Made by a program: the position numbers and the translations under genes
Notes under the pieces: generated by a model
What the model was told of the DNA's origin: nothing
Database searches by the model: none
What the model saw: the letters and a program-made list of their open reading frames with translations, nothing else
From: Candidatus Liptonbacteria bacterium
Lineage (GTDB): Bacteria; Patescibacteriota; Minisyncoccia; UBA6257; 2-01-FULL-56-20
Length of the DNA: 64,000 nt
Direction: 5' to 3'
NCBI GenBank assembly: GCA_023244895.1
Contig: JAHFLL010000001.1
Coordinates: 335,702-399,701 of the forward strand
In this document: in pieces, positions 1 to 64,000 of the stretch
How positions within the stretch are numbered: the first letter of the stretch is position 1
How the letters are laid out: each line of letters starts with the position of its first letter

Positions 1-397
1 CCCAGAGAGCTTGCCGGACCACATAAAGGACGTGGAGGAATCAATTTTGGGAGAGATTATCGGTTGCAAAAACAGGGACAAGCTTTATCGTAAATGCTCT
101 ACGGCCTTCCGCATCACATCCGAAGAACTTGCTTTTTATAAGGGTATGAACATATCTTTGCCCAGGACGTGCGTGAATTGTCGCTACACAGAGCGCTTGA
201 ATTGGCGGAATCGTTTTCAAACCTGGCCGCGAATCTGTAGTTGTGCCGGCGCGGCTTCAGACAACGGAGCCTACGAGAACAATATTGCTCATGGTCATAG
301 CGCGGCTCATTGCAGCGAAGAATTTGAAACTACCTACGCCCCAGACCGACCAGAGATAATTTATTGCGATAAGTGCTATAAATCGGAATTTTTATAA
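1..397 (+). CDS. 3' portion of a Cys-rich zinc-ribbon protein whose 5' end lies outside the window. It is paralogous to the C-terminal domain of the 4209..5987 product
   Basis: The reading frame is open from position 2. The peptide PESLPDHIKDVEESILGEI...CVNCRYTER...EFETTYAPDRPEIIYCDKCY aligns residue by residue with the C-terminus of the 4209..5987 protein (LPDRIEDVQDSILDEI...CPNCRYFER...EFETSYALDRPEIVYCEQCY). DNA identity is about 80% over 331-390 versus 5912-5971. Confidence 0.6.
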   Translation, partial: PESLPDHIKDVEESILGEIIGCKNRDKLYRKCSTAFRITSEELAFYKGMNISLPRTCVNCRYTERLNWRNRFQTWPRICSCAGAASDNGAYENNIAHGHSAAHCSEEFETTYAPDRPEIIYCDKCYKSEFL

Positions 398-503
398 AAT
401 GTTTTGGCGCCTCAGAAAATACAAAATTATGGCACGTATGCTCTGGCAGATGTTCTCCTTCCGTCTCAAAGTGTTTCTGCGTAAGAGAAAGATTCTCTAG
501 GCG

Positions 504-512
504 TGGTATAAT
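504..512 (+). promoter_or_regulatory. Extended -10 element (TGgTATAAT) 6 nt upstream of the TspO start codon; leaderless-type promoter
   Basis: tggtataat sits directly before ATG 519; there is no room for an SD sequence. Confidence 0.4.
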
Positions 513-518
513 TCACCC

Positions 519-914
519 ATGTCTACATATTCTTGGTATCAAACACTAATAAAGCCTTCCTGGTCTCCGCCCGCCTGGATATTCGGTCCGGTCTGGACGT
601 TTCTCTACGTCCTCATCGCTATTTCGTATGGATATGTTGGATACCTATTCATCAATAAAAGGATTTCATTTTGGGTTGTTTTGCCGTTTATATTAAATCT
701 AGTATTCAACGCCCTTTTCACGCCCATACAGTTCGGCTGGCAGAATCTACCTTTGGCGGCGCTGGATATTCTGCTGGTACTAGGAACCTTGATTTGGGGG
801 ATGGCCGTGATTTGGCCACATGCCAGGTGGGTGGTTTACGCCAATATTCCCTATATTTTGTGGGTTTGTTTCGCGACCGTATTACAACTTACCGTTACCT
901 GGCTTAATAGATAA
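519..914 (+). CDS. tspO: TspO/MBR family tryptophan-rich sensory protein
   Basis: PSWSPPAWIFGPVWTFLY and multiple Trp-rich TM helices, typical of TspO; 131 aa. Confidence 0.8.
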   Translation: MSTYSWYQTLIKPSWSPPAWIFGPVWTFLYVLIAISYGYVGYLFINKRISFWVVLPFILNLVFNALFTPIQFGWQNLPLAALDILLVLGTLIWGMAVIWPHARWVVYANIPYILWVCFATVLQLTVTWLNR

Positions 915-917
915 TTT

Positions 918-1841
918 ATGTTCACTAAAACGCTAGAAATAGTTGCGCCCATATTTTTGATAGTTTTGGTTGGCTATCTTGCGCGCCGGTTTGGGCTGGC
1001 AAAAGAAAATTGGGTGCATTTACTGAATCGCTTTATTTATTTCGTGTCTTTGCCCGCGCTCATAATCGCCAGTTTTTGGAACGTTAATTGGCGAGCAGTT
1101 GGCCTGGGAAGCGCGCTTGCCTGGAATTTAGGACTAATGATGTTTTTCGCCGTCTTAGCGGTTGCGATCTTGAGATTTTTGAAGATATCCAAAGAGATGC
1201 GCGCCTCCATCTTCATGTCTGTGATAGTGGGCAACACTGTCTATATGGGATTCCCCCTGGTGGGTCGGGCAGTAGACGTGAGCCAATACGACGCGGTGGT
1301 GGCGGTAGCTACCTTGCAATTAGTCCTGGGACTACTCTTCTCCGTTTTCGCGATTGAGTTTTGGGTGATCAAGTCCAAGAAGCTCAAAATATATGTAGAC
1401 GACCTGCTTACCAGCCCGCTGATTATTTCCTTGGCGGTCGGTCTAATTCTGGGTTCTCTTAGTTGGCAAGATAAGACTGCCGGAACGATCAAGTCCGCGC
1501 TTGCGATGCTCGGCGCGACCGCGTCTCCGCTCGCCTTATTCGGATTGGGTGCGTTTATGCACGGTAAGTTTATGAAATTTCATGCGCGCGCATCTTGGAT
1601 AGTGTCTATTTTTAAGATAGTAATAATACCCGCCCTGGCATTCTTTATTTTACGGAAGCTGGGTTTGCCTCATTACGTGGTAGATGTTTCCGCGTTGCTC
1701 TTCGCCATGCCGGTTGCGGTGACCACCTTCGTTTTATCCGAGAAATACAGCCTGGAGAAACATTTTAACGCCAGTGTTATTGTTCTGAGTACGGCGCTCT
1801 CGGTGATAGTTATACCCATCTTTTTGATTTTATTTTTATGA
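918..1841 (+). CDS. AEC (auxin efflux carrier / malate permease) family transporter
   Basis: 10-TM membrane protein with an N-terminal IVAPIFLIVLVGYLARRFGL motif typical of PF03547. Confidence 0.55.
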   Translation: MFTKTLEIVAPIFLIVLVGYLARRFGLAKENWVHLLNRFIYFVSLPALIIASFWNVNWRAVGLGSALAWNLGLMMFFAVLAVAILRFLKISKEMRASIFMSVIVGNTVYMGFPLVGRAVDVSQYDAVVAVATLQLVLGLLFSVFAIEFWVIKSKKLKIYVDDLLTSPLIISLAVGLILGSLSWQDKTAGTIKSALAMLGATASPLALFGLGAFMHGKFMKFHARASWIVSIFKIVIIPALAFFILRKLGLPHYVVDVSALLFAMPVAVTTFVLSEKYSLEKHFNASVIVLSTALSVIVIPIFLILFL

Positions 1842-1844
1842 GCC

Positions 1845-2570
1845 ATGATCACCGGCTTGGTAGCTGTTAAAAAAGATCTCCGCAAGCTTGCCAATTCCCA
1901 AAAAGCCAAACTGCTTTCCGGATTTTTCAAGACTGGCAAGGGAGAGTATGGCGAAGGAGATGTTTTCCTGGGCGTGACCGTACCTCAAACGCGTTCGGTC
2001 GCGAAGAGGTATAAGGATTTACCGCTCCGAGACGTAGAGAATCTTTTAAAATCCAAGATTCACGAAGAGCGACTCTGCGCGATTTTGCTTCTGGTCCACA
2101 ATTACCAGATGGGGGACGCGCGCAAGAAGAAGGAAGTAGTGGGTTTTTATCTTAGAAATACCACTCGCATAAATAACTGGGATTTAGTTGACTTATCTGC
2201 GCACAAAATATTAGGTGATTATTTTTGGAAGAATAAAGCGGGACGAAGGACTTTACACAAGTTGGCTGGGTCGAAAAACATTTGGGAGCGGAGAATCGCG
2301 ATAATTTCTACTTTTGAGTTTATTCGAAATAATTATTTTAAAGATTCCCTGAAAATCGCGGAGATATTGCTTAGGGATGAGCACGATTTAATACATAAAG
2401 CGGTCGGCTGGATGCTGCGTGAAATAGGTAAGCGTGATTTACGGACAGAGGAAAATTTTTTTAAAAAGCACGCGTCCCAAATGTCTCGTACCGCCCTGCG
2501 CTACGCCATCGAAAAATTTCCAGACAGAAAACGTAAATCCTACCTCGCCCTTCCCTCCACTCCACGATAA
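1845..2570 (+). CDS. DNA alkylation repair enzyme (AlkD-like HEAT-repeat glycosylase family)
   Basis: GFFKTGKGEYGEGDVFLGVTVPQTR...NWDLVD...HKAVGWMLREIG pattern of PF08713. The 3' end overlaps palindromic repeat copy 1. Confidence 0.65.
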   Translation: MITGLVAVKKDLRKLANSQKAKLLSGFFKTGKGEYGEGDVFLGVTVPQTRSVAKRYKDLPLRDVENLLKSKIHEERLCAILLLVHNYQMGDARKKKEVVGFYLRNTTRINNWDLVDLSAHKILGDYFWKNKAGRRTLHKLAGSKNIWERRIAIISTFEFIRNNYFKDSLKIAEILLRDEHDLIHKAVGWMLREIGKRDLRTEENFFKKHASQMSRTALRYAIEKFPDRKRKSYLALPSTPR

Positions 2571-2595
2571 TTAACGATCGTCAATTATCGTGGAG
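2560..2595. repeat. 36-bp palindromic element, copy 1 (CTCCACGATAATTAACGATCGTcAATTATCGTGGAG, one mismatch); contains a PvuI-like CGATCG core
   Basis: Inverted repeat read directly. A second, perfect copy lies at 58380..58415. Both copies are preceded by CCA and followed by TT. Confidence 0.7.
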
Positions 2596-2695
2596 TTGGG
2601 AATTGACTGATGGAAAATTGATAGAGAGTTGGTGGCGTGGATGGGATGAAATGCAGTGAGACCCCGGAGCGTGTTCCGGGGTCTCTTGCTTCTTG

Positions 2696-3055
2696 CTACG
2701 TGCTGGCCCGTGCGCGGCCGCGGTTCAGTATGTCCGAGCCACGCACGATTCTCCGCGCCAGACCCGCTTCGCGCCTCAGCCTATCGAAGGCCGGTGCCGG
2801 GCGAAGGGGTCCATTGCCACGACGGACCCAGACACGAACGTGTTTGCCAATCGTGGGGTTCCGGCGGATGTGCTCTGCGAGAGTCCAGGTCGAGCACTCC
2901 CACGCGCGGTGGTCGGTCCCGGAACCGTCCTGGATCGTCTCGCACCTTGCGCTTTCAGTCGCCTCGATGGCATCTGCGACTATCTCATCAACATTGATGC
3001 CAATCGCAGTATTGGTTGATTCCACGTACCACCTCTGCCGCAGGCCTTTTGCCAC
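2696..3055 (-). CDS. Hypothetical protein encoded in a GC-rich insert (GTG start with an AAGGAG RBS 6 nt upstream)
   Basis: The minus-strand ORF has a good SD (caaggagcgtcacGTG). The surrounding 2600-3060 segment is about 60-65% GC, versus about 45% for its neighbours. No family was recognised. Confidence 0.3.
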   Translation of the reverse strand: MAKGLRQRWYVESTNTAIGINVDEIVADAIEATESARCETIQDGSGTDHRAWECSTWTLAEHIRRNPTIGKHVRVWVRRGNGPLRPAPAFDRLRREAGLARRIVRGSDILNRGRARAST

Positions 3056-3134
3056 GTGACGCTCCTTGAGTGGGGTTCTATATGAGAAATTATCCCATTT
3101 ACAGAAAATGTCAATTTTGGGGTAAGATTAGGGC

Positions 3135-3716
3135 ATGGTCATCTCTAGGGGTTTTGGCCCTAAAATTGTAGAAATGCTGAAAAACGGCGGGGTGGGCGTG
3201 GTCCCGACCGACACTATCTATGGTATTTCCGCATCCGCTCTAGATAAGGCGGCAGCAGAGCGAGCCTACTCTCTGAAGGGTAAGGCGGAACAAAAGCCCA
3301 TGATAGTATTAATCTCTTCGCTTAAAGATTTGGATATTTTCAATGTCCGCCTAAGCGTCATTGCCAAGAAGTTCTTGAAAACCTATTGGCCCGGGAGGAT
3401 TAGTGTAATTCTGGACTGTCCCGGCAAAAAACATGAATACTTACATCGTGGCACCAAGACACTAGCCTTTCGTGTGCCAGCCTATCCCGACTTGATAAGT
3501 TTATTAAAAAAAACGGGTCCGCTTGTTTCTACCAGTGCTAATCCTAGTGGGAAAAACCCGGCGGAGAGTATCGCGCAAGCCAAAAAATATTTTGGCGAGG
3601 AAATAGATTTTTACGTGGATACCGGCGACCTGGGATCAACTCCCTCCACGGTAGTGCGTCTTTACGAGGATGGAAAATTGGAAATAATCAGGAAGGGGAG
3701 CGTAAGAATAGGATGA
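3135..3716 (+). CDS. tsaC: L-threonylcarbamoyladenylate synthase (TsaC/YrdC/Sua5 family)
   Basis: VPTDTIYGISA, STSANPSG and other YrdC-domain motifs. Confidence 0.8.
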   Translation: MVISRGFGPKIVEMLKNGGVGVVPTDTIYGISASALDKAAAERAYSLKGKAEQKPMIVLISSLKDLDIFNVRLSVIAKKFLKTYWPGRISVILDCPGKKHEYLHRGTKTLAFRVPAYPDLISLLKKTGPLVSTSANPSGKNPAESIAQAKKYFGEEIDFYVDTGDLGSTPSTVVRLYEDGKLEIIRKGSVRIG

Positions 3717-4216
3717 GTAAGTTTATTATCGTGGACGAATCCGACAATATTATCGGCGCAAAAGAGCGTTCGGAAATTTTACCGGAAGATATTTACAGAG
3801 TAAGTGGTTTGATGCTTGCGAATAGTAATGATGAGGTGCTTATCGCCCGCCGCGCCTATACTAAAAGCCACGATCCCGGGAAATGGGGTCCGGCGGTAGC
3901 AGGAACAGTAGAAGAGGGCGAAACGTATGAGCAGAATATTATAAAGGAGGCAGAAGAAGAGCTCGGGCTTGTGAATATCAAGCCCATTCCGGGACCCAAA
4001 ATTTTCAGGAATGCCGAGCATCGTTATTTTGCCCAATGGTTCATTCTGAAAATGGACAAGCCGATTCGGGAATTTAAGGTTCAAGAGGTGGAGGTGGCAG
4101 AAATAAAGTGGATTAAGATAGAAGAGCTGATTGACGCCATACAGAATCAGCATCAGGATTTTTTGGCTGGTGCTCCGCAGTGGTTAGATATAGTAAAATC
4201 ACTAAAAGATGAATGA
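3713..4216 (+). CDS. NUDIX hydrolase
   Basis: Nudix box GTVEEGETYEQNIIKEAEEELGL. Confidence 0.7.
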   Translation: MSKFIIVDESDNIIGAKERSEILPEDIYRVSGLMLANSNDEVLIARRAYTKSHDPGKWGPAVAGTVEEGETYEQNIIKEAEEELGLVNIKPIPGPKIFRNAEHRYFAQWFILKMDKPIREFKVQEVEVAEIKWIKIEELIDAIQNQHQDFLAGAPQWLDIVKSLKDE

Positions 4217-5987
4217 AACTAGGAATTGTCAGAACTGCAAGAAGGATTTTGTAATAGAACCGGAGGACTTCGGGTTCTATGAGCGCATTAAGGTGCCGCC
4301 GCCGACCTGGTGCCCGGAGTGTAGACTGCAAAGAAGAATGTTGGTCAGAAATGACCATTTTCTATATAAAAGCGTAAGCAGTAAGAGCGGCGAGCCCATT
4401 TTCTCGTCTTTTCCACCCGAATCCGGCTTAAGGGTGTTCAGTCATAAGGAGTGGCTGGGCGACGATTGGGACCAAAATGAATCGGGCAAAGAATATGAAC
4501 CCCAGAAACCATTTCTGGCTCAGTTTTGGGACCTCCTCAAAACTGCGCCACTTCCAGCCAAGTCTGTGACCCAAGCAATTAATAGTGAGTACAGTAATAA
4601 TAGTAGCTATATAAAAAATTGTTATCTGTCTTTCGGATTAATGCATTCCGAGGGCATGCTCTATTGTGAAAATGCTAGCAAGTGTAAAGATTGTTTAGAC
4701 TGCTCTCTTTCACTGGGTTGTGAATTTTCCAGCGGAACTTTTTTAAACCAAAGGTGCTCGGTCGCGCACTACTCCTCTCATTGCGAGGATTGCCATAATA
4801 TATATTTATGTCGCGACTGTATTGGTGTTTCAAATTGCATAGGTTGCGTGGGCCTCAAAAACAAATCCTACCAGATTTTTAACGAGCAGTATTCCAAAGA
4901 AGAATACCTCCTTAAACTAAAAGAGTTTAATTTGGGTTCGCGCCAATCATTTAAAAATATTTTGGGAAAGGCTAGGGATTATTGGTTAAAATATCCCGTG
5001 AAATATGCCCGTAATTACAAAAATGAGGATTGCAGCGGGGAATACATAAGCAATTCTAAGAACGTGAAGTCTAGTTATTACATAGATGGGGGAGAAAATC
5101 TTAAATTTTGCCACTCGGTTTATGTTGCTTCCGGCCGGGATTCGTACGATCAATATAGATTTGGCAGTAATTCAGAATTGGTATATGAGAGTTGCTCCTG
5201 CGGAGACCACGTCTCCAATGTTAAGTTTTGTTATGGATGTTTTAATAATAGTCACGAGATGGAGTATTCCTTTTTGTGCTCTAGCTCTTCCCATCTTTTC
5301 GGTTGCGTGGGTTTGCATGGCAAGAAATATTGCATTTTGAATAAACAATACACAGAGGAAGAGTACGAAGTTCTTGTTCCTAAGATAATCAAACAAATGA
5401 GCGATATTCCCTATGTAGATAGGGCGGGTAGGACTTACAGGTACGGGGAATTTTTCCCGCCGGAGATTGGGCCGCTGGCTTACAATGAAAGCATTGCTCA
5501 AGAATATTTTCCCAAAAGCAAGGAGGGCGCAGAGGAGTATGGTTCTTTCTGGAGAGATCCAGGAGATAAAAATTATGTCCCAACCGTGCGACCCGAGAAT
5601 CTTCCAGATAGGATAGAAGACGTGCAAGATAGTATTTTAGATGAGATATTGGAGTGCTCTCATCTTGCAAAGTGCAGTCATCAATGCACCAGAGTATTTA
5701 AAATAATTCCTGACGAACTTGAATTTTATAGAAAGTTCCAATTGTCCCTGCCAGACTCTTGTCCCAATTGCAGATATTTCGAGAGAATTTCTCAGCGCGC
5801 TCCCATAAAGATGTGGCAGAGGAAGTGTCAGTGCGGGGGCGGTAAAAGCTCTAACGAGATATATCAGAATATGTCCCCGCATCAACATGGTGCGGAACCG
5901 TGTGCCAACGAATTTGAAACCAGTTACGCCCTAGACCGACCGGAAATCGTATATTGCGAACAATGCTACAATGCGGAAGTGGCGTAG
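4209..5987 (+). CDS. Cys-rich protein with zinc-ribbon motifs (CxxC..F..FY..P..CxxCR) at both termini and a central tandem Cys-rich repeat region; function unknown
   Basis: N-terminal CQNCKKDFVIEPEDFGFYERIKVPPPTWCPECR and C-terminal CTRVFKIIPDELEFYRKF...CPNCRYFER. Internal repeats include CIGCVGLKNKSYQIFN / LFGCVGLHGKKYCILN. Confidence 0.6.
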   Translation: MNETRNCQNCKKDFVIEPEDFGFYERIKVPPPTWCPECRLQRRMLVRNDHFLYKSVSSKSGEPIFSSFPPESGLRVFSHKEWLGDDWDQNESGKEYEPQKPFLAQFWDLLKTAPLPAKSVTQAINSEYSNNSSYIKNCYLSFGLMHSEGMLYCENASKCKDCLDCSLSLGCEFSSGTFLNQRCSVAHYSSHCEDCHNIYLCRDCIGVSNCIGCVGLKNKSYQIFNEQYSKEEYLLKLKEFNLGSRQSFKNILGKARDYWLKYPVKYARNYKNEDCSGEYISNSKNVKSSYYIDGGENLKFCHSVYVASGRDSYDQYRFGSNSELVYESCSCGDHVSNVKFCYGCFNNSHEMEYSFLCSSSSHLFGCVGLHGKKYCILNKQYTEEEYEVLVPKIIKQMSDIPYVDRAGRTYRYGEFFPPEIGPLAYNESIAQEYFPKSKEGAEEYGSFWRDPGDKNYVPTVRPENLPDRIEDVQDSILDEILECSHLAKCSHQCTRVFKIIPDELEFYRKFQLSLPDSCPNCRYFERISQRAPIKMWQRKCQCGGGKSSNEIYQNMSPHQHGAEPCANEFETSYALDRPEIVYCEQCYNAEVA

Positions 5988-6024
5988 GGGTAGAGAGTAG
6001 TAGGTAGAATGTAGTGTGTAAAAT

Positions 6025-6738
6025 ATGAATTTAGAAAAGAGAAAAGCATTGATTGGTATATTGTCTGTGCCGTGCGCCCTACTAGCTTTGTATCTGGTTT
6101 TCTGGTTGGTCTGGAGGTTGCTGGGATTACCGTCAGACGAATCGCTTATGGCGATAGTGGGAGATTTTTTCGGGCGTTACGGTCTTTGGGTGGTTTTTAT
6201 CAGTTCTCTAATCGAGGGTTTCTTAATTTTAGGCCAGTACTTTCCGGGTGGAACGGTGATATTCTTAGGAGTTATCTCCGCGGGGGAGGATGTTGGCCGA
6301 GCCATAGAAGTTGTAGCGGTGGTGTCTCTAGCCTTTTTTATCTCCTATACCCTTAACTACCTTATTGGGAAATACGGCTGGTATAAGCTATTGATTAGAT
6401 TTGGAATGAAGGGTTCATTGGAGGACGCAAAAAGAAAATTACAAAGACACGACTTAAACGCGGTTATATTCAGTTATTGGGAACCAAATCTGGCCTCTAT
6501 AACCGCTACTGCCGCAGGCATATTAAATATTCCAATTCTGAGATTTCTTGCTGTTTCCGCGGGAGGGATACTTATCTGGAATACATTCTGGGGAACGCTG
6601 GTCTTTAGCCTGGGCGCAGACGCGCTCAAGATTATAGGTCTGAAGTATGTCCTTATAATCTTTTGTGTTTGGGTCGCATTTCTGTTGGTCAGACACCATC
6701 TTGCCAACCGGCATAATTTGGCAGAATTAAAACGATAG
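6025..6738 (+). CDS. DedA/VTT-domain family membrane protein
   Basis: LIEGFLILGQYFPGGTVIF motif and 5-6 TM segments. Confidence 0.45.
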   Translation: MNLEKRKALIGILSVPCALLALYLVFWLVWRLLGLPSDESLMAIVGDFFGRYGLWVVFISSLIEGFLILGQYFPGGTVIFLGVISAGEDVGRAIEVVAVVSLAFFISYTLNYLIGKYGWYKLLIRFGMKGSLEDAKRKLQRHDLNAVIFSYWEPNLASITATAAGILNIPILRFLAVSAGGILIWNTFWGTLVFSLGADALKIIGLKYVLIIFCVWVAFLLVRHHLANRHNLAELKR

Positions 6739-6745
6739 ACTAAGA

Positions 6746-7543
6746 TTGGCTGGCAAAACGATTTTATCCAACCACTCTCCAATTGAAATGTATCAATTAC
6801 CGAAACTTTCCAAGATGCCAGAGCTGACTCACGCTTTTTCCGATAAATCGGATGGCAACATGGCCGTTAGGTTCGGTGCGGAAGATGAGGTTTATAGAAA
6901 CCGTGTGGAGTTTTTGAAAAAGCTTAAAATAGAAACCAGGCAAACCGTCCTGATGGAGGTTCAACATGGCACGGACATAGAGTTTGTGGATAAGGGTGAT
7001 GGCGGGAAGGGAATGCTGCCGGACGTGCCGGGCTATAAAGTGGACGCCTTAGTTGCCATGGAAGACGGGGTCTTCCCATTCCTATTAGTGGGCGACTGTT
7101 TGCCGATTGTTCTATATGACCCGAAGAATAGGGTTATCGCTCTCGCACACCTAGGTTGGCGCAACACAGACCAGAGGTTTGTGGAGCTGTTGATCGGGGA
7201 GCTTAAGAAAGAGTGCGGTACGGACCCAGCCGACTTAATAGCGGGCATTGGACCATCTATACGCAAAGAGTCTTATATTTTTAAGGAAGGCGAGATTGCC
7301 GAAAGAAATTTAAAATGGGGCAGTGAATTTCTGATTCCGATTGGCAGGGGAAATGTCGCGGTTGATATCGCGGGATATAATATCGCGCAAATAATGGGAA
7401 CTGGGGTTAAGCTTGATAACATTGAAATAAGCGAGAGGGACACGGCCCAAGACGAAAATTATTTTTCTCACTACCGCTCCGCCCGGATCAAGGAGGAGGT
7501 GGAGGGCAGGATAGCGGCGGTGGTTGGAATGGTATGGAAATGA
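6746..7543 (+). CDS. pgeF: Peptidoglycan editing factor PgeF (YfiH/DUF152 laccase-domain protein)
   Basis: HGTDIEFV...DALVAMEDGVFPFLLVGDCLPIVLYDPKNRVIALAHLGWRN. Confidence 0.75.
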   Translation: MAGKTILSNHSPIEMYQLPKLSKMPELTHAFSDKSDGNMAVRFGAEDEVYRNRVEFLKKLKIETRQTVLMEVQHGTDIEFVDKGDGGKGMLPDVPGYKVDALVAMEDGVFPFLLVGDCLPIVLYDPKNRVIALAHLGWRNTDQRFVELLIGELKKECGTDPADLIAGIGPSIRKESYIFKEGEIAERNLKWGSEFLIPIGRGNVAVDIAGYNIAQIMGTGVKLDNIEISERDTAQDENYFSHYRSARIKEEVEGRIAAVVGMVWK

Positions 7544-8600
7544 TATAATTCAGGAGATGTTGCAATCTAGACTGGAGAACACCTTTTATTTTGCGGTTTT
7601 GCTTTCGGTCTTGGTTTTGGCCTGCTATATTTTCTGGCCAAGCGTAACCGCCTTAGTTTTGGCACTTACCTTTGCTACGGCATTTCGTCCGGTATATAGA
7701 TTTCTTAAAAGGATTCTGCGCTGGGAAGGACTGGCGTCCATTGTTACCGTATTTTTGGTTTTGATTGTGGTTTTCCTGCCCTTGGGATATTTCGCGCGCG
7801 AGATTCTAAATCAGGCAACGGCTCTCTATGTGAATCTTGCCCAAGGCGAGACCGACCCGAGCAGTTTTGTGAGGCACATCTCCGAAACTAAAATAGGACA
7901 AATTCTGCCTTCCGTGACCGGCGCGGAATTTGATAAATACGTAAGCGAATCCCTGAGCTGGCTAGTGGGTCAGTTCGGCGCCATTTTCCAACAGATTACC
8001 AATATTCTCTTTACCATTTTCATTAGCTTGATAGCGCTTTATTATTTTTTGAGAGACGGCGAAAGGTTCAAGACGGAAGTGATAGGCGCACTGCCTATTC
8101 ATTCGGCCTACGCGGAAGAAATATTGCGCCAGACGGCGCGGGCCATTAAGTCGGTGATTTTGGGCGCGCTCGCGATAGCTGTCATTCAGGGCGTCTTATC
8201 TGGGATAGGGTTTGTTATTTTTGATGTGCCCCGTCCTGCGCTTTGGGCCGCAGTTACTATAGTGGCCGCTCTTGTGCCGACCCTCGGCACATCTTTAGTT
8301 CTCATTCCGGTCGTCGCTTACTTGTTTATTTCCGGTCAGACCATGGCCGCGCTAGGCATGGCGATCTGGGGCGCGATAGCAGTGGGTCTGATAGATAATC
8401 TCTTGGGTCCCAAGCTGATGCAATATGGCACCAAGGTGCATCCCTTGCTGATACTTTTAAGCGTAATCGGCGGTATATCGGTATTTGGAGTTATTGGTTT
8501 TCTGGTGGGTCCAATCGTGCTCGGGTTCTTATATGCCCTGCTTGATATTTATCCTAAAATTGTAAGACCAGAGACCAAAGCGATAAATGATCTGGCATAA
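7524..8600 (+). CDS. AI-2E family transporter (PerM/YdiK-like, PF01594)
   Basis: About 8 TM helices with a central cytoplasmic loop; length and topology typical of UPF0118. Confidence 0.6.
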   Translation: MEWYGNDIIQEMLQSRLENTFYFAVLLSVLVLACYIFWPSVTALVLALTFATAFRPVYRFLKRILRWEGLASIVTVFLVLIVVFLPLGYFAREILNQATALYVNLAQGETDPSSFVRHISETKIGQILPSVTGAEFDKYVSESLSWLVGQFGAIFQQITNILFTIFISLIALYYFLRDGERFKTEVIGALPIHSAYAEEILRQTARAIKSVILGALAIAVIQGVLSGIGFVIFDVPRPALWAAVTIVAALVPTLGTSLVLIPVVAYLFISGQTMAALGMAIWGAIAVGLIDNLLGPKLMQYGTKVHPLLILLSVIGGISVFGVIGFLVGPIVLGFLYALLDIYPKIVRPETKAINDLA

Positions 8601-11292
8601 ACTGCCTTTACCCGAAATAGAAAGAGAGCTCAACACGGACTACCGCTCTGGTTTAACGTCTGAGGAAGCCAAGGCGCGCCTTGCGCAAGATGGTCCAAAC
8701 GAACTACCAGAAGGAAAAAGAGAGGGCTGGCTCCGGATATTTTTGCGCCAATTTGAGAGTCCGCTTATATACGTACTTATTGTTGCGGCAATAGTTGTTT
8801 TTCTGTTGGGAGAAATAATAGACAGCCTACTGATAGCTATAGTTTTATTATTCAACGCTCTGGTGGGCGCGATTCAGGAGGGTCGCGCGGAAAATACTAT
8901 GCTCGCCCTGCGTCGTTTCACTACTACTAGCGCAACAGTTATTCGGGACGGTAGGGAGATGATAATTTCGGACCGGGAGGTCGTGCACGGAGACATTATC
9001 TTGTTGCATGAAGGAGACAAGGTTCCCGCGGATGCGCGTCTCATAGAGGCGAACACTTTGCGCTCCGAAGAAGCTTCCATTACGGGAGAGTCCCGACCAA
9101 TTCATAAAGATCCGGAATCTTCTCCGGACCAGTACGCCCCGATCTCCGCGCAGACCAACATGGTTTTTAAGGGCACGGGCATAGCGAGCGGTAGGGGCAA
9201 GGCAGTGGTTACCGCGATTGGTCAGGGTACGTATCTCGGTCTAGTCAGCCAAACTATTTCCAAGATAGATACAGAAATTCCCCTGAGGCGCAACATCCGT
9301 AAGTTTTCGGAATATCTTATCTGGGGTATTGGAATTTTTAGCGTTGGCCTGTTGGGCCTGGGAGTGGCGATGGGCCGCCCTTTGGCAGAAATGTTTTCGG
9401 TTACGGTTTCACTCGCGGTTTCCGTGATACCGGAAGGCCTGCCAATCGTCCTGACTCTTATCTTGGCGCGCGGCGTGTGGCGAATGGCTAAGCGCAACGC
9501 ACTCGTCAAAAAACTGCAGGCGGTAGAGGCTTTGGGCGAAGCAAAAATTATAGCGGTTGATAAGACTGGAACCCTGACGCGCAATGAGCTCGTAATACAC
9601 AGCATATATATTGATGGCAAGATGTTTGATGTCCTGGGCACCGGTTACGAACCGAAAGGAGAGATTAAATTGAATGGCAATACGGTTACTCCAGGCAGTC
9701 ATCCAGAACTATTGTTGGCGGGCAGAATCGCCGCAGTTTGCGCCAATGCGCGCACCGCCTACTCGGAAGAAGAAAGCTCCTGGAGAGTCTCGGGCGATCC
9801 CACCGAAGCTTCCATGTTCGTGCTGGCTAGCAAGCTGGGATTTGACAAGGACGACGTGGAGCGGGAGACGCCGCTAGTGGCGGAGATACCTTTTGATTAT
9901 CGCCTGAAATATCACGCTACCGCCCACGATATGGGTGGAGGGAAACAATTCATGACCGTGGTGGGCGCGCCCGAGTCGGTTTTGCCCCTGGGCGGTAAGG
10001 TTTTTGAAAATGGCAAGCCGGAGGAGCTAACTCAGGAGAAAAGAGAAAAAATAGAAAGCGTTTTTCACCACATGTCGCGGGCTGGCTTGCGAGTAGTCGC
10101 TTTTGGGTACAAGGAAGAGGGTCTGTCCCGTAAGGGAGACAATATAGAAGTTTCTAACTTGGTTTTGGCGGGATTTTACGGAATTCAAGATTCCTTGCGT
10201 CCGGAAGTTCCCGAGGCAATGTCGCGCGCCCGCGCGGCGGGCATAAGAGTAGTTATGATAACAGGCGACGCCAAGCTAACCGCGGTAGCCATCGCCAAAG
10301 AAGCGGGTATTTGGAGCGCGGGCGACGAGGTTCTAACAGATGAAGATTTGGAACACTTGTCCGAAAACGAGTTACAACAGCGCATTCGTCGCACCAGTGT
10401 TTTCGCGCGCATTACTCCGGAAAATAAAATGAAGATAATTGATGCTTACCGCAAGAACGGGCAAGTGGTGGCTATGACTGGAGACGGGGTAAACGACGCG
10501 CCCTCGCTTGTAGCCGCGGATTTGGGCGTGGCGATGGGTAAGATTGGAACCGAGGTGGCGCGCGAGGCGGCGGACATAGTTCTTTTAGATGACAATTTCG
10601 GTAGTATTGTTTCCGCGGTGGAGGAGGGCAGAAATATGTATGCCACGATTCAAAAAGTCATCCTTTTCCTTCTCTCTACTAGTTTGGGCGAGGTGCTGGT
10701 CATATTGGGGGCATTGATTTTGGGCTGGCCAATTCCGCTTTCTGCCCCGCAGATTTTATGGATGAATCTGGTAACTGACTCTTTTGTTGCTTTTGCTCTG
10801 GCGTTAGACTTAAAAGAAGAGGGTCTGTTGCAGGCCAGTCCGGTTCAGCGGGGAAGATTTTTAATAGACAGAACTTTTCTGGTTCGCATGTTTATTATGT
10901 CCGCAGTCATGACCTTTGGCGGACTTCTTTCTTTCGGACTGCTCTATTCCACGGATCTAGTTAAGGGCTGGACGATAACTCTCACGGTTCTGGCTATGTA
11001 TCAATGGCTGAATGGCTGGAACTGCCACTCCGCCACCCTCTCGGTTTTTGAGGAAGTTCCCTGGAAAAATAAATTTTTGGTTATCGGGGTTGGTTTAGCA
11101 GCGCTATTGCATATCGGAGCGATGTATACTCCCTTTATGCAAAAACTACTGGACATAACTCCGCTCAGCTTGGAAGAATGGGCTTGGTGCTTCGCGGTCG
11201 GATTCCTGATTGTCATATTTGAAGAACTTAGGAAGGGATGGCAAAAGAGGCCTCGTAGAAAGAAGTCAGGACTAATGGTCGGTAATCGATAA
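8587..11292 (+). CDS. Cation-transporting P-type ATPase (P2-type, Ca2+/Mg2+-like)
   Basis: DKTGTLT phosphorylation motif, PEGLP, TGDGVNDAPSL hinge; 901 aa. Confidence 0.9.
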   Translation: MIWHKLPLPEIERELNTDYRSGLTSEEAKARLAQDGPNELPEGKREGWLRIFLRQFESPLIYVLIVAAIVVFLLGEIIDSLLIAIVLLFNALVGAIQEGRAENTMLALRRFTTTSATVIRDGREMIISDREVVHGDIILLHEGDKVPADARLIEANTLRSEEASITGESRPIHKDPESSPDQYAPISAQTNMVFKGTGIASGRGKAVVTAIGQGTYLGLVSQTISKIDTEIPLRRNIRKFSEYLIWGIGIFSVGLLGLGVAMGRPLAEMFSVTVSLAVSVIPEGLPIVLTLILARGVWRMAKRNALVKKLQAVEALGEAKIIAVDKTGTLTRNELVIHSIYIDGKMFDVLGTGYEPKGEIKLNGNTVTPGSHPELLLAGRIAAVCANARTAYSEEESSWRVSGDPTEASMFVLASKLGFDKDDVERETPLVAEIPFDYRLKYHATAHDMGGGKQFMTVVGAPESVLPLGGKVFENGKPEELTQEKREKIESVFHHMSRAGLRVVAFGYKEEGLSRKGDNIEVSNLVLAGFYGIQDSLRPEVPEAMSRARAAGIRVVMITGDAKLTAVAIAKEAGIWSAGDEVLTDEDLEHLSENELQQRIRRTSVFARITPENKMKIIDAYRKNGQVVAMTGDGVNDAPSLVAADLGVAMGKIGTEVAREAADIVLLDDNFGSIVSAVEEGRNMYATIQKVILFLLSTSLGEVLVILGALILGWPIPLSAPQILWMNLVTDSFVAFALALDLKEEGLLQASPVQRGRFLIDRTFLVRMFIMSAVMTFGGLLSFGLLYSTDLVKGWTITLTVLAMYQWLNGWNCHSATLSVFEEVPWKNKFLVIGVGLAALLHIGAMYTPFMQKLLDITPLSLEEWAWCFAVGFLIVIFEELRKGWQKRPRRKKSGLMVGNR

Positions 11293-11321
11293 TCAATATC
11301 CTAGAGACGAGAAGTTAAGAT

Positions 11322-11792
11322 ATGCCGGAGAGCATAAACAAACATTTCAAAGCAAGACCAGGGCAAAGAGATTACACCCACGTTCGGGAAGCGCCAGTTA
11401 TAAACAGTGTTATAGAATGCGCCGGAGAAATATTACTAGTGCGTCGTAGCGATAAATTGGGGTTTTATCCTGGGCTATGGAGTGGAATCACGGGCTTTTT
11501 GGATGATGAAAAAAATCCAGAGAACAAACTGAAGGAGGAAATTTGGGAGGAACTTGGTATCGCAAGTGACAAGCTTGGGCCAATAGAATCTGCCCCTCCA
11601 TTTGAGACAGAGGACGCAAGGTATTCCAAGACATGGACGGTCTATCCTCTTAGGGCTGTCTTGTCTACCAAAGAGGTTAAGCTCAATTGGGAGGCGGAGG
11701 AATACGCTTGGATATTGCCCGAAAAGATTTATGAATACAATCTTATGCCCGGTTACGACAAGGTGTTTAGAATATTCTATCCGGAGCTGTAG
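11322..11792 (+). CDS. NUDIX-family hydrolase (divergent)
   Basis: GFLDDEKNPENKLKEEIWEELGI Nudix-like box. Confidence 0.5.
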   Translation: MPESINKHFKARPGQRDYTHVREAPVINSVIECAGEILLVRRSDKLGFYPGLWSGITGFLDDEKNPENKLKEEIWEELGIASDKLGPIESAPPFETEDARYSKTWTVYPLRAVLSTKEVKLNWEAEEYAWILPEKIYEYNLMPGYDKVFRIFYPEL

Positions 11793-11839
11793 TTGGGGCA
11801 AAATGGATAAAATGAGCGAGAAATGCTTTAATTTCAGCA

Positions 11840-12574
11840 ATGATTAAGATCTCTCGTTCTAAGCTAGAGTTATTTACAAAATGCCCGCGTTGCTTTTGGC
11901 TGGACGTAAAATATGGGGTTAAACGTCCTCCAGGCTTTCCCTTCACTATAAATAGCGCGATAGACTACTTATTTAAGCAGGAATTTGATATTTATCGCGC
12001 GGAGGGCAAGCCCCATCCAATTATGGTGGAGGCAGGAATAGATGCGGTGCCATATAACGGTCCGGAAATGGACGCCTGGCGGGACGCGCTAAAAAATGGA
12101 GTCATTTATCATGACCCGGAGAGCGATATTACCCTAAGAGGCGGAGTGGACGATGTTTGGATAAACTCGGCTGGGGAACTAATCGTAGTGGATTATAAGT
12201 CCACCGGCTCCGGTTCCGGCATTCCGACGGTCTACGACGAATATGTTCGCCAGTTGGAGGTTTATCAATGGCTACTCGCTAAAAATAATTACAAAGTTTC
12301 GCCGGTGGGTTATTGGGTGTACGCCCAGGCGGATAAGTCCCAAGGCTTTGGCCACGGCAAACCCATCTTGCCATTCAATCTTTATTTAAAGTCCGCGACC
12401 GGCAAGTGGGATTGGATTCCGGAAAAACTAATGGAAGCGAAGAAGGTATTAGAGATGGAAACTCCACCCGACCCAGGCGAGGAGTGTATGGCTTCCGGCA
12501 TACAGTCCTTTTGCAAATATCGCCAAGACTCTATGAGGGTCACCCGGGACGCGCTCCAGAAGGGAAAATCCTAG
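11840..12574 (+). CDS. Cas4-like PD-(D/E)XK nuclease with a four-Cys (Fe-S type) arrangement; no CRISPR array nearby
   Basis: N-terminal CPRCFWL, catalytic D...VVDYKS, QxxY, C-terminal ECMASGIQSFC. Confidence 0.6.
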   Translation: MIKISRSKLELFTKCPRCFWLDVKYGVKRPPGFPFTINSAIDYLFKQEFDIYRAEGKPHPIMVEAGIDAVPYNGPEMDAWRDALKNGVIYHDPESDITLRGGVDDVWINSAGELIVVDYKSTGSGSGIPTVYDEYVRQLEVYQWLLAKNNYKVSPVGYWVYAQADKSQGFGHGKPILPFNLYLKSATGKWDWIPEKLMEAKKVLEMETPPDPGEECMASGIQSFCKYRQDSMRVTRDALQKGKS

Positions 12575-12585
12575 AAAAGAAAAAA

Positions 12586-13059
12586 AGCGTGCCGATAATC
12601 CGTGGACTAAAGAAGATAATTTGGACGGTTCACTCCCGGCAAAAGATGCGCCAGTACGGTCTCTCCGAGGCGCGGGTTTTGCGCATAATTCACACACCCG
12701 CGCGAGTGGAGGATGGCGTCGCGGATAAGACGATTGCTTTTATGCAAAAGGCGGGCAGTAAGGCTCATCCCAACGAACTTTGGACTATGGTGCAGGATGT
12801 TGGACAGAAGAGGAAAATCATCAGCGCCTGGCGTTATCCGGGCGTGACCAAGCCCCGCGGGGAAGCGGCTATGAACTTTATCCGGGCAGAACTGGAAGAC
12901 TTCTTGGTCAAAGAAGAGGAGCCACCCAAACCTAAGCCTAAGCTCAAAAAATGGTTTAAGCCTCAAGCCAAAACAATGCCCAGGCAGCCCTGGCCCAAGC
13001 GTAAGTTCCAAAGTTTCCGTAACATAAAATTGGGAGACCAAAATAAGTCCGATGAATAG
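12586..13059 (+). CDS. Hypothetical protein with a Lys/Pro-rich C-terminal tail. The ORF track begins it at 12406, which overlaps the preceding gene; GTG 12586 is the more likely start
   Basis: The 12406 ORF overlaps 11840..12574 by 169 nt in another frame. The tail EEEPPKPKPKLKKWFKPQAKTMPRQPWPKRK is low-complexity. Confidence 0.35.
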   Translation, partial: SVPIIRGLKKIIWTVHSRQKMRQYGLSEARVLRIIHTPARVEDGVADKTIAFMQKAGSKAHPNELWTMVQDVGQKRKIISAWRYPGVTKPRGEAAMNFIRAELEDFLVKEEEPPKPKPKLKKWFKPQAKTMPRQPWPKRKFQSFRNIKLGDQNKSDE

Positions 13060-13194
13060 ACCCCATTATTGGATTTATGTAGCGATAGTACTCTTGTTTC
13101 TCTGTGCCTGGTTGCTTTGGACTTATTTTTATAAACCGGGCTTGATTTAGCGCAGGATTTTTCATCTCTAGCCCAGCGGAATATTTTTTCTCGC

Positions 13195-13400
13195 AAGAAG
13201 CTCTTGGAGACAATCTTCGCCTCTCCAGGTAAGTGGAGGCTTTCCCTTCGGGAGAAGCTTTCGGAGGCTAAATAAGCTAGGTATCGTTCAGAACGATTTA
13301 TTTAGCCGAGAAGCAGCGGGCAGCTTCCGCCGGAGAAGCTGAACCGCGGTTCTCTCGAAGAGAAAACCGCAGCGGAGTTATCCACAGAAATCTCTTCTCA
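13195..13400. other. Highly structured non-coding segment: stacked hairpins plus four GAGAAGC motifs; candidate ncRNA or island attachment/regulatory region
   Basis: GGCTAAATAAGC..GATTTATTTAGCC hairpin, CAGCTTC/GAAGCTG hairpin, CCGCGG..CCGCAGCGG pairing; no ORF. It is followed by a strong terminator at 13557-13590. Confidence 0.3.
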
Positions 13401-13556
13401 TGTCTCAGGCTTGCATTATCATCAAATTAATGAGCAATCAGACACCATCTTCCCACCAGTCGTATCTCATAATTACCCGTAACTATTTGTGGCTGTCTTT
13501 GGTTTTGTTTACTAAGGACGGTGGGGGAGGCTGATGTAATTTCACAGGATTTTTAC

Positions 13557-13590
13557 AAAAGCCCCCTCCCGCCGAGGGGGCTTTTGTGTG
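13557..13590. terminator. Bidirectional rho-independent terminator (GCCCCCTC-ccgcc-GAGGGGGC + TTTTGTGTG, A-run upstream)
   Basis: Read directly. Confidence 0.6.
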
Positions 13591-13676
13591 TCCGGGATTG
13601 ATTGCTAGTAATGGTAGGCAGTCCCGGGGACGCGAATGGGTTGCGTTCCAAATGCACCTTGAGAGGAGAGGGAGGG

Positions 13677-14036
13677 ATGGAGATAGAGTTCATCTGCACT
13701 GAGACGGACGAGGGCTTGCGCAAGCTCGTGGATTCGGACTGCTTCGTGGTGGCGCATGGTCTGGAATCCTTGCGCGACCCGAGGTTCGGTCCACTGGTTG
13801 AAGGGGAGCTGAGGGGTCTTCCGGTCGGTCCGCGACGGATCTATCTGAAGAGTGGCAATGGCACGCCGCCCGGCAAGACGATGCTGGTGCGGCTCGTAGA
13901 TGATCCCAGTCATCGCATTGATCTGGACCTGTATGCCACGGATGGCTGGGGCGTTATCTTGCCTGCGGGCATGAGTCCAGACCAGATGTGGAGGGTCATC
14001 ATCAAGGCGTTGTCCATTCTAGAAGTTCGGGACTAG
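13677..14036 (+). CDS. Hypothetical protein, first gene of the GC-rich island (ATG 13677 preceded by GGAGGG)
   Basis: High-GC codon usage, strong RBS gagaggagagggagggATG; no recognisable domain. Confidence 0.45.
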   Translation: MEIEFICTETDEGLRKLVDSDCFVVAHGLESLRDPRFGPLVEGELRGLPVGPRRIYLKSGNGTPPGKTMLVRLVDDPSHRIDLDLYATDGWGVILPAGMSPDQMWRVIIKALSILEVRD

Positions 14037-14225
14037 CGCGTCCCGCCTAGAGGCGCCATCTCTAACCTACCCCATAGTCTGTCGCGGGTCGTCCAAACGG
14101 GGACGACTCGCGGCACCAACTTGTTATCTGAAGACTGTTTATTAAAAGATAAATAGTCTTCAGATCGCAGGCAGCGATCTGATAAGCTGCGTCGGGCAGC
14201 TTACATAGCACCTTGAGGGGACCAT

Positions 14226-14450
14226 ATGACCGAAATCGCAACGGGCGGACCCACCTGGACCAGCGGCGCGAATACGAGCGGCCCCGGACGTTTCGCGGCC
14301 ATGAGTGCGGGAGAGAGGTATGCTCTCCCCGCATCATCCGTGGAGCGCGAGGGGCCGCTCGGAAGGGTTGGGCAGGAAGAGTCGGTCGGATCCGCTCCCG
14401 TCGGTCAGAGCGGAAGCCCGCGCGGGCGGCGGCTCGATAGCTGGGCCTAG
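14226..14450 (+). CDS. Possible small Gly/Ser/Pro/Ala-rich protein (74 aa) in the island; could be a frame artefact of GC-rich DNA
   Basis: ATG with gagggga 6 nt upstream and GC3 of about 70%. Competing ORFs exist in other frames. Confidence 0.2.
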   Translation: MTEIATGGPTWTSGANTSGPGRFAAMSAGERYALPASSVEREGPLGRVGQEESVGSAPVGQSGSPRGRRLDSWA

Positions 14451-14636
14451 GGGAGTATAGTCCTGAGAATATTTTGGGGGTCGTGAGAGTCTTCAGGCGC
14501 TCGCAAGTCACGACTCCCACCCCATTTATCAAAAATATGAGATTACTTTTAATCGCTAAGAAATATTATTGGTTTAGTTATGAACCTCTCACGAGAAAGG
14601 GGCTGTTTGAGTAACTGCGTATTTATACAAACAACC

Positions 14637-14667
14637 AAAAAACCTCTTTCTCGGAAGAGGTTTTTTG
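14637..14667. terminator. Rho-independent terminator (AACCTCTT-tctcgg-AAGAGGTT + TTTTTT), bidirectional
   Basis: Read directly, immediately upstream of the ligase genes. Confidence 0.55.
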
Positions 14668-14720
14668 TTCCTCTTTCGAAGTGTCGCCCCTTGAGAACTT
14701 AATACGGAAAGGACAGGGAC

Positions 14721-15479
14721 ATGCATCAGATACAGGACTTCTTGGCGAGTTTCCGTTTCCGGCCAGAGCTGGCCGGCTGCGTCGGCATCGAGAGGGAAAG
14801 GTTTCTCGTGTCGCCCGAAGGTGCGTTCGCGCCCAGGGCAGACGAGTTTCTCTCGGAGATGCGGGACGCGGCTTGGACGTACGAGCTGTCGCGCTGCCAG
14901 GTTGAAGACAGAACCAGGTCGGCGCGCGACCACTTCATCGTCAAGGCGAATCTGCTCTCGAACGACAACCGGGGCAAGTTCGTCGCGGCGAAGATCGGTC
15001 TTGGGCTCCAGACGCTGGAAGTGGCGCCCGAAAGCATGCCGCTCGACGTCTACCCGGAGCCCCGCTACTTGGCCATCGCGGAAAAGATCAGCCGGGAAAC
15101 GCTCTCGGCTGCATGCCGGGTCGCCGGCACGCACATCCACCTCGGGATGCGCAACATGGACGAGGCCATCGCGGCCTACAACCTGCTCCGTGCTGAGCTG
15201 GAGACGCTCACGCGGCTCGGCGATCATTCCGGCGGAGAGAGAATAAGGCTCTACCGGGCGATGGCGGGGAAGTGGAATCCGCCGCAGTACCGGGACGAGC
15301 AGGAGCTCTTCGAGATCGCGCGTCAGGAAGGATTCGCGGAGAACTCCAGAAACTGCTGGCATCTTATTCGGATAACTCAGAAGGGAACGGTGGAGTGCCG
15401 GATGTTCGGCGTAACCGTATTCCCGGACGAGATTCTGGAGTGGGTGTCGGCTGTAAGGCGCATCGCGAGGGGAGTCTAA
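14721..15479 (+). CDS. Compact glutamate-cysteine ligase family 2 (GCS2/YbdK-like) carboxylate-amine ligase
   Basis: VGIERERFLV (YbdK GIELEMQVV-like Mg site), ELSRCQVE, RVAGTHIHLGM (YbdK GQHVHVG), GTVECRMFG (YbdK GTVEVRVMD). High GC3. RBS ggaaaggacaggg. Confidence 0.6.
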   Translation: MHQIQDFLASFRFRPELAGCVGIERERFLVSPEGAFAPRADEFLSEMRDAAWTYELSRCQVEDRTRSARDHFIVKANLLSNDNRGKFVAAKIGLGLQTLEVAPESMPLDVYPEPRYLAIAEKISRETLSAACRVAGTHIHLGMRNMDEAIAAYNLLRAELETLTRLGDHSGGERIRLYRAMAGKWNPPQYRDEQELFEIARQEGFAENSRNCWHLIRITQKGTVECRMFGVTVFPDEILEWVSAVRRIARGV

Positions 15480-15483
15480 GAGT

Positions 15484-16797
15484 ATGAGTAACCCAATGCT
15501 CGACGCGTTCGACGCTCAAGCGGAAGATATCTGCTCTCGTAGAGACAGCTTCCGCGTATCCGCTCCGGCGGTCGTAGTCGGTCTCGAATCGGAAATCGCG
15601 CTATTCTCGGACGAAATCGAGCCGCGCGACATATCCCAATTGCGGGAAGAGATGATCCGCGAAAACGGAGAACTCGCCCACGAGCTCGGAGCCACTCAGC
15701 TCGAGTTCCGGACGTCGCCGGTCGATATTCTGGATCGGGGCATTGGGGCGCTGCAGGAAGAGTTGGCGGGGAAGTACGAACAGATTCGGAGACAGGCCGT
15801 AGCGAGAGATCTCTTCATTCTCCGCATCGGCGCGAATCCGTTCTACCCCATCCTGGGCGCGCCCCGAACCGATAAGCCGCGGTATCAGCTGGTGCCGGAC
15901 TTTCAGAACGTGAATCGGCGGGCGGGCATGGACACGACCATCGGGATGAACGGCACACGGGTTGACGTCGGAGACGCGGCCAGCGTGTCGTTGTTCCAGG
16001 CGCTCCACGTGAATCTGCAAGCAGATTCCATCCCGGACGCGGTGGACAAGCTGAACCGATCCCTCATGGTCAGCCCCTACGTCCTCGCCGCGGCGGGCAA
16101 CTCGCGCTACCTGAACCTCACGGACACGGGCCTCAATGAGGCGCGCATGGTCGTCTGGGAGTTGAGCCACGATACGCGGACTCCGGAGGAGTTGCGCCAG
16201 GGCGTCGGTCTCCGGATCGGCTTGCCGGAGAACTACTTCGGAAATCTGCGCGCCTACTTCAATCGGATGCGCAGGTATCCGTTCATCCTGGACGATCCGG
16301 CCAAGGCCTTCGGTATCGCGACTGGTCTGTCCTGGCTCGACGCGCGGATCAAATTCATCGGCAATCACGCGGTGGTCGAGTTGCGCTCCCTGCCCACCCT
16401 GCCCACTACCTCGCAGGAAGTGGCGTTCGTGTCGTTCTATCTCGGCCGGCTGTTCTACTCCCAGCTCTCCGGCGAGAACCTGCTCGACATTGCGATGGTC
16501 GAGGAGAACCGTCTGAATGCGATGCTCTACGGTCTCCAGGCTCGCTTCTGGTGCCATGCGGATGGGGGCGTCAAGGTCTTGAGCGGAACGGAGATGTTCC
16601 GCTCGGAGCTCGCCAAGGCGAAGTCCGGCCTGGGAGAGGTAGGACTATCCGCCGATGCTCTGGGAGAGATTGAGGATTGGGGAGAGCTCGGTTCTCCTTC
16701 GTCCCGTCTCGCCCAGAACCTCTCGGGATATGTCCAGGTCCCGCACTGCAAGATGGTAGATGCGCTGTGGCGCACCGGCATTCTGGACATGTGCTAG
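15484..16797 (+). CDS. Second, longer GCS2/YbdK-like carboxylate-amine ligase paralogue
   Basis: VVGLESEIALF, ELAHELGATQLEF, SLFQALHVNLQ, NHAVVELRSLPT correspond to the GCS2 motifs. RBS aggggag. 4-nt gap from the previous gene. Confidence 0.55.
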   Translation: MSNPMLDAFDAQAEDICSRRDSFRVSAPAVVVGLESEIALFSDEIEPRDISQLREEMIRENGELAHELGATQLEFRTSPVDILDRGIGALQEELAGKYEQIRRQAVARDLFILRIGANPFYPILGAPRTDKPRYQLVPDFQNVNRRAGMDTTIGMNGTRVDVGDAASVSLFQALHVNLQADSIPDAVDKLNRSLMVSPYVLAAAGNSRYLNLTDTGLNEARMVVWELSHDTRTPEELRQGVGLRIGLPENYFGNLRAYFNRMRRYPFILDDPAKAFGIATGLSWLDARIKFIGNHAVVELRSLPTLPTTSQEVAFVSFYLGRLFYSQLSGENLLDIAMVEENRLNAMLYGLQARFWCHADGGVKVLSGTEMFRSELAKAKSGLGEVGLSADALGEIEDWGELGSPSSRLAQNLSGYVQVPHCKMVDALWRTGILDMC

Positions 16798-16809
16798 TTC
16801 GCAGTTTGT

Positions 16810-16843
16810 GGCCCCCGGTACGTTTAACCGGGGGCTATTTTTA
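16810..16843 (+). terminator. Rho-independent terminator (GCCCCCGG-tacgtttaa-CCGGGGGC + TATTTTTA), closing the GC-rich island
   Basis: Read directly. Confidence 0.6.
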
Positions 16844-16917
16844 TCAATCTTCTTTTGCCGCAATTGTGACAGGCTCCACATCTTTTAAAAATAGTTACGA
16901 TATGAAATAATCTAATT

Positions 16918-17676
16918 ATGTGCAGAATATTGGCAGTTACGGGAAAAGATTGGCAGATGGATACAGTTTTGGAAGACTTCGGACGCCTGGCCGAATACGG
17001 ACATGTGCCCGAATCAACCGCGCCTGGCCACAAGGATGGTTGGGGAGTGGTGGCACACAATAAGGGCGGAGTTAGCTTTTATGCTCGTAGTACAGAAGAC
17101 GCTTTTAGCGATCCCAGGTTCAGAGAGGTAGCGGATTTCGTCGGCAAAACGAGCCCAGACGTTTTAATTTCTCATTTTAGAAAAGCGTCTATCGGCTCGG
17201 TAAATATCCCCAATACGCACCCGTTTTTGAACGGCAAGATTTCTTTTTGCCACAACGGCTCCATCCGTTCGGAAATATCTTTGAGCGAAAATTCTGAGGC
17301 TCTTTTGCAAGGAGAAACCGATTCGGAGAGATTCTTTTTTATGATATTAGAAAAAATGCAGGCCGGGGCGAGTCTTAAAGACGCGCTTAAAAATTGTGTA
17401 AAATTAGCGCGCGAAAACTTTGATTTTACGGCTATAAACTTATTGATATCAGACGGCGGTTTTGTCTGGGCCTTACGCGAGATTAACGAAAAAAGCGAAA
17501 TAGTTCAGAAGGAAAACTTATTGGATTATTACAGCTTGTTTTTGGGTAAAAATAAATCTTCTTTCGTGATTTGCTCCGAGCAATTGTCTGTAGGGGGAGA
17601 TTGGCAGTTAATGCAAAATCACGAGTTGGTGGAAATAGATGTTGCGAATTCGGTTGTTGAATCCGAAGTTATATAG
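16918..17676 (+). CDS. Class-II (Ntn) glutamine amidotransferase, YafJ/EgtC-like; host-type AT-rich codons
   Basis: MCRILAV... (Cys2 nucleophile after the initiator Met) and HFRKASIGSVNIPNTHPF, typical of GATase type 2. Confidence 0.75.
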   Translation: MCRILAVTGKDWQMDTVLEDFGRLAEYGHVPESTAPGHKDGWGVVAHNKGGVSFYARSTEDAFSDPRFREVADFVGKTSPDVLISHFRKASIGSVNIPNTHPFLNGKISFCHNGSIRSEISLSENSEALLQGETDSERFFFMILEKMQAGASLKDALKNCVKLARENFDFTAINLLISDGGFVWALREINEKSEIVQKENLLDYYSLFLGKNKSSFVICSEQLSVGGDWQLMQNHELVEIDVANSVVESEVI

Positions 17677-18104
17677 TTTGAGATATCTATAGGTTGGTGA
17701 TATAAGAGAATAAGCAGGCGCATTGTCGCCCACCAGCTGAGGAGGCTTCTGTGGATGTTCGGATCAGCCCTAGCGAGGAGTTGGCGAGAGGTATCCTCGC
17801 GACCCGAAATTGTCTTGTTCTTGTCGAGCTCCAGCTCGGCGAGGAAGAAGGCGATTTCGCGTGCGTCGTCTTCGGACCGGAGGATCTCCTGGAAGAGATC
17901 GCGGGGATTCAGGGTTGGGAACGAAGACCAACCGAGCCCCTCTCGATTCAAGTCCCTCTCCGGGCGGAGGCTTCGGAAGTAGTCAGGATTCTGGAACTTT
18001 CCATCGTTGATCTGTGCGTGGTGTCGGACGGCGATGGCGGGGAGATGGAATTCCCTGGTCCGGACGTCTCCCTTTAGCGAGTAGCAGTGGGTACGCGGAC
18101 GCAT
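17619..18104 (-). CDS. Possible GC-rich gene remnant on the minus strand (GC-rich patch about 17740-18120); function unknown, probably 3'-degraded
   Basis: The minus frame has the higher GC at codon position 3. agagg lies 7 nt upstream of ATG 18104. The ORF runs into the 3' end of the GATase gene. Confidence 0.2.
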   Translation of the reverse strand: MRPRTHCYSLKGDVRTREFHLPAIAVRHHAQINDGKFQNPDYFRSLRPERDLNREGLGWSSFPTLNPRDLFQEILRSEDDAREIAFFLAELELDKNKTISGREDTSRQLLARADPNIHRSLLSWWATMRLLILLYHQPIDISNYITSDSTTEFATSISTNS

Positions 18105-18201
18105 TTGTCGCCTCTGCCCACCCACCCGAGTTCATTATCCATATGGTGAATTGGGGTGGGTTTAATTGATTTAATCGGGCGAATCGCTATGATTAGCGTA
18201 A

Positions 18202-18969
18202 ATGACACAGTATCCTTTTAGGACTCGTTTTAAAAAAGAAATTGTGGCGGAATTTTTGCCTCCGGCGCGACCGGGTAAAAAACAACGCGTGATTATTTTG
18301 TGCGACGGCATGCCGAGCGTGCCCAATCGGCGTAGCTTGATGCAATTTTTATCTCGAAAGGGCTACTGGGTTTTCCATCCCCGTTATCGTGGCGCTTGGG
18401 AAAGCGGTGGGCAATTTTTGGCCAAGTCTCCGCACCTGGATATTCTGGACGTTGTAAGTGGTCTTAAGGGTAAGATAAAAGAAAGGGCTTACGGTAAAAC
18501 TTTTCCCATAAAGCCGGACGAAATATTTGTGGTCGGAGGCAGTTTTGGCGGTCCGGCGGCGATACTCTGCTCGCTTGATAAGCGCGTTAAAAAAGTTGTG
18601 GCTAACTGTCCGGTAGTGGATTGGCCGGCGAGTAAAGCGGGAGATAAGGCAGAGACATCCCATAAGAACTATGCCGCGTACGTGCGGGAGGCTTTCGGCA
18701 ACGGCTACCGCCTAACCGATAGAAACTGGAACAAGTTGTATTCCGGTAAGTTCTATAATCCTATGCATCATATAAAGGAAATTGATCCGTCCAAGATAAT
18801 AATGTTCCATGCCAAAGACGATCCGGTCGTGAACTGGCGGAGCGTCGCCAAGCTCTCCAAGCTGACCGGAGTCAAGCTAAAGTTACAGAACAGAGGCGGG
18901 CATATCTCAACCCCTTATGTGGTTGAGAAATATTGGAAACAGATAAGCAAATTTTTTAAGTCTAAATAA
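18202..18969 (+). CDS. Alpha/beta hydrolase (dienelactone hydrolase / peptidase S9-like)
   Basis: GGSFGG nucleophile elbow; 255 aa. Confidence 0.55.
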   Translation: MTQYPFRTRFKKEIVAEFLPPARPGKKQRVIILCDGMPSVPNRRSLMQFLSRKGYWVFHPRYRGAWESGGQFLAKSPHLDILDVVSGLKGKIKERAYGKTFPIKPDEIFVVGGSFGGPAAILCSLDKRVKKVVANCPVVDWPASKAGDKAETSHKNYAAYVREAFGNGYRLTDRNWNKLYSGKFYNPMHHIKEIDPSKIIMFHAKDDPVVNWRSVAKLSKLTGVKLKLQNRGGHISTPYVVEKYWKQISKFFKSK

Positions 18970-19476
18970 ATGGACACGCTGTCTCATGGGCTGTATGCCG
19001 GAATCGCTTTCGGTCGTAGAAGCAAAAGGGATTACCTGACAGCCTTTTTGTTCGGTATCGGACCGGATATATTGTCTTTTGGACCATTCTTCCTGGGTGC
19101 CATATTGGGTTTAGAAGATTGGCCCGGCCGGGGCGCGGAACCACCCAGCTCCGACCTAATCCCAGGTTTCGTCTATTTGCTCTACGATTTTACTCACAGT
19201 TTTCTAATTTATGCCCTATTCTTCGCCTTGTTGTGGTGGTTGGGCAGAAAAAGTTTCGCGTTGCTGACTCTGGGCTGGCCACTTCATATCCTAGTTGATA
19301 TTCCGACCCATTCCGCAATATTTTTCCCGACACCATTTCTTTGGCCGATTTCTAATTTTTATATAGATGGGCATCCTTGGGGTAGCCCGGAGATATTTCT
19401 TCCGAACGTGGTTTTACTGGTGGGACTCTACGCGTATTGGTATACTCACAGAAGAAAAAACCGCAAACAAGTCTAA
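18970..19476 (+). CDS. Membrane-bound metal-dependent hydrolase (YdjM/DUF457-like)
   Basis: His-rich TM protein; LHILVDIPTHS. Confidence 0.45.
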   Translation: MDTLSHGLYAGIAFGRRSKRDYLTAFLFGIGPDILSFGPFFLGAILGLEDWPGRGAEPPSSDLIPGFVYLLYDFTHSFLIYALFFALLWWLGRKSFALLTLGWPLHILVDIPTHSAIFFPTPFLWPISNFYIDGHPWGSPEIFLPNVVLLVGLYAYWYTHRRKNRKQV

Positions 19477-19493
19477 AGAACTAAAATATTAAA

Positions 19494-20513
19494 ATGAAAT
19501 TATCTCTCGGCATCGTTGGTCTTCCGAACGTGGGCAAATCCACCTTATTTAACATCTTGACCAAACAGAACGTTTTGGCGGCGAATTATCCCTTCGCGAC
19601 CATAGACCCGAACGTGGGAGTGGTGCCGGTGCCGGACGAGCGGGTAGACAAGCTCGCCAAATTAAGCAGTTCTAAAAAAGTAGTTCCCGCGGTGGTGGAG
19701 TTCTATGATATCGCGGGCCTAGTGAAGGGCGCGAGCCAGGGAGAGGGTCTGGGCAACCAGTTTTTGACGCATATTCGGGATACGCAGGCAGTCGTTATGG
19801 TCTTAAGGACATTTAAAGACGAGAACGTCGTGCATGTGGAAAGTAGTATAGATCCCATTCGGGATTTAGAAATCCTGAATGCGGAGCTCGCGCTCAAAGA
19901 TTTAGACACCATCGTAAAGCGTTTCGCTAAACTGGAAGGGGAGGCGCGTAGTGGAGACAAGACCGCGCTAGCCAACTTGGAACTTCTAAAGCGGGTTCAA
20001 GAAGAGGTGTCCGTCGGTTCCCTGATTCATAAATACGCAGAAGAACCCATAATAAAGGAGATGCAACTCTTGACCGCCAAGAAGCAGATTTATCTTCTGA
20101 ACGGCAAAGAGGAGGACGTAAGCGAGGAATTAAAGAAGAAGATAAAAGATATGGGCGCGGATTACGTTATTCTTGATCTCGCGCAAGCGCAAAATTCTGA
20201 CATTATTGAGAATGTCGGAATGTTGGATCTGATAAAAAAAAGCTACGAAATTTTGGGATTAATTTCCTTTCTGACCACCGGCGAGGATGAAACGCGGGCC
20301 TGGACAATTAAACGGGGCGAGAAGGCTCCGGAGGCGGCAGGGGCGATTCACACCGATTTTGAAAAGAAGTTTATCCGCGCGGAAGTAATAAATTGGCAGA
20401 AATTGATGGAAGCGGGTGGTTGGGTGGAGGCTAAGCAAAAAGGCTGGTTACGCCTAGAAGGTAAGGAATATGTGGTACAGGACGGAGACGTTCTAGTGAT
20501 AAGACACGGGTAG
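19494..20513 (+). CDS. ychF: Redox-regulated ATPase YchF (Obg-family)
   Basis: LGIVGLPNVGKSTLFNILT P-loop; C-terminal TGS domain. Confidence 0.9.
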   Translation: MKLSLGIVGLPNVGKSTLFNILTKQNVLAANYPFATIDPNVGVVPVPDERVDKLAKLSSSKKVVPAVVEFYDIAGLVKGASQGEGLGNQFLTHIRDTQAVVMVLRTFKDENVVHVESSIDPIRDLEILNAELALKDLDTIVKRFAKLEGEARSGDKTALANLELLKRVQEEVSVGSLIHKYAEEPIIKEMQLLTAKKQIYLLNGKEEDVSEELKKKIKDMGADYVILDLAQAQNSDIIENVGMLDLIKKSYEILGLISFLTTGEDETRAWTIKRGEKAPEAAGAIHTDFEKKFIRAEVINWQKLMEAGGWVEAKQKGWLRLEGKEYVVQDGDVLVIRHG

Positions 20514-20663
20514 GCGGGCTTGGTCAGTAAAAGATTCGGATTGAACAGCTTCTTTAACTATGAAGTCTCTTCGTGGTTCAAGTTATGTTGACTTCCCGTA
20601 AAATAATTGTAATGATTGGCACCAGTCCGAACGAATAAGTCCGTTCTTTCATGAGAGGTCGGA

Positions 20664-21107
20664 ATGAACAAGCTGACGTTGACGCAATGGCTCTACTTCG
20701 CGATAGCTATCTTGGGCTGGAGTTTCTGGCCCAACCTGGCACGGCGAGCGGATCTCCCGCCCGCACTGACCGGCCTGGTTGTATCCTCCGCCACGGCTAT
20801 CACCGTCCTATTAGGGACGGCCGGGGTTGTCGCGGGACAGCTCGGCAAGGCCGTCTGGGCGAAGGTCATCCTGCTGGTCGTCGCGGGAGTGATCAACGGT
20901 TTGGGCATGCTCTTTATGCCCAAGGTCTTCATGTCAGTACCACAGGCGCAGATGTCGGTATTCAACGCCGGCATGATTGCCTGTATTCTGGCGCTCAGTG
21001 TCGCGAGCTCGTTCCTGTTCTTCTTCGGGCAGGACATGCTCACCTGGCGGAAGATCGGAATCTTCGCCGCCGTGGGAGTAGCCATCTGGCTTTCCGCGAC
21101 CGGATAG
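20664..21107 (+). CDS. Small 4-TM membrane protein (EamA/DMT half-transporter-like) in a GC-rich cassette
   Basis: High-GC codons; RBS gagaggtcggaATG; hydrophobic throughout. Confidence 0.45.
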   Translation: MNKLTLTQWLYFAIAILGWSFWPNLARRADLPPALTGLVVSSATAITVLLGTAGVVAGQLGKAVWAKVILLVVAGVINGLGMLFMPKVFMSVPQAQMSVFNAGMIACILALSVASSFLFFFGQDMLTWRKIGIFAAVGVAIWLSATG

Positions 21108-21197
21108 GCCGGACTGGACCGAGTAGGCGGAGGAGTGGCCACGCCAAGCGTGGCCAGAGGCGACTCGGCGCGGAGTCATGGTTCTCGCGACCTCCTA

Positions 21198-21800
21198 CTA
21201 GTTCCGCCGATCGAGGGACGCCCCGAGCGTCTCGTCGTCCGCAAACTCGATTTCGCCGCCTGTCGGGAGACCTCTCCCCAGGCGGCTTGTTTTTTTCGCC
21301 AAGCCCGCCAATTCTTTATTTAAAATAGAGGCATGAAAATCTCCCACACTGGTTGGATTTACCCCGAAGATTATCTCTTTAGCCTGCCCGTCTAACTCTT
21401 TTTTGATAAACAATTTTAGTTGGTCCAGCCTTTTTCTCTGCCAGTCCAAGAGCGCGCCGGTGCGGGGGATGTCTCCTAGAACAAAATACCGCCCCTGGTA
21501 TTTTCCGGTATTCTCCAGAGATAACAGGTCGGTTTCTTTTTCTACGATTAAGATAATGCCTTGATCGCGTTTCGGATTAGAGCATATTTCGCAAACGCCC
21601 TCGACTTCTTGGTGTATAAAAAAACACTGCTCGCAAATCTTGAGTTTTTTGAGGTCGTCTATGTCTTTGGCCAGCCCACCAATAAAGCCCTGCCCCTGGT
21701 TCAGGAAATAAAAAATCAAACGGATAGCTTGGCGCGGTCCAATGGAGGGTAGTTCCGATAACTGGTCGGCTAGTTTTTTTATGGAATTGGGTAGGTGCAT
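21198..21800 (-). CDS. recR: Recombination protein RecR
   Basis: C4 zinc finger CEQCFFIHQEVEGVCEIC, Toprim domain, C-terminal GLPTGGEIEFADDETL. The last about 30 codons are GC-rich, unlike the rest of the gene. Confidence 0.9.
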   Translation of the reverse strand: MHLPNSIKKLADQLSELPSIGPRQAIRLIFYFLNQGQGFIGGLAKDIDDLKKLKICEQCFFIHQEVEGVCEICSNPKRDQGIILIVEKETDLLSLENTGKYQGRYFVLGDIPRTGALLDWQRKRLDQLKLFIKKELDGQAKEIIFGVNPTSVGDFHASILNKELAGLAKKTSRLGRGLPTGGEIEFADDETLGASLDRRN

Positions 21801-21866
21801 AGTCGATTTTATTGATATTTGCGAGTCGCAGACGATGCAAATATTATCATAAAATCTACTACCCCG

Positions 21867-22121
21867 TTAGATAGTAATGTCATTTTTGATTCTGTTTTTT
21901 ATATATCTTTTGCCCCAGGCGGTTTTTAGGTATATCTCGCGATGGTTTGCGTCCTTGGAGCTATTGCTCGCTTCAAAATATACCAGAACTAGCGGCCTTC
22001 TGTCCTTGGTGCTTTTAACTTCTCCTCTCGCGTGTTGCTTAATGCGGTCCTTTAATATTTCCGACTTACCGACATAAAAACCGCCATCCCTTAAGCTTTT
22101 TAGTATGTAAACATAATACAT
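21867..22121 (-). CDS. Small GIY-YIG nuclease-superfamily protein
   Basis: YYVYILKS...GFYVGKSEILKDRIKQH GIY-YIG motif; 84 aa. Confidence 0.65.
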   Translation of the reverse strand: MYYVYILKSLRDGGFYVGKSEILKDRIKQHARGEVKSTKDRRPLVLVYFEASNSSKDANHREIYLKTAWGKRYIKNRIKNDITI

Positions 22122-22177
22122 GTTTATCTAACGGGGTGAAGTTTTTTCAAACGAATCAAAGATTCGTTAAAAAATAA

Positions 22178-23587
22178 TCAGAACGCTCCGAAGTCTTCCA
22201 ATATGGGCCGGTCCGCGGACACGTGTTGCTCTCCCACGTTTTTATCAATAGCGCGGAAACTGACTGCGTCCGTGTCAAAGCGCAGGTCCACGGAGCCCAA
22301 AGGTCCATTGCGATGCTTGGCGATAATGATTTCCGCCATATTTTGCTCTTCCGGTGGAACATCTATCCTGTCCCGGTCTTTGCGGTAGATAAACATAACC
22401 ACGTCCGCATCTTGCTCAATGCTGCCCGATTCGCGCAGGTCATGCAATTGAGGACGCTTGTTGTCTCTTTGGTCTACCGCGCGTGAAAGCTGGGAGAGGG
22501 CGAGGACGGGCACGTTAAGCTCACGCGCCAAACCTTTGAGGCCGCGAGAGATTTCCGTAACTTGAGAAACCATATTATCGGAGCTGCGCCGGGGCGCGAT
22601 AAGCTGTAGATAGTCCACTACTAATAGTCCCAAGCCGTGCTCTATTTGCAGGCGGCGGCTCATAGAGCGCATTTGGAGAATATTTGGGGAGGGCGTGTCA
22701 TCAATATAAATCGGAACATTGGATAAGACGTCTAGGGCATGCTGGATGCGCTGGAAGTCGCCTTCGTTATTTAGCTTTCCGGTGCGTAATTTCCAAAGAG
22801 GGATGTCGGCCTGCCCGGATATCAAGCGGTCAATAACCTGTTCCCGAGACATTTCTAGAGAAAAAATACCCACCGGAATATTGCCTTTAACCGCCGCGTG
22901 GCGGGCCATATCCAAGGCAAGGGTGGTTTTGCCGAGAGATGGTCTCGCGCCCAAGACGACCAGGTCGGATTTTTGCAAGCCGGAAAGCAGATTGTCTATG
23001 CCATTAAATCCGGTCGGCACTCCGCGCAACGCGCCCTTATGCTCGTGCAAACGTTCTATTCTCTCGTATGCCTGCTTCAGCTCGTCTTTAACCGGTACGA
23101 AGTTCTGGGGTAGGGAACTTTGAGAAATTGACAGGATTTTATGTTCAATACTATCCAATAATTCTTCAAACTCTTGCCCCGGGGCGAGCGCGCCCTCGGT
23201 TATCTCGGCAGAGGCCTTAATTAAGTCGCGCAGGACCCTCTTTTCCTTTACTATGCGCGCGAAGTGGTCAATGTGAGAAGCGGTGGAAATCTTATTGGTC
23301 AGGTCGGTGATGTAGCCCGCTCCGCCCACGCTTTGCAGAAGCTGTTTTTCTTTAAGGAGGCTGGTCAGAGTTATGACATCTATCGGTTGTTTCTTCTCGT
23401 GAAGCTCCAAAATTATTTCGTATATTTTTTCGTGGGCGGGGCTGTAAAAATCGGCGGGAGTTAAAAGGTCCGCCACCTTATGGACGGAATTTTTGTCTAT
23501 CAAAAGACCGCCCAGAACGGACTGCTCCGCTTCCGTGTTCTGTGGCGGAATTCTTATGTCGTTTTGATTCTGTTGGGAATTGGGCAT
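22178..23587 (-). CDS. dnaB: Replicative DNA helicase DnaB
   Basis: GARPSLGKTTLALDMARH Walker A and DnaB N- and C-terminal domains; 469 aa, no intein. Confidence 0.9.
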   Translation of the reverse strand: MPNSQQNQNDIRIPPQNTEAEQSVLGGLLIDKNSVHKVADLLTPADFYSPAHEKIYEIILELHEKKQPIDVITLTSLLKEKQLLQSVGGAGYITDLTNKISTASHIDHFARIVKEKRVLRDLIKASAEITEGALAPGQEFEELLDSIEHKILSISQSSLPQNFVPVKDELKQAYERIERLHEHKGALRGVPTGFNGIDNLLSGLQKSDLVVLGARPSLGKTTLALDMARHAAVKGNIPVGIFSLEMSREQVIDRLISGQADIPLWKLRTGKLNNEGDFQRIQHALDVLSNVPIYIDDTPSPNILQMRSMSRRLQIEHGLGLLVVDYLQLIAPRRSSDNMVSQVTEISRGLKGLARELNVPVLALSQLSRAVDQRDNKRPQLHDLRESGSIEQDADVVMFIYRKDRDRIDVPPEEQNMAEIIIAKHRNGPLGSVDLRFDTDAVSFRAIDKNVGEQHVSADRPILEDFGAF

Positions 23588-24936
23588 TACCTGTGCTTTA
23601 GACTTGGTCCGTCCGCGCCGTCCTCGATTACATATCCTAACTCAAAAATCCTATCTCTCAAGGTGTCGGCTTGCATAAACTGTTTATTTCTCCGGGCGGC
23701 CTCTCTTTGGCTCAGTAATTCGGCTATCTCCGCTGGGATATTGCTTTCGGTCTCGTTCCTAAGAGAGGGGAGCTTTTTGGGCGAAAGACCCAATTCTTTA
23801 AGAAGGGCAACATTTTTGCCCAGCAGGGCGAGCGCTTGCGGCGCGTCTAAGTTGTCGTTGAGCGCGCCAAGGAGCGGGTCCATATCTTCTCTCGCACTTT
23901 TAGATTTTTTCACGGCAGAATATTTATTCCATAAATCGGAAAGTCTTTTTTGCGCGCCCGTGAGGCTCTCCCAGGTAAAATTAAGTTTGGTTTTATAGCC
24001 GGCCCCCAGCATTAGATAGCGCAGGGCGAGCGGGTCAAACCCTTTTTCGCGCAGATCAGTGAGGGTAAAAAGATTTCCTTTGGATTTAGACATTTTCTCT
24101 CCCTCTACCATTAAATGCTCCGGGTGGCACCAGATTTTTGTGAACGGCCGGTAAAGAGGCTGGCTTTGCGCGATTTCATTCACATGGTGGGGGAAGATCA
24201 AATCTACTCCGCCGGTATGAATATCGGTCGTTCCCTTAAAAGCTCCATAGTTAATAGCCGAGCATTCAATATGCCAACCCGGCCGGCCATCGCCTAGCTC
24301 CTTGTCTTTCCAGAAAATATTCCCGTCTTCTTTGTCGCGCGCCTTCCAGAGTGCGAAGTCGCTCAGGTTTTCTTTCTCGTATTCGTCTACTTTGACCCGC
24401 GCGCCCACCTTCTTGCCCTTTAGGAATCCCTTGCCGACTAGTTCGCCATAGTCTCCGAAGTCCTTTTGGTATTTCGCAATGTTGAAATATACGCCGTCGT
24501 TTGCTTTATAGGCATAACCCAGCTTGATTAGTTTTTTAATAAACTTCTTTATCTCCGGAATGCTATCCGAAACCTTCACGAATTTTATTTCTTTGCGGGA
24601 AATATTGAGCGCATCCAGGTCTTTCATAAACCCCCTGGTATAAAGATCGGTAAATTTTCTGAGTTCTTTAAGACCGGCCTTCTCGCCGTATTTGGCAATA
24701 GCCTGGCGGATGGTCTTATCGTCCACGTCCGTTATGTTCATAACCCAGCGCACCTTGTAGCCGTTCAGTTTCAGGGTGCGATAGAGAATATCCGCGAAGA
24801 TATAACTGCGCAGATTACCGATATGGGCAAAGTTATAAACCGTCGGCCCGCAAGTATAAAAATTAACCATGCCCTTATGGACGGGCTGGAGCTCTTCGGG
24901 CTTGCGGGAGAGGGTATTGTAGAGACGCAAAGACAT
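23587..24936 (-). CDS. cysS: Cysteine--tRNA ligase
   Basis: HIGNLRSY (HIGH) and KMSKSKGN motifs. Confidence 0.9.
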   Translation of the reverse strand: MSLRLYNTLSRKPEELQPVHKGMVNFYTCGPTVYNFAHIGNLRSYIFADILYRTLKLNGYKVRWVMNITDVDDKTIRQAIAKYGEKAGLKELRKFTDLYTRGFMKDLDALNISRKEIKFVKVSDSIPEIKKFIKKLIKLGYAYKANDGVYFNIAKYQKDFGDYGELVGKGFLKGKKVGARVKVDEYEKENLSDFALWKARDKEDGNIFWKDKELGDGRPGWHIECSAINYGAFKGTTDIHTGGVDLIFPHHVNEIAQSQPLYRPFTKIWCHPEHLMVEGEKMSKSKGNLFTLTDLREKGFDPLALRYLMLGAGYKTKLNFTWESLTGAQKRLSDLWNKYSAVKKSKSAREDMDPLLGALNDNLDAPQALALLGKNVALLKELGLSPKKLPSLRNETESNIPAEIAELLSQREAARRNKQFMQADTLRDRIFELGYVIEDGADGPSLKHR

Positions 24937-24952
24937 GAGAATTATTGGGTTA

Positions 24953-24983
24953 TTGTAGCACGCCTAACAGGTCTGTGGCTAAG
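24953..24983 (+). promoter_or_regulatory. Degenerate CIRCE-like inverted repeat (gTAGCACgc-N9-tgtGGCTAA) upstream of hrcA
   Basis: Compared by eye with the CIRCE consensus TTAGCACTC-N9-GAGTGCTAA: 7 of 9 and 5 of 9 half-site matches. Confidence 0.2.
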
Positions 24984-25011
24984 GGAGGTCTTCTGGCTAA
25001 TGTCATATCTT

Positions 25012-25051
25012 ATTGGCAGTCTTGACAAGGGATTGCCAATCGGGATATATT
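25012..25051 (+). promoter_or_regulatory. hrcA promoter (TTGACA-18-TATATT, ATG 7 nt downstream) overlapped by a perfect 7-bp inverted repeat ATTGGCA-N15-TGCCAAT
   Basis: Read directly at 25012-18, 25022-27, 25034-40 and 25046-51. Confidence 0.4.
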
Positions 25052-25058
25052 TTTGGCT

Positions 25059-25781
25059 ATGGAAGTTTTATCTCCTCGCGGAGCGGAAATATTGCATGCG
25101 GTCATACAGGAGTACATCGCTACCGGCCAACCCATCAGCTCGGAGTGGCTTTATGAGCGACATGATTTCGGTATTCGTCCGGCTATGATTCGGTTGGAGT
25201 TAAATGATTTAACGGAGAGAGGATTTTTAGAGCAACCTCATCCCGCTGCCGGCAGGGTGCCAAGCAATAAGGGCTATGAATTTTTTGCTCGCCAGGTTTT
25301 AAACACGGATACCGCCCTAAATGAACGCCGGGCGGACAAGTTAATGATGCAGCATTCCTGGGGGGATTTGGTGGATGAGATTTCAAAAGAATTGGGAGTT
25401 TTGGCCGCGGTTATGCGCGCGGAGAGTAGAGAGGTGCACAAGGGTTATTTGGAAAATCTATTAGATCACTTAGACTGGCAGTCCCGAGAAGAGGTTAAGG
25501 CGGTAGTTAGAGATTTTGAAGAGCTGGATAATCGTATGACCCTTTCTCTGGGCGATATGCAACAGGATTTCTTGGATATATTTATCGGTCGCAAAAGTCC
25601 CTTTACTAGTAGCGATTTTTTGTCGGTCGTGGCGGGGGACTATGAGGTGGACGGCGAGCGAGTGATGCTCTGCGCGATTGGTCCTAAGAGGATGGACTAC
25701 GAACAGGCCACTAAAATGTTTAAAGGTCTTAAACAATGCGCGAGTAGAGATAATAAAAATGAACGAAGAAAAAGACAATAA
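25059..25781 (+). CDS. hrcA: Heat-inducible transcription repressor HrcA (short form)
   Basis: N-terminal wHTH IQEYIATGQPISSEWLYERHDFGIRPAMIRLELNDLTERGFLEQPH. 241 aa, versus about 340 for the canonical protein. Confidence 0.65.
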   Translation: MEVLSPRGAEILHAVIQEYIATGQPISSEWLYERHDFGIRPAMIRLELNDLTERGFLEQPHPAAGRVPSNKGYEFFARQVLNTDTALNERRADKLMMQHSWGDLVDEISKELGVLAAVMRAESREVHKGYLENLLDHLDWQSREEVKAVVRDFEELDNRMTLSLGDMQQDFLDIFIGRKSPFTSSDFLSVVAGDYEVDGERVMLCAIGPKRMDYEQATKMFKGLKQCASRDNKNERRKRQ

Positions 25782-26283
25782 AAACATGGATACAGAAAAA
25801 GACTTACCAAATGGTGACGCGCCTTCTGGAGATGAGCTCTCCAAATGCAACGCGGAGCGGGATGAATATCTAGCGGGCTGGCAGAGGGCCAAAGCGGATT
25901 TGATTAATTATAAAAAGGAGGAATTCAAGCGTTTAGAAGAAGCCGCCAGATATCAATTGGAAGATGTTGTTTACGACTTGGTGGCGGTGCTGGATAATTT
26001 TGACCTGGCTATTTCCGCTATGGAGAAGCAGGGTCAGGTGGAAAAAGGAATATATCTTATCAGAACCCAGTTGGAAGACTCTTTAAAACGCCGCGGTTTA
26101 ACGAAAATAGCGGCCAGCCCCGGGGACGATTTTAGCCCCGGAACTATGGAGGCGGTTGCCATGGCGGAGGTGGACGGTCCGCCGGACAAGGTAGTAGAGG
26201 TAATAGAGACAGGCTATAAGATTTACGAGAAAATATTAAGACCGGTCAGGGTGAGAGTCAGCAAGGAGAAAGGCTTAAATTAA
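25759..26283 (+). CDS. grpE: Nucleotide exchange factor GrpE (the ORF track begins it at 25678; ATG 25759 is the more likely start)
   Basis: DNFDLAI and the C-terminal GYKIYEKILRPVRVRV beta-domain. Confidence 0.8.
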   Translation: MNEEKDNKNMDTEKDLPNGDAPSGDELSKCNAERDEYLAGWQRAKADLINYKKEEFKRLEEAARYQLEDVVYDLVAVLDNFDLAISAMEKQGQVEKGIYLIRTQLEDSLKRRGLTKIAASPGDDFSPGTMEAVAMAEVDGPPDKVVEVIETGYKIYEKILRPVRVRVSKEKGLN

Positions 26284-26307
26284 ACAAAAAATATAAAATA
26301 AAAAAAT

Positions 26308-28176
26308 ATGGCTAAAATAATCGGTATAGACTTGGGTACGACCAACTCCGCGGTAGCCGTGATGGAAGGCGGAGAGGCAAAAATATTGGAAAACGCGGAG
26401 GGTAATCGCACCACGCCGTCCATCGTCGCGATGAGTAAAGGCAATGAGCGCCTGGTGGGACTTTTGGCTAAGCGCCAAGCGATCACTAACCCCAAGAACA
26501 CTATTTCTTCGGTGAAGCGTTTAATCGGCAGAAAATTTAGCGACAAGGAAATCGGGCGGGATAAGAATTGGTTGCCCTACGAGATGGTAGAAAGCAGCCA
26601 TGGCGGAGTGGAGGTAAAGATGGGCGACAAAAATTATTCGCCGGAAGAAGTGTCCGCTTTTATATTGGGTAAATTAAAGGCGGATGCGGAGGCGCGGCTG
26701 GGAGAAAAGGTGGAAGAGGCAGTTATAACTGTGCCGGCTTATTTCGACGACTCTCAGCGTCAGGCGACTAAGAACGCGGGCGAGATTGCGGGCCTGAAGG
26801 TTCGGCGCATAATCAACGAGCCGACCGCGGCCGCGCTGGCCTACGGGATGAATAAGCAGAAAAACGAGAAAATTGTGGTCTATGATTTCGGGGGAGGTAC
26901 TTTTGATATCTCCGTTCTGGAAGTCGGGGACGACACGGTAGAGGTAAAATCAACCGGAGGAGACACTCATTTGGGCGGAGACGACTTGGACAAGCGTGTC
27001 ATAGAGTTTCTCTTAGCGGAATACAAAAAGGCGGAAGGAATAGATTTGGCCAAAGACGCTTTGGCTCTTCAGCGCCTTAAGGAGGCAGCCGAGCGCGCCA
27101 AGCACGAGCTTTCTACTGCGGTAGAGACCGAAGTTAATCTGCCCTACATCACTTCCGACGCGAATGGACCCAAGCACTTCGTGTACAAAATGTCGCGGGC
27201 TAAATTGGAGAGCTTGGTCAAAGATTTAATTGATCACTCCGTAGAATTAACCGAACAAGTAGTTAAGGAGGCGGGCTTCAAATTATCCGACATTAATGAA
27301 GTGATTATGGTGGGTGGCCAGACCCGTATGCCCGCGATTCAGGAGGCGGTAAAAAATTTGTTTGGTAAGGAGCCGCATAAGGGCATTAACCCGGATGAGG
27401 TGGTAGCAATGGGCGCGGCCATTCAGGCTGGAATTTTGCAAGGAGACGTGAAGGATATCCTCCTACTCGACGTAACTCCCTTAACCTTAAGTATTGAAAC
27501 TTTGGGTAGCGTGGCTACGCCCATGATAGCCAAGAATACGACCGTGCCGACCAGCAAGACCCAGGTTTTCTCTACTGCCGCGGATAATCAAACCTCGGTA
27601 GAGGTGCATGTTTTGCAGGGTGAGCGTCCTATGGCATCTGATAATCGCACCCTGGCGCGTTTCATGCTGGAAGGTATCCCGCCCGCGCCCCGAGGCATTC
27701 CGCAGGTAGAAGTCGCTTTTGATATAGACGCGAACGGTATTTTGAGCGTCAAAGCGACCGACAAGGCTAGCGGCAAATCCCAGTCCGTGCGCATTGAGGC
27801 ATCTACCAATCTGTCCAAAGAAGAGATAGAGAAGTTGAGGCAAGACGCGGCGGCACACGCTGCGGAAGACGAGAAGAAAAAGGAGTTGATAGAAGCGCGT
27901 AATCACGCGGAAAGCATGATCTACCTTTCGGAAAAATCTTTGAAAGACGCGGGGGATAAGATCGGAGAAGATATAAAGACTCCCGTGAATCAAAAGATTG
28001 AAGAACTAAAGAGGGTCAAAGAAGGAGAGGATTTAGAGGCAATCAAATCCGCTACGGAAGGTCTTTCCCAAGAGATACAAAAAATAGGTCAGGCGATGTA
28101 TAATAAAGGACAAGATGCAACCGGGACTAATCAATCCGAACCGGAACCTCCCGCCCAGGCAGAATCCGGCAACTAA
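26308..28176 (+). CDS. dnaK: Molecular chaperone DnaK (Hsp70)
   Basis: [24 protein letters not shown] and other motifs; 622 aa. Confidence 0.95.
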
Positions 28177-29161
28177 CGAGAACCTTATCAAGCCCCTTTC
28201 GGCGGAACATGTTGTCCGCCCGCCCGGTTTTTGGTCGGGATTGATCGTGGACCTAATGGTTATTCTTTTGGCCTGCTGGTCGGGATATCTTTACTATAAA
28301 TATCTGACCATAGGCGGGAACCTTCTGGTTTACGCCATAGCCGCCAGCTCCTTATTGCTTGTAGTGTCTTTATTCGACACGCTGCTTACTAAAAGTTTTA
28401 CCCGCAGGATAGTGATTGTGGTAGCGGAGGTCGTGGTAATGTCTCTGTGGTTCATGACCTCCGGAATGATGAGCTTTGTCTTAGCAGTGGCAGGCGCAAC
28501 AGCGTTCTTTATGCTCTGGGGCGAACTGCAGAGTCGTCGGGAGATGGAGAATGGTCTGGAGGTGCAGTTCTTTAAAATAGCCCGCTACCAGTTAAATAAA
28601 GGTATTACCGCACTGGTTCTGTTTGGGGTTCTGTCCTACTTGCCGCTTTATAGTCAGGAAAAAATATTTTTGCCGGAGAATGTTTTCTCTTCTGTTTATG
28701 GCTGGGCGGCCAGCGTAGTGAAGGGCATGTATCCGGAACTGGAGCTAACCGGTGATTTCAACAACTTTATAGGCAGCATCACCGATCTTAAAGTTAAAAC
28801 CAACTACGACTTTGCCGGCTTGCCGGACGACGCTCAAAAACTGATTTTACAAGAAATGAACGCGCAGACTATAAAGGCGATAAAAGACAGAATAAACATA
28901 GATTTTTCGGAAAATCAGCCCATGCATCAGATCTTCTATAACTATCTAAAAGGAGTAGTTAAAAATTGGGAAGGTAAGTTTGGAGAAAAGTTTTTGGCTG
29001 CCTGGGCGGTGGTGGTGTTCTTTATTATGCGCAGTTTCGGTTTTGTCTTGTATATTATTCTGTCCATAGTTTCATTCTTCATCTATCAGATACTCCTAGC
29101 CACCAATTTTATCCATATCGTCGGGGAAAGCAGGGTGCACGAGAAACTGGAATACAGTTGA
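28115..29161 (+). CDS. Hypothetical multi-TM membrane protein between dnaK and dnaJ (the start is probably downstream of 28115)
   Basis: The ORF overlaps the dnaK 3' end in another frame; there are hydrophobic helices at both ends. Confidence 0.4.
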
Positions 29162-29244
29162 TTAAAGTAAGTAGCAGGTGGTATGTAGTAAGTAAGTTAG
29201 TTTTCCCCTCGAACTACTACTCACTACTATCTACTCATTGATCC

Positions 29245-30321
29245 ATGAAAGACTACTATAAAATATTAGGCGTAGAAAAAACCGCTTCCGAAGAGGAAAT
29301 AAAGAAAGCTTTTCGCAAGCTGGCACATCAGCACCATCCCGACAAGCAGGGCGGGAACGAGAGCAAATTTAAGGAGGCGAATGAGGCTTATCAGGTTTTG
29401 TCCGATAAGCAGAAGCGCGCGCAGTACGACCGCTTTGGTACGGCAGATGGTGGTTTTGGCGGATTCGGAGGCGGACCCCAGGGATTTGAGGGATTTGATT
29501 TTAGTGGATTTCAGAGCGGGCAGGTTGGCGATTTGGGAGATATTTTTGAATCTTTTTTTGAAGGCTTGGGAGTCCAGAACCGCCGGCCGACCTATCGTAA
29601 AGGCTCGGACTTGGAGATGTCTATGGAGATATCTCTGGAAGATGCTTTCAGTGGCATAACCAGAGAGGTTTCGTTTGACACTTTTATTGTCTGTGCGAAA
29701 TGTAGTGGTAAGGGCGGCGACTTGTCGGCGGGAACTAAAAATTGCGCGACTTGCAATGGCCGGGGCGAGGTGCGAGAAGAGAGGCAGACTTTTTTTGGTA
29801 ATTTTGCCCAAAATCGCGTTTGCCCCACCTGTAACGGCCATCGTCAGGTTCCCAATAAGCCCTGCCCGGAGTGTAAAGGTAGCGGACGGACCAAGGGCGC
29901 GCGCAAAGTACGGGTAGAAATAGTTGCCGGCGTGCAGAATGGCCAGATCGTAAAAATGGCCGGAGCGGGGGAGACGGGCGAAAAAGGTAGCGGCAACGGC
30001 GATCTGTACCTGCATATTAAAATAAAGCCACATAATATTTTCACCCGCCAAGGCGATGATCTGATTGTAAAAAAAGAAATAACCGCCTGGGATTTGCTTT
30101 TAGAGAGAAAAATTGAGGTTCAGACCATTGAGGGCAAGAAGATAAAAGTAGAATTGCCTTCTGGATTGAATCTACGGGAATATCTGAAAGTCGCGGGCGA
30201 GGGCATGCCTCGTTTCGGCAGTTTTGGTCGGGGCGCCCTTTTGATTAACTTAACATTGAAATCTCCAGGTAAATTGAGCCATAAGGCTCAGAAGCTTATT
30301 GAGGAGGCGGAAGGGGCATAG
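29245..30321 (+). CDS. dnaJ: Molecular chaperone DnaJ
   Basis: J-domain HPD, Gly/Phe-rich region, four CxxCxGxG zinc-finger repeats. Confidence 0.9.
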
Positions 30322-30390
30322 TATTTCGGTCTTGATTCTTTTTTAATAAATAGTATTAATAGATGTAGTTTCGGGCGTTTTCAGAAAGAG

Positions 30391-30801
30391 GTGTTTATGT
30401 CGTGGCCGATGTTTCTCGTCGCAGCGATCTTTCTGACTTTCGGGTTTCTCTATTGGTTCTACCTCACTCCCAGCGGTGTCAGGGCTCGGCTGCGCGAGGA
30501 GATCAAGCGGGAGGATGGGTCAGAATCCTTGAGAAGTCACAGTCTCCAGACGGCAACAGACTGGCTGATTGCCAGAAAGGTGAGGGTCTGGAAGAACTGG
30601 AACGAGACGCGCCGGGCGGCGACAGCCTCCAATCTTCCCCGGGAGACAGTGGAAGTGTATGAGGGAAGATGCGCTTCGGCCAAGAACGACTTGGAAAGGT
30701 TGTATGAACTGGCCAAGAAAGGCAAGCTCTCGGTGTTTGCCCTTTGGGGCACCTATCTCGAGCGTGGCTTGGACACCTTTCCGCCCAAGGCATCAGTCTA
30801 G
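30391..30801 (+). CDS. Hypothetical protein with an N-terminal TM helix, in a GC-rich cassette directly upstream of tRNA-Lys
   Basis: RBS agaaagaggtgtttATG; high GC; no recognisable domain. Confidence 0.4.
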   Translation: MFMSWPMFLVAAIFLTFGFLYWFYLTPSGVRARLREEIKREDGSESLRSHSLQTATDWLIARKVRVWKNWNETRRAATASNLPRETVEVYEGRCASAKNDLERLYELAKKGKLSVFALWGTYLERGLDTFPPKASV

Positions 30802-30810
30802 CGAGTCATG

Positions 30811-30847
30811 GGGGCGCCAACGTCGGCGCCCTCGTTCGTTTTATTTG
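30811..30847 (+). terminator. Rho-independent terminator (GGGCGCCAACGTCGGCGCCC + T-rich)
   Basis: Read directly. Confidence 0.5.
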
Positions 30848-30886
30848 AAAAATATAAGATTGCTGTTATAATTTTCCCTGCGATTT

Positions 30887-30960
30887 GCGCCCATAGCTCA
30901 GTCTGGTAGAGCAGCTCCCTTTTAAGGAGATGGTCCCAGGTTCAAATCCTGGTGGGCGCA
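30887..30960 (+). tRNA. tRNA-Lys (anticodon UUU)
   Basis: Manual cloverleaf. The acceptor stem GCGCCCA pairs with TGGGCGC. The D-arm is GCTC/GAGC. The anticodon loop is CTTTTAA. The T-arm is CCAGG-TTCAAAT-CCTGG. 74 nt, no encoded CCA. Confidence 0.85.
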
Positions 30961-31075
30961 CTAGGTTAACTCATAATTTATATTTTTTCTTTACTATAGG
31001 CACGGGCTTGATTATTTTTGTTTAGCTTATATATACTCTGTTCAGTTTCCTTGCTCCAACCGAGAGGAGGGTTTC

Positions 31076-31444
31076 GTGCCATTGCTGGGCGCTTTCATGA
31101 CGGTCGCGTTCTTTCTATATAGCGCGGCAATTTGGTCAGAAAGGTGTCAGCGCAGGCTGGTCCTTTGGATGGCGGTTCTGATGGCGTTCGGCTTTCTGGC
31201 CGACTCTATCGGGACCGGCATGATGATGCAGCTGGCCCGGGACAAGGGTCTGCAAGTGGGCGTGCATGGTTGCTTCGGCTATGTGGCCCTGGCCATCATG
31301 TTCCTCCATTTCGTATGGGCGGTGGGCACGGTGCTCTTTGACGAGAAATGGCAGATCTACTTCAGTCGTTTCTCCATCTGGGCGTGGTGCCTCTGGGTTA
31401 TCGCTTTCGTCATCGGCGGGATGGGGGCAGTGAACAAGGGATGA
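31076..31444 (+). CDS. Hypothetical 4-TM membrane protein in a GC-rich cassette downstream of tRNA-Lys (GTG start)
   Basis: RBS gagaggaggg; high GC. Confidence 0.4.
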   Translation: MPLLGAFMTVAFFLYSAAIWSERCQRRLVLWMAVLMAFGFLADSIGTGMMMQLARDKGLQVGVHGCFGYVALAIMFLHFVWAVGTVLFDEKWQIYFSRFSIWAWCLWVIAFVIGGMGAVNKG

Positions 31445-31454
31445 GGAGGAGCGC

Positions 31455-31688
31455 GTGATGCACAAGATGGTTTCGGTTGTGGTCCCGTTAGAGCTTTACG
31501 GGATCTTCAGCGGGAACTTCGGTTCGGCTTCGCCGGTCACGGTATCGCTTTCGACCAAGCTGGGGCTCGGCCAAGGCGACACTGTGTCCTGGGAGTGTGG
31601 TAGCGGGCACTCCGGCCAGGCGCGAGTGCTGCATAGTTCGCCGTGCGACGAAGTCGGCAAGGCGAACTACGTCATCGAGAAGCTCTGA
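31455..31688 (+). CDS. Small protein with an AbrB/MazE/SpoVT-like swapped-hairpin motif (putative antitoxin-like DNA binder)
   Basis: VTVSLSTKLGLGQGDTVSWE resembles MazE/AbrB (RIPATLMQALNLNIDDEV); RBS gaggagg. Confidence 0.3.
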   Translation: MMHKMVSVVVPLELYGIFSGNFGSASPVTVSLSTKLGLGQGDTVSWECGSGHSGQARVLHSSPCDEVGKANYVIEKL

Positions 31689-31695
31689 GATCTTC

Positions 31696-31728
31696 GGCCC
31701 CGGCCAGCATCGTGCTGTGTCCGGGGCC
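31696..31728 (+). terminator. Long GC hairpin (GGCCCCGG..CCGGGGCC) followed by a T-rich tract; probable terminator of the cassette
   Basis: Read directly. Confidence 0.4.
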
Positions 31729-31783
31729 GGCTACGTTTATGGTTTTAACTATATATTGATTGAAATTGTGGAAATTTGTTAAG

Positions 31784-32080
31784 ATGAGTATACAAAATAT
31801 GGAAACAAGCAAGATAGACGGAGGCAAGAAACTTTGGTTCAAAAGACGACTGTTTGGTTGGGGCTGGTGTCCCTGCTCTTGGCAGGGCTGGGTGGTGACG
31901 CTCGGCTACGTAGTGTTGGTGGCATTTTTCGCTTTCACCATAGACGAAAATTCCTCAGATAAGGAAGTTGTTTTTACTTTTCTTCTGCCGTTAGTTTTCC
32001 TGACGCTCACGCTTTTGCGTATAGCCTATAAAACCGGCGAGAAGCCTAGGTGGCAGTGGGGCAAGAGGAGGGAGGACTGA
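31784..32080 (+). CDS. Small hypothetical membrane protein
   Basis: ATG 31784 after TATATT; one or two TM helices. Confidence 0.35.
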   Translation: MSIQNMETSKIDGGKKLWFKRRLFGWGWCPCSWQGWVVTLGYVVLVAFFAFTIDENSSDKEVVFTFLLPLVFLTLTLLRIAYKTGEKPRWQWGKRRED

Positions 32081-32083
32081 TAC

Positions 32084-32851
32084 ATGCTGGGGAAGAAAGA
32101 AAAACTGAGATATATTGACTGGTTGATACGGGACAAGCACCCGGATTTTTTGGCGCATCCTAAGAAATATTTACCGCTTGTAGAAAAAGATATTAAGAGA
32201 TTAGAGGCAGGGGAGCCACTCGCGTATGTGATTGGCTGGGTGGATTTTCTGGGCGCCCGGATAGATTTGTCTTATAAGCCACTTATCCCGCGAGTGGAAA
32301 CCGAATTTTGGGTAGGGGAAGCTCTGCGCCTAATTCCTAATTCTAAATTCTCAATTCATTGTCTGGACCTGTGCGCCGGGTCGGGATGTATTGGGTTGGC
32401 TATTCTGAAGCGTCTGCCGAACTCAAAAGTGGTCTTCGCGGATAATTCTCCAAAAGCTATTGGGCAGATAAATAAAAACCTAACAATAAATAAGATAAAA
32501 AAATCACGAACAAGAGTTGTTGAGAGTAGCCTCTTTAAGAATGTGAAAGGCAAATTTGACTACATATTTACTAACCCGCCTTATATTCCCGCGGGACGCA
32601 AATTGCCTGTTTCGGTCAAAAAATATGAACCGAATAGCGCTCTTTTTGCCGGGCAGGATGGACTTAATCTTTTAAAGCGTATTCTGCGAGAAGCTCCGGG
32701 GCATCTTTCCGCTAACGGTCTGATTCTCTTTGAGTTTGATAGTGCTCAGAAAAATAAACTGGAAAAATTTATGGAACAGTTGCCTTATCGGAATGTGGAA
32801 TTCTATAAAGACCAATATGGCAAGTGGCGGTATGGGCGCGCCAAAATTTAA
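32084..32851 (+). CDS. prmC: Release-factor glutamine N5-methyltransferase PrmC/HemK
   Basis: NPPY motif (FTNPPYIP) and SAM-binding DLCAGSGCIG. Confidence 0.8.
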   Translation: MLGKKEKLRYIDWLIRDKHPDFLAHPKKYLPLVEKDIKRLEAGEPLAYVIGWVDFLGARIDLSYKPLIPRVETEFWVGEALRLIPNSKFSIHCLDLCAGSGCIGLAILKRLPNSKVVFADNSPKAIGQINKNLTINKIKKSRTRVVESSLFKNVKGKFDYIFTNPPYIPAGRKLPVSVKKYEPNSALFAGQDGLNLLKRILREAPGHLSANGLILFEFDSAQKNKLEKFMEQLPYRNVEFYKDQYGKWRYGRAKI

Positions 32852-32896
32852 ACAAAGGGCGCCTGGGGTTGCCAAAGCGCTCTAAAATCTGCTAAA

Positions 32897-34144
32897 ATGG
32901 GCGTCATGCGAAAATACTCTGGCTTATTACTGGCCCTTATCGTGGCCTTGGCGGTTGCGTCCGGTTTCTTCGTCTATCCCAAAAGCGAGTGGTCTAACAA
33001 GTGGCAGCCCTGGCGGCTCGGTTTGGATTTGGCCGGAGGAGCTCATTTGGTGTACAGAGTGGACCTTTCCAAAGTTAATCCCAGCGACCAACAGTCCGTC
33101 TTGGACGGTTTGCGAGACGTAATTGAGAGAAGGGTAAATTTGTTCGGCGTATCCGAGCCGCAGGTGTACGTGGCGAAGTCCGGCGAGAATTCCGAACTAG
33201 TAGTGGAATTGGCTGGTGTCACGAGCGTGGACCAGGCTATAAAAAATATTGGCGAGACTCCAATTTTGGACTTTCGCGAGGTAGAGGAAGGTCCCTCCAG
33301 CACGATAAACTACGTGTATACCAATCTGACCGGTCAATACATGACCGGCGCCCAGTTAACGTACAATCAGACTACCGGCGCGCCGGAAGTAGCTATTTCA
33401 TTCAACGAAGAAGGTGGCAAAATATTTGAGAAAATAACCGAGGCCAATATTGGAAAACCGCTAGCCATTTTCTTGGATAATGGCCTGGTAAGCGCGCCTA
33501 CGGTTCAGAATAAGATTAGCGGCGGCAGCGCGGTTATCAACGGCGTATCTCTTGCGGAGGCCAAGGACATGATCCAGAGATTCAACGCGGGAGCCTTACC
33601 TGCGCCCATAAGTTTGGTTGACCAAATGTCTATCAGCCCCAGCCTTGGCACAGACTCTCTGAAGTCCGCCGTCTGGGCCGGTTTCCTCGGAACTCTTCTG
33701 GTAATGTTGTTTATGGTCGGTTACTACCGCAAACTTGGTATTTTTGCCTCCTTGGCTCTCGTCATATATATACTCCTCACGCTCGGGGTATTTAAGATAT
33801 TCGCCATCACTATGACCTTGGCCGGCGTAGCCGGATTCATTCTGACTATCGGTATGGCGGTGGACGCGAACATTCTTATTTTTGAAAGAGTAAGGGAGGA
33901 GCTTAAAAAGGGCTTGTCTCGGGCAGCCGCTATGCACGAAGGTTTTAAGCGCGCCTGGCCTTCTATCCGGGATTCAAACACCAGCACCTTTATCACTGCG
34001 GCCATTCTTTACTTCTTTACCACCAGCTTCGTGAAGGGTTTCGCCCTGAACTTGGCACTGGGAGTGGCCATCTCCCTTTTCTCCGCTATTACCACCACGC
34101 GCTTGCTATTGGAGGTGTTTATGAAAGATAAAAAAGCACAATAA
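32897..34144 (+). CDS. secD: Protein translocase subunit SecD
   Basis: Periplasmic domain plus a 6-TM SecD/SecF C-terminus. Confidence 0.9.
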   Translation: MGVMRKYSGLLLALIVALAVASGFFVYPKSEWSNKWQPWRLGLDLAGGAHLVYRVDLSKVNPSDQQSVLDGLRDVIERRVNLFGVSEPQVYVAKSGENSELVVELAGVTSVDQAIKNIGETPILDFREVEEGPSSTINYVYTNLTGQYMTGAQLTYNQTTGAPEVAISFNEEGGKIFEKITEANIGKPLAIFLDNGLVSAPTVQNKISGGSAVINGVSLAEAKDMIQRFNAGALPAPISLVDQMSISPSLGTDSLKSAVWAGFLGTLLVMLFMVGYYRKLGIFASLALVIYILLTLGVFKIFAITMTLAGVAGFILTIGMAVDANILIFERVREELKKGLSRAAAMHEGFKRAWPSIRDSNTSTFITAAILYFFTTSFVKGFALNLALGVAISLFSAITTTRLLLEVFMKDKKAQ

Positions 34145-34149
34145 CTAAT

Positions 34150-35067
34150 ATGCACACCAATATTAACGTAGTTGGTAATCGCAGGATATTCTTAGGCATT
34201 GCGGCCGCTTTAATCGCGGCGGCAATTCTCGCGATAGTGATTTTCAAATTTGAACCGGGCGTGGATTTCAGCGGGGGAGCCTTGATTAAATTTAAGTTAG
34301 CCAATCAGGTTGACACGGAAGAGCTCCAAAAATATTTTGTGGAAGAGCTCAAATTTCCAGAGACTCGCGTAAGCTATGATCCAGTAACCGCTAGCTATCT
34401 CGCGCGCCTACCGGGAGACGTAAGCAGTGAGCACGAAAGAATAACCGCTGGTCTGACCACGAAGCTTTCTGGTTTTGAGGAGCAGTCCTTCCAGTCCATT
34501 GGTCCATCCATTGGAGCGGAGCTTCGCAAAAAATCTATAATTGCCATGATCTTGGTTTTGGTCGGAATCTCCTTTTATGTGGCTTATGCGTTTCGCAAGG
34601 TTTTCCGCCCGGTTAGTTCCTGGAAGTACGGCTGGGTAACACTCATGTCCCTTTTCCACGACGTGGTGATTCCCGCCGGACTCTTGGCCGTTATGGGTCA
34701 CTTCTTCGGCGTGGAGATTGACGGTAACTTTGTGGTGGCACTTCTGGTTATCATGGGATTCTCGGTGCACGACACGATTGTGGTTTTTGACCGTATCCGC
34801 GAAAACTTGGTTCTGGATCGGGGCAAGAGCGAGTTTGGTCACGTTATCAATCGTAGCGTGAACGAAACCCTGGCCCGCTCCATAAACACCTCGCTCACCC
34901 TTATTATCGTGTTGCTGGCCCTTTATTTTGCTGGCCCGGCAGCCCTTAAGTACTTCATTCTGACCCTTCTGGTAGGAGTCACAACCGGTATATACTCTTC
35001 AGTATTCGTAGCCAGTCCATTGCTTCTTATATGGCACAACTGGTCTAACCGCCACAAAACAAATTAG
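34150..35067 (+). CDS. secF: Protein translocase subunit SecF
   Basis: Adjacent to secD; conserved SecF TM core. Confidence 0.9.
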   Translation: MHTNINVVGNRRIFLGIAAALIAAAILAIVIFKFEPGVDFSGGALIKFKLANQVDTEELQKYFVEELKFPETRVSYDPVTASYLARLPGDVSSEHERITAGLTTKLSGFEEQSFQSIGPSIGAELRKKSIIAMILVLVGISFYVAYAFRKVFRPVSSWKYGWVTLMSLFHDVVIPAGLLAVMGHFFGVEIDGNFVVALLVIMGFSVHDTIVVFDRIRENLVLDRGKSEFGHVINRSVNETLARSINTSLTLIIVLLALYFAGPAALKYFILTLLVGVTTGIYSSVFVASPLLLIWHNWSNRHKTN

Positions 35068-35132
35068 TTGTCAAAGCCAGGGGTATTGTCAATCTTGACT
35101 GGTAGGGTATAGTAGGATATAATCAAAAAGTT

Positions 35133-36167
35133 ATGAAATATTCCGCCAACAAGTTAGTAGACAACCTATTGGAGTCTTTAAACGAACGTCAGCGGGAGGT
35201 TTTGGTTGGTCGTTTCGGTCTGGGTAAAAGTGGCAAGTCTGAAACCCTGGCCTCTTTAGGTGCGCGTTACCGGGTAACCCGTGAAAGAGTGCGTCAGATT
35301 GAGGCTTCTGCCCTCCAGATTTTAAAGAAGCATATCTCTCAAAATTCCGTTTGCCAGGAAATATTGGAGCGGGGCAAGAAAGAACTCAAGGAGGCGGGCG
35401 GAGTATTGAAGGCGGATGAATTACTGAAGCTTTTAAAAGATATCGCGGATGATCTAACCCAGAATCAATTGGCGATGATTTTGGAATCTTCCAAGTCCTT
35501 CTTTTTCTATCCGGAAGATAAAGACCGCTGGCATTTCTACGCTTTGGACAAGAATAGTTTTAAAAACGCCGCGCTTCTGGTAGAAAAGTGGACCGCTCTC
35601 TTGCAGGCTAAAAAGGAACACGTCCTGAATGGGAAATATGAAGTTTTGTGGGACGAGTTCGTGAGCAAAAGAGATTTAAAAGCGCATCACGCCAAAAATC
35701 ACCTTTCAATTTCCAAAAAGATACATCGCAATCCTTATGGCGACACCGGTCTCGCGGAATGGTCCGAGATCTTGCCGCGCACTATTCGGGACAGAGTTTA
35801 TCTAATATTGCGTAAAAAGAAGGAACCAATGCACTTCCGCAATATCGCCAAAGCGATAAACGAGATGTTCAAAGCTCGCAGTCAGGCTTCCGCTCCTACC
35901 GTTCATAACGAGCTCATCAAAGATGATCGTTTCGTATTAGTGGGCAGGGGAATATACGCTTTGCGCGAGCATGGCTACGAGCCGGGTACGGCCAAAGAGG
36001 TAATAGTAAGGATTTTAAAGCGCCACGGCTCATTGCGTCCCAAAGATGTTATCCTAGCCGTGCAGAAAGAGCGTTTCTTTAAGCCCAATACCGTACTCGT
36101 TAATCTTCAGAATAGGAACCATTTCACTCGCAAGAAAGACGGAACCTACATAGTGAGGGAGGCGTAG
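35133..36167 (+). CDS. DNA-binding protein with an N-terminal sigma-70 region-4-like HTH and a C-terminal HARE-HTH (RpoE-delta-like) domain
   Basis: RQREVLVGRFGL...TLASLGARYRVTRERVRQIEASALQILKK, and C-terminal PMHFRNIAKAI. Confidence 0.5.
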   Translation: MKYSANKLVDNLLESLNERQREVLVGRFGLGKSGKSETLASLGARYRVTRERVRQIEASALQILKKHISQNSVCQEILERGKKELKEAGGVLKADELLKLLKDIADDLTQNQLAMILESSKSFFFYPEDKDRWHFYALDKNSFKNAALLVEKWTALLQAKKEHVLNGKYEVLWDEFVSKRDLKAHHAKNHLSISKKIHRNPYGDTGLAEWSEILPRTIRDRVYLILRKKKEPMHFRNIAKAINEMFKARSQASAPTVHNELIKDDRFVLVGRGIYALREHGYEPGTAKEVIVRILKRHGSLRPKDVILAVQKERFFKPNTVLVNLQNRNHFTRKKDGTYIVREA

Positions 36168-36279
36168 AGATTGTCCTTGAGTTAAGAATTGAGAGCTAGG
36201 AATTAAGAAAAACTTAAAAACCACCAGTCTTAAACAAGGCAGGTGGTTTTTAAGCTGATGATTTGATAAAATATAAACA

Positions 36280-37674
36280 ATGGAGGTGGCCGTCAAGCTG
36301 ATTAACGACGTATTGGTATTTGCCTGGGAGTTATTTACCTGGACCTGGTGGTTTTGGTTGTTTTTAATCCTGCAGGGATTAGCGGTTTCTACCTGGTTGT
36401 TCTGGCGCAGAGAATGGTATAAAAAATATGATCTGAAGAGGATCATTATGGAGATAAGAGTTCCTCGAGAAATTACCAAAAGTCCGCGGGCCATGGAGCA
36501 GGTTTTAGCGTCCATGCACTCCATGATCAACGAGGCCGGAAACTTGAGGGAGAAATGGTGGGACGGGGAGGTTGTGCGCTGGTTTACTTTAGAGATGACC
36601 AGTTTCGGTGGAGAGATACACCTCTATGTCACTATGTATCACAAATACCGCAATCTGGTGGAGGCGGCATTCTATTCCTACTATCCGGACGTGGAGCTGG
36701 AGGAGGTGGAGGATTACACCGGTCGTTTCCCGGAAAATGTCCAGGAGATGTATGCTCAGGGGTATGACATGTGGGGCACGGAAATGGTCTTAGCCAAAGA
36801 ATCATTTTACCCGATAAAGACCTATGAGGATTTCGAGTCGCCGGACGAAGATAAGCAGTACGACCCTATTTCTGCTTTCTTGGAAGTATTGAGTCAGGTT
36901 AAGCCGGAACAGATGGTGGGTATTCAGATACACATTACGCCCGTCTGGCCAAATCAGTGGAGGGGCAAATATGAGGAAAAGATTAAGGAGCTAAAAGAAA
37001 GCGCGCAGAAGGGAGGTGGAAAGGGCAATGGCAAATCCGCCAAGATGAATGTCTCCTTTGAAAATGGCCCCTTGCCCATTTTTGAAGTGCAGAAGATGGA
37101 AGAAAAGAAAAGCGATTTTGACGCTCTAAAATCCTTATCGCGTTCCCCGGGAGAGACGGAAACTCTGCGAGCGGTAGAAGAAAACTTGTCCAAACAAGCT
37201 TTTAAAACTCTGGTTAGGTTTATCTATCTTTCTCCGGTCGCGCTGTACTACGACAGTTTCGCGCGCCGCGGTTTGGCTGGCTCTTTTAATCAATACGGCA
37301 CGACGGATATGAACTTCTTTATCAGAAACGACTTGGTTTCCACCAAGGTTGATTTTTGGACTTGGGGCATACCGCGCTTTTTCCCGGCTATTCGCAGAGA
37401 ATACCGTAAGCAACGTTTGCTATACAACTATTGTAAGCGTAAGAAGCCGCTTTCCAATTTTATGGGCAGGGTAATAACTTCTCACTTTTTCAATTGGAAC
37501 TTTTCTTCCAAGGAATTTTTGATGAATACAAAATGCTTAGCGACTTTGTTCCACCCGCCCACCAGCATGGTTCTTACCGCGCCCCACATTCGCAGAGTAG
37601 AAAGTCGCAAAGCTGGACCTCCCGCTGGGTTGGCTATTTTCGGGGACGAAGACGAATTGGAAAAGTTTTTGTAA
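36280..37674 (+). CDS. Hypothetical membrane protein (N-terminal Trp-rich TM hairpin), first gene of the T4CP-like ATPase locus
   Basis: FTWTWWFWLFLILQGLAVSTWLFW; TAAAAT 7 nt before the ATG. Confidence 0.5.
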   Translation: MEVAVKLINDVLVFAWELFTWTWWFWLFLILQGLAVSTWLFWRREWYKKYDLKRIIMEIRVPREITKSPRAMEQVLASMHSMINEAGNLREKWWDGEVVRWFTLEMTSFGGEIHLYVTMYHKYRNLVEAAFYSYYPDVELEEVEDYTGRFPENVQEMYAQGYDMWGTEMVLAKESFYPIKTYEDFESPDEDKQYDPISAFLEVLSQVKPEQMVGIQIHITPVWPNQWRGKYEEKIKELKESAQKGGGKGNGKSAKMNVSFENGPLPIFEVQKMEEKKSDFDALKSLSRSPGETETLRAVEENLSKQAFKTLVRFIYLSPVALYYDSFARRGLAGSFNQYGTTDMNFFIRNDLVSTKVDFWTWGIPRFFPAIRREYRKQRLLYNYCKRKKPLSNFMGRVITSHFFNWNFSSKEFLMNTKCLATLFHPPTSMVLTAPHIRRVESRKAGPPAGLAIFGDEDELEKFL

Positions 37675-37680
37675 ATAAAT

Positions 37681-38235
37681 ATGTTTACCGTAGCTACCTC
37701 CACAACTTTAATACAAAAGACCATAGCTTTTCTAAGGGACCTGCCCGGTTGGGAGTATTTGCATCCCGCTTATAACTTTTTGAAGGTCGTATTTATTATT
37801 TTGGACATTCTTCTATTCGGCATATTCGTCTTTGCTTTCTATAAATCGTTAGAATATAGACCTCATCTGGAGCTGACTCGCAAGCCCAGATCGGGATCTA
37901 AAACTTTACGTCTAGATTTAATAGAGAGCCGTTGGAAGAAAATTATGCAACGCAAGAAAGAGGGAAACCTGGATTCTTTGCGGATTGCCATTATAGAGGC
38001 GGACTCTTTAGTGGATGACGTTCTAAAGCAGAAGGGAGTCCCGGGAGAGCATATGGCAGATCGCTTGTCCAATCTGGATACATCCGACTTGCCATCCATC
38101 GAAAAGCTATGGGCCGCGCATCGTTTGCGCAACGATCTGGTGCACACCTCCGGCTTTTTCGTTTCTCCCGACAACGCCTCCACCACCCTGGAAAGTTATC
38201 ATGTTTTTCTGAAGGAGTTGGGCGCTCTGAACTAA
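37681..38235 (+). CDS. Hypothetical single-TM protein
   Basis: ORF, 6 nt after the previous gene. Confidence 0.4.
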   Translation: MFTVATSTTLIQKTIAFLRDLPGWEYLHPAYNFLKVVFIILDILLFGIFVFAFYKSLEYRPHLELTRKPRSGSKTLRLDLIESRWKKIMQRKKEGNLDSLRIAIIEADSLVDDVLKQKGVPGEHMADRLSNLDTSDLPSIEKLWAAHRLRNDLVHTSGFFVSPDNASTTLESYHVFLKELGALN

Positions 38236-38239
38236 AAAT

Positions 38240-39682
38240 ATGGCCAGAACAAATAAGGTTCAAATAATTAAATACGCTCCGCCTCCTGCGGAACTGCCGA
38301 TGTATGGTCAGGTTAGCCCCAAAGACGCTTCTTTTATTGGTCGTACGAATTATGTCGCCGCGCTGGAGGAAAAGAAATTTATTTTTGGCATAAAGCGGGT
38401 GGACCGTCGTCGGCACCTATACATTATCGGCAAAAGCGGGGTAGGCAAGTCCAAGCTACTGGAACTTCTAATCAGGCAGGATATTGCCTTCGGTCACGGC
38501 GTGTGCCTAATAGATCCGCACGGAGAGACAATTGACGCGGTTTTGGATGCAGTTCCGGAGAATAGAGTGGACGACGTGGTTATTATTGACCCCTCCGATA
38601 TCAATTATCCCGCCTCCTTTAATCCTCTGGCCAATATAGATATGAATTTCAAGCACCAACTTACTCAGGGCTTGATCGAGGTTATGGAGAAACAATTCGG
38701 CGCTAACTGGACTCCGCGCTTGGAACACGTTTTCCGCTTTACCTGTCTCGCGCTCTTGGACTACCCCCATGCCACTATGCGCGGCATGATTTCAATGCTG
38801 ACCGACCGCAACTACCGCCAGAAAGTGGTGGAATATATAGAAGACGATATGGTCAAACGTTTCTGGGCGATTGAATTCGCGGATTGGTCGGAGAAGTTTG
38901 ATACCGACGCCATTATCCCCTTGGTTAACAAGTTGGGTCAGTTTTTGTCCGATCCTATGTTGCGTAATATTTTTGGACAGAAGGAAAATAAAATTGATTT
39001 GGAGAAATTAATGAACTCCAAAAAACTCATTTTTATCAACCTGTCTAAGGGTAAAATAGGCGAAGAGAATTCCAGTTTTTTCGGTTCCATGTTTATTACC
39101 AAGATTAAACAGGCCGGTATGGCGCGCGCCAATATTCCAGACTCGGAACGTCATGATTTTTACCTGTACGTAGATGAGTTCCATAATTTAGTTACGGAGA
39201 CGTTTGAAAATATTTTATCCGAAGCCAGAAAATACGGTCTATGTATGACTTTCGCGCATCAATACGTGGGTCAGCTTATCCCGCGCGTGGCCGCGGCTGT
39301 TTTGGGCAACGTGGGCAGTATGATTACTTTTCGCGTGGGTGGAGACGACGCGGTTAAGCTTAAACCGGAGTTTGAGCCTATTTTTGACGTAAAAGATATG
39401 ATTAACCTAGGAGTGGGCGAGTTTTATATTAAGATGACGATTGACGGAGAGTCTTACGATCCTTTTTCCGCAAGCACCCTCAGGGTTATGCCCATGCCCT
39501 ACAAGTCCAATAAAGAAAAGATATATGAATCCTCCCGTCGTAAATATGCCATATCCGCGGACGCGGCCAAGAAGCTTATCGCGGAAGAGGAGGCAACCAT
39601 ATTCCGTAGCGCCCAAGAGAAAGCTATAATTGAGGGCAAGAAGGGCGCTCCGCCTCCGTCTAACCCCGAGCCTTTAATCTAA
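38240..39682 (+). CDS. TraD/TrwB/VirD4-like (type IV coupling-protein-like) P-loop ATPase lacking a TM domain
   Basis: Walker A YIIGKSGVGKS followed by LIDPHGE (compare TraD GTTGSGKS...IVDPNGD); Walker B FYLYVDEF. Confidence 0.65.
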   Translation: MARTNKVQIIKYAPPPAELPMYGQVSPKDASFIGRTNYVAALEEKKFIFGIKRVDRRRHLYIIGKSGVGKSKLLELLIRQDIAFGHGVCLIDPHGETIDAVLDAVPENRVDDVVIIDPSDINYPASFNPLANIDMNFKHQLTQGLIEVMEKQFGANWTPRLEHVFRFTCLALLDYPHATMRGMISMLTDRNYRQKVVEYIEDDMVKRFWAIEFADWSEKFDTDAIIPLVNKLGQFLSDPMLRNIFGQKENKIDLEKLMNSKKLIFINLSKGKIGEENSSFFGSMFITKIKQAGMARANIPDSERHDFYLYVDEFHNLVTETFENILSEARKYGLCMTFAHQYVGQLIPRVAAAVLGNVGSMITFRVGGDDAVKLKPEFEPIFDVKDMINLGVGEFYIKMTIDGESYDPFSASTLRVMPMPYKSNKEKIYESSRRKYAISADAAKKLIAEEEATIFRSAQEKAIIEGKKGAPPPSNPEPLI

Positions 39683-39705
39683 AGGTCGTAATAAAGAAAA
39701 CCAAC

Positions 39706-40011
39706 ATGGTATTTATATATACCACCTGCCTGGACCAAGATTCGGCAGGGGGAGTTTGCCAGGCAATCATGGACCGTCGTCTGGCTTTTTCGGTGCACGT
39801 TACTCCGGTGGAATCAATCCACATTACGAGCGATAGCTACGAGAAAAGGCCGGAATATTCTATCCTGATAAAGACCAATGAGACCAAGATGCAGGATATT
39901 GAAGACGAAATAGTGGCGCACTCCAATGATCCCAACCCTTTTATCGGGGTAGTTGACATTCGTCGATTAAACCACGATTATAAAGAGCGGGTTTCCCACC
40001 TAATTCAATAA
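39706..40011 (+). CDS. cutA: CutA1 divalent-cation tolerance protein homologue
   Basis: VFIYTTCLDQDSAGGVCQAIMDRRLAFSVHVTPVESIH matches the CutA N-terminal consensus. Confidence 0.6.
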   Translation: MVFIYTTCLDQDSAGGVCQAIMDRRLAFSVHVTPVESIHITSDSYEKRPEYSILIKTNETKMQDIEDEIVAHSNDPNPFIGVVDIRRLNHDYKERVSHLIQ

Positions 40012-40020
40012 AGCGGAATC

Positions 40021-40188
40021 ATGCTGTATTACATCTTAGGTGCCGTACTGGCAATAATAGCGATTATTCTGGTGGTGGCCGTGATTAAGGCCTGCATTTA
40101 TCATCAGGAGATAAAACATCTCAAAAAAACAATCTACAGTTTGTCTGGAGACGAAGAGACCGAGCACTACGACAAGTCTGGTGGTTGA
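40021..40188 (+). CDS. Possible 55-aa single-TM miniprotein (below the ORF-track size cutoff)
   Basis: ATG..TGA read manually; MLYYILGAVLAIIAIILVVAVIK... Confidence 0.2.
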   Translation: MLYYILGAVLAIIAIILVVAVIKACIYHQEIKHLKKTIYSLSGDEETEHYDKSGG

Positions 40189-40241
40189 TAACAAACTTGG
40201 AATAATTCAGTTTTGGTGGTTTTTGTTTTATAATCTAACAG

Positions 40242-42098
40242 ATGGGAGCTGATCCCGATCGAGACGTAATTTATTTTGGTAAGACCGACTTCCGCGACAA
40301 GCAGCGGCTTTTTGGTATAAAAAGAAAAGACCGCCGCCAGCACGTTTATATCATAGGTAAAACCGGTACCGGCAAAAGTGCTTTAGAGCACAATATGATT
40401 ATTCAGGACATCGTAAACGGGGAGGGCGTGTGCGTGGTGGATCCGCACGGAGAGCTGGTGGAAGGCGTCTTGCATATGATTCCCACGGAACGTAAGGATG
40501 ACGTGATCTATTTCAATCCTGCGGACGTGGATTTTAATATAGGTTTTAATATTTTGGATTTACCCGACCCTAAATATAAGCATTTAGTCGCGTCCGGCTT
40601 GATGGGTATTTTTACCAAAATATGGGCGGGAGTCTGGTCCGCCAGAATGGAATACATTTTAAACAACGCTATTTTGGCGCTCTTAGACAACCCGGGCACA
40701 ACACTCCTCGGCGTAACGCGCATATTGGTGGACAAAGACTATCGCCAGCGAATTATCGCGAACGTGGACGATCCGGTGGTTAAGGCTTTTTGGATCAACG
40801 AATTTGAGCAATGGAAAGACCAGTTCCGCAATGAAGCCATAGCTCCTATTCAAAACAAGGTAGGTCAGTTTCTGTCTACCGGACTCATCCGTAATATTGT
40901 CGGTCAGTCCAAGAGCACGCTGGATATATTTAAGGCCATGAACGAGGGCAAAATTCTTTTAGTTAATGTCTCAAAAGGTAGGATCGGAGAGGATAACTCT
41001 TCTTTGCTGGGCGCTATGATCATTACTAAAATACAGCTGGCGGCAATGGAAAGAGTTCGTATCCCGGAAGATGAGCGCGTGGATTTTTATCTTTATGTAG
41101 ACGAATTCCAAAATTTCGTGACGGACGCTTTCGCGAGCATTCTTTCGGAAGCGCGCAAGTATCGCCTTAATTTGATTATGGCGCACCAATACATCGGACA
41201 ATTGGTCACCGATCAGTCTACCGCAGTGCGCGACGCGGTTTTCGGCAACGTCGGGACCATGATAGCCTTCCGAGTAGGCGCGGCCGACGCGGAATTTTTG
41301 GAACAGGAGTTTGAGCCGGAATTCGTGATCCAGGATTTGGTTAATCTTCCCAACTATCGTATCTATCTGCGCATGATGGTGGGCGGCATAAGCAGCCGGC
41401 CATTTTCCGCCGCGACCCTTCCGCCTTTTATGCCCCGGCATGGTTCTAACCTGCAGGAGATTATAAATGCTTCCCGCGCGAGATACGCCCGTCCGCGGGA
41501 AATCGTGGAAGAAGAAATAAAGTCTTGGGCCAGTTCCATGACCCAATCCATGCTTTCCGCGTCCGACGATGACAGCACAGGAGCCTTTGAGGGAACCTGT
41601 TCCGTGTGTGGTAAGAAAATCAGGTTGCCGTTTGAGCCGACCCCGGGGCGGCCGGTTTACTGCAAAGCAGACCTGGCTAAAATCAAGAGCGGAGAAATAT
41701 CTCCTCCCTCCCGCGCCAAGGCGCAGAGAGGGGAAAACCAAGAAGAAGTTGCCTCCGACCATTATGCCGCTCTGGCGGGTCTGGGTATTGAATTTCCTCC
41801 GGAAGAAGTTAAAAGTAAAATTAAAGAAAGACCGGCGGAGAGAAGGCCCGTGGAGCAAGGCAGGGAGAGGAGGGTTGTGCCCTCCGCGCCTCCCCGAAAA
41901 GAGGAATCGCCTCGCAGGCCGGAGCCGCCTCGCAAAGAAGAGCCGGTCAAGACCTTAGGCCTGTCGGAATTGGTGCCTCAAGACAAGAAGCCCAAACCTC
42001 ACAACGAGAAAAAAGATCAGGCGGAAGTAAACGTGGAAGAGTTAAGACAGGCCATTGCCGCATCTCTGATGCAAGCGAACGAAAATGAAAAAGAATAA
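40242..42098 (+). CDS. Second TraD/VirD4-like coupling-protein-like ATPase, with a Lys/Glu/Pro-rich C-terminal tail containing a zinc-ribbon-like motif
   Basis: YIIGKTGTGKS...VVDPHGE, YLYVDEF. Tail CSVCGKKIRLPFEPTPGRPVYC. Paralogue of 38240..39682. Confidence 0.65.
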   Translation: MGADPDRDVIYFGKTDFRDKQRLFGIKRKDRRQHVYIIGKTGTGKSALEHNMIIQDIVNGEGVCVVDPHGELVEGVLHMIPTERKDDVIYFNPADVDFNIGFNILDLPDPKYKHLVASGLMGIFTKIWAGVWSARMEYILNNAILALLDNPGTTLLGVTRILVDKDYRQRIIANVDDPVVKAFWINEFEQWKDQFRNEAIAPIQNKVGQFLSTGLIRNIVGQSKSTLDIFKAMNEGKILLVNVSKGRIGEDNSSLLGAMIITKIQLAAMERVRIPEDERVDFYLYVDEFQNFVTDAFASILSEARKYRLNLIMAHQYIGQLVTDQSTAVRDAVFGNVGTMIAFRVGAADAEFLEQEFEPEFVIQDLVNLPNYRIYLRMMVGGISSRPFSAATLPPFMPRHGSNLQEIINASRARYARPREIVEEEIKSWASSMTQSMLSASDDDSTGAFEGTCSVCGKKIRLPFEPTPGRPVYCKADLAKIKSGEISPPSRAKAQRGENQEEVASDHYAALAGLGIEFPPEEVKSKIKERPAERRPVEQGRERRVVPSAPPRKEESPRRPEPPRKEEPVKTLGLSELVPQDKKPKPHNEKKDQAEVNVEELRQAIAASLMQANENEKE

Positions 42099-42741
42099 AA
42101 AAATCAGGTTTGATTTCTTGACCGTTTTTCCGAACATCTTGGATTCATATTGGCAGGAGTCTTTGTGGAAGCGGGCTATGGCGCGAGGGATTATTGAGGT
42201 TAATTTTCATAATCTACGGGACTACTCTTTGGAGAAGCATCGTAAGGTGGATGACCGCCCTTTTGGTGGGGGACCGGGTATGGTTTTGCAGATAGAGCCT
42301 ATCTATCGCGCGCTTAAGAAAATAAACGCGCGCAAAAAAGGGCGCGTTATTCTTCTTTCCGCCCGGGGTAAAAAATTCAGCCAAAAAGATGCCTTGCGCC
42401 TATCCAAGTACGATCAGATTATATTTTTATGCGGACGCTACGAAGGCGTAGACGAAAGAGTTGCGCTCAATATAGCGGACGAAGAAATATCCGTTGGCGA
42501 TTATGTTCTAAGCGGAGGAGAGCTGCCGGCGATGGTTATCGCGGAAGCGGTGGCGCGTCACCGAGAAGGGTTCTTGGGCAAGGCGGAATCACTGGAAGAA
42601 GTTAATGGTTCTTTTGCGACCTACACCCGTCCGCCTGTCTTCTATCCGGAAAAGAACAACAAAAGGAGGTCCTGGCGGGTTCCTAAAGTTCTTCTGGGCG
42701 GAAACCATAAAGAAATTGAGACATGGCGGCGGCGCGCTTAG
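42085..42741 (+). CDS. trmD: tRNA (guanine37-N1)-methyltransferase TrmD
   Basis: DDRPFGGGPGMVL signature. Confidence 0.9.
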   Translation: MKKNKKIRFDFLTVFPNILDSYWQESLWKRAMARGIIEVNFHNLRDYSLEKHRKVDDRPFGGGPGMVLQIEPIYRALKKINARKKGRVILLSARGKKFSQKDALRLSKYDQIIFLCGRYEGVDERVALNIADEEISVGDYVLSGGELPAMVIAEAVARHREGFLGKAESLEEVNGSFATYTRPPVFYPEKNNKRRSWRVPKVLLGGNHKEIETWRRRA

Positions 42742-44123
42742 CACCTATCGCGGGCGGAGCTTTTATTTTAGGAGTGATCGCGGCCAATCTTGATTGGTCT
42801 TTATTTTTTTTAATAGTTCTAATTTTTGGGAGCTTAGTTCCATTGAGGCTTAAAAGCCGAACGGAATATTCCTCAATAATATTTTCCGCTTTCTGTCTGC
42901 TCGGATTTGTTTATGCCCTCGTTTTCTCCAATTGGTTGGTAACGAGTCGTATTCTGCCGGAGGGGGTTATTTCCGGGAAGATAATTTCGGACCCGGAAGA
43001 TTCCGAACGCTACAGCTATTTCGTAGTTAATTTGGATTCTCCCGGGAAAGGGGTGGTAAGAGCGCGCGCCGATTCTATAAATGATCTGCGCTATGGAGAT
43101 AGATTCTCCGCGCGGGGCGATTGGCGTTGGAGCGGAAACAAAAAGGAGACGCCCTTATTTCTATCGAAAGAGATTAAAGTTTTAGACCAGGAGCCGGAAT
43201 TCAGTCTCAAAGGGGAGCTGTACTCTTTCAAGAATCGCTTAACGGATAAATTCCGTAAATATCTCGGTAGAGACGCGTCTGCTCTAGCGGCAGGCATAAC
43301 TCTGGGCGACACCTCCGGCTTTTCCTATGAGCTGAAAGAAGATATGAAAAAGAGCGGCACTACGCACTTGGTCGCGCTTTCGGGTTACAATATAAGCTTG
43401 GTGGTAACTTTAATCTCTTATTTATTCGGCCTATGGCTCAGCCGGAGCAAATCTTTTTGGTTGACCGTCCTCTCCATCCTGATATTCACGGTTATGACCG
43501 GAGCGGCTAGTTCCGTTTCACGCGCCGCCATTATGGGAGTGCTCGTGCTTCTAGCTGGTAAAGTGGGACGCTTTTATGATCCCGAAAGAGCTATAATTTT
43601 CGCGGCGGGGACGATGTTGTTATTCAATCCGCTCCTATTTAAAAATGATCTTGGATTTACTCTTTCCTTTCTGAGTTTCGCGGGTATGGCGTATTTGGAG
43701 CCTATCTTTAAGCGTTTCTTAGGCTGGGATAAACTGGAGCGAATCTCCGGTTGGCGGGAAAACTTCTTGCACACGCTTTCCGCTCAAGCCGCGGTTTTGC
43801 CGTTGCTGATGCTATATTTAGGCTCCTTTTCGCTGACGTCCATACTGGCTAATATTTTAGTCCTGAGCGTTACCCCTCTCGCCATGCTCCTGGGCTTTAT
43901 GTCCCTTTTCGCGGGCTTAGCCTTTGAATTCTTGGGGCAGCTGCTCGCCTGGCTGCTCGCTCCAATCCTGATCTATCAACTCGCAATTATCAGAATATTT
44001 TCGGCATGGAGCGTGCCCATGGATTATCTGAATTTGTTTGGTCCCTGGCCGATATATATTTTTTCACTTGGATTGGTCTGGCTGGTGATTAGAGATAAAA
44101 TACTTAAAAAGAATCATGCCTAA
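42723..44123 (+). CDS. comEC: ComEC/Rec2 DNA-internalisation channel (competence domain only)
   Basis: GTTHLVALSGYNISLVV and multi-TM topology. Confidence 0.8.
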   Translation: MAAARLAPIAGGAFILGVIAANLDWSLFFLIVLIFGSLVPLRLKSRTEYSSIIFSAFCLLGFVYALVFSNWLVTSRILPEGVISGKIISDPEDSERYSYFVVNLDSPGKGVVRARADSINDLRYGDRFSARGDWRWSGNKKETPLFLSKEIKVLDQEPEFSLKGELYSFKNRLTDKFRKYLGRDASALAAGITLGDTSGFSYELKEDMKKSGTTHLVALSGYNISLVVTLISYLFGLWLSRSKSFWLTVLSILIFTVMTGAASSVSRAAIMGVLVLLAGKVGRFYDPERAIIFAAGTMLLFNPLLFKNDLGFTLSFLSFAGMAYLEPIFKRFLGWDKLERISGWRENFLHTLSAQAAVLPLLMLYLGSFSLTSILANILVLSVTPLAMLLGFMSLFAGLAFEFLGQLLAWLLAPILIYQLAIIRIFSAWSVPMDYLNLFGPWPIYIFSLGLVWLVIRDKILKKNHA

Positions 44124-44985
44124 TAGCTCGTCTCGCAAAAGGTTATTTTACGCGATAACGCTCCTCGTCATTTTCAATTTGTTTATCTGGTTAAAAGTTA
44201 TTTACGGCGCGGGCGTTTTGCCGGCGGAGATATTTTTCTTGGATGTCGGACAGGGAGACGCAAGTTTAATAAAACTTAAGGGCGGACACAAAATATTGAT
44301 AGACGGAGGTCCCGACCCGGGGCTGGTGGGTAAGCTGGACGAGGCTGTGGGGCAAGAACATAAATACTTGGATCTCGTAGCGGTTAGCCATCCCCAGAGA
44401 GATCATTTTGCCGGTCTAAATTATCTGCTGGATTATTATGATGTAGGAGCCTTCTTGTATTCCGGTCGTGATCCGCTGGAAAGCGAGACGGAGTGGCAAG
44501 CTCTCAAGGCAAAACTGCGAGAGAAGAACGTTCCCATATTAGCCCTGCGCCAGAGAGATTCTATAAAGATCGGTTCGGATAGTATAGATGTCCTTTCTCC
44601 CAGTTTGGAATTTTGGCAGAGCGGAGAGTTAAATGACACCAGCTTGGTCTTATGGCTTAAAACAGAGGGTGCGAAGGCTTTGTTTGTGGGCGACATAGGG
44701 GAGTCGGTGGAACGAGCAATTTTGTCTCAAAGCGGTGTTTCCGCGGATATCCTTAAGATTGGGCACCATGGCTCCAAATATTCCAGCAGTCCCATATTCT
44801 TATCTCAAATAAAACCGCTAGTGAGTATTATCTCGGTTGGAGCGCGCAATAACTATGGACACCCCTCTCCGTTGGTCATAGACAGACTAAAAAACGAAGA
44901 AAGTAGCATTTTCCGAACAGATCAGAATGGAACCATTCGGATTAACTTGGGAGAAAATAGGTTGCGAGTGTTCACGGAAAGATAA
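44116..44985 (+). CDS. ComEC-associated metallo-beta-lactamase-fold domain protein (split from comEC)
   Basis: FLDVGQGDASLI...VAVSHPQRDHFAGL MBL motifs; overlaps the comEC stop. Confidence 0.75.
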   Translation: MPNSSSRKRLFYAITLLVIFNLFIWLKVIYGAGVLPAEIFFLDVGQGDASLIKLKGGHKILIDGGPDPGLVGKLDEAVGQEHKYLDLVAVSHPQRDHFAGLNYLLDYYDVGAFLYSGRDPLESETEWQALKAKLREKNVPILALRQRDSIKIGSDSIDVLSPSLEFWQSGELNDTSLVLWLKTEGAKALFVGDIGESVERAILSQSGVSADILKIGHHGSKYSSSPIFLSQIKPLVSIISVGARNNYGHPSPLVIDRLKNEESSIFRTDQNGTIRINLGENRLRVFTER

Positions 44986-45007
44986 GAGGGTAGTATAATG
45001 GTGGGGT

Positions 45008-46504
45008 ATGACTACGCTCGTAAAAAATATCCAGCTGTTGCGGGGCGATGGCTCTCCGGCGGAAAGAAAAGATGTTTTGATAAGCGGTCAGAAAATATCT
45101 GCCATAGGTAATTTTTCCGACAAAATCGCCATAAATGTGTATGACGGACAGAATTCCTATCTCTCTCCGGGCTGGATAGATTTTCATAGCGAAATAGACC
45201 ACCAAGCGATACTTCAAAACAACACCCACCACTCTGAAATATTGAAGCAGGGCGTAACTACGGTAATCGGAGGGCAGGATGGAGTCTCTCTCGCGCCCGC
45301 GACTCTTGCGAGCTTAAAATATTTTAGAAATTACGGCGGGCAGGGTCACGGCGTAAGTTGGCGTACCTTTAGCGAGTTTTTGGCGTATCAGGAAAAGAAT
45401 AAGCTGGCTATTAATTTTGGCAGTTTGGTGGGGTATTCAACACTGCGCGCGATAGCCTGCGGGGGGCATCATGTTCAGTGCACCAACTCCCGTATGAATA
45501 ATCTGAGCACTCTTCTCCAGGATTCTTTGTCTGCCGGAGCGCTTGGACTCTCGATGGATATCAATATGGCCCACAATGCATCCGCTTTTTTGAAAGAAGT
45601 AGAGAGGTTGGCTCCCATCCTCGCGAAAAGAAAAAAAATACTAGTATTGGACTTATCGCAAGGATCGTTTCGCAACAGAACCGAGTTGATGGGCTGGCTA
45701 TCTAATATTAATTGCCGGGTAGTTTTAGACAATTTTCTTACGCTTCCCGGCAAGGAAGAATCTTTTGTGGAAGAAGTATCCAAGCTGGAGAATGTTTATC
45801 TAGAATACCCCAGCGGTTCTCAAGACATACCTATCTTTAAATTTTTTCCGGAATGGTTTTTACAGAACCCAGACTTCGGCTGGAAGTCGCTTGCGGACCC
45901 GTGGGTAAAAAACAGAGTTTTGAAAGATATGCCTACTGTTTCCGGCAAAGATCTTCGGGTGGCCCGCACCCGACATAGTCCGGCTATTTTAGGGCTCACC
46001 ATATCGGAGTACGCGAAGCATTGTGATTTTAAGAATACAAAGGAGGCATTGGTTTTTTTGGCCTGTTCTACTTATGGGCAGACTACTCTGTCCAGGGCGT
46101 ATCGTAAGACGTATCCTCATTGGCTGGAGTTGCCTCGGGTGTTGTTTAGCGGACAATCAGCGCGAGCGAATGTGGAAAGTAGGGAGCATCCGGGTGCCTG
46201 GGCTGGCGAGCGTTCGGTGTCCGACTTCTTGGCGACCCTTATAAACGGTAAGGTCTTAAAACTTCCGGAGGCCATCAAAAAGATGACCGCCCTTCCGGCA
46301 GAGTTAATGAATTTACCCAGCCGAGGGGAGATAAAAGAAGGCAATCCAGCGGATTTAACTATCTTTGAAGTCCAGCCCGGTGCGCGGCACAAAGACAAAA
46401 TGGCGATTCGGTCCGTATTCGTGAATGGCGCCTTGGCCTGGGATAGACAGCTGGGGGTTGTTGATTCCAGTCGAGGCTTAATAGTTAGATCTAACCGCAA
46501 CTAA
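45008..46504 (+). CDS. Metal-dependent amidohydrolase (D-aminoacylase-like)
   Basis: N-terminal ...SPGWIDFHSEIDH and a length of about 500 aa. Confidence 0.5.
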   Translation: MTTLVKNIQLLRGDGSPAERKDVLISGQKISAIGNFSDKIAINVYDGQNSYLSPGWIDFHSEIDHQAILQNNTHHSEILKQGVTTVIGGQDGVSLAPATLASLKYFRNYGGQGHGVSWRTFSEFLAYQEKNKLAINFGSLVGYSTLRAIACGGHHVQCTNSRMNNLSTLLQDSLSAGALGLSMDINMAHNASAFLKEVERLAPILAKRKKILVLDLSQGSFRNRTELMGWLSNINCRVVLDNFLTLPGKEESFVEEVSKLENVYLEYPSGSQDIPIFKFFPEWFLQNPDFGWKSLADPWVKNRVLKDMPTVSGKDLRVARTRHSPAILGLTISEYAKHCDFKNTKEALVFLACSTYGQTTLSRAYRKTYPHWLELPRVLFSGQSARANVESREHPGAWAGERSVSDFLATLINGKVLKLPEAIKKMTALPAELMNLPSRGEIKEGNPADLTIFEVQPGARHKDKMAIRSVFVNGALAWDRQLGVVDSSRGLIVRSNRN

Positions 46505-46505
46505 G

Positions 46506-47621
46506 ATGTTTCGGAGCACATCATCTTCCCGTAAGGGGAAAAAGATTGACTATACCATCGTGGCGATAGTTTCTATTTTGGTATTGGCGGGTCTAATCTT
46601 TTTGGCCAGTGCTACCGGTCAACCAAAAGAAGTGTTGAAGGACCAGCTAATCAAGGGCGTGATACCGGGGTTTGTTTTATTCCTGATAGCGTCATTTTTT
46701 TCATATCAGAGATTAAAACCTTTCGCGTTTTATCTACTAATATTAAACATAATATTGTTGTGCATTTTATTCATTCCCGGATTGGGCTTAGTTCAGTCCA
46801 GCGGGGGAGCCGCGCGTTGGATAAAAATAGGGCCGATTGGCTTTCAGCCCTCGGAGTTGCTTAAGATAACTCTGGTTTTGTATTTGGCCGCGTGGTTCTC
46901 CAATTCTAAAATGGAACGCGCCAAAAGTCTTACCAAGGGGACAATCCCTTTCGCTATCATATGCTTGGTCATAGCCGCCCTGTTGTACTTCCAGCCTGCG
47001 ACCAGTATGATTTTGATACTTATCTTGTCTGGCGGAGTTATGTATTTCCTATCCGGCGCGCCTTGGAAATATATAGCCATTATGTCCGTCTCGGCGGGGG
47101 TGATCTGCGCCCTGGCGGTTTTATTCTTTTTATCCAACCCGAACTCGCATCGTGCCAGAAGAATAAAAACATTCTTAAATCCCACCGAAGACACCTTAAA
47201 TACCGGCTACCAGGCCAACCAGGCCAGAATAGCTATAGGTTCGGGAGGCTTATTTGGGGCCGGTTATGGCAGAGATTCAGACAGAGTATCCGTGCCCAAA
47301 TCGGATAATGACTTAATCTTTTCCGTTATCGCTCAGCAAACTGGTTTCGCCGGCGCGGGATTCGTAGTTATCTTATTCGCGATACTGGTAGCTCGCTTAT
47401 TTTGGTTGGCCCGCAGAATCAGAGATAGATTCGGCGGAATGATCCTGGGAGGATTTGCGAGTATTATGGCCTTGCAATCTTTTTTTCACATGGCGGCCAA
47501 CTCTGGCATGATACCGCTTACCGGACTGCCGTTGCCTTTTATCAGCCTGGGTGGCACCTCTATGATCGTGTCTTTGATTATGATGGGAATAGCGGTTAAT
47601 ATTTCTAAGTACAGCAACTAA
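46506..47621 (+). CDS. ftsW: SEDS-family peptidoglycan glycosyltransferase FtsW/RodA
   Basis: 10-TM SEDS topology, conserved central loop, adjacent to murG. Confidence 0.8.
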   Translation: MFRSTSSSRKGKKIDYTIVAIVSILVLAGLIFLASATGQPKEVLKDQLIKGVIPGFVLFLIASFFSYQRLKPFAFYLLILNIILLCILFIPGLGLVQSSGGAARWIKIGPIGFQPSELLKITLVLYLAAWFSNSKMERAKSLTKGTIPFAIICLVIAALLYFQPATSMILILILSGGVMYFLSGAPWKYIAIMSVSAGVICALAVLFFLSNPNSHRARRIKTFLNPTEDTLNTGYQANQARIAIGSGGLFGAGYGRDSDRVSVPKSDNDLIFSVIAQQTGFAGAGFVVILFAILVARLFWLARRIRDRFGGMILGGFASIMALQSFFHMAANSGMIPLTGLPLPFISLGGTSMIVSLIMMGIAVNISKYSN

Positions 47622-47622
47622 T

Positions 47623-48756
47623 ATGGCCAAAAGCAGAATATTATTAACCGGAGGAGGCAGCGGGGGACACGTCTATCCACTCTGGGCGGTAGCGGAGTCT
47701 TTAAGGGATAAATTGCCGGAGGTGGACTTGCACTATCTTGGACCCACGGATGAGTTCTCCTCTATCTTATTCGAGAAGGGCGTGAAAACTCACTCCATTC
47801 TGTCCAGTAAGCTGAGACGCTACGCGGCGGGTATATTAGAGAACCTAATAGATGTCCCCAGGTTTTTTATAGCTTTAGCTCAGGCTCTTTTTAAAATATA
47901 CCTCTTAATGCCGGACGTTGTTTTCTCTAAGGGCGGGCCGGGCGCGTTTGCCACGGTCCTCGCCGCGCGTTTCTATCGGATACCGGTTGTTATTCATGAA
48001 TCCGACTCCATCCCCGGTCTGACTAATATTTTTTGCCGCCCGTTCGCGAAATATATCGCGGTCAGTTTTCCGGACGCGCAGAAGTATTTTCCGGCTAGTA
48101 AGACGTTTTTGACCGGTCAGCCCATCCGCAAAGAACTCTTCTCAAATATTCCGCGCCAGGACATAGCCAAGCAGGAGTTGCATTTTGACCCCAACAAACC
48201 CTTAATCTTGATCTTGGGAAGTTCGCAAGGCTCCGCTCGTATTAATGAGTTCACGGTTGTTAATCTAAAAGATATCTTAAGAGTCGGGCAAGTATTGCAT
48301 CAAACCGGTAACGCCAACTTCAAGGCAACCAAGGAGATAAGTCAGGTTGCTTTGCGCCAGTTGCCTGCCGAGCTTGCGGCAGAAACCCGCTATCTGCCCG
48401 TACCGTTTTTATACGAAGATATGAAGAGGGCGCTCTCCGCGGCGGACGTTGTGGTCTCGCGCGCCAGCAGTACCATTATGGAAATCGCCGGTTTTGGTAA
48501 GCCGGCTATACTCATACCGCTTAAGGAGTCCGCGAACGACCATCAACGCGGGAACGCCTATGCTTTTGCCAAGGCGGGCGGAGGCGTGGTCATAGAAGAG
48601 CCCAATCTTTTGCCGGTTATCTTTTTAAATGAGTTAAAAAAGATAGTGGAGCACAATGAAACCAGAGAAAAAATGAGCCAGGCCTCCGGCGCTTTTTTCA
48701 AGCCGAATGGAGCCGATAATGTGGCTGATTTAATTATCTCTCTTGTCAAGCCATAG
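47623..48756 (+). CDS. murG: UDP-N-acetylglucosamine--N-acetylmuramyl-(pentapeptide) pyrophosphoryl-undecaprenol N-acetylglucosamine transferase MurG
   Basis: LLTGGGSGGHVYP glycine-rich loop. Confidence 0.85.
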   Translation: MAKSRILLTGGGSGGHVYPLWAVAESLRDKLPEVDLHYLGPTDEFSSILFEKGVKTHSILSSKLRRYAAGILENLIDVPRFFIALAQALFKIYLLMPDVVFSKGGPGAFATVLAARFYRIPVVIHESDSIPGLTNIFCRPFAKYIAVSFPDAQKYFPASKTFLTGQPIRKELFSNIPRQDIAKQELHFDPNKPLILILGSSQGSARINEFTVVNLKDILRVGQVLHQTGNANFKATKEISQVALRQLPAELAAETRYLPVPFLYEDMKRALSAADVVVSRASSTIMEIAGFGKPAILIPLKESANDHQRGNAYAFAKAGGGVVIEEPNLLPVIFLNELKKIVEHNETREKMSQASGAFFKPNGADNVADLIISLVKP

Positions 48757-48795
48757 CCCTGGAATCCTTTTGTTTTCGGTGCTAAAATAGCCATT

Positions 48796-50274
48796 ATGGA
48801 GGCTTCCTCTAAGAAACCGGTGCGTTTGCGTATGGCGCCCAGCCCGACTGGCTATCTTCATATCGGCACGGCACGGACTACGTTGTTTAACTGGCTATAC
48901 GCCAGACACATTGGCGGAGTTTTTGTCTTGCGCATGGAGGATACGGACAAGGAACGGTCTAAGCCGGAATACGAGATTCAGCTAATAGAGGGCCTGCATT
49001 GGCTTGGTTTAGAGTGGGACGAGGGGCCGGATATTGATGAGAGTGGCAAACTTGTGTCTAAGGGTGAATATGGTCCGTATCGCCAGAGCGAGAGAACGGA
49101 TATATATAAGAAGTATTTAGAGAAACTGTTATCCGAAGGAAAGGCCTATTATTGTTATTGCACTGCGGAAGAGCTGGAGGCGCAACGCCAATCTATGGAA
49201 GCAGATGGAGTGTCTCCTAAATACAGCGGTAAATGTCGGAGTCTAACCTCTCCGCCATCGGACCGAAAATCAAGCGTAATAAGATTTAAGGTCGCGGAAG
49301 AAAAAGTCTCCTTTAAAGATTTAATTCGTGGTACGGTAGAATTTGACGCGGCACTTATGGGAGATATTGTGATAGCGAAGGACTTGGATACCCCTTTGTA
49401 TAATTTTGCGGTAGTAGTAGACGATTACGAAATGAGAATTTCTCATGTAGTTAGGGGTGAGGACCATATCGCGAACACGCCCAAGCAGATACTCATTCAA
49501 AAGGCATTAGATTTTGAGACTCCTGTCTACGCGCACGTACCACTGATATTAAATTCGGATAGGAGTAAATTATCCAAGAGAAAGAATAAGGCCTCCCTTC
49601 TGGAATATAGAGACGATGGATACCTACCGGAGGCAATGTGCAACTTTATGGCCCTTTTGGGTTGGCATCCTTCTGCGGATGACAGAGAGATATTATCTCT
49701 AGAAGAAATATCTAAAGAGTTCACCATAGAAAGAGTTCAAAAGGCGGGAGCTATTTTTGATAAAAATAAATTGGATTGGATAAATAGCCAATACATTAAA
49801 AAGCTTAGCGAAGTGGATTTGGCCGAAAAACTAACACCTCTATTGGAAACCAAAAGGGGAGTAGTAGACAAAAAAATACTAAATAAGCTGATTGCCCTGG
49901 AGAGAGACCGCATCAAAACCCTTTCTGAGTTCGTGGATGCAACCGCGTTGTTTTTTGAGTTGCCGGATTATGGTGGCAAGATACTCACTTGGCGCAAAAG
50001 CAATCCCCAGGAAGCGCGCGAAGTACTCATGGAAGCGATAGAGCTAATGAAGGGAGCGGACGAAGAATTTTTTGAAGACAAGGAGGCTTTATCTAATCTA
50101 ATCGCTCCTCTGCTCACGAAGCATGAAAAGGGATCGGTTTTTTGGCCGATACGTGTTGCCTTGTCCGGCTCAGAGACCTCGCCCGACCCGCTTGATATTG
50201 CCTGTGTGGTGGGTAGACGAGAAACAGTGAAAAGATTGGAGATAGCCCTGGGCAAGATAGGTTCCGCCATCTAA
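48796..50274 (+). CDS. gltX: Glutamate--tRNA ligase
   Basis: PSPTGYLHIGTARTTLFNWLYAR, KLSKR. Confidence 0.9.
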   Translation: MEASSKKPVRLRMAPSPTGYLHIGTARTTLFNWLYARHIGGVFVLRMEDTDKERSKPEYEIQLIEGLHWLGLEWDEGPDIDESGKLVSKGEYGPYRQSERTDIYKKYLEKLLSEGKAYYCYCTAEELEAQRQSMEADGVSPKYSGKCRSLTSPPSDRKSSVIRFKVAEEKVSFKDLIRGTVEFDAALMGDIVIAKDLDTPLYNFAVVVDDYEMRISHVVRGEDHIANTPKQILIQKALDFETPVYAHVPLILNSDRSKLSKRKNKASLLEYRDDGYLPEAMCNFMALLGWHPSADDREILSLEEISKEFTIERVQKAGAIFDKNKLDWINSQYIKKLSEVDLAEKLTPLLETKRGVVDKKILNKLIALERDRIKTLSEFVDATALFFELPDYGGKILTWRKSNPQEAREVLMEAIELMKGADEEFFEDKEALSNLIAPLLTKHEKGSVFWPIRVALSGSETSPDPLDIACVVGRRETVKRLEIALGKIGSAI

Positions 50275-50276
50275 AA

Positions 50277-51572
50277 ATGGATTTTGCATTTAAATTTTCT
50301 AAGAAAACTATTGGTGCGCTAGCCCTATTCGGCCTGGTTCTATTTTGCGTTTCCGTCGGTGTTTTATCTTTTACAAAGAAAGCAGATGCTCAATCCAAAG
50401 AAGAGCTGGAACAGCAGATTAAAACTAAGTCCGACGAGCTGGAAAGAATAAACAAACAGCTGGAAGACACTCGCCAGAACCTGGAGAGTACTAAAACCGA
50501 GAGGCTGACCCTGCAGAGAGAGGTCGCCAATCTTCAGGCCAGCGTCCGCCAACTGGAGCTTAATATCAAATCAGACGAGATAACCAACCAGAAACTTTCT
50601 TTGGAAATTAACTCTATTAATTATGATCTGCGCGACATAGAAATTTCTGTAGAGCGCAAAAAAGAAACTATTGTCAGCCTTTTGCAGGAACTTCAGCAGA
50701 ACGAACAGAAAAGCCTCCTGGTCACGTTTCTAAAAAATGTTACTTTGGCGGAGGGCGTATTGGAAGCTCAATCTTTGAGCAACATCAGAAGCCAATTGGT
50801 TTCCGACATTGGAGAGTTAAATGATTTAAAACAAAGCCTAGGTCGAAAGGTGCAACAGGTCAGCACAAAAAAACAGGAGGTGGAGGTTCGCAAAAAAACT
50901 TTAGCGGTGCGTAAGACTTTAGTGGAGGATCAGCAGGAAGAACAAAAGGCGGTTCTGGCGCAAGCAAAAAACAAAGAATCTCTTTTCCAGCAACAACTGA
51001 GTAATCTTCAGAAACAACAGGACGCGATTGAGGATGAAATCGTGAAGATGGAAGATAAGCTTAAATCCGAATTTGATTCCAGCGTTCTACCGGCTCCGGG
51101 CACTAAATATTTTAGCTATTCTGTTTTGCTTAGGAAAGACGGAGGCACGGGCACAATAACGCAACATTATGGAGAAGTGTCAAGGTTGTATGGCGGAAAG
51201 CCTCATAACGGATTTGATATCGGCACACCGGTGGGAACCCAGGTTTTAGCCGCGGCGGATGGGGAAGTCGTTGCAGTTGGAAATAACGATAAAAGCTCGC
51301 GCCTAAAGTACCAATACGGCAAATATATCGTAGTTAAGCATCCTAATAATTTGGCGACATTATACGCGCACTTATCCCAACAGTCCGTTTCGGTCGGCCA
51401 GAAGATCACGCGTGGTCAAATTATCGGCTATTCCGGCAATACCGGTTATTCTACTGGAGCTCATTTGCACTTTGGACTGTATTGGGCGCCAACTATTACA
51501 TATAAGCCGGTTGCGCCCGCCGCGGGATTAGTTCCAATCGGGGTAACTTTAAATCCGGAAAGCTATTTATAA
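50277..51572 (+). CDS. M23 family metallopeptidase with an N-terminal coiled coil (EnvC-like)
   Basis: HNGFDIG...GYSGNTGYSTGAHLHFGLY LytM motifs; long heptad-rich N-terminus. Confidence 0.75.
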   Translation: MDFAFKFSKKTIGALALFGLVLFCVSVGVLSFTKKADAQSKEELEQQIKTKSDELERINKQLEDTRQNLESTKTERLTLQREVANLQASVRQLELNIKSDEITNQKLSLEINSINYDLRDIEISVERKKETIVSLLQELQQNEQKSLLVTFLKNVTLAEGVLEAQSLSNIRSQLVSDIGELNDLKQSLGRKVQQVSTKKQEVEVRKKTLAVRKTLVEDQQEEQKAVLAQAKNKESLFQQQLSNLQKQQDAIEDEIVKMEDKLKSEFDSSVLPAPGTKYFSYSVLLRKDGGTGTITQHYGEVSRLYGGKPHNGFDIGTPVGTQVLAAADGEVVAVGNNDKSSRLKYQYGKYIVVKHPNNLATLYAHLSQQSVSVGQKITRGQIIGYSGNTGYSTGAHLHFGLYWAPTITYKPVAPAAGLVPIGVTLNPESYL

Positions 51573-51867
51573 GAGGGATTTAGGCAGAAATTATTTCTTC
51601 AATGGTAGGACAAGGCTTGTTTTACGATAGATTAGTTAATCTGTTGCAAAACAAGCATAATCTTTTGCGTCAGGTATGCTATCCCATATATCTGACGTAA
51701 AAGATATATTGGGCGACAGGTGCTATAGAGAGAAAGAGCCCTTCCCCCTCCGGAATCAGTGTTACTCAAATTATCGATTGTTAATCATTTATTATTGTTA
51801 ATTTGGTATAATTAACTGGTATTGGATTAAAGGTCGAAAGCAAATAAAACTACTCCTTTAAACCAAA

Positions 51868-52074
51868 ATGAAAGTTATACATATGGTGGCCTTCATTCTC
51901 CTAGTCATAGGAGGCTTGAACTGGCTCTTGACCGGACTTATCTCCGGTTGGGACTTGGCTAGCTACCTGGGCCCCACGCTCGCCATGATTATCTATATCT
52001 TGGTCGGCTTGTCCGCGATTTGGGAAGTTGCGACTCACAAGAAAAACTGCAAGGCTTGTGACGCTTCTATGTAA
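51868..52074 (+). CDS. DUF378-family small membrane protein
   Basis: ILLVIGGLNWLLTGL...YILVGLSAIW. Confidence 0.55.
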   Translation: MKVIHMVAFILLVIGGLNWLLTGLISGWDLASYLGPTLAMIIYILVGLSAIWEVATHKKNCKACDASM

Positions 52075-52163
52075 GAGGTATATCATTTAGTTCGTCAGTT
52101 AAACCAAGAGCGGAATCTGTGAGGGGTTCCGTTTTTGGTTTTCTGTGCTTTAATATACTTCAT

Positions 52164-53591
52164 ATGCCTTCTCGTAAAACTTCTAACTTCCAACTTCTAA
52201 ATTCCAATCCCTCTCCCAATCTCCCCCATCCGCCGCACGTTCATCTGGTTGGTATCGGTGGTATCGGAATGAGCAGTTTAGCTTACTGGTTTTTAGGTCA
52301 AAAATGGCTTGTTTCCGGCTCGGACAGGGAGAAGAGCCTGATTACCCAAGACCTCTTAAAACGGGGCGTAAGGGTCAAAATTGGGCATAAATCTGCCCAT
52401 GTGGACCCCCAGACAGACCTCTTAATCCACAATCAAGCCATAGACCAGGACAACCCCGAATTAAAACGGGCCAGACAGCTTGAAATAGAGGTCCTCTCCT
52501 ACCCTCAAATGATAGGTAATATCACTCGGCTTTATACCACCGTGGCGATCGCCGGCGCGCACGGCAAGAGCACTACCACCGCAATTACGGCTCTTATAAT
52601 GAATAAAGCCAAGCTGGATCCGAGCGTCATTATCGGGACCCGTTTAAAGGAATTTGATAATACCAACTCCCGAGTCGGTAAAGGCGACTATTTGGTTTTA
52701 GAGTCCGATGAATACGGTCGGGCGTTTCTAAACTATCAGCCCGTTTATGGAATTATTACCAATATTGATAAAGAGCACTTAGATATTTATCGCGACCTTC
52801 AGGATATTAAAAATACTTTTCTAAAATACATTGCTGGTTTTCGCCCCGGTGGTGGATTGGTTCTCAATAAGGACGACAAAAACTTATTCTCTCTTAAGTC
52901 CAAGATAGAAAAAATAGCGAAAGAAAATAGCCTGCAGGTCGTCTGGTATTCACTTAAAGATCCAACCACTGCCAAGATCAAGAAAATAATCCAGGTACCG
53001 GGCAGGCATAATTTGAGTAACGCGCAGGGGGCGCATCTCCTCGCTACCAAGTTTTTACGGGTTTCCGAAAAAGATTCCCTTTCCGCCATAAAATCATTCC
53101 GGGGCACTTGGCGCAGAATGGAACTAGTCGGCAAATATGATGGCGCGCCGGTTTTTGATGATTACGCCCACCACCCCACTGAGATTAAGGCGACACTATC
53201 CGCTTTTAAGGAAAAATATCCCAATAAAAAAATAGTTTGCGTATTCCAACCGCACTTATCCGACCGGCTTACGAAATTGTTCGGAGAATTTATAACCGCT
53301 TTTAACGACGCGAATGAAACCCTTATTCTGCCAATTTATAAAGTTGCCGGGCGAGAAAATAACGCCAAACACAAAAGCTCGCAAGATTTGGCGCGTGCTA
53401 TTCAAAAGAAGCAGCCCCACAAACCGCTCTTCTATATGGAGCATCCCAAGGACTTACATCTGGCACTCGCCTCTTTCGGTCCATTAAATAAACGGGTGAT
53501 TGTAATGATGGGCGCCGGAGATATCGCGAGCCTAACTCAAAAACTCATCAAAACCACTCCTCCGCGGAATATTAGGATGGGATGTTGCTAG
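52164..53591 (+). CDS. murC: UDP-N-acetylmuramate--L-alanine ligase MurC (the ORF track begins it at 52119; ATG 52164 after TAATAT is the more likely start)
   Basis: HLVGIGGIGMSSLA, GTHGKSTTTA Mur-ligase motifs. Confidence 0.85.
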   Translation: MPSRKTSNFQLLNSNPSPNLPHPPHVHLVGIGGIGMSSLAYWFLGQKWLVSGSDREKSLITQDLLKRGVRVKIGHKSAHVDPQTDLLIHNQAIDQDNPELKRARQLEIEVLSYPQMIGNITRLYTTVAIAGAHGKSTTTAITALIMNKAKLDPSVIIGTRLKEFDNTNSRVGKGDYLVLESDEYGRAFLNYQPVYGIITNIDKEHLDIYRDLQDIKNTFLKYIAGFRPGGGLVLNKDDKNLFSLKSKIEKIAKENSLQVVWYSLKDPTTAKIKKIIQVPGRHNLSNAQGAHLLATKFLRVSEKDSLSAIKSFRGTWRRMELVGKYDGAPVFDDYAHHPTEIKATLSAFKEKYPNKKIVCVFQPHLSDRLTKLFGEFITAFNDANETLILPIYKVAGRENNAKHKSSQDLARAIQKKQPHKPLFYMEHPKDLHLALASFGPLNKRVIVMMGAGDIASLTQKLIKTTPPRNIRMGCC

Positions 53592-53617
53592 AAGTCTTTA
53601 ATTAAAATATCCACATA

Positions 53618-54091
53618 GTGATAAAAGAAAAGAGCGTACATCGGATATTTTTAGTCAGTCTTATCCTCAAAGGACTGAACGCCTTTCTGGAAATTACGGG
53701 CGGTATTCTTTTCCTTTTTACGGGAACGCTAAGCAGTGTGCTTATATTTCTTACTAAAGGAGAGCTGATTGAGGACCCGACCGATCTCCTCGCAAGCCGT
53801 CTTGTCGGTCTCATCCCCTATCTATCCGTTCATACACAATTATTTGCTTCCTTTTACTTGCTTTCGCACGGAATAATAAAGATTTTTTTGGTAGCCAATC
53901 TGCTTCGCAACAAACTCTGGGCATATCCCGCGACTATAGGATTTTTAGGACTTTTTATCCTTTACCAACTCTACCGTATCGCCTACGCTCACTCCCTGTT
54001 TCTAATCGCGCTTACCTTATTTGATATCCTTCTAATATATCTTACCTGGCACGAATACAGCCTTGTTAAAAAGCATATTTCTCTAGAATAA
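53618..54091 (+). CDS. DUF2127-like multi-TM membrane protein
   Basis: Composition and topology. Confidence 0.35.
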   Translation: MIKEKSVHRIFLVSLILKGLNAFLEITGGILFLFTGTLSSVLIFLTKGELIEDPTDLLASRLVGLIPYLSVHTQLFASFYLLSHGIIKIFLVANLLRNKLWAYPATIGFLGLFILYQLYRIAYAHSLFLIALTLFDILLIYLTWHEYSLVKKHISLE

Positions 54092-54180
54092 TACCGACGA
54101 CAAATTGATTGAAAAACCTTCTAGCCATATAATAAGGATTAAACGTGAAAGAAGTATCGTGAAGAATTAATATAAGACAT

Positions 54181-54513
54181 ATGCTTACTAAGCTTCCCGA
54201 AAGTTTGAATTCGGATGGTAAAGGCTCAGATGCGCCTCCTCGAGTGGTTCCATCTCGGATGCTGGCATTGCTTATGGCCATATTATTATCTGCCCTCTGT
54301 GCTCCAAGAGGAGTTAAACGTGCCGTTTTCAGAATGGGGATCATCGATTCCCCTTTTCCTTTCGTTACTACCTTAAGCGTGGTTGTTCTAGTCTTTTTTG
54401 TAGCGCAAATTATTGTGACCTATTCTATTATTAGAGCCCCTCTCGATATGAAATCTAAAGTTGTATTAATATTTTTCATATCTTTATTGTCTTTTATTGT
54501 CAGTGTGAACTAG
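54181..54513 (+). CDS. Hypothetical small membrane protein
   Basis: ORF only. Confidence 0.25.
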   Translation: MLTKLPESLNSDGKGSDAPPRVVPSRMLALLMAILLSALCAPRGVKRAVFRMGIIDSPFPFVTTLSVVVLVFFVAQIIVTYSIIRAPLDMKSKVVLIFFISLLSFIVSVN

Positions 54514-54623
54514 GCAATAGAATCAGAAATATACTTTTGCCCTACCACATACTTGGAGCATTTTAGGGACTCCCGAAGAGGGCGCGTCTCCCTATATTCG
54601 TAATACTAATTTATATCAACATA

Positions 54624-54652
54624 TTGACATTATGGCAATAATAGTATATAAT
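54624..54652 (+). promoter_or_regulatory. Perfect consensus sigma70-type promoter TTGACA-17-TATAAT, in host-like AT-rich DNA, driving the GC-rich secreted-protein gene
   Basis: TTGACA 54624-29, 17-nt spacer, TATAAT 54647-52. Confidence 0.6.
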
Positions 54653-54741
54653 GTACCTCGTTTGTCCTTGGGAAATGACTCCCCTGGACGGACTTCAATT
54701 CTCGGCGGCGCCTAGCGCCGCGATGCCTTGCGGAGGGCACC

Positions 54742-55644
54742 TTGAAGAACAAGCTCTTTTACACCATCGGACTCATCGTCCTCGTGGCGCTCGCGTTCGC
54801 CGCGCCGGTCTCGGCGCAGTCGAAGACGCCAACTTTCGGCAAGGGCGCGCCACGCCCCGGCATGGTGGTCGTGGAGACCGCAAGCAACCCCATCCCCGCC
54901 CTCATGACCGAGGGTCTGAAGGGCAGCATCCAGACCGGCAACGGCTGGAAGTTGCCGTACGAGATGAAGGTGCTCGTCTTCCGCGCCCGGCGGAACTGGA
55001 ACGAGGTGGCCGGCAGCTACATCGAACCCGTCGGGGAACCGATTGCGACGCTCGCAACGTGCCCCGTCCTGGTGGTGATTTCGGGCGCCTTCCAGGAGGT
55101 TCCACAGGACTGCGTCACCCGCGACGGCTACTGGACGCTCAGCAAGCGCCTGGATCAGGACTACTACATGATCCGCGTCCTCGCGAAGGGCGGATGGTAC
55201 CATCCCTCCTACCAGGAAGTCTGGAACTACCACTCCGGTGGCGTGACGGAGTTCGACACGGTTCAGCTCCAGCGGTTCAGCATCCTGGTCAGCGACTTCA
55301 CCCTCAATCGGTGGGCCGCGAACCGGGTCTACGCCGAATTCCAACTGGCGAACAACTCCGAGTGGCAGGAGCCGGTCGTGATTCGGATCAAGCTCCGTGG
55401 GCCGTCCTACACGACGATCGATGCACCCCTCGCCGACGGGCAGCCCTTCGGGGGCTGGCTGGAGCCTTGGTCTCAGACTCCGGTCTGGTACTACTTCGGT
55501 ATCCCGTCTTGGACCGGCTCCAATGGGAAAGGCAAGGTCTGCGGCCAACTCGAGATCTCGAGCGGGTGGCAGTACGATCAGGGCTGGGTCTACGCCCAGC
55601 AGGACGTCTGCATCGACGCCTACTACCGCCAGCCCAAGGGCTAG
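54742..55644 (+). CDS. Secreted hypothetical protein (Sec signal peptide) encoded by a GC-rich cassette; TTG start
   Basis: MKNKLFYTIGLIVLVALAFAAPVSAQ signal peptide; high-GC codons; RBS ggaggg. Confidence 0.5.
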   Translation: MKNKLFYTIGLIVLVALAFAAPVSAQSKTPTFGKGAPRPGMVVVETASNPIPALMTEGLKGSIQTGNGWKLPYEMKVLVFRARRNWNEVAGSYIEPVGEPIATLATCPVLVVISGAFQEVPQDCVTRDGYWTLSKRLDQDYYMIRVLAKGGWYHPSYQEVWNYHSGGVTEFDTVQLQRFSILVSDFTLNRWAANRVYAEFQLANNSEWQEPVVIRIKLRGPSYTTIDAPLADGQPFGGWLEPWSQTPVWYYFGIPSWTGSNGKGKVCGQLEISSGWQYDQGWVYAQQDVCIDAYYRQPKG

Positions 55645-55700
55645 CCGCACAAGTCCGCCGGGTAGCTGATCCCCGTTCAGATCAGCATCGTGCAACATTC

Positions 55701-55742
55701 AACAGGCCGAGGGGAGTATATCCCCCGGCCTGTTCGTTTTTT
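55701..55742. terminator. Strong bidirectional rho-independent terminator (AACAGGCCGAGGGGA..TCCCCCGGCCTGTT + CGTTTTTT)
   Basis: Read directly; sits between convergent genes. Confidence 0.65.
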
Positions 55743-56679
55743 ATAAGACTCCCAACAGGGCTTCAATTATTTTCTTATCGGCCCCTACCCTCTCCCAATC
55801 TATCTCAGCGGAAGTGTTCTGATTGAATTGAATGCCTTTTTCGGATAACCAATATATACGATTTAAAATAGCGTAAATAGTGACGATTCTTCTCTGCTCT
55901 ACATTTAGCCCTAGTCCGTCCTCTATGGCGGATGAATACTCTTCTCCGTAATGCGTGCCAAACCAGCTTGCTTTTATTCTGCCCACCGCCTCCAGTGGGT
56001 CGCCATAAGCTACTCCATCTAAATCAACCAACCCGGAGAATTTACCATCGTGAATCATTACGTTTTTCGTGCAGATATCGTCAAAATAGCAGACGGATTT
56101 AACCGTGGAGAAATATTCCTTATTTTCCTCCATTAGTTTTTCAAATATACCAATAAAACGCTCGCCGATAACCTTGGTTTTAGCGTCTCTTTCTTTTATC
56201 TTCGGAAGCATATTCCCCAGAGATTCAACCCAAGATGAAGAGGTTTTGTCTTTTAGAGGAGAATACCAGCCGAACCGTCCATTGGTAGGAACGCTTTCCA
56301 GCTTGCGGAAGATATTAACTATATCCTTAGCTATATCTTTGAGTTGCTCATCCGTGAGGTCCTGAATAACCTCTCCCATATCTCGCCCGTCAATTTTGGA
56401 TAAAATTTGATATACGAACGGAACATCTTTTTTGGAATAATCGGAGGCGATTATGTCCGGCACTTTTATACCTAAAGACTTAAAAAGTGGGATAAACTTC
56501 TCGGAAGCTTTCATCTCGTTGCCAATGGAATGAAGTCTTATGATGACGGATCTATCCGGCAAAGATACGGAATAAACCTCGTTGCAAATACCCGACTTCA
56601 TCCGCTCAATCTCAAGAGCGGGCTGATTAAGCTCTTTCTTTAATATCTGATTAATAACCTCTCTGTGGTCTGATTCCAT
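55741..56679 (-). CDS. Phosphotransferase-family (APH/ChoK-like) kinase
   Basis: DICTKNVMIHDG...LVDLDG catalytic and Mg-binding loops of PF01636. Confidence 0.6.
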   Translation of the reverse strand: MESDHREVINQILKKELNQPALEIERMKSGICNEVYSVSLPDRSVIIRLHSIGNEMKASEKFIPLFKSLGIKVPDIIASDYSKKDVPFVYQILSKIDGRDMGEVIQDLTDEQLKDIAKDIVNIFRKLESVPTNGRFGWYSPLKDKTSSSWVESLGNMLPKIKERDAKTKVIGERFIGIFEKLMEENKEYFSTVKSVCYFDDICTKNVMIHDGKFSGLVDLDGVAYGDPLEAVGRIKASWFGTHYGEEYSSAIEDGLGLNVEQRRIVTIYAILNRIYWLSEKGIQFNQNTSAEIDWERVGADKKIIEALLGVL

Positions 56680-56685
56680 TTGATA

Positions 56686-57438
56686 TTACATACCGAACAC
56701 TTTCCTTAAAATCAAAGCACTTATTATATTTCCTGCTACAACTACTACAAGGGCCACTCCGACGTACCAAAAAAATTTAACCCAGAAGGTTTCCTGTGGC
56801 ACAAGCTGGCCAGACACAGATTTAAAATTACTTGATTCCCCTATGTTTCCGGTGAAGTTTTCAATATGTTGAATTTGATATCTTGGTTTTACTTCTTTCG
56901 CATCTGCAACATCTTTAGCCGAGAACTCAGAAGGTTCATCCGGAACCCCGGCTTTCTTTAGATTTATGCTCCAATCTAGAATGATATTTCTGACGTGCTC
57001 GATAATACCTACCACCGCCGCTCTATCTATGGATAGTTGAATATCTATGTCGTACCTGATGCTTTTCCTCAATTGAGCCTCAACATCTGGAGGATACTTA
57101 ACAGCGAGAGAGCCTTTGTCGCTTTTCAAAATTTCTTCAAGCTGACCCACGGACTGACCGATTCCCCTGCTCGAAATAATTTCCTGACTTTTAGGGTCGT
57201 TGTTAAAATATGGTATCCATCCCCTATATGGATTATGTCCTTGGGGTATTCCCTTTATCACACGATACTCGGGAACTTTATCGTCTTTTGAGTATCCATT
57301 TAGCTCCTTATCTAGCCAGCTAATGAAATCATTCTGATTTAAGTTTGAAGCAACGATTTTTGCCTCCCTGAGCAATGTTGACACCTTTACATCACTATCG
57401 TTCGCCATCCTTTGTATCTCTATGATATTAGGTTTCAT
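56686..57438 (-). CDS. AbiTii-like abortive-infection-type protein with a C-terminal TM anchor (tentative)
   Basis: N-terminal LLREAKIVASNLNQNDFISWLDKELNGY...VPEYRVIKG resembles the AbiTii domain signature as recalled; C-terminal hydrophobic helix. Confidence 0.35.
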   Translation of the reverse strand: MKPNIIEIQRMANDSDVKVSTLLREAKIVASNLNQNDFISWLDKELNGYSKDDKVPEYRVIKGIPQGHNPYRGWIPYFNNDPKSQEIISSRGIGQSVGQLEEILKSDKGSLAVKYPPDVEAQLRKSIRYDIDIQLSIDRAAVVGIIEHVRNIILDWSINLKKAGVPDEPSEFSAKDVADAKEVKPRYQIQHIENFTGNIGESSNFKSVSGQLVPQETFWVKFFWYVGVALVVVVAGNIISALILRKVFGM

Positions 57439-57579
57439 AAAATATTTTCCAAACTAGACATCTCATTGAGAGCGACTAGATATTTAAGTCAATTAAAATC
57501 CTACTCCTTCCGTATGGATTGACAAGGGGCCGAAAACTACCTACTACTCACTACCTACTTTCCCCTGTATAATACCCCG

Positions 57580-58344
57580 GTGTTTAATTTCAAATCAGCC
57601 GAGCAATTCAAGGAAGAGTGCGGATACGACATAGACGGAGTTTGGTACCCGCGCGTGACTAAAATCGTTTCCATCAAATCCAAACCCGCGCTTTTCAATT
57701 TCTACGCGGAGATGAAGAGCGTGAAGGCGGGCCAGGCGGTTTCGGAACAGTCCGCCCAGGAAGGAACTATGATTCATACCGCCGTGGAGGCGCTTCTTTT
57801 GGGCCAGATAGACGTAGAGATACCCGACATAATCCGCCCGGCGGTGGAAGGATTTATTAAGTTTAGCGAAAAGAACCATATTGAAACCGAGCACGACTTC
57901 GTAGAACGCAGAATTATAAGCTACGAGCACCGCTATGCCGGAACGGTGGATGCTATCGCCAAAATCGGCGGGAAGCGCGGCGTGCTGGACATCAAAACTT
58001 CCCAGGCAATCTACCGGGATTACAACCTCCAAACTGCCGCCTACTTCGCCTCGCTCAAAGACAGTTTTGAAGATTTGGAAACACGCTGGATTTTGCGCAT
58101 TGACCAGAACCAATTCTGCACTCGTTGCGGCTCCAAGCGCCGGGTAAAAGGCGGGCGCGAAAAGATAAAACCGAACGGTCATATGAGTTGTCCGCCCAAA
58201 GAACACGCCTGGTCCGAAATAAAAGCAGAAATAGAAATAAAAGAATTCCCCTCCTGGCAATCCGACTTTGAAGCCTTCCTCGCTGCCAAGCGCCTCTGGG
58301 AATGGGAGAATGAGTATTGGCTAAAACAAATCGGCTACCTTTAA
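57580..58344 (+). CDS. PD-(D/E)XK family nuclease (RecB/YqaJ-like) with a C-terminal zinc ribbon
   Basis: GTVDAIAKIGGKRGVLDIKTS (D..DxK), CTRCGS...CPPKEH; GTG start 6 nt after TGTATAAT. Confidence 0.55.
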   Translation: MFNFKSAEQFKEECGYDIDGVWYPRVTKIVSIKSKPALFNFYAEMKSVKAGQAVSEQSAQEGTMIHTAVEALLLGQIDVEIPDIIRPAVEGFIKFSEKNHIETEHDFVERRIISYEHRYAGTVDAIAKIGGKRGVLDIKTSQAIYRDYNLQTAAYFASLKDSFEDLETRWILRIDQNQFCTRCGSKRRVKGGREKIKPNGHMSCPPKEHAWSEIKAEIEIKEFPSWQSDFEAFLAAKRLWEWENEYWLKQIGYL

Positions 58345-58379
58345 CTAGGGTTTAGTTATTAGTCTTTAGGACCTAGCCA

Positions 58380-58415
58380 CTCCACGATAATTAACGATCG
58401 TTAATTATCGTGGAG
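58380..58415. repeat. 36-bp perfect palindromic element, copy 2 (CTCCACGATAATTAACGATCGTTAATTATCGTGGAG)
   Basis: Read directly, 36 nt after the stop of the PD-(D/E)XK gene; same flanks as copy 1 (CCA..TT). Confidence 0.7.
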
Positions 58416-58650
58416 TTAATGAGGGAACAAAGGGGAAGGGACAGAGCGTCGCCTTGTTCTACCTATTGCCATTTGCTTTTCGCCTACTGATTACATTCGC
58501 TGCACTTCTCTATAATGATTGGGCTTCGGCTTGAGCTCTGACTATATAAATATCCGGAGCCAAAGCTTAGAACGGCCACCAGGAACAAAATAAGACCCCA
58601 AAATAGCTCTTTTTCGTGCCCTCGGCGCCACTCCCCCGCCTCTTGCCAGA

Positions 58651-58679
58651 TTGACATTAGCCCAATTATAGCATAGAAT
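58651..58679 (+). promoter_or_regulatory. rpmA promoter TTGACA-17-TAGAAT
   Basis: Read directly. Confidence 0.5.
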
Positions 58680-58746
58680 ATAACCCGTCTAGGAATGGCG
58701 TCCCGACTATTTTGCGGACAAATTCCTAATACTCACTAAGAAAAAT

Positions 58747-59022
58747 ATGGCACATACTAAATCCGGTGGATCAACTAAGTTAGGCAGAGAATCCAGGGCC
58801 AAGCGCCTAGGCGTTAAGGTTCAGGACGGCCAACCGATAAAAATCGGTCAGATTATCATTCGTCAGCGTGGAACCCATTATGTTCCCGGCAAGAATGTAG
58901 GCCAGGGAGAAGATGACACGCTTTTTGCCCTTAAAGACGGCGTGGTGCGTTTTTCCGAAATAACCAAGAAGAACTTCAATCGCACTACTCGCAAGGCAAC
59001 CGTGGTAACAGTGGCTGTATAA
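58747..59022 (+). CDS. rpmA: 50S ribosomal protein L27
   Basis: [24 protein letters not shown]. Confidence 0.95.
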
Positions 59023-59044
59023 CAATTAACTTGCATTGAAACTA

Positions 59045-59074
59045 AAACGCCCCGAGAAGGGGCGTTTTAGTTTT
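59045..59074. terminator. Bidirectional rho-independent terminator (AACGCCCC-gagaa-GGGGCGTT + TTTAGTTTT) between the convergent rpmA and rplI
   Basis: Read directly. Confidence 0.7.
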
Positions 59075-59087
59075 AGCGCAAAGACAA

Positions 59088-59540
59088 CTATTTCTGCTGG
59101 GGAGACACTACAACCTTTAATTTAGAAGTTATGTCGTGCCCCAAATCAACTTCCAGTTCTGTTTCCCCAAATTCCTTAATCGGCCGTTCTAAATGTATCT
59201 CCGCCCTTTCTTTCCCCAGCCAACCCTTATCGCGCAAGGCGGTCAAAATCATTTCTTTGTTTACCGACCCGAATATGGAATTGTGTTTATCCGTTTTGAG
59301 CTTAAATTCCAGCTTGCGATCCTTGAGTAATAGTGCTATTTCGTGCAGCTTCTTTATTAGTGCTATTTCGTGCTCAGTCTGCTTTTCTTGGATTTGTTTA
59401 ACCTCTGCCACAACGCCTTGGGTGGCGAGCTTTGCAACACCCTTGGGAATCAAAAAGTTGCGGGCGTGCCCCTCAGAAACGTCTTTAAGCTCTCCTTTCT
59501 TGCCCATGCCCCGCACGTCTTTTAATAAGATAATCTTCAT
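59088..59540 (-). CDS. rplI: 50S ribosomal protein L9
   Basis: [34 protein letters not shown]. Confidence 0.9.
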
Positions 59541-59548
59541 CGGATTAA

Positions 59549-60751
59549 TTATTTTTTATTAATCTCTTCCTTCGCTATCTCTAGGGCCTTTTCCAGTTGT
59601 GGGTCTTTCTTGTTCTCAATGTCTTTATCTGTCATTTCAATTTTTACATCCGGCTCTAATCCGCCGTCATCCAGAATTTTACCGCTGGGCATAACCCAGT
59701 GAGCGATGGTTATCTTCATGGAAGACTCGTCGTGTAGGTTAACCAGCTCCTGAACCGTGCCTTTGCCGAAACTCTTTTCGCCTACCAGTTTTATCTTGCG
59801 TATGTCGCGCAAAGCGCCGGCCAAAATCTCAGAAGCGGAAGCAGAACCCTGATTAATCAGAACCACCACCGGAATATCAAGTAATGCGGCATTACCTCGG
59901 GCGTACAACTTCTCGGATTCGCCGGTCCTGCCCTCCTCGCTGACCACCAATGTCCCTTTGGGCACAAACCAACCCGCTAAGTCCACTGCCACCTGTAGAT
60001 ATCCGCCGGGATTATTTCTTAAATCCAAAACTATCGCCTGAGCGCCCTGTTTGGACGCCCCTAATATCGCTTCATAAAACAAGCTGGAAGCGTTGGCGTT
60101 AAAACTATACAGCTCGATATAAGCGGTTTTGTCGCGCATCTCCCAATCTAGGGTTGGCACCTCTATGGTATCTCGTGTTATTTCAATATCTTTAGGCTTA
60201 TCCCAGGATTCGCGAAACATTTTTAGCGTTACCTTGGTGCCCTTCTCTCCGCGTATCCAATTCACGGCCTGGTCTATGGAAACGCCTTCAGTGGAAGAAG
60301 AATTCACTTCTACGATATAATCACCCGCTATTAAACCCGCCTTCATGGCGGGAGTATTTTTAAGCGGGGCGATAACCACCAGTCTTTCTTTGCGAATGCC
60401 GAGTTCCGCGCCTATGCCTCCGAAATTGCCCTGCACGTCCTCCTCGAACTTTTTAGATTCTTGAGGAGAGAAAAACTGGGAGTAGGGATCCCCCAGAGAA
60501 GCAACCAGGCCCCGGGTTGCGCCATACATTTTGTCTTCGGACGAGACCTTGTCGTTTTTGAGATACTTGTCGTTTACCGCCTGCCACGCCTCCCAGAAAG
60601 TGCTAAAATCGGCCGGTACCTTGGAGTCGGTACGGTTAATCGCGTCCTTTATGACGATTTCCTGTGGAAAAGCCTGCCCAATTCTAAAACCAAGACCCAG
60701 AGCAACCAGGAAAAGTATTATAGTGGAAACGATTAATAGTATTTTACGCAT
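59549..60751 (-). CDS. ctp: Carboxyl-terminal processing protease (S41 family)
   Basis: PDZ domain plus [11 protein letters not shown] and [12 protein letters not shown]41 motifs. Confidence 0.85.
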
Positions 60752-60841
60752 TTATATACAGTAGACTAATTTTATACTGAAACAGGCTTTAAAACAATCT
60801 GTTTCTTGCCGATTTGGCCAATAATCGCTTAGAATAAGTCT

Positions 60842-61102
60842 GTGCCCAATGCTAAGGAATATTTGAAGGAGCTCGCCCGGCGCAAGAAGGAATCTCACGT
60901 CTATCAGAAGCATCAGCTGGACGGCCTGGAAATATCCCAAATTCTGGAAGACGAGAAGCATAAGGCGCTTTATATAAAACTAGCCAAGGAGTACGACGCG
61001 GGAGAATTGCGCCAACTAGCTCAAAGCGTGGCGGAGAAAAAAGACGTGCGCAATAAGGGAGCATATTTTATGTCTTGCTTAAACGAAATAAGAAAAAAAT
61101 AA
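60842..61102 (+). CDS. Hypothetical small basic protein upstream of def (GTG start)
   Basis: ORF with a TTGCCG-18-TAGAAT promoter-like element upstream. Confidence 0.35.
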   Translation: MPNAKEYLKELARRKKESHVYQKHQLDGLEISQILEDEKHKALYIKLAKEYDAGELRQLAQSVAEKKDVRNKGAYFMSCLNEIRKK

Positions 61103-61636
61103 ATGGAAGCCAAACCGATTGTAACCATAACCTTAGATAGAGACGAGAAGTTTCTGCGTAAAAAAGCGGTGCCGTTTGAGATAAAGAACGGTAAATTCAC
61201 ACACGGAGAAAAAACATTCACCCGCGCGGAAATCACCCAACTGCTTATGGAAATGAAGAAGTCCATGCGCGCGGCACATGGCGTAGGTCTCTCTGCTAAC
61301 CAAATCGGTTTGACCTACAAGCTGTTTGTGGCAGAAGTGCCGGACAGCCAGGGTCAAAATAAATTCTACGCCATCTTCAATCCCGAATTGGAACCAAATG
61401 GCTCAGATAAGGAGAAGGCGGAAGAAGGATGCTTAAGCGTGCCTTCTCTCTGGGGCGAGGTGAACCGCTACGAGCGAGTGATTCTGCGCGGTTACGACAA
61501 GAATGCCAAGCCGGTCAAAATAAAGGCTTGGGCCCTTTTGGCCAGAGTCTTTCAGCACGAAACCGATCACTTGAATGGAACCCTCTTCATAGATAAGGCC
61601 AAGAGCCTGCACGGTCCGGAAGATACAGCCGCTTAA
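61103..61636 (+). CDS. def: Peptide deformylase
   Basis: GVGLSANQIG, EGCLSVP, HETDHLNG motifs. Confidence 0.9.
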   Translation: MEAKPIVTITLDRDEKFLRKKAVPFEIKNGKFTHGEKTFTRAEITQLLMEMKKSMRAAHGVGLSANQIGLTYKLFVAEVPDSQGQNKFYAIFNPELEPNGSDKEKAEEGCLSVPSLWGEVNRYERVILRGYDKNAKPVKIKAWALLARVFQHETDHLNGTLFIDKAKSLHGPEDTAA

Positions 61637-61638
61637 GA

Positions 61639-62502
61639 ATGAAATATATATTTTTCGGTACCCCTAGTTTCGCCGCTCATATTTTAGACACCCTTTGCGC
61701 GGCCGGCTTGCCGCCTGTTGCGGTAGTCTGTAATCCAGACAGACCGACTGGCCGTAAAAAGATAATCACTGCTCCGCCCGTAAAAGAAGTTGCGCTAAAA
61801 TATGGCGTCAAATTGCTTCAGCCGGAGAAACCGGATGATATTATTCCAGAACTGAAGGCCCTGGCGCCTGATTTTTTTGTAGTAGCCGCTTACAGCCAAC
61901 TCCTTAAGCCGGGCGTGCTTGGTATACCGCCCCAGGGCACAATCGGCGTTCATCCTTCCCTTTTACCGAAACTCCGGGGCGCGTCTCCTATCCAATCCGC
62001 TATCCTACGAGGCGACCCAGAAACCGGCTTGTCGCTCTATATGATAGACGAGAAAATGGACCACGGCCCGATTTTGGCGCAAGAGAAAATGAAGATTGGA
62101 GATTTATATTATCCTGAACTGCAAGATAAGCTCGCGGCACTAGCCGGAAATATGTTGGTTAAAGTTCTGCCGTCTTTCACGTCCGGCGAGACGACTCCCA
62201 AAACTCAAAACCACGAACTGGCGACACTCACAATTAAATTTGAACGAGAAGACGGATTTATTGACCCGATTTTGCTTAAAACCGCGCTCTCCGGAGAAAG
62301 CTGGGAGGCGGCCCAAGAAACCGAGAAAAAAATTAGAGCGCTAAACCCGGAACCCGGAACCTGGACTTTCGGCAAAGCTTTTACCAACTTAAAGATTGAA
62401 CCCGAAAAAGAAGTGAAAATAATTAAAGCCAAGCTGGATGACGGCAAGCTGGTCCCGGAGATTATTCAAATCGCCGGCAAAACCCCACAGACTTATTCTT
62501 AG
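61639..62502 (+). CDS. fmt: Methionyl-tRNA formyltransferase
   Basis: FFGTPSFAAHIL N-terminal motif, HPSLLPKLRG, C-terminal domain. Confidence 0.9.
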   Translation: MKYIFFGTPSFAAHILDTLCAAGLPPVAVVCNPDRPTGRKKIITAPPVKEVALKYGVKLLQPEKPDDIIPELKALAPDFFVVAAYSQLLKPGVLGIPPQGTIGVHPSLLPKLRGASPIQSAILRGDPETGLSLYMIDEKMDHGPILAQEKMKIGDLYYPELQDKLAALAGNMLVKVLPSFTSGETTPKTQNHELATLTIKFEREDGFIDPILLKTALSGESWEAAQETEKKIRALNPEPGTWTFGKAFTNLKIEPEKEVKIIKAKLDDGKLVPEIIQIAGKTPQTYS

Positions 62503-62505
62503 AAC

Positions 62506-63771
62506 TTAGTTCAAGCTGCTTTTGCGACGCAGCTTGCGGTGATAGCTTATCGCGAAACGGTGCGCCTCGTCTCGTACGCGAATTAGTGTTTCCAGGTCGG
62601 TCCAATCCGGTATTTCGCCCACGATATCGTTTCTCTTGCGTTCCGGTCCCTTTGTGATACCTACGATAGGTATTCTCTTGCCAACTCTTAGCATTATTTT
62701 ACGGACTGCGCCCACCTGCCCCACTCCTCCATCCACCATTATTAGGTCTGGCAAGGGCCAATTCGCCCCGACCGTAGCGTCGGAGCTGCCACCGCCCCCC
62801 GCATGCTTAAATCTACGACCTAGAACCTCCTCCAACATCCCCGTGTCGTCCGATCCGACCACCGTCTTTATCTTAAACTTCCGATACTGCGACTTGTTTG
62901 GTCTATCACCTTCAAAAACCACCATAGAACCCACCGCGGACGTCCCGCTGATATTTGAAATATCATAACCCTCAATCCTTTTACCACCCCGAAGGCTTTG
63001 TCCTGGTAACAGTAAGCTGTCTTTGGATATCAAAACGGAATCTTGAATGTGTTTGAGCGCAAAGATCTTCTTACGGGCCGCCTCCGCCAACTCAAACTCC
63101 TCCCTCTTGGAAGCATTCTTCATTTCTCTATTGAGCCAGCGTAGAAGTTCGCTATGTTTCCCCCGCAAGAACATTTTTAAACCCCTAATATTCCTAAGAT
63201 AATCCGCCCGAGAGATGCTCCCTACGCAAACTCCGGGGCACAGGCCTATTTCCGCGTCCAGACAGGGTCGCTTGAATTTGCCCACTTTTTCGGGCTCATG
63301 TTGGTGGTAGGGAAATATCCTTCTCAATATTTTGAGGGCCTGCCGGGCGCTTTGCGCAGAAGTGAATGGTCCAAATCTTTCCCCCGCAGCCTTTTCCGTG
63401 CCACGCTTCAAGAGAACTCGGGGGTATTTCTCCTTAGTGAACTCCGCGTACAAGAAACTCCGGTCGTCTTTTTCTTTAATATTAAATTCCGGCTCTAATT
63501 TTTTTATCAATTGAGCTTCCAGAATTAACGCCCCTATTGCCGTCTCTGTTTTTTTGTAATCAATCTTCCTTATTTCCTCAACTAATTTTTCTAGGCGCGT
63601 GTCGTGAGGTCGCAAAAAATAGCTGGAGACTCTGCGCCTTAGGTTAATCGCTTTACCGACATAAATCACGCGATTCTTGGAATCGCGCATCAAATACACC
63701 CCCGGACTTTCCGGCAAATTTCGATAAAACCTATCTGTCTGGTTATTCTTCATCAATCCCCCCGCCAACAA
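62506..63771 (-). CDS. uvrC: Excinuclease ABC subunit C (short form lacking the C-terminal HhH2 domain)
   Basis: GIY-YIG N-terminus (GVYLMRDSKNRVIYVGKA) and RNase-H-like C-domain (EGYDISNISGTSAVGSMVVFEG...RDEAHRFAI). 421 aa, versus about 600 for the typical protein. Confidence 0.75.
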   Translation of the reverse strand: MLAGGLMKNNQTDRFYRNLPESPGVYLMRDSKNRVIYVGKAINLRRRVSSYFLRPHDTRLEKLVEEIRKIDYKKTETAIGALILEAQLIKKLEPEFNIKEKDDRSFLYAEFTKEKYPRVLLKRGTEKAAGERFGPFTSAQSARQALKILRRIFPYHQHEPEKVGKFKRPCLDAEIGLCPGVCVGSISRADYLRNIRGLKMFLRGKHSELLRWLNREMKNASKREEFELAEAARKKIFALKHIQDSVLISKDSLLLPGQSLRGGKRIEGYDISNISGTSAVGSMVVFEGDRPNKSQYRKFKIKTVVGSDDTGMLEEVLGRRFKHAGGGGSSDATVGANWPLPDLIMVDGGVGQVGAVRKIMLRVGKRIPIVGITKGPERKRNDIVGEIPDWTDLETLIRVRDEAHRFAISYHRKLRRKSSLN

Positions 63772-64000
63772 GTAAACGTATCGCTAGACGACCGATGTCG
63801 GGCAAATCCGCACCTTCAATATCCTCTACCATGTCGTCCAGATTTTTAGAATCGCTGGATCCCTCAAAGTAGACGTGGTTATCTTTAACGTGAGCGAGCC
63901 TGTGCGCCTCAACATTGTAGACCTCGTCGTGCGTGAAGTAACCCAACTTCTTGCCGTCCTCGCTGAAAACATATTTACTTCCCTCAATCCAGCCGACCTT
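63743..64000 (-). CDS. 3' end of an unidentified minus-strand gene that continues beyond the window
   Basis: The frame is open to position 64000; no domain recognised. Confidence 0.3.
   Translation of the reverse strand, partial: KVGWIEGSKYVFSEDGKKLGYFTHDEVYNVEAHRLAHVKDNHVYFEGSSDSKNLDDMVEDIEGADLPDIGRLAIRLLVGGGIDEE

Follow-up and report, generated by a model that had tools for sequence, protein, structure and literature searches.

Short GC-rich cassettes in a Liptonbacteria-like genome: probable accessory genes passed between Patescibacteria that differ in GC

Horizontally acquired genes, as Lawrence and Ochman are said to have argued, can be spotted by an atypical composition that later ameliorates, and phage morons, as Hendrix and colleagues reportedly described them, are autonomous promoter-gene-terminator units of atypical composition that sit between conserved genes. 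The term 'moron' is used in PMC4378225. In 125 groundwater Patescibacteria genomes, hundreds of islands and transferred genes have been described, with 83% of the transfers occurring within the phylum and a minority arriving from other phyla (PMC12455944). Here we compare these and related systems with seven GC-rich segments (c1 to c7, also called cassettes) found in 64,000 nucleotides of a Candidatus Liptonbacteria bacterium, the whole of which we call the window.

The acquired islets of groundwater Patescibacteria resemble our cassettes in being gene-sized and deviant in GC and GC3, patchy among relatives and mostly of accessory or unknown function, and in deriving from transfers that stay mainly inside the phylum and in many cases are not recent (PMC12455944). 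In contrast to those islets, the window has no identified donor, integrase, transposase or flanking repeats, several of its units hold just one gene of 0.4-1.1 kb in place of a multi-gene block, and its pair of GCS2 ligase genes stays at the ancestral locus; content that differs at the same position in relatives is found for c3, c4 and c5 and not for the ligase block. The likeness to phage morons lies in c4, c5, c6 and c7, which carry their own promoter-like site and/or Shine-Dalgarno (SD) sequence and, c4 apart, a hairpin terminator, and in a composition that departs from that of the flanks, conserved genes that relatives have side by side, the promoters and terminators being consensus matches only; unlike morons, the cassettes sit in a housekeeping bacterial backbone and match neither PHROG families nor viral contigs. 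The flexible genomic islands of aquatic prokaryotes (PMC4033161), and the additive and replacing modes of horizontal transfer (PMC11375855), share with our locus the fixed positions, diverged genes, conserved flanks and often cell-surface content, and recombination through the flanks is their proposed route, a step that for the window we only infer; those islands run to tens of kb, whereas the units here hold one or two genes and deviate towards higher GC. Integron cassettes are likewise small, mostly promoter-proximal single ORFs of unknown function, but the window has no IntI, attC-like repeats or contiguous array, and its units are dispersed over 53 kb and carry promoters of their own (consensus matches). 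Of the marks of a classical genomic island (integrase or transposase, flanking direct repeats, a position at the 3' end of a tRNA gene) none is found.

The window lies on a contig of 840,672 bp whose carrier is a Liptonbacteria-like Paceibacterion. YchF is 81% identical to its counterpart in a Candidatus Liptonbacteria MAG and every one of the best loci (80/80) is from Patescibacteria, so the CPR lineage suggested in an earlier note on this DNA holds; the chromosome is a small one, of groundwater type. That note had also described seven GC-rich segments in an AT-rich backbone. The segments are confirmed: against an overall window GC of 0.480, c1 to c7 have GC contents of 0.605, 0.594, 0.591, 0.618, 0.564, 0.599 and 0.632, and pooled over 6,957 bp they reach 0.601 compared with 0.465 elsewhere, with the same peaks in a 400-bp sliding profile. 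Segment edges, set by maximum-likelihood two-state segmentation, fall within about 90 bp of those first read by eye, except for c5 and for the right edge of c1, which lies roughly 110 bp further in; 2ΔlnL is 27-144 for six of the seven segments, while the fit for c5 is confounded by the adjoining c6. The contrast (46.5% versus 60.1%) is therefore real, but a backbone of 46.5% GC is only mildly AT-rich, its intergenic DNA being at 43.4%.

Most of this excess is found at synonymous positions. Backbone genes have a GC3 of 0.515 ± 0.051 (n=57; maximum 0.61) and the cassette ORFs 0.64-0.88 (z = 2.5-7.2). By codon position the cassettes show GC1 of about 0.55-0.64, GC2 of about 0.42-0.47 and GC3 of 0.7-0.88, the composition expected from a genome of ~60-65% GC. 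The mosaic is not something found in this window alone, where islands of +0.10 GC occur at 1.09 per 10 kb: in 1.19 Mb of related Paceibacteria loci, such islands occur at 0.55 per 10 kb, and islands of -0.10 GC at 0.68 per 10 kb.

Most of the cassette ORFs are coding, with weak or absent evidence for c1, c2b and c3. Segment c1 (2600..3060, minus strand) has a core at 2660-2952 with a GC of 0.67 and a candidate ORF of 119 aa (2696-3055, minus strand) that begins with GTG behind an AAGGAG SD and beyond whose stop sits a hairpin at 2658-2685. Its codon periodicity is weak (GC1/2/3 = 0.62/0.57/0.70) and searches of Pfam, NCBIfam and Rfam give no match; public data list this doubtful ORF as a gene, and two Logan assemblies recover it. 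The stretch 13600-16850, first read as one cassette, does not stand as a unit; it splits into a small ORF and a ligase block, both GC-rich as claimed, with a structured non-coding stretch and an AT-rich leader between them (all on the plus strand). The small ORF, c2a (13677..14036), encodes a soluble ORFan of 119 aa behind a GGAGGG SD (GC1/2/3 = 0.62/0.42/0.72), with no family match and no homologue among the fetched loci. The stretch c2b (14040..14540, ~500 nt, GC 0.59) shows no codon periodicity; it folds with an MFE of -242 kcal/mol (z = -7.3 on the plus strand, -5.2 on the minus strand) and matches no Rfam family even at E<=10. The leader upstream of the ligase operon (14547..14670), with a terminator-like hairpin at 14636-14667, is conserved in relatives L055 and L069 and belongs to the backbone, outside the GC-rich cassettes.

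The ligase block c2c (14721..16847, plus strand) comprises two genes for GCS2-family carboxylate-amine ligases, of 252 aa (14721-15479) and 437 aa (GCS2b; 15484-16797), and a hairpin terminator at 16808-16838. It has a GC of 0.61-0.62 and a GC3 of 0.78-0.81 and matches Pfam PF04107 and the YbdK-like NCBIfam entry; the GATase that adjoins it in the same operon has ordinary GC. Between this GATase and an alpha/beta-hydrolase gene lies the islet c3 (17713..18165, plus strand), delimited by its GC contrast. It holds an acidic ORF of 108 aa (17751-18077) that begins with GTG behind a GAGGAGG SD, and a CCCACCC...GGGGTGGG hairpin comes after it; frame analysis is ambiguous between this ORF and an antisense one of 168 aa, which may be the alternative coding frame, and neither finds a family match.

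The remaining segments, all on the plus strand, provide the small membrane or secreted proteins that the earlier note had seen, in c4, c5, c6a and c7; the SD-like motifs that it reported are present for most units, by direct reading and by scans. Segment c4 (20588..21197, including a GC-rich tail) lies between the convergent YchF and RecR genes and combines a promoter-like consensus match (20588-20616) with a polytopic membrane protein of 147 aa with TM-like segments (20664-21107; GC3 0.79), with no relatives on viral contigs. It has no obvious terminator, and so the claim of GC-clamp terminators applies to most units but not to this one. Segment c5 (30391..30835), between DnaJ and tRNA-Lys, encodes a 136-aa protein with an N-terminal membrane anchor (one predicted TM segment; GC3 0.71) and ends in a hairpin terminator at 30808-30835. 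The tRNA-Lys(UUU) gene (30887..30961) is a conserved backbone landmark that separates it from c6 (31008..31733), where a promoter-like consensus match (31008-31037) precedes two ORFs (GC3 0.76-0.78) and a GC-rich terminator hairpin. The first, c6a (31076-31444, 122 aa), has four TM-like segments and the ~120-aa size of the HsmA family, to which it belongs by its score against NCBIfam TIGR03987 (82.8 bits, curated cutoff 78.2; E = 1.9e-23); the second, of 76/77 aa, runs from 31455/31458 to 31688.

Segment c7 (54624..55745), downstream of MurC, consists of a predicted TTGACA-17-TATAAT promoter at 54624-54652 (12/12 matches to the sigma-70 consensus), a GC-rich 5' UTR, an ORF with a GGAGGG SD and a TTG start (54742-55644) and a predicted bidirectional terminator hairpin (55701-55734). 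The 300-aa product is a predicted secreted protein with a signal peptide, 4 conserved Cys and, in the predicted structure, two beta-sandwich domains; its GC3 of 0.88 (z = 7.2) is the top of the cassette range. Structural matches are generic Ig/FnIII-like β-sandwiches at low TM-score to a model with pLDDT 64, and give no functional assignment. As a separate observation, the largest cassette gene is likely mis-annotated antisense in public gene calls. A word-indexed homologue search with c7 and a first metagenome scan with the family alignment both came back empty, and the family has three or four members, at 25-31% protein identity across contexts (31% for the counterpart in close relatives). 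These members are found only in AT-rich contigs, and in 4/4 genomic contexts, two of them contigs of 37-40% GC, they exceed the GC of their flanks, by +0.13 to +0.19.

How do these segments sit relative to the same genes in other genomes? In L004 and L005, which have no c4, 2-22 bp separate YchF from RecR, and in L002 the 289 bp between them hold no convincing gene; in L085, which has no c3, the GATase is 26 bp from the hydrolase. From DnaJ to tRNA-Lys the gap is 565 bp in the window versus 82-257 bp in four relatives, and of the five relatives in which tRNA-Lys follows DnaJ, four have no room for a gene the size of c5. Relative to their neighbours these three segments are inserted; going by the spacings, c3, c4 and c5 are additional DNA at points where relatives have the two flanking genes side by side, in keeping with the proposed acquisition of GC-rich DNA. 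This does not extend to c2c, where the gene order GCS2-GCS2-GATase-hydrolase-...-YchF is kept in L055 and L085: the ligase pair is at its ancestral operon position, which leaves room for allele replacement at most. Congeners also differ by gain and loss, with GC-rich ORFs that relatives carry and the window does not: a 163-aa ORF of 61% GC before PrmC in L091, and, in L084, one of 272 aa that follows GCS2b in the place of the window's GATase. The homology of L084 (85% nucleotide identity over 15805-16847) stops at 16847, the exact GC boundary, and the sequences are unrelated past it. The GC-rich relative L177 has pilin-like genes on either side of tRNA-Lys and ORFs of 96 aa and 281 aa in the YchF-RecR slot.

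The comparison with relatives that the earlier note had called for is thus split, with slots that differ at c3, c4 and c5 and with c2c and c6 shared. The c6 orthologues in the congeneric L091-L094 are 84% and 64% identical, and four-fold-site divergence is similar to that of the backbone for both c6 (0.35-0.64) and c2c (0.43). By this comparison c2c and c6 are older than the split from the congeneric relatives and so are not fresh arrivals. For c5 and c7 the counterparts (41% and 31% identical) are too diverged for such a claim. The c5 homologue in L091 is GC-rich and 122 aa long, and the four-fold divergence of c5 is 1.3 compared with 0.45-0.7 for the backbone, while the c5 terminator and the tRNA promoter are almost identical between the two genomes. 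A fast-diverged ORF next to a conserved terminator points to allele swapping, and for c7 as well the regulatory flanks are conserved around ORFs that, with c5, are 31-41% identical. Close relatives differ, then, both in which units they have and, extremely, in the sequence of those they share.

Signs of mobility were looked for and not found. Pfam scans of the larger window ORFs, with about a dozen ORFs annotated only through relatives' precomputed Pfam tables, find no recombinase, and neither integrases, transposases nor other mobility genes are found in the window. Cassette boundaries show no direct repeats, att-like sites, attC or TIRs, and neither a repeat search nor blastn of every cassette against every other finds anything shared. 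Separately, a 41-nt palindrome occurs at 2557-2597 and 58377-58417 and is not cassette-specific. A phage origin is ruled against by the absence of significant PHROG matches for the window, by three negative viral-contig scans and by the housekeeping flanks (YchF, RecR, DnaJ, tRNA-Lys, PrmC and MurC). We also considered a recombination tract reaching into RecR; its GC-rich 3' end codes for a conserved motif and for that reason is just as GC-rich in relatives, and so is no evidence of a tract.

In our view the cassettes are probably accessory genes that have passed between Patescibacteria differing in GC. Most cassettes would be self-contained units (AT-rich promoter, SD, GC-rich ORF, GC-rich hairpin terminator) occupying variable slots in a syntenic backbone (GATase-hydrolase, YchF-RecR, DnaJ-tRNA-Lys-PrmC and downstream of MurC), and the GCS2 pair would be a GC-rich version of genes native to its position. 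Gene flow within the phylum would then combine additive insertion with allele replacement, with recombination acting via the conserved flanks, and the acquired composition would slowly ameliorate. Genomes of 60-65% GC exist among syntenic Paceibacteria, which suggests gene flow within the phylum: the high-GC Paceibacterion L085/L177 has a GC3 of 0.7-0.86 and carries low-GC islands (trypsin 0.43, NYN 0.46), a mirror of the window. The GCS2 ligases have three named homologues, two from Patescibacteria and the weakest from a Woesearchaeota archaeon, and by these matches the ligase family appears to be a CPR family. Transfer was thus most probably from other CPR bacteria, although we infer both direction and source: the composition-normalised tetranucleotide signature (TETRA) of the pooled cassettes correlates with the resident backbone at r = 0.58 and with sampled GC-rich Paceibacteria at r = 0.29-0.51, so that none of the latter fits as donor better than the backbone itself. 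Of the two compositional checks suggested earlier, the GC profile bears out the contrast, and this signature, at 0.58, falls below random backbone subsets (0.72 ± 0.05).

Could the cassettes instead be long-resident genes whose high GC is kept by a local process, with no donor at all? Such a process could be GC-biased gene conversion, at loci for fast-evolving surface proteins that are prone to recombination, or gene-specific selection on mRNA or codon use. The c7 family speaks for this, its GC excess holding in every context despite such low identity, which pure transfer plus amelioration does not predict. So do c2c and c6, which have diverged in step with the backbone yet keep a GC4 of 0.65-0.83 in both lineages and so are old and indistinguishable from resident genes that retain a higher GC; so do the tetranucleotide signature, closest to the resident genome, and the slot genes of the GC-rich relative L085/L177, whose GC3 of 0.64-0.73 is similar to the cassettes' 0.64-0.88 in a backbone near 0.80. 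But the GC3 shift required, from 0.5 to 0.8-0.88, is far beyond any effect of biased gene conversion in bacteria that we know of, ligases are not surface proteins, the same-operon GATase was left at ordinary GC, and whole-unit presence or absence between congeners still needs gain or loss. Furthermore, synonymous sites have diverged by about 0.25-0.3 per lineage, not enough to erase a foreign composition, so persisting high GC is expected under transfer too. We regard residence without a donor as unlikely. A further, rather doubtful idea is that Paceibacteria have a small number of fixed intergenic slots where a shared pool of GC-rich, fast-diversifying surface cassettes of the c5 and c7 type is swapped, with high GC actively maintained and not the fading mark of a donor; homologous recombination between the conserved promoter and terminator flanks may act repeatedly, and biased gene conversion or an unsampled GC-rich mobile reservoir may keep the GC high.

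The earlier note had favoured a high-GC host, or another non-CPR bacterium, as donor. The HsmA family of c6a is widespread outside CPR, the composition fits a source of 60-65% GC, and membrane or secreted products are what one would look for in genes that interact with a host. A minority of transfers reaching Patescibacteria from outside the phylum is also on record (PMC12455944). Against this, c7 has no non-CPR homologue in searches of ~5.8 billion and 1.84 billion proteins and its relatives are in AT-rich contigs, the one relative of c6a found to share 5-residue words is on a congeneric CPR contig (searches with c7 and c6a gave no homologues outside these relatives), the three named ligase homologues comprise two from CPR and one from a Woesearchaeota archaeon, and the tetranucleotide signature is insufficiently foreign, being nearest to the resident genome. 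A host origin of the cassettes is unsupported, and a non-CPR donor seems to us improbable.

The contig is not chimeric, as the note had suspected it might be. In single-run Logan assemblies from two separate runs, covering c1, c4 and c7, four contigs (L001, L082, L083 and L179) are 100% identical across junctions: c1 is recovered with its right junction, c4 (in L001) and c7 (in the 27-kb L179) with both, and the c5/c6 mosaic recurs at the same place in a related congeneric species from other samples, in the four other assemblies L091-L094. Where a genome is AT-richer, its GC-rich patches often turn out to be rRNA, tRNA or other structured RNAs, which would suit the structured, non-coding c2b and the weak coding signals of c1 and c3; searches of the window, c1 and c2 with Rfam models, both at the gathering score and at E<=5-10, find tRNA-Lys alone, ARAGORN finds no tmRNA, and c2c, c4, c5, c6 and c7 have homologues, strong three-base periodicity, and signal peptides or TM segments. 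That the mosaic is a chimera of assembly or binning, or a set of structural RNA genes, is already largely refuted and highly improbable.

The first interpretation of this mosaic is thus partly supported: the contig is cleared of suspected mis-assembly, and composition alone would mislead on the donor, since what was found favours a source inside the phylum over a host. Current understanding is unchanged, since Patescibacteria genomes rich in horizontal transfer have already been described; what the locus adds is a coordinate-level example of variation in ultra-small CPR genomes, a rigid housekeeping backbone with a handful of slots where units of one gene would be gained, lost or swapped. Envelope or secreted proteins, which may act at the cell surface or in host interaction, are the products of many such units, and the fast-diverging surface proteins of c5 and c7 are candidates for studies of host or phage interaction. 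If slot swapping with maintained high GC were true, the locus would be a miniature surface-variation system for episymbionts that have no integrases.

The seven GC-rich segments named in the earlier note (here c1 to c7) are real. Each has 56.4-63.2% GC, or 60.1% when pooled (6,957 bp), set in a window of 48.0%; the sliding GC profile that the note had proposed as a check agrees, with a clearly non-uniform composition. The description of the backbone, meaning the rest of the window, as AT-rich was overstated, since it has 46.5% GC (43.4% in its intergenic DNA). When boundaries are placed by a two-state likelihood segmentation, the edges fall within about 90 bp of those first proposed, except for the right edge of c1 (about 110 bp inside) and for c5; 2ΔlnL is 27-144 for six of the seven segments, and the fit of c5 is perturbed by the adjoining c6. 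The contrast is greatest at synonymous sites: GC3 is 0.515 ± 0.051 in backbone ORFs (n = 57, maximum 0.61) versus 0.64-0.88 in cassette ORFs (z = 2.5-7.2). GC2 is raised only modestly, and amino-acid composition is therefore not the main cause. GC islands are a general trait of related loci beyond this window: islands at +0.10 GC occur at 1.09 per 10 kb here versus 0.55 in 1.19 Mb of related loci, and islands at -0.10 GC at 0.62 versus 0.68.

Segment c1 (2600-3060, minus strand) holds a 119-aa ORF with an AAGGAG Shine-Dalgarno (SD) motif and weak periodicity, for which a search returned no family or RNA match. The second segment (13600-16850), presented as one cassette, is a composite: a 119-aa ORFan (c2a, 13677-14036); a non-coding stretch of 500 nt (c2b, 14040-14540, GC 0.59) with no codon periodicity, several perfect 14-18-bp hairpins and a predicted structure of very high stability (z = -7.3); an AT-rich leader, taken up below; and two GCS2-family carboxylate-amine ligase genes with their own terminator (c2c, GC3 0.78-0.81). 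Stretch c2b matches no Rfam family and has no homologue among the fetched loci; possible readings are a novel RNA, the remnant of a gene and a cluster of hairpin repeats. Of the others, c3 has an acidic ORF of 108 aa preceded by a strong SD, with an antisense ORF as a possible alternative. The product of c4 is a polytopic membrane protein of 147 aa and that of c5 a 136-aa protein anchored in the membrane by its N-terminus, and c6 pairs a 76/77-aa ORF with a four-TM protein of the HsmA family (TIGR03987, score above the cutoff). SD motifs and GC-rich hairpin terminators accompany the segments as claimed, c4 alone lacking a clear terminator. Pfam searches of the larger ORFs, together with relatives' precomputed Pfam tables (through which about a dozen window ORFs were annotated), reveal no integrase, transposase or phage gene in the window.

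The c2c ligases belong to a conserved Paceibacteria operon (window 14721-18969; 5705-8679 and 9233-13042 in the Paceibacteria loci L055 and L085) of two GCS2-type carboxylate-amine ligases, a class-II (Ntn) glutamine amidotransferase (GATase) and an S9/alpha-beta hydrolase. Both of these loci keep the order GCS2-GCS2-GATase-hydrolase ... YchF-RecR-DnaB-CysS, which rules out the ligase block as an insertion. Even so conserved an operon contains a step in GC3, from about 0.8 in the ligase genes to 0.47 in the GATase gene that follows. In L084, a contig from a close relative, identity is 85% over 15805-16847 and then gives way to unrelated sequence; this breakpoint coincides exactly with the GC boundary, and a different GC-rich ORF follows in L084. 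Operon homologues with a taxon label come from Patescibacteria (CPR) plus one archaeon. Judged from its gene content, the operon looks like an uncharacterised amide-bond-forming pathway, whose likeness to EgtA/EgtC is limited to enzyme classes. Upstream lies an AT-rich leader (14547-14670) with the motif AACCTCTCnCGAGAAAGGGGCT followed by the terminator hairpin AACCTCTTTCnCGGAAGAGGTTTTTT, kept in two distant Paceibacteria (L055, about 5560-5655; L069, about 6900-6985). A repeated AACCTCT in the leader could pair alternatively with the 3' arm of the terminator, which makes it a candidate attenuator or riboswitch; it has no match at or near the gathering score of any Rfam family.

Comparison with relatives shows that several gaps between conserved genes act as slots of variable length. 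Between YchF and RecR the gap is 2-22 bp in two loci (L004, L005), 289 bp without a convincing gene in a third (L002) and 685 bp in the window; between GATase and hydrolase it is 26 bp in L085 and 525 bp here; and from DnaJ to tRNA-Lys it is 82-257 bp in four relatives and 565 bp here. In congeneric relatives (the L091/L175 lineage; ERZ909592, ERZ27254744 and JGI 3300025154), where backbone proteins are 86-99% identical and 4-fold divergence is 0.45-0.7, c6 is shared (HsmA 84%, small ORF 64% identical; 4-fold divergence 0.35-0.64), and c2c and c6 are older than the split from these congeners. The counterparts of c5 and of the c7 family are far more diverged (41% and 31% identical), while the c5 terminator/tRNA promoter and the c7 promoter core are about 80-100% conserved. 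The 4-fold divergence of c5, 1.3 from 21 sites, exceeds that of the backbone and hints at allele replacement instead of evolution in place. Missing from the window is a further GC-rich ORF, of 163 aa, which the congeners carry before PrmC.

Two further genes deserve mention. A stand-alone 84-aa GIY-YIG gene (21867-22121, minus strand), at 0.39 GC the lowest of the window's genes, lies about 560 bp from c4, and on contig L090 a similar 89-aa ORF (2543-2812) is separated from the c7 homologue by about 620 bp. Nucleases of this free-standing kind are able to stimulate gene conversion nearby, but small GIY-YIG proteins are common in CPR, so the proximity is probably coincidence. A 592-aa protein without a Pfam match (4209-5987) has three tandem paralogues in L085 (1-7322) and shares a 93-nt C-terminal motif (296-388 and 5886-5978, 72% identity) with the ORF at 11-397, which points to an expanded CPR-specific family.

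Segment c7 encodes a 300-aa secreted protein (54742-55644, plus strand) with a TTG start and a perfect TTGACA-17-TATAAT promoter. The protein has a signal peptide and four conserved cysteines, and its AlphaFold model (pLDDT 64) has two β-sandwich domains, with generic FnIII/Ig-like accessory domains as their only matches. Public gene calls place a 328-aa ORF antisense to it (54712-55698, minus strand; 2711-3697 in the Logan contig L179); because GC3 on the plus strand is 0.88 and the signal peptide and homologues lie there, this call seems to be one of the mis-annotations typical of GC-rich islands. Adjoining c7 is a low-GC pair (55741-57438, minus strand, 0.40-0.41) of an APH-family phosphotransferase and an AbiTii abortive-infection protein (E = 1e-41). 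A close relative has other genes downstream of MurC (NUDIX, guanylate-kinase-like), and this region is an accessory/defence islet of mixed composition. The two contigs of the close relative, L175 (15795-16183) and L176/L095 (5924-6298; one JGI record), end at the same point, within the inverted repeat just downstream of the c7-like GC-rich ORF, which could be an assembly artefact or population-level hypervariability.

The simplest account of the GC-rich segments is exchange of accessory units within Patescibacteria. The cassettes would be largely self-contained transcription units in variable slots of a conserved backbone, exchanged among lineages of widely differing genomic GC, some of them added and others replacing resident alleles through conserved flanks, and slowly ameliorated afterwards; donor, direction of transfer and recombination mechanism are what we infer. 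The earlier note's idea of acquired DNA in a CPR genome (YchF matches Patescibacteria MAGs only, the best a Candidatus Liptonbacteria MAG at 81% identity) holds as far as acquired or accessory DNA goes. At the three codon positions, cassette GC matches the genome-wide values of the GC-rich syntenic relative. This Paceibacterion, L085/L177 (ENA ERZ27248201 k141_2900924; about 60% GC, GC3 0.7-0.86) is a mirror-image mosaic with low-GC islands (trypsin-like 0.43, NYN 0.46), and its slots hold other small genes: tRNA-Lys is flanked by pilin-like genes, and the YchF/RecR slot contains two ORFs. The GC3 of these slot genes (0.64-0.73 versus a backbone near 0.80), together with the low-GC genes, suggests that accessory genes drift towards a common pool composition.

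An unlikely explanation, for which some room is nevertheless left, is that high GC is maintained locally. Three findings sit less easily with exchange: the pooled-cassette tetranucleotide signature, though less typical than that of random backbone samples (r = 0.58 versus 0.72 ± 0.05), is nearer to the host backbone than to any sampled GC-rich relative (0.29-0.51); c2c and c6 are older than the split from the congeners, which also have highly diverged c5 and c7 counterparts; and the c7 family exceeds its flanks in GC in every context found (0.53 versus 0.34-0.41 in L089, 0.50 versus 0.27-0.37 in L090, 0.63 versus 0.44-0.48 in L175), contigs of 37-40% GC among them. Quite doubtful is a slot-based system that swaps GC-rich surface-protein cassettes and actively maintains their GC. 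A host, as the earlier note had suggested, or another non-CPR donor is very improbable: homologue searches with the c7 protein, the HsmA-family protein of c6 and the 437-aa ligase gave no positive evidence for one. That ligase has three named homologues, two of them from Patescibacteria and the third, the weakest, from a Woesearchaeota archaeon. A chimeric contig, the earlier note's other alternative, is ruled out, because single-run Logan assemblies (SRR14366791, SRR14366796) match at 100% identity across both c4 junctions (18993-26841), both c7 junctions (49741-58408) and c1 with its right junction (2566-6055 and 2566-4321), and because independent assemblies of a related species, from four other data sets, likewise have GC-rich c5 and c6 between DnaJ and PrmC. 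The contig from which the cassette proteins come is 840,672 bp long.

The Logan contigs end only at a near-perfect 41-nt palindrome, CCACTCCACGATAATTAACGATCGTCAATTATCGTGGAGTT, present twice in the window (2557-2597 and 58377-58417, 98% identical), each copy directly after the stop of a plus-strand gene; all contigs over both regions stop within it (2566 and 58408). This palindrome is possibly a bidirectional terminator or a REP-like element, and as such would break up short-read assemblies.

The cassette units behave like phage 'morons', except that they sit outside any phage, and like small additive or replacement flexible islands (PMC4033161, PMC11375855); they lack the hallmarks of integrons and of integrative elements. 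Exchange within the phylum agrees with a survey in which most of the transfers into groundwater Patescibacteria were not recent and had other Patescibacteria as their source (PMC12455944), and the window is a new example of a phenomenon already known.

What the first reader, a model, noticed from the sequence alone, without database searches (positions are those of the whole stretch)
13557..16850. GC-rich island carrying two tandem GCS2/YbdK-like carboxylate-amine ligases
This roughly 3.3-kb segment has a sharply higher GC content than the backbone. It is bracketed by strong terminators (13557-13590 and 16810-16843) and has its own GGAGG-type ribosome-binding sites. It encodes a 119-aa protein, a possible 74-aa Gly/Ser/Pro-rich ORF, and two adjacent paralogous ligases of 252 aa and 437 aa. 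Both ligases show the GCS2 hallmarks: an N-terminal G(I/L)E.E metal site, an EL...Q.E motif, a GTH.H.G / H.N.Q motif and a GTVE.R-type C-terminal motif. The first is unusually compact, and the second has long insertions. A tandem GCS-superfamily pair preceded by small ORFs is the architecture of amide-bond tagging systems. PafA/Dop/Pup and the amidoligase systems predicted by Iyer et al. 2009 are examples. It could equally be a small-molecule gamma-glutamyl ligase pair acquired horizontally. Neither is expected in a minimal-metabolism CPR-type genome.
Basis: partly seen in the sequence, partly recalled or inferred. Interest (0 to 1): 0.8.

Follow-up and report, generated by a model that had tools for sequence, protein, structure and literature searches.

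The report
Attenuator-controlled GCL-type ligase pair in CPR
The GC-rich segment really does carry two glutamate-cysteine-ligase-type enzymes, but they form a gene module typical of these tiny (CPR) bacteria and most likely make a small molecule, not a protein tag; they sit behind a previously undescribed leader-peptide switch that appears to sense aromatic amino acids.

Summary
Window 13.56-16.85 kb is 59.4% GC against 47.3% elsewhere (z 6.8). It encodes a 252-aa and a 437-aa protein that both pass the Pfam GCS2 threshold and fold like YbdK and plant GCL. The pair is not foreign to CPR: the compact ligase has over 229 homologs, nearly all labelled Patescibacteria, and the window's gene order (PDDEXK, p137, short, long, GATase_4, hydrolase, YchF) recurs in distant relatives. 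Protein tagging is not supported: there is no Pup-ligase hit, PafA/Dop are much poorer fold matches, the 119-aa ORF is an orphan and the 74-aa ORF does not look coding. The main new result is a conserved 25-codon mini-ORF (14537-14614, MRLLLIAKKYYWFSYEPLTRKGLFE) followed by mutually exclusive antiterminator and terminator helices, both with compensatory changes. This is a leader-peptide attenuator. A weaker match to the same scaffold, with a Phe-rich leader, precedes prephenate dehydratase elsewhere, and the sister ligase clade sits beside TrpRS and TrpR-like genes. Best reading: ATP-dependent small-molecule amide ligases tied to aromatic amino acid supply. The substrates are unknown.

The parts
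13557..13590 (.). Left boundary: GC-rich hairpin flanked by an A-run and a T-run (bidirectional terminator-like)
   Evidence: The stem is GCCCCCTC/GAGGGGGC.
13677..14036 (+). 119-aa ORF (p119): a real-looking but orphan gene that is not part of the conserved module
   Evidence: It has coding-like GC periodicity and no Pfam or NCBIfam hit. One homolog (64% identity) sits in a close relative at the same position. Only one further clear homolog was found among 1.8 billion representatives. It is absent from the syntenic loci L002, L004 and L006.
14040..14520 (.). GC-rich spacer containing the 74-aa ORF (14226-14450); probably non-coding
   Evidence: Neither the 74-aa ORF nor the antisense 156-aa ORF has codon-position periodicity. 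There is no family hit and no remnant of the third ligase or the class-I GATase.
14434..14461 (+). Promoter-like site (TCGATA-16-TATAGT) upstream of the leader
   Evidence: This is a consensus match only.
14537..14614 (+). Leader mini-ORF MRLLLIAKKYYWFSYEPLTRKGLFE; the aromatic codons YYWFSY lie at 14564-14581 and the Trp codon at 14570-14572
   Evidence: A mini-ORF with an in-frame (Y/F)-W-(F/Y) core is conserved in 19 survey loci besides the window. The Trp codon is at codon 9-14 in 18 of 19 leaders measured, window included.
14583..14600 (+). Element 1 (attenuator regions 1 and 2). Its 3' half (14591-14600) pairs with the terminator's 5' arm and loop, forming the antiterminator
   Evidence: It is conserved at the RNA level in all three reading frames. 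The antiterminator helix is 95.6% paired, with 4 pairs and 12 cells changed on both sides, and 0 of 500 shuffles reach the observed covariation score.
14636..14667 (+). Terminator hairpin 2 (AAAACCUCUUU-CUCG-GAAGAGGUUUU) with a U-run, 52 nt before the ligase start codon
   Evidence: The helix is 98% paired with 3 covarying pairs. Its sequence is nearly identical across genomes of 34-60% GC.
14721..15479 (+). Short (252-aa) GCS2/YbdK-like carboxylate-amine ligase, a trimmed catalytic core
15484..16797 (+). Long (437-aa) plant-GCL-like carboxylate-amine ligase, starting 4 nt after the short ligase's stop codon
16808..16838 (+). Strong terminator ending the ligase operon. It also marks the right boundary of the island and a breakpoint relative to relative L065
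   Evidence: L065 is colinear at 84.6% identity up to 16847, then differs.
16918..17676 (+). Stand-alone Ntn (class-II GATase-like, YafJ/EgtC-type) amidohydrolase with backbone GC content; a separate transcription unit
   Evidence: Pfam GATase_4 gives 62.7 bits. The EgtC model gives 72.8 bits against a cutoff of 218. The closest PDB entries are 1te5, 3mdn and EgtC 4zfj. Cys2 is invariant. The same position is conserved in L002 and L006.

Best explanation
This is a gene module typical of CPR (Patescibacteria), not foreign cargo.

Shown: two catalytically intact, very divergent members of the glutamate-cysteine-ligase (GCS2/GS) fold are encoded back to back, 4 nt apart. One is a 252-aa minimal YbdK-like core. 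The other is a 437-aa plant-GCL-like enzyme.

Shown: they lie behind a conserved leader. It has a 25-codon mini-ORF with the run Tyr-Tyr-Trp-Phe-Ser-Tyr, then an RNA element that can pair with the 5' arm and loop of a downstream terminator hairpin (the antiterminator). The terminator hairpin can instead form on its own.

Inferred: a ribosome that stalls at the aromatic codons when charged Trp/Tyr/Phe-tRNA is scarce covers the 5' half of element 1. This frees the 3' half to disrupt the terminator, so the ligases are switched on by shortage of aromatic amino acids.

Inferred from fold and conserved neighbours: the ligases use ATP to join a carboxylate, most likely the gamma-carboxyl of glutamate, to an amine. 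The product is a small-molecule amide or dipeptide-type conjugate, plausibly involving an aromatic amino acid or a precursor of one. The adjacent stand-alone amidohydrolase would cleave that kind of bond. In this window it is a Ntn/GATase_4 enzyme. In relatives it is a class-I GATase, an AstE/AspA-type enzyme or an M20 enzyme.

The high GC and GC3 content of the ligases and p119 is best explained by an old in-place replacement from a GC-richer CPR lineage.

For: CPR module. The short ligase has over 229 homologs and occurs in 55 GTDB species loci. Synteny with L002 and L006 is clear.

Hydrolase partners. A different amide hydrolase sits next to the short ligase in different lineages: class-I GATase in 16 loci, AstE/AspA in 15, GATase_4 in 3, M20 in 2.

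Attenuator.
- The mini-ORF is conserved with its aromatic core in frame.
- Element 1 is conserved in all three frames, or lies after the stop codon.
- The terminator helix is 98% paired and the antiterminator 95.6% paired. Both have compensatory changes, and 0 of 500 shuffles reach the observed covariation score. They share columns 117-126, so they exclude each other.
- The Trp codon lies a median of 12 nt before element 1.
- The covariance model finds the leader in L021, which was not used to build it (67.7 bits), and in about 39 metagenome loci at 57 bits or more.

Aromatic link. A weaker match to the same scaffold, behind the leader ...FNFFFTFF..., precedes prephenate dehydratase. The sister clade of short ligases lacks the leader and instead sits beside TrpRS (260 bits, above cutoff) and a TrpR-like HTH protein.

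Precedent. A GS-superfamily gamma-glutamyl-arylamide synthetase working with a GAT-like hydrolase of the same bond is known from aniline and naphthylamine pathways (PMC11335346). Carboxylate-amine ligases next to GATase-like thiol peptidases were earlier predicted to make small peptides and not protein tags (PMC2588565).
Against: - No substrate has been shown, and nothing in the sequence identifies glutamate or an aromatic partner.
- It is not obvious why shortage of aromatic amino acids should induce ATP-consuming ligases.
- None of 19 mini-ORFs has a clear Shine-Dalgarno sequence, so translation of the leader is inferred from frame conservation only.
- The amidohydrolase lies outside the unit the attenuator controls: a terminator separates it in the window, and it lies upstream of the leader in relatives.
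- The pheA-associated leader matches the model only weakly (37.8 bits, E 2.5e-4, from rough calibration).
- Both ligases score far below NCBIfam's YbdK and GshA cutoffs, so their function cannot be transferred from those enzymes.
- The replacement scenario for the GC anomaly rests on composition only. The ligases are no closer to the GC-rich L002 orthologs than most of the flanking genes are.
Confidence: 0.6

Rival explanations
1. Low-molecular-weight thiol synthesis. The long ligase would be a true gamma-glutamylcysteine ligase, the short one would add a second residue or amine, and the Ntn hydrolase would recycle the product. This would be a glutathione-like system.
For: The long ligase's best sequence and fold relatives are plant-type GCL. 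YbdK was reported to have gamma-Glu-Cys ligase activity (reference cited in PMC2588565). The GATase_4 partner's best NCBIfam match is EgtC, which cleaves a gamma-glutamyl bond in a thiol pathway (the EgtC chemistry is from my own knowledge).
Against: Every regulatory and contextual signal points to aromatic amino acids, not cysteine: the leader codons, TrpRS, the TrpR-like gene and chorismate mutase. No GshB or ATP-grasp gene, and no EgtB/D/E genes, lie nearby. NCBIfam GCL and EgtC scores are far below their cutoffs.
Confidence: 0.15
2. Glutamine-dependent amidotransferase complex. The GATase partner would hydrolyse glutamine and pass ammonia to the ligase or ligases, which would amidate a carboxylate. 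This is the logic of GatCAB or MurT/GatD.
For: Class-I and class-II GATase-type proteins replace each other next to the same ligase pair. The class-I partners' best matches are generic 'glutamine amidotransferase' models. GS-fold enzymes that work with glutaminase subunits exist, namely GatB/GatE (PMC2588565).
Against: In the sister clade the partner is a metallo-hydrolase (AstE/AspA or M20), which cannot supply ammonia, so the common denominator is amide hydrolysis. The GATase is transcriptionally separate from the ligases (the leader lies between them in relatives). Stand-alone GATase_4 proteins with a known function are hydrolases (EgtC).
Confidence: 0.12
3. RiPP-like system. The aromatic mini-ORF would be a precursor peptide that the ligases modify. 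The hairpin would merely set the ratio of precursor to enzymes.
For: A conserved short ORF lies immediately upstream of ATP-dependent ligases. A read-through hairpin between precursor and enzyme genes is common in RiPP operons (my own knowledge).
Against: Only the aromatic core is conserved as peptide. The rest of the conserved sequence is read in three different frames or lies after the stop codon. The terminator's loop covaries with the upstream element. A match to the same scaffold precedes prephenate dehydratase and several unrelated proteins.
Confidence: 0.06
4. Pup-like protein tagging. The two ligases would act as ligase and deamidase, and p119 or the 74-aa ORF would be the tag.
For: There is a tandem pair of GS-fold enzymes with small ORFs upstream. 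PafA and Dop belong to the same superfamily.
Against: There is no PF03136 hit. PafA and Dop are much poorer structural matches than YbdK and GCL. The small ORFs are not conserved with the pair, the 74-aa ORF looks non-coding, and it does not end in GGQ or GGE. No proteasome or AAA partner lies within the flanks. A terminator separates the small ORFs from the ligases.
Confidence: 0.03
5. Recent horizontal acquisition from outside CPR, or an assembly chimera.
For: The shifts in GC and GC3 content are sharp, and terminators sit at both edges.
Against: All detectable homologs and the conserved leader are from CPR-type genomes. The locus is syntenic with distant relatives. Relatives at about 85% DNA identity share the GC-rich genes. 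An independent assembly is identical across both junctions.
Confidence: 0.03

Closest known systems
E. coli/Salmonella YbdK (GCS2, PF04107; PDB 1R8G, 1TT4)
   Different: Sequence identity is 17-20%. NCBIfam's YbdK model gives 39 and 36 bits against a cutoff of 176. The short ligase is 252 aa against 372 aa for YbdK, and only 225 residues align; from the alignment the missing part appears to be C-terminal. YbdK's own physiological role is unsettled.
Plant-type glutamate-cysteine ligase (Brassica juncea GCL, PDB 2GWC/6GMO)
   Different: Identity is about 20%. The genes are paired with a second ligase and controlled by an aromatic-codon leader. There is no evidence for cysteine as a substrate.
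Aniline/1-naphthylamine gamma-glutamylation pair (AtdA1/AtdA2, NpaA1/NpaA2)
   Same: A GS-superfamily ATP-dependent ligase makes a gamma-glutamyl amide of an aromatic amine, and a GAT-like enzyme hydrolyses the same bond (PMC11335346). The genomic logic of ligase plus GATase-like hydrolase is the same.
Carboxylate-amine ligases next to GATase-like thiol peptidases (Iyer, Burroughs and Aravind 2008)
   Same: A GCS2-sized ligase lies in a conserved neighbourhood with a GATase-like peptidase and no Pup-like ORF. The authors predicted synthesis of a glutathione-like small peptide (PMC2588565).
   Different: That family was described in proteobacteria and firmicutes. Here there are CPR-specific subfamilies, two or three ligases per locus, and an attenuator.
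PafA/Dop/Pup pupylation system
   Same: The superfamily fold is the same, and there are two family members per locus.
   Different: The fold match is much weaker. There is no Pup ligase HMM hit, no Pup-like tag and no proteasome context.
Leader-peptide transcription attenuators of amino acid operons (pheA, pheST and trp leaders; Rfam RF01859, RF00513)
   Same: A short ORF carries a run of codons for the sensed amino acid(s), followed by mutually exclusive antiterminator and terminator helices just upstream of the regulated gene. One weaker match to the same scaffold controls prephenate dehydratase.
   Different: It is not a member of any Rfam family: the best match is Phe_leader at 26.7 bits against a threshold of 55. 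The codon run mixes Tyr, Trp and Phe. The host is CPR. The hairpin sequence is unusually conserved. The regulated genes are GCL-fold ligases and several unknown proteins, not classical biosynthetic enzymes.

Membership tests
GCS2 / carboxylate-amine ligase superfamily (PF04107) | Pfam HMM match above the gathering score | tested here: met
   The short ligase scores 27.3 bits and the long 41.3 bits, against a cutoff of 21.
GCS2 / carboxylate-amine ligase superfamily (PF04107) | GS/GCL catalytic fold | tested here: met
GCS2 / carboxylate-amine ligase superfamily (PF04107) | Conserved metal and phosphate-binding residues (ExE, E, His or an equivalent, ExR) | tested here: met
   Short ligase: E24, E26, E62, H140, E225 and R227 are invariant, and H138 is conserved in at least 90% of sequences. 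Long ligase: E35, E37, E67, E74, E299 and R301 are invariant, N177 is conserved in at least 90%, and it has Q/H-V-N-L in place of H-V-H, as plant GCL does.
YbdK family / GshA equivalogs (NCBIfam TIGR02050, NF0100xx) | Score above the curated family cutoff | tested here: not met
   The best scores are 46 bits against 332, and 39.4 and 35.8 bits against 176.4. Names and functions cannot be transferred.
YbdK family / GshA equivalogs (NCBIfam TIGR02050, NF0100xx) | Gamma-glutamylcysteine ligase activity | not testable with these tools
   This needs an enzyme assay.
PafA/Dop/Pup tagging system | Pup-ligase/deamidase family HMM (PF03136) | tested here: not met
   There is no hit at E <= 1 for either protein.
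PafA/Dop/Pup tagging system | Conserved small disordered tag gene ending in GGQ or GGE | tested here: not met
   p119 is an orphan that is absent from the orthologous loci. The 74-aa ORF ends in ...DSWA and lacks coding periodicity.
PafA/Dop/Pup tagging system | Proteasome or Mpa/ARC ATPase context | tested here: not met
   None is present among the called genes of the window locus or the syntenic loci.
Leader-peptide transcription attenuators | Short ORF with clustered codons for the sensed amino acid(s) | tested here: met
   Codons 10-15 read YYWFSY. Four or five of the seven residues around Trp are aromatic in all 19 leaders measured, and the core is always in frame.
Leader-peptide transcription attenuators | Intrinsic terminator between the leader ORF and the regulated gene | tested here: met
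   It lies at 14636-14667 with a U-run. The helix is 98% paired with 3 covarying pairs.
Leader-peptide transcription attenuators | Alternative antiterminator pairing that excludes the terminator | tested here: met
   Columns 46-55 pair with columns 117-126: 95.6% paired, 12 compensatory cells including terminator-loop positions, and 0 of 500 shuffles reach the observed covariation score.
Leader-peptide transcription attenuators | Translation of the leader and read-through that depends on amino acid supply | not testable with these tools
   No Shine-Dalgarno sequence is seen in any of 19 leaders. This needs a reporter assay or ribosome profiling.
Leader-peptide transcription attenuators | Membership of a curated Rfam leader family | tested here: not met
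   Phe_leader scores 26.7 bits against 55. No family reaches its gathering score.
Ergothioneine pathway (EgtA-EgtE) | EgtC equivalog score, and EgtB/D/E genes nearby | tested here: not met
   TIGR03442 scores 72.8 bits against 218.65. There are no EgtB/D/E-type neighbours.

The most novel reading that the evidence does not exclude
The leader would be the founding member of a CPR-wide class of leader-peptide attenuators that sense aromatic amino acids. It would place the GCL-fold ligase pair, and several protein families of unknown function, in a regulon that responds to shortage of Trp, Tyr or Phe. The ligases would make gamma-glutamyl (or similar) conjugates of aromatic amino acids or their precursors. 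That would be a CPR-specific way of capturing, buffering or building aromatic amino acids in organisms thought to depend on their hosts for them.
Probability: 0.3. Interest if true: 0.8.

Novelty: new variant of a known kind. Interest (0 to 1): 0.6.

Why it matters
CPR/Patescibacteria genomes are full of conserved genes with no known role, and their amino acid economy is central to how they depend on hosts. This work takes two large uncharacterised ligase families, annotated only as 'hypothetical' or 'GCS2', and attaches a concrete and testable physiological cue to them, namely aromatic amino acid supply. The cue rests on three independent lines: a leader peptide with an invariant Trp codon, a TrpR-like repressor gene, and a neighbouring TrpRS gene. 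The work also describes a compact cis-regulatory RNA of about 115 nt that is not in Rfam. It can be used to map a regulon in uncultivated bacteria, and its mechanism can be tested in vitro. I found no report of leader-peptide attenuation in Patescibacteria in the searchable literature.

Tried and rejected
- I looked for remnants of the third ligase (unk310) or the class-I GATase in window 13.0-14.76 kb, using HMMs on six-frame pieces and tblastn. Nothing was found. None of these, nor an AstE-type gene, occurs anywhere in the 64-kb window.
- I tested whether p119 is a truncated ligase because it starts GGMEIEF. No HMM supports this.
- Rfam found only one tRNA at gathering thresholds. At relaxed thresholds it gave only weak 'leader', miRNA or RNAI-type matches caused by the hairpin.
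- Sequence searches of PDB with the single ligase sequences found nothing. Profiles were needed.
- The Iyer et al. 2009 amidoligase paper is not held. I used the 2008 paper instead.
- Exact look-ups meant to name the source organism returned no names.
- Pfam on accessory ORFs gave nothing. These were the L065 downstream ORF, the L064 158-aa ORF, p137, the ORFs in the second GC-rich patch, and most genes downstream of other leader copies.
- The idea that the window's ligases came recently from an L002-like GC-rich donor is not supported. Identity to L002 is 52-56% for the ligases, against 51-70% for three flanking genes (37% for GATase_4).
- About 11 of the 66 metagenome hits to the hairpin pattern are just a terminator after an upstream ribosomal-protein-like gene (L27 by my reading), with no leader.

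Full report
OBSERVATION

The segment 13557-16850 is 59.4% GC against 47.3% for the rest of the window. No other window of the same size exceeds 50.5% (z = 6.8). The three genes inside it have the three highest third-position GC values of the 53 genes I scored: 0.81, 0.78 and 0.72, against a mean of 0.53.

Hairpins followed by U-runs lie at 13563-13580 and 16808-16838.

An independent Logan assembly of run SRR14366791 is 100% identical to window 5484-19002. A chimera is therefore unlikely, although I could not inspect reads.

THE TWO LIGASES

Both pass the Pfam GCS2 gathering score of 21 bits: 27.3 and 41.3 bits. Both fall far below NCBIfam's cutoffs for YbdK and GshA equivalogs. They are members of the superfamily but not of any named family.

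They are not recent paralogs. BLASTP finds nothing significant between them, and only profile-profile comparison relates them (94%).

AlphaFold models built on family alignments are very confident, with pLDDT 97.2 and 96.2.

So the long protein is a complete GCL-type enzyme and not a core with insertions. The short one is a trimmed core whose size of 250-260 aa is conserved in the listed homologs, out of more than 229 found.

The family alignments keep the catalytic signature. Residue-level alignments match the short ligase to YbdK's GIELE, LELAT, GQHVHVG and GTVEVR motifs. They match the long ligase to plant GCL's QVNLD strand and W...DRT motif.

DISTRIBUTION AND NEIGHBOURHOOD

Homologs of both proteins come almost entirely from genomes labelled Patescibacteria, Parcubacteria, Yanofskybacteria, Liptonbacteria, Uhrbacteria and the like. 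Many other records carry generic labels ('uncultured Gammaproteobacteria/Saccharibacteria') that I could not verify.

The window's gene order is PDDEXK nuclease, p137, short, long, GATase_4, alpha/beta-hydrolase, YchF. It recurs in L002 and L006, whose proteins are only 37-70% identical to the window's. The locus is therefore ancestral.

Across 55 GTDB species loci anchored on the short ligase I found two architectures.
- Architecture A is (third ligase)-class-I GATase-short-long. The window's version (A') replaces the upstream class-I GATase with a downstream Ntn-type GATase_4.
- Architecture B is short-AstE/AspA-type hydrolase, or rarely short-M20. It typically lies next to tryptophanyl-tRNA synthetase (TIGR00233, 260 bits), a TrpR-like HTH protein (54 bits) or a chorismate mutase-methyltransferase fusion.

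The unannotated 305-337-aa protein in architecture A is a third, very divergent GS-fold ligase. It has GxExET, YELGRxNxE, VQFT and CIEVRP motifs, and hhalign gives 95% against the long family. It is absent from the window.

The recurring partner is always an amide-bond hydrolase, but of four unrelated folds. This argues that the shared function is cleavage of the kind of bond the ligase makes.

The window's partner has the invariant Cys2 nucleophile and no synthase domain. It is closest to YafJ-like structures and to EgtC.

THE SMALL ORFS AND THE TAGGING IDEA

p119 looks coding. However, it has one homolog at the same position in a close relative and only one further clear homolog among 1.8 billion representatives. 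It is absent from the syntenic loci.

The 74-aa ORF and its antisense partner show no codon periodicity and no family hit. There is no Pup-ligase hit, no Pup-like C-terminus and no proteasome context. I reject the tagging reading.

THE LEADER

A search for conserved small ORFs beside the pair turned up a different one, an aromatic-rich mini-ORF just upstream of the short ligase. In the window it is ATG 14537 to TAA 14614, MRLLLIAKKYYWFSYEPLTRKGLFE.

A homologous mini-ORF with a (Y/F)-W-(F/Y) core occurs in the window and 19 survey loci of its clade (20 of 24 loci), and in no architecture-B locus.

Downstream lie two elements.
- Element 1 has the consensus AACCUCUCUCGAGGAAGG followed by a U-run.
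- Hairpin 2 has the sequence AAAACCUCUUC-YYCG-GAAGAGGUUUU followed by a U-run. It lies 35-80 nt before the ligase start in most loci, 52 nt in the window.

Hairpin 2 is nearly identical in sequence across genomes of 34-60% GC.

Element 1 is read in all three frames, or lies after the stop codon, in different loci. Only the aromatic core keeps its frame. Element 1 is therefore constrained as RNA, and the aromatic codons are constrained as codons.

RNAalifold pairs element 1 with the hairpin-2 region. Scored separately:
- The terminator helix is 98% paired, with 3 pairs changed on both sides.
- The antiterminator pairs element 1's 3' half with the terminator's 5' arm and loop. It is 95.6% paired, with 4 pairs and 12 cells changed on both sides, for example CGAG/CUCG, CGGGG/CCCCG and UGGAG/CUCCA.
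- For both helices, 0 of 500 shuffles reach the observed covariation score, and shifted registers drop to about 70% paired.

The two helices share columns 117-126 and so exclude each other. The Trp codon lies a median of 12 nt before element 1, which is within reach of a stalled ribosome.

This is the anatomy of a classical leader-peptide attenuator. It is not in Rfam: the best match is Phe_leader at 26.7 bits against a threshold of 55.

INDEPENDENT SUPPORT

An exact-pattern scan of metagenome contigs with hairpin 2 returned 66 loci.
- A covariance model built from 18 leaders scores about 39 of them at 57 bits or more.
- Eighteen precede a short or long ligase.
- In L124/L071 a weaker match to the same scaffold (37.8 bits, E 2.5e-4) follows the mini-ORF MEKQITSSLTNTFNFFFTFF... 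and precedes prephenate dehydratase (PDT+ACT, 172 bits). That enzyme is the textbook target of Phe-codon attenuation.
- Other copies precede proteins with no family assignment.

Together with the TrpRS and TrpR-like genes in architecture B, this gives three independent links between this ligase family and aromatic amino acids.

CAVEATS
- No mini-ORF has a recognisable Shine-Dalgarno sequence.
- The direction of regulation is inferred by analogy.
- E-values from the covariance model are rough.
- The hydrolase genes lie outside the unit the attenuator controls.

COMPOSITION AND HISTORY

Relatives at about 85% DNA identity share the GC-rich p119 (L064) and the long ligase (L065), so the anomaly is not recent. 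L065 diverges from the window right after the terminator at 16847 and carries a different downstream gene. This makes that terminator a recombination boundary.

In other CPR genomes the short ligase is on average 3.6 GC points above its flanks (sd 3.6, up to +12). Here it is +15. The window's ligases are no closer to the GC-rich L002 orthologs than most flanking genes are.

I infer an old in-place replacement from a GC-richer CPR lineage. I cannot prove it.

COMPARISON WITH KNOWN SYSTEMS

By fold and motifs these are GCS2/GCL-type carboxylate-amine ligases.

The logic of the system most resembles two things. One is the pairing of a GS-superfamily gamma-glutamyl-arylamide synthetase with a GAT-like hydrolase in aniline and naphthylamine pathways (PMC11335346). 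The other is the earlier prediction that carboxylate-amine ligases next to GATase-like peptidases make small peptides and not protein tags (PMC2588565).

The regulatory element works like the pheA and trp leaders but belongs to no curated family.

VERDICT

The ligases are new subfamilies of a known superfamily. The attenuator is a new variant of a known regulatory type. The aromatic amino acid link is a new, testable clue to function.

Noticed in passing
L004:3230-4147, L009:6110-7060, L012:178-1113, L017:5908-6921, L022:5922-6854, L023:5935-6915, L025:6065-6988, L026:6063-6989: An unannotated 305-337-aa protein sits upstream of the class-I GATase in eight CPR loci. It is a third, highly divergent GS/GCL-fold ligase with GxExET, YELGRxNxE, VQFT and CIEVRP motifs. 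It has no Pfam or NCBIfam hit; hhalign gives 95% against the long-ligase family.
   Followed up: partly
Architecture-B loci, e.g. L036, L041, L048, L049, L057, L044: The more distant short ligases (38-49% identity) form trpS-(TrpR-like or chorismate mutase-methyltransferase)-ligase-AstE/AspA clusters and lack the leader. This is a second, independent link to tryptophan and aromatic amino acids.
   Followed up: partly
L124:179-301 and L124:1354-1487; L071: A weaker match to the same attenuator scaffold (37.8 bits), with a Phe-rich leader (FNFFFTFF), precedes prephenate dehydratase. A second copy of the leader follows that gene on the same short contig.
   Followed up: partly
L069:11059-12558, L077:4509-6035; L075:756-1037, L080:3132-3392; L107:324-809; L102:849-1457; L072:725-1126: Other leader copies precede proteins with no Pfam family: a soluble family of about 500 aa, an 86-93-aa family, and proteins of 161, 202 and 133 aa. 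The L072/L074 leader is rich in Asn and Tyr (MQNQNLGHNYKYNSN), so the scaffold may have been re-targeted to other amino acids.
   Followed up: partly
window 54500-55900: This is a second GC-rich patch, 56-63% GC. The frame 54742-55644 (+) has GC3 of 0.88 and is the likely gene. Neither it nor the overlapping 391-aa ORF has a Pfam hit.
   Followed up: partly
window 13060-13560 compared with L064:6712-7697: A 500-nt stretch with no ORF and many short inverted repeats lies upstream of the island. The relative L064 (85% identical) has a 985-bp segment with a 158-aa orphan ORF where the window has 234 bp. Its contig ends just past the p119 homolog.
   Followed up: no
L065:1408-2223 compared with window 16848 onward: In the closest relative of the long ligase (88% amino acid identity), the gene after the terminator is a GC-rich ORF of at least 272 aa with no family hit, not a GATase_4. 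The amidohydrolase partner is therefore not fixed even among close relatives.
   Followed up: partly
Survey loci L009-L060: The short-ligase gene is GC-richer than its flanks in most CPR genomes. The mean difference is +3.6 points, and several loci reach +9 to +12. This suggests either repeated exchange among CPR lineages or a compositional bias specific to this gene.
   Followed up: partly
L020:8749-9824; L029:8774-9115: In two genomes the long ligase is split or truncated (279 + 113 aa, and a 113-aa fragment) while the short ligase is intact. This is consistent with the short enzyme being able to work alone.
   Followed up: no
window 16918 compared with the gene call in L001: The automated gene call for the GATase_4 protein starts 39 nt downstream (239 aa) and removes the catalytic Cys2. 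The ATG at 16918 (MCRIL...) matches the conserved N-terminus in L002 and L006.
   Followed up: yes

What the first reader, a model, noticed from the sequence alone, without database searches (positions are those of the whole stretch)
16918..18125. Host-type class-II glutamine amidotransferase placed between the ligase island and a further GC-rich remnant
The YafJ/EgtC-like Ntn amidotransferase (MCR... nucleophile) lies immediately downstream of the two GCS2 ligases, but it uses AT-rich host codons. It is followed by another roughly 380-bp GC-rich patch (17740-18120) with an open minus-strand frame. The adjacency of a GCS2 ligase and a class-II GATase mirrors the EgtA/EgtC logic of ergothioneine biosynthesis, where a gamma-glutamyl group is added and later removed. 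No EgtB or EgtD is present. The pattern of GC-rich, host-like, then GC-rich DNA suggests that the amidotransferase gene was captured inside an island, or that the island was split by it.
Basis: inference. Interest (0 to 1): 0.6.

Follow-up and report, generated by a model that had tools for sequence, protein, structure and literature searches.

The report
Core amidohydrolase flanked by imported GC-rich DNA
The flagged gene is an ordinary, vertically inherited glutamine-amidotransferase-fold hydrolase that sits beside amide-forming ligases in several related ultra-small bacteria, and the GC-rich DNA on either side of it is two separate imports, not one island that captured it.

Summary
16918-17676 encodes a stand-alone class-II (Ntn) glutamine amidotransferase with a Met-Cys start and native composition (GC3 0.46). 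It lies between GC-rich GCS2 ligase genes (GC3 0.78-0.81) and a GC-rich patch (17704-18162).

The order PDDEXK-orf137-GCS2a-GCS2b-GATase is conserved in three diverged Patescibacteria lineages, and in two of them it continues to YchF-RecR-DnaB. In four relatives the amidotransferase is followed within 1-26 nt by the same S9-type hydrolase. The patch is a 524-bp insertion (17677-18200) that is missing from the closest relative. Its minus-strand peptide has no homologue among 1.84 billion protein representatives. A plus-strand 108-aa orphan ORF, with AGGAGG upstream and a hairpin downstream, is the more likely gene.

The functional idea, a ligase paired with a gamma-glutamyl amidohydrolase, is supported. 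About 20 of 22 non-redundant GCS2b loci carry an amidohydrolase-type gene within 3 kb (class-I GATase, class-II GATase, AstE-like or M20). It is not an ergothioneine system. In this genome the ligase pair looks like a GC-rich allele swapped in from another Patescibacterium. Interest is modest.

The parts
14721..15479 (+). GCS2a, the short (252 aa) GCS2-type carboxylate-amine ligase paralogue. It is GC-rich (GC3 0.81).
   Evidence: Pfam GCS2 scores 27.3 bits against a cutoff of 21. The GhExE-type motif GIERE is readable at residues 22-26. Homologues lie directly upstream of GCS2b in most related loci.
15484..16797 (+). GCS2b, the long (437 aa) GCS2-type carboxylate-amine ligase. It is GC-rich (GC3 0.78).
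   Evidence: Pfam GCS2 scores 41.3 bits. It has 48 homologues, mostly from Patescibacteria. G33, E35 and E37 are invariant in alignment A3. It is 88% identical in protein and 85% in DNA to L053.
16808..16838 (+). Intrinsic-terminator-like hairpin after GCS2b. It marks the right edge of the GC-rich ligase segment.
   Evidence: The scan finds 12 pairs followed by a TTTTAT tail. DNA similarity to L053 runs through window 16847, and similarity to L002 starts at 16900.
16918..17676 (+). Stand-alone class-II (Ntn, YafJ/EgtC-type) glutamine-amidotransferase-fold enzyme with native composition.
   Evidence: Family matches are. Alignment A1 (30 sequences) keeps the MCR start and has R88, N113, G114 and D135 invariant. 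The closest solved structure is 1te5 at E 5.9e-10.
17677..18200 (.). A 524-bp lineage-specific insertion with a GC-rich core at 17704-18162. It lies between the amidotransferase stop codon and the hydrolase start codon.
   Evidence: L002 aligns to window 16900-17676 and 18201-19463 with only 1 nt between its two genes. The segment has no match in the rest of the window or in the fetched loci tested (DNA: window and L002; ORFs: the other loci), and none in plasmids, phages, viral contigs or Rfam.
17751..18077 (+). Orphan 108-aa acidic ORF, the favoured coding frame of the insertion.
   Evidence: AGGAGG lies 5 nt upstream of its GTG start. It was called as a gene in a public assembly. The single-sequence AlphaFold model gives pLDDT 64.6 and pTM 0.61. 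It is a singleton cluster and has no significant fold match in the PDB.
17619..18125 (-). It is probably the in-phase shadow of the plus-strand ORF, or a dead gene fragment.
   Evidence: It has no homologues. Its model gives pLDDT 38.9 and pTM 0.23. It overlaps the 3' end of the amidotransferase gene by 58 nt. The codon model favours it slightly, 24 bits against 9.8 bits.
18120..18161 (+). Hairpin followed by a T-rich tail. It is terminator-like for the plus strand and lies at the right end of the insertion.
   Evidence: Inverted repeat I2 has 15-nt arms that are 87% complementary. The hairpin is a stem in the minimum-free-energy fold.
18166..18193 (+). Sigma-70-like promoter match (TTGATT-16-TATGAT) inside the insertion, just upstream of the hydrolase gene.
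   Evidence: This is a consensus match only: 6 matches were found in the region against 2.3 +/- 1.4 expected.
18202..18969 (+). S9-type alpha/beta-hydrolase. In relatives it is the tightly linked downstream partner of the amidotransferase.
   Evidence: Pfam Peptidase_S9 scores 31.3 bits. It is 91% identical to the L002 protein, and 45-51% identical to those of L004, L005 and L054, always directly after the amidotransferase.
13554..14553 (.). A further GC-rich orphan segment upstream of GCS2a. It lies in the variable slot between orf137 and the ligase genes.
   Evidence: Composition is. ORFs 13602-14036 and 14062-14532 have no family hits. tblastx finds no match to any fetched locus. Relatives carry different cargo at this position.

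Best explanation
16918-17676 encodes a stand-alone class-II (N-terminal-cysteine) glutamine-amidotransferase-fold enzyme. It belongs to this Patescibacterium's own inherited gene order: PDDEXK nuclease, orf137, a ligase slot, the amidotransferase, an S9-type hydrolase, YdjM, YchF, RecR, DnaB.

Its most likely role is to hydrolyse a gamma-glutamyl (or glutamine) amide bond in the product of the neighbouring ATP-dependent carboxylate-amine ligases, here GCS2a plus GCS2b. The ligases make the amide and the Cys2 nucleophile removes it. This is the logic of EgtA/EgtC, PuuA/PuuD and Dug3, but the metabolite is unknown and is not ergothioneine.

The GC-rich DNA around the gene has two separate origins.
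1. The ligase pair sits at its ancestral position. In this genome, however, it is a GC3-rich, Shine-Dalgarno-bearing allele that was probably exchanged in from a GC-richer Patescibacterium. Its right edge lies at 16848-16899.
2. The segment 17677-18200 is a later 524-bp insertion. It splits the normally near-contiguous amidotransferase and hydrolase genes. It carries an orphan ORF, most likely the plus-strand 108-aa one, together with its own hairpin and a promoter-like site.

What is shown: family membership, synteny, the absence of the insertion in relatives, the composition steps and the lack of homologues. What is inferred: the substrate, the direction of the reaction, the allele exchange and which strand of the patch is coding.
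For: Family membership:
- Pfam GATase_4 scores 62.7 bits, and the protein aligns full-length with a 251-position EgtC model with no extra domain.
- In 30 homologues the Met-Cys start is kept, and R88, N113, G114 and D135 are invariant.
- The nearest solved structures are the YafJ-like proteins 1te5 and 3mdn.

Synteny:
- The order PDDEXK-orf137-GCS2a-GCS2b-GATase is conserved in L054, L057 and L117, and in L054 and L057 it continues to YchF, RecR and DnaB. Protein identities there (GCS2a 51-56%, GCS2b 43-53%, PDDEXK 49-51%, YchF 62-66%) are what shared descent would give.
- The spacer between the amidotransferase and the hydrolase is 1, 4, 4 and 26 nt in L002, L004, L005 and L054. In the window it is 525 nt.

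Coupling to ligases:
- GCS2b from the four class-II-linked lineages forms one clade in a rough neighbour-joining tree.
- Among 22 non-redundant, well-flanked GCS2b loci, 13 have a class-I GATase/Peptidase_C26 gene, 1 a class-II GATase, 5 an AstE/AspA-like gene and 1 an M20 peptidase within 3 kb; 2 have none (corrected).
- Relatives of the amidotransferase lie beside a single GCS2-like gene (L118) or beside ATP-grasp genes (L119, L006, L002).

Allele exchange:
- GC3 is 0.78-0.81 for the ligase genes and 0.46 for the amidotransferase gene in the window. In L054, L057 and L117 the same genes match their flanks.
- GCS2b and its terminator are 85% identical in DNA to L053 (GC3 0.755) up to window 16847.
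- In L002 the fragment upstream of the amidotransferase belongs to a different, ATP-grasp-like gene, and it is also GC3-rich (0.78 over 36 codons).
- GC-rich ORFs carry Shine-Dalgarno motifs and native genes mostly do not.
- Gene transfer in Patescibacteria occurs mostly within the phylum (PMC12455944).

Patch.
Against: - No biochemical data exist for any member of this amidotransferase clade or of this GCS2 clade.
- A terminator-like hairpin (16808-16838) and promoter-like sites separate GCS2b from the amidotransferase gene in this genome, so the two may not be co-transcribed.
- Some relatives of the amidotransferase have no ligase next to them (L004, L005, L116).
- The closest GCS2b relative, L053, is followed by a different gene and not by an amidotransferase.
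- The allele-exchange step rests on composition and on a 2.2-kb donor-like contig whose organism is unknown.
- For the patch, GC3 is higher than GC1 on the minus strand and the codon model slightly favours the minus frame. The plus-strand ORF was never searched against the largest protein databases, and its AlphaFold confidence is only moderate.
Confidence: 0.55

Rival explanations
1. One reading: one GC-rich foreign island carried the GCS2 genes and the 17740-18120 patch. Either a native amidotransferase gene was captured inside it, or the amidotransferase gene split it.
For: GC-rich DNA lies on both sides of a gene with native composition. ORFs on both flanks carry Shine-Dalgarno-like motifs that native genes mostly lack.
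Against: The GCS2a-GCS2b-GATase order is ancestral: it occurs at the same syntenic position in L054, L057 and L117. The amidotransferase and hydrolase genes are contiguous in four relatives. The two flanks share no sequence. No relative or GCS2b locus contains a homologue of the patch. There is no integrase, no adjacent tRNA gene and no flanking repeat.
Confidence: 0.06
2. The amidotransferase is a true glutaminase subunit. It hydrolyses free glutamine and hands ammonia to the GCS2 ligase or ligases, which amidate a carboxylate. This would be a two-component amidotransferase like MurT/GatD.
For: The residues that hold the free alpha-amino and alpha-carboxylate groups of a glutamyl moiety are conserved (their functional assignment comes from established knowledge of class-II amidotransferases). 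In sister GCS2b clades the partner is a class-I GATase, and both classes are classic ammonia donors. MurT/GatD is a precedent for a ligase-fold protein paired with a separate glutaminase (PMC3267633, PMC5871853; seen by title and abstract only).
Against: Deeper GCS2b relatives pair instead with AstE/AspA-like and M20 enzymes, which are pure hydrolases. The class-I partners also match Peptidase_C26, the gamma-glutamyl hydrolase family. The characterised stand-alone enzymes of this fold, EgtC and Dug3, are hydrolases of gamma-glutamyl compounds (PMC5790434, PMC12653102). A terminator-like site separates the genes in the window.
Confidence: 0.2
3. The patch is the remnant of a minus-strand gene that came in with foreign DNA: a 5' gene fragment whose native stop codon was lost. 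It is now non-functional.
For: The minus frame has the GC1/GC2/GC3 pattern (0.61/0.44/0.69) of the other GC-rich genes here, and it has the best codon-model score at 24 bits. Its amino-acid composition is balanced. It runs out of the GC-rich core and 58 nt into the amidotransferase gene, as a truncated frame would.
Against: phmmer finds no homologue among 1.84 billion representatives, and the word-indexed search of 5.8 billion proteins finds none either. The model gives pLDDT 38.9. An open frame of that length arises by chance in 14% of shuffles.
Confidence: 0.2
4. The patch is non-coding: either a structured RNA or simply inert filler DNA acquired by illegitimate recombination.
For: The plus-strand RNA folds better than all 100 shuffles (z = -3.6), whereas the minus strand does not (z = -0.7). 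Neither frame has a homologue.
Against: Rfam gives no match even at E <= 1. Only the in-phase frame pair scores positive in the codon model, while the other four frames score -22 to -60 bits. AGGAGG is correctly spaced before the GTG start. No second copy was available with which to test covariation.
Confidence: 0.12
5. The GC-richness of the GCS2 pair is intrinsic to these genes and was vertically inherited, so no exchange took place.
For: Identities to L054, L057 and L117 are in line with those of the flanking core genes. The GCS2b tree places the window inside the class-II-linked clade.
Against: In L054, L057 and L117 the pair has the same GC3 as its neighbours, so there is no intrinsic bias. 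A jump of about 0.32-0.34 in GC3 within 120 bp is specific to this lineage. The sister genome L002 has a different gene at that position.
Confidence: 0.1

Closest known systems
EgtA/EgtC of actinobacterial ergothioneine biosynthesis
   Same: A GCS2-family gamma-glutamyl ligase gene lies beside a stand-alone class-II (Ntn) amidotransferase-fold hydrolase that later removes the glutamate (PMC5790434). The window protein aligns over the full length of the EgtC model.
   Different: The score is 72.8 bits against an equivalog cutoff of 218.65, and EgtC structures match only at E 0.003. No EgtB, EgtD or EgtE is in the neighbourhood. There are two tandem GCS2 paralogues rather than one. The host is a Patescibacterium whose longest contig on record is 0.84 Mb.
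YafJ-type stand-alone class-II amidotransferases (PDB 1te5, a 'conserved hypothetical protein'; 3mdn)
   Same: These are the best sequence matches among solved structures (E 5.9e-10 and 6.8e-08). They are the same size and have the same Pfam GATase_4 architecture.
   Different: The function of these proteins is itself unknown. The alignment to 1te5 covers only residues 34-184 of the query, so the relationship is distant.
PuuA/PuuD and related gamma-glutamylation pathways (a GS-fold ligase plus a class-I GATase/Peptidase_C26 hydrolase)
   Same: The logic is the same: an ATP-dependent gamma-glutamyl ligase is paired with a cysteine amidohydrolase of the GATase fold (PMC9397018). The sister GCS2b clades in Patescibacteria carry exactly such a class-I GATase/Peptidase_C26 partner.
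   Different: In the window the hydrolase is class-II and not class-I. The ligases belong to the GCS2 branch and not to the glutamine-synthetase branch. No amine oxidase or dehydrogenase genes of a catabolic pathway are nearby.
Fungal Dug2/Dug3 glutathione-degrading complex
   Same: Dug3 is a class-II glutamine amidotransferase involved in glutathione utilisation (PMC12653102, PMC9012958). That it partners with an M20-domain protein (Dug2) is from prior knowledge, not checked here. M20 peptidases also recur next to GCS2b or next to relatives of the amidotransferase.
   Different: The Dug system is eukaryotic and has no adjacent ligase. No direct homology test was done here.
Uncharacterised carboxylate-amine ligase neighbourhoods of Iyer, Burroughs and Aravind 2008 (PMC2588565)
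   Same: [quoted passage not shown] The same paper proposes a heterodimer of two PafA paralogues (the Pup ligase) and notes that GCS1 and GCS2 function as dimers.
   Different: That family was described in proteobacteria and firmicutes. The Patescibacteria cluster, with a short and a long GCS2 paralogue, is not mentioned there.

Membership tests
Class-II (Ntn) glutamine amidotransferase, stand-alone GATase_4/YafJ type | An N-terminal Met-Cys, so that Cys becomes the N-terminal nucleophile after Met removal | tested here: met
   The ORF begins MCRIL at 16918. M1 and C2 are nearly invariant in the 11-sequence alignment A2, and the Met-Cys start is seen in most rows of the 30-sequence alignment A1. 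The public gene call starts at Met14 and misses it.
Class-II (Ntn) glutamine amidotransferase, stand-alone GATase_4/YafJ type | A profile match above the curated threshold | tested here: met
   Pfam PF13230 scores 62.7 bits against a cutoff of 23.
Class-II (Ntn) glutamine amidotransferase, stand-alone GATase_4/YafJ type | Conserved glutamyl-binding and oxyanion residues (Arg, Asn-Gly, Asp) | tested here: met
   R88, N113, G114 and D135 are invariant in 30 sequences. Their roles are assigned by analogy to GlmS and PurF from established knowledge and were not tested structurally here.
Class-II (Ntn) glutamine amidotransferase, stand-alone GATase_4/YafJ type | No fused synthase or acceptor domain | tested here: met
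   The protein is 252 aa, and residues 1-245 align to positions 1-246 of a 251-position model.
EgtC (ergothioneine amidohydrolase) | A score above the NCBIfam equivalog cutoff for TIGR03442 | tested here: not met
   The score is 72.8 bits against a cutoff of 218.65. EgtC structure 4zfj matches only at E 0.003 over residues 1-127.
EgtC (ergothioneine amidohydrolase) | Co-occurrence with EgtB (sulfoxide synthase) and EgtD (histidine methyltransferase) | tested here: not met
   No such domains appear among the called genes within about 10 kb in the window's contig or in L054, L057 and L117. The rest of the genome could not be examined.
GCS2/YbdK carboxylate-amine ligases (the two upstream genes) | Pfam GCS2 above threshold and the GhExE Mg/ATP motif | tested here: met
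   The scores are 27.3 and 41.3 bits against a cutoff of 21. GIERE is present in GCS2a and GLESE in GCS2b. G33, E35 and E37 are invariant in alignment A3. The motif definition is from PMC2588565.
GCS2/YbdK carboxylate-amine ligases (the two upstream genes) | Membership of a named NCBIfam glutamate-cysteine ligase or YbdK model | tested here: not met
   The best scores are 46 and 39.5 bits against cutoffs of 176-427. These genes form a distinct, unnamed subfamily.
Genomic island (as claimed for the flanks) | Deviant composition relative to the host genome | tested here: met
Genomic island (as claimed for the flanks) | Absence from close relatives at the same position | tested here: inconclusive
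   The patch is absent in L002, L004, L005 and L054. The GCS2 pair is present at the same position in L054, L057 and L117. The sister genome L002 has a different gene there, but its contig ends after 178 bp.
Genomic island (as claimed for the flanks) | Mobility hallmarks: an integrase or transposase, an adjacent tRNA gene, flanking direct repeats | tested here: not met
   The only tRNA gene is at 30887. No flanking repeats were found. There are no mobility domains in the neighbouring ORFs.
Two-component glutamine-dependent amidotransferase (MurT/GatD-like) | A physical complex with ammonia transfer from the glutaminase to the ligase | not testable with these tools
   This needs biochemistry or complex modelling. 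Only gene adjacency is available.

The most novel reading that the evidence does not exclude
Patescibacteria may carry a conserved, uncharacterised small-metabolite or peptide module: two tandem GCS2-type ligases (a short and a long paralogue), sometimes with a third GhExE ligase-like gene. Its amide-cleaving partner has been replaced repeatedly by unrelated folds (class-I GATase, class-II GATase, AstE-like, M20). Its ligase cassette may be exchanged between lineages at a fixed slot next to the hydrolase. If so, these minimal-genome organisms would make and turn over a gamma-glutamyl compound that is not yet known from them, such as a thiol or a cell-surface-related peptide.
Probability: 0.3. 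Interest if true: 0.6.

Novelty: new member of a known kind. Interest (0 to 1): 0.33.

Why it matters
The specific claim, that a native gene was trapped in a foreign island, is not upheld, so the locus is not evidence for an unusual capture event.

What remains useful is a comparative signal. In organisms with very small genomes and few biosynthetic genes, a pair of GCS2-type amide ligases is kept next to an amide hydrolase of changing fold. That pattern points to a defined but unknown gamma-glutamyl-type metabolite, and the enzymes can be tested in vitro.

The locus also shows how these genomes change. Short GC-rich, Shine-Dalgarno-bearing pieces with orphan ORFs are dropped into intergenic spacers. 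A functional cassette also appears to have been swapped at a fixed position, which fits reports that gene transfer in Patescibacteria is mostly within the phylum (PMC12455944).

A practical point: the public gene call for this enzyme starts 13 codons too late and deletes its catalytic cysteine.

Tried and rejected
1. Homologues of the minus-strand peptide. The word-indexed search of 5.8 billion proteins found none, and phmmer against 1.84 billion representatives found none. Pfam, NCBIfam, PHROGs and PADLOC gave nothing for either frame.
2. Patch DNA, and the plus-strand ORF, against plasmids, phages and viral contigs: no match. Patch DNA against the rest of the window and L002, and both ORFs against most fetched loci: no match.
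3. Known RNA family: Rfam gave nothing at E <= 1. The plus-strand fold has z = -3.6, but no second copy exists, so covariation could not be tested.
4. Mobile-element ends: no terminal inverted repeats and no target-site duplication at 17677/18200.
6. A link between the gene downstream of GCS2b in L053 and the ATP-grasp-like gene of L006/L002: not significant.
7. Homology of the left GC-rich segment (13060-14720) to the cargo that relatives carry in the same slot: none.
8. Exact look-up of the full 252-aa amidotransferase failed, because the database holds the 239-aa call.
9. The first alignment for the genome scan was too diverse and was rebuilt.
10. Misassembly as the cause of the GC alternation was rejected. 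An independent contig is identical across all junctions, and every junction falls between intact genes.
Full report
**Observation**

ORF 16918-17676 (+, 252 aa) begins MCRIL. It matches Pfam GATase_4 at 62.7 bits against a cutoff of 23. It aligns end to end with the 251-position EgtC model TIGR03442, but at 72.8 bits against a cutoff of 218.65.

The two ORFs upstream (14721-15479 and 15484-16797) both pass the Pfam GCS2 threshold.

Composition alternates sharply:
- The GCS2 genes have GC 0.61-0.62 and GC3 0.78-0.81.
- The amidotransferase gene has GC 0.435 and GC3 0.464.
- A stretch with GC of at least 58% follows at 17704-18162.

Across 62 ORFs in the window, GC3 averages 0.537 with sd 0.078. 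The amidotransferase gene is therefore native-like and the GCS2 genes are strong outliers.

The minus-strand frame 17619-18125 is open, but so is the in-phase plus-strand frame 17751-18077. A stop-free run as long as the one observed occurs in 14% of dinucleotide-preserving shuffles of the patch, and both runs together occur in 2.9%. The open frame by itself is weak evidence.

An independently assembled contig (L001) is 100% identical over window 6957-19002. All composition junctions fall between intact genes. Misassembly is therefore unlikely.

**The organism and the amidotransferase family**

The exact protein is on record only as a 239-aa call that starts at Met14. The record comes from an 840,672-bp contig. 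The closest named relatives are MAGs labelled Liptonbacteria, Parcubacteria and 'Saccharibacteria' at about 40% identity. The window is therefore from a Patescibacterium (CPR).

An alignment of 30 homologues keeps the Met-Cys start. H38, D40-G43, R88, N99, N113-G114 and D135 are invariant. From established knowledge of class-II amidotransferases, these are the nucleophile, the oxyanion hole, and the residues that hold the free alpha-amino and alpha-carboxylate groups of a glutamyl moiety. The protein is therefore probably catalytically competent, and its substrate is glutamine or a gamma-glutamyl amide.

Among solved structures the best matches are the uncharacterised YafJ-like proteins 1te5 (E 5.9e-10) and 3mdn. 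EgtC (4zfj) matches only at E 0.003.

**Synteny on the 3' side and the nature of the patch**

In the closest relative found (L002), the proteins compare with the window as follows: amidotransferase 77% identical, hydrolase 91%, YchF 96%. In L002 the amidotransferase stop codon is followed after a single nucleotide by the ATG of the alpha/beta-hydrolase that sits at 18202 in the window.

- L002 161-937 aligns to window 16900-17676.
- L002 938-2198 aligns to window 18201-19463.
- Window 17677-18200 (524 bp) has no counterpart.

The same amidotransferase-hydrolase adjacency occurs in L004 and L005 (4-nt spacers) and in L054 (26 nt). The patch is therefore a lineage-specific insertion into a normally very tight gene pair.

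The patch has no similarity to the rest of the window, to the other GC-rich patches or (by its ORFs) to the fetched loci that were tested. It has none to plasmids, phages or viral contigs, and none to Rfam.

The minus-strand peptide has no homologue in the 5.8-billion-protein word-indexed search or in a full phmmer pass over 1.84 billion representatives.

Which strand, if either, is coding remains open.

For the plus-strand 108-aa ORF:
- AGGAGG lies 5 nt before its GTG start.
- A hairpin with a T-rich tail follows at 18120-18161.
- It runs in the same direction as its neighbours.
- A public assembly called it as a gene.
- The single-sequence AlphaFold model gives pLDDT 64.6 and pTM 0.61, against 38.9 and 0.23 for the minus frame.

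For the minus frame:
- GC3 exceeds GC1.
- The codon-model score is somewhat higher, 24 bits against 9.8 bits. The four other frames score -22 to -60 bits.

I favour the plus-strand orphan ORF at roughly 55%. The minus frame would then be its in-phase shadow. The plus-strand RNA also folds unusually well (z = -3.6, against -0.7 for the minus strand). Without a second copy this cannot be tested further.

The right end of the insertion carries a promoter-like match at 18166-18193, just before the hydrolase gene. This may compensate for the broken coupling. That is an inference from a consensus match only.

**Synteny on the 5' side**

Homologues of GCS2b are widespread in Patescibacteria. In three diverged lineages the order is the same as in the window: PDDEXK nuclease, an orf137 homologue, variable cargo, GCS2a, GCS2b and the amidotransferase. 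In L054 and L057 the order continues to YchF, RecR and DnaB; the L117 contig ends one gene after the amidotransferase. L054 has the S9-type hydrolase right after the amidotransferase, L057 a trypsin-like gene and L117 an unrelated 284-aa ORF. The lineages are:
- L054/L060, with GCS2b 53% identical to the window's.
- L057/L081, with 43%.
- L117, with 43%.

Identities of the ligases to the window are in line with those of the flanking core genes. The four class-II-linked GCS2b sequences form one clade in a rough neighbour-joining tree. The three-gene arrangement is therefore ancestral. The amidotransferase was not captured by an island, and the ligase pair is not at a new location.

**Why the ligase pair is GC-rich here**

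- In L054, L057 and L117 the ligase genes have the same GC3 as their neighbours. The step of about 0.32-0.34 in GC3 in the window is therefore not intrinsic to these genes.
- The window's GCS2b and its terminator hairpin are 85% identical in DNA to a 2.2-kb environmental contig, L053. In L053 GCS2b has GC3 0.755. The similarity runs up to window 16847 and then stops, and similarity to L002 begins at 16900.
- In L002 the 35-residue fragment upstream of the amidotransferase is not GCS2b. It is the C-terminus of an ATP-grasp-like protein that also precedes the amidotransferase in L006 (62% identity). It too is GC3-rich, at 0.78 over 36 codons.
- About 4 of roughly 44 non-GC-rich gene starts checked in the window carry even a short Shine-Dalgarno-like motif (one of them a full AGGAGG), whereas 6 of 8 ORFs in the GC-rich patches have one, including GCS2a, GCS2b and the patch ORF.

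The most economical reading is that the slot upstream of the amidotransferase accepts ligase cassettes. In this genome the pair would have been exchanged for an allele from a GC-richer, Shine-Dalgarno-using Patescibacterium. This fits the report that most gene transfer in this phylum occurs within the phylum (PMC12455944). The exchange is inferred and not shown.

**Function**

A metagenome scan with a GCS2b alignment returned 56 loci. After removing near-duplicates and loci with short flanks, 22 remained. Their content within 3 kb of GCS2b was as follows (with two greedy-gene-call errors corrected):

| Gene within 3 kb of GCS2b | Loci |
|---|---|
| Class-I GATase/Peptidase_C26 | 13 |
| Class-II GATase | 1 |
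| AstE/AspA-like deacylase (one locus also has M20) | 5 |
| M20 peptidase | 1 |
| None | 2 |

Short contigs add two further class-II cases, L096/L097 and L101/L102. In L101/L102 the gene order is inverted.

Conversely, relatives of the window's amidotransferase lie beside other amide ligases:
- a single GCS2a-like gene in L118;
- an ATP-grasp ligase, an enolase-superfamily protein and an M20 peptidase in L119;
- a GhExE ligase-like gene plus an ATP-grasp-like gene in L006.

Some relatives have no ligase nearby: L004, L005 and L116.

Repeated replacement of the partner by unrelated amide-cleaving folds is best explained by a ligase/hydrolase pair that acts on one amide-linked compound, probably a gamma-glutamyl one. 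This is the logic of three known systems:
- EgtA/EgtC (PMC5790434).
- PuuA/PuuD-type gamma-glutamylation (PMC9397018).
- The class-II amidotransferase Dug3 in glutathione breakdown (PMC12653102).

Gene neighbourhoods of this general kind were noted by Iyer and colleagues (PMC2588565).

The main rival is a glutaminase-plus-ligase amidotransferase complex of the MurT/GatD type. It fits the two GATase partners but not the AstE-like and M20 partners. I give it about 0.2.

The system is not an ergothioneine system. The EgtC equivalog threshold is missed by a wide margin, and no EgtB or EgtD is in any of the neighbourhoods examined.

**Verdict**

The amidotransferase is a new member of a known kind of enzyme. 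The patch is an orphan insertion of uncertain coding status.

The most interesting residue is the conserved and uncharacterised ligase/hydrolase module in Patescibacteria, together with the apparent cassette exchange at a fixed slot.

Noticed in passing
whole window; for example gene starts at 918, 1845, 11840, 16918, 18202 and 19494, against 14721, 15484, 17751, 20664, 31076 and 54742: Native genes almost never have a Shine-Dalgarno motif (about 4 of roughly 44 non-GC-rich starts checked, one a full AGGAGG). Six of eight ORFs inside GC-rich patches have one. This suggests the patches come from donors with different translation signals.
   Followed up: partly
window 2574-3085, 13554-14553, 14666-16843, 17704-18162, 20622-21357, 30420-30840, 31048-31769, 54634-55769: The 64-kb window contains eight GC-rich (at least about 58%) patches. 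Several encode orphan small membrane or secreted proteins with no Pfam match, for example 20664-21107 (147 aa), 31076-31444 (122 aa) and 54742-55644 (300 aa, with a signal-peptide-like N-terminus).
   Followed up: partly
window 16918-16956: The public gene call for the amidotransferase (P0001, 239 aa) starts at Met14, so it lacks the catalytic Cys2. The true start is the ATG at 16918, and its 18 upstream nucleotides lie inside the stretch that aligns with L002 (alignment starts at window 16900).
   Followed up: yes
window 20543-21198 and 21804-22179: Two further differences from the sister contig L002. First, the spacer between YchF and RecR is replaced by unrelated sequence, which is GC-rich in the window and contains the 147-aa membrane ORF. 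Second, an 84-aa GIY-YIG gene (21867-22121, minus strand) is present only in the window.
   Followed up: partly
L002 2199-3932: The sister genome has its own 1.7-kb GC-rich insertion between YdjM and YchF, with two ORFs (274 aa on the plus strand and 212 aa on the minus strand; by eye both look like DNA-binding proteins, not checked against any family library). The window has only 17 nt at this position. Intergenic spacers in this lineage seem to be insertion hot spots.
   Followed up: no
L063 3236-4126, L006 7470-8399 and seven other loci: A roughly 300-aa protein family has no Pfam hit but carries a GhExE-like motif (VGIEVETSF / IGTEVETHF). It recurs upstream of the class-I GATase-GCS2a-GCS2b clusters and upstream of the ATP-grasp-like gene and amidotransferase in L006. 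It is probably a third, unannotated carboxylate-amine ligase.
   Followed up: partly
L053 1408-2223: The closest GCS2b relative (88% identical) is followed by a GC-rich ORF of more than 272 aa. This ORF has no family match and no counterpart in the window. It contains an ATP-grasp-like FxFKPxxGTGxxG motif, but it shows no significant similarity to the ATP-grasp-like protein of L006.
   Followed up: partly
window 17677-18201, plus strand: The plus-strand transcript of the insertion is predicted to fold much better than shuffled controls (z = -3.6; 0 of 100 shuffles fold as well), and the fold includes a roughly 60-nt imperfect hairpin at 17802-17862. The minus strand does not fold unusually well.
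   Followed up: partly
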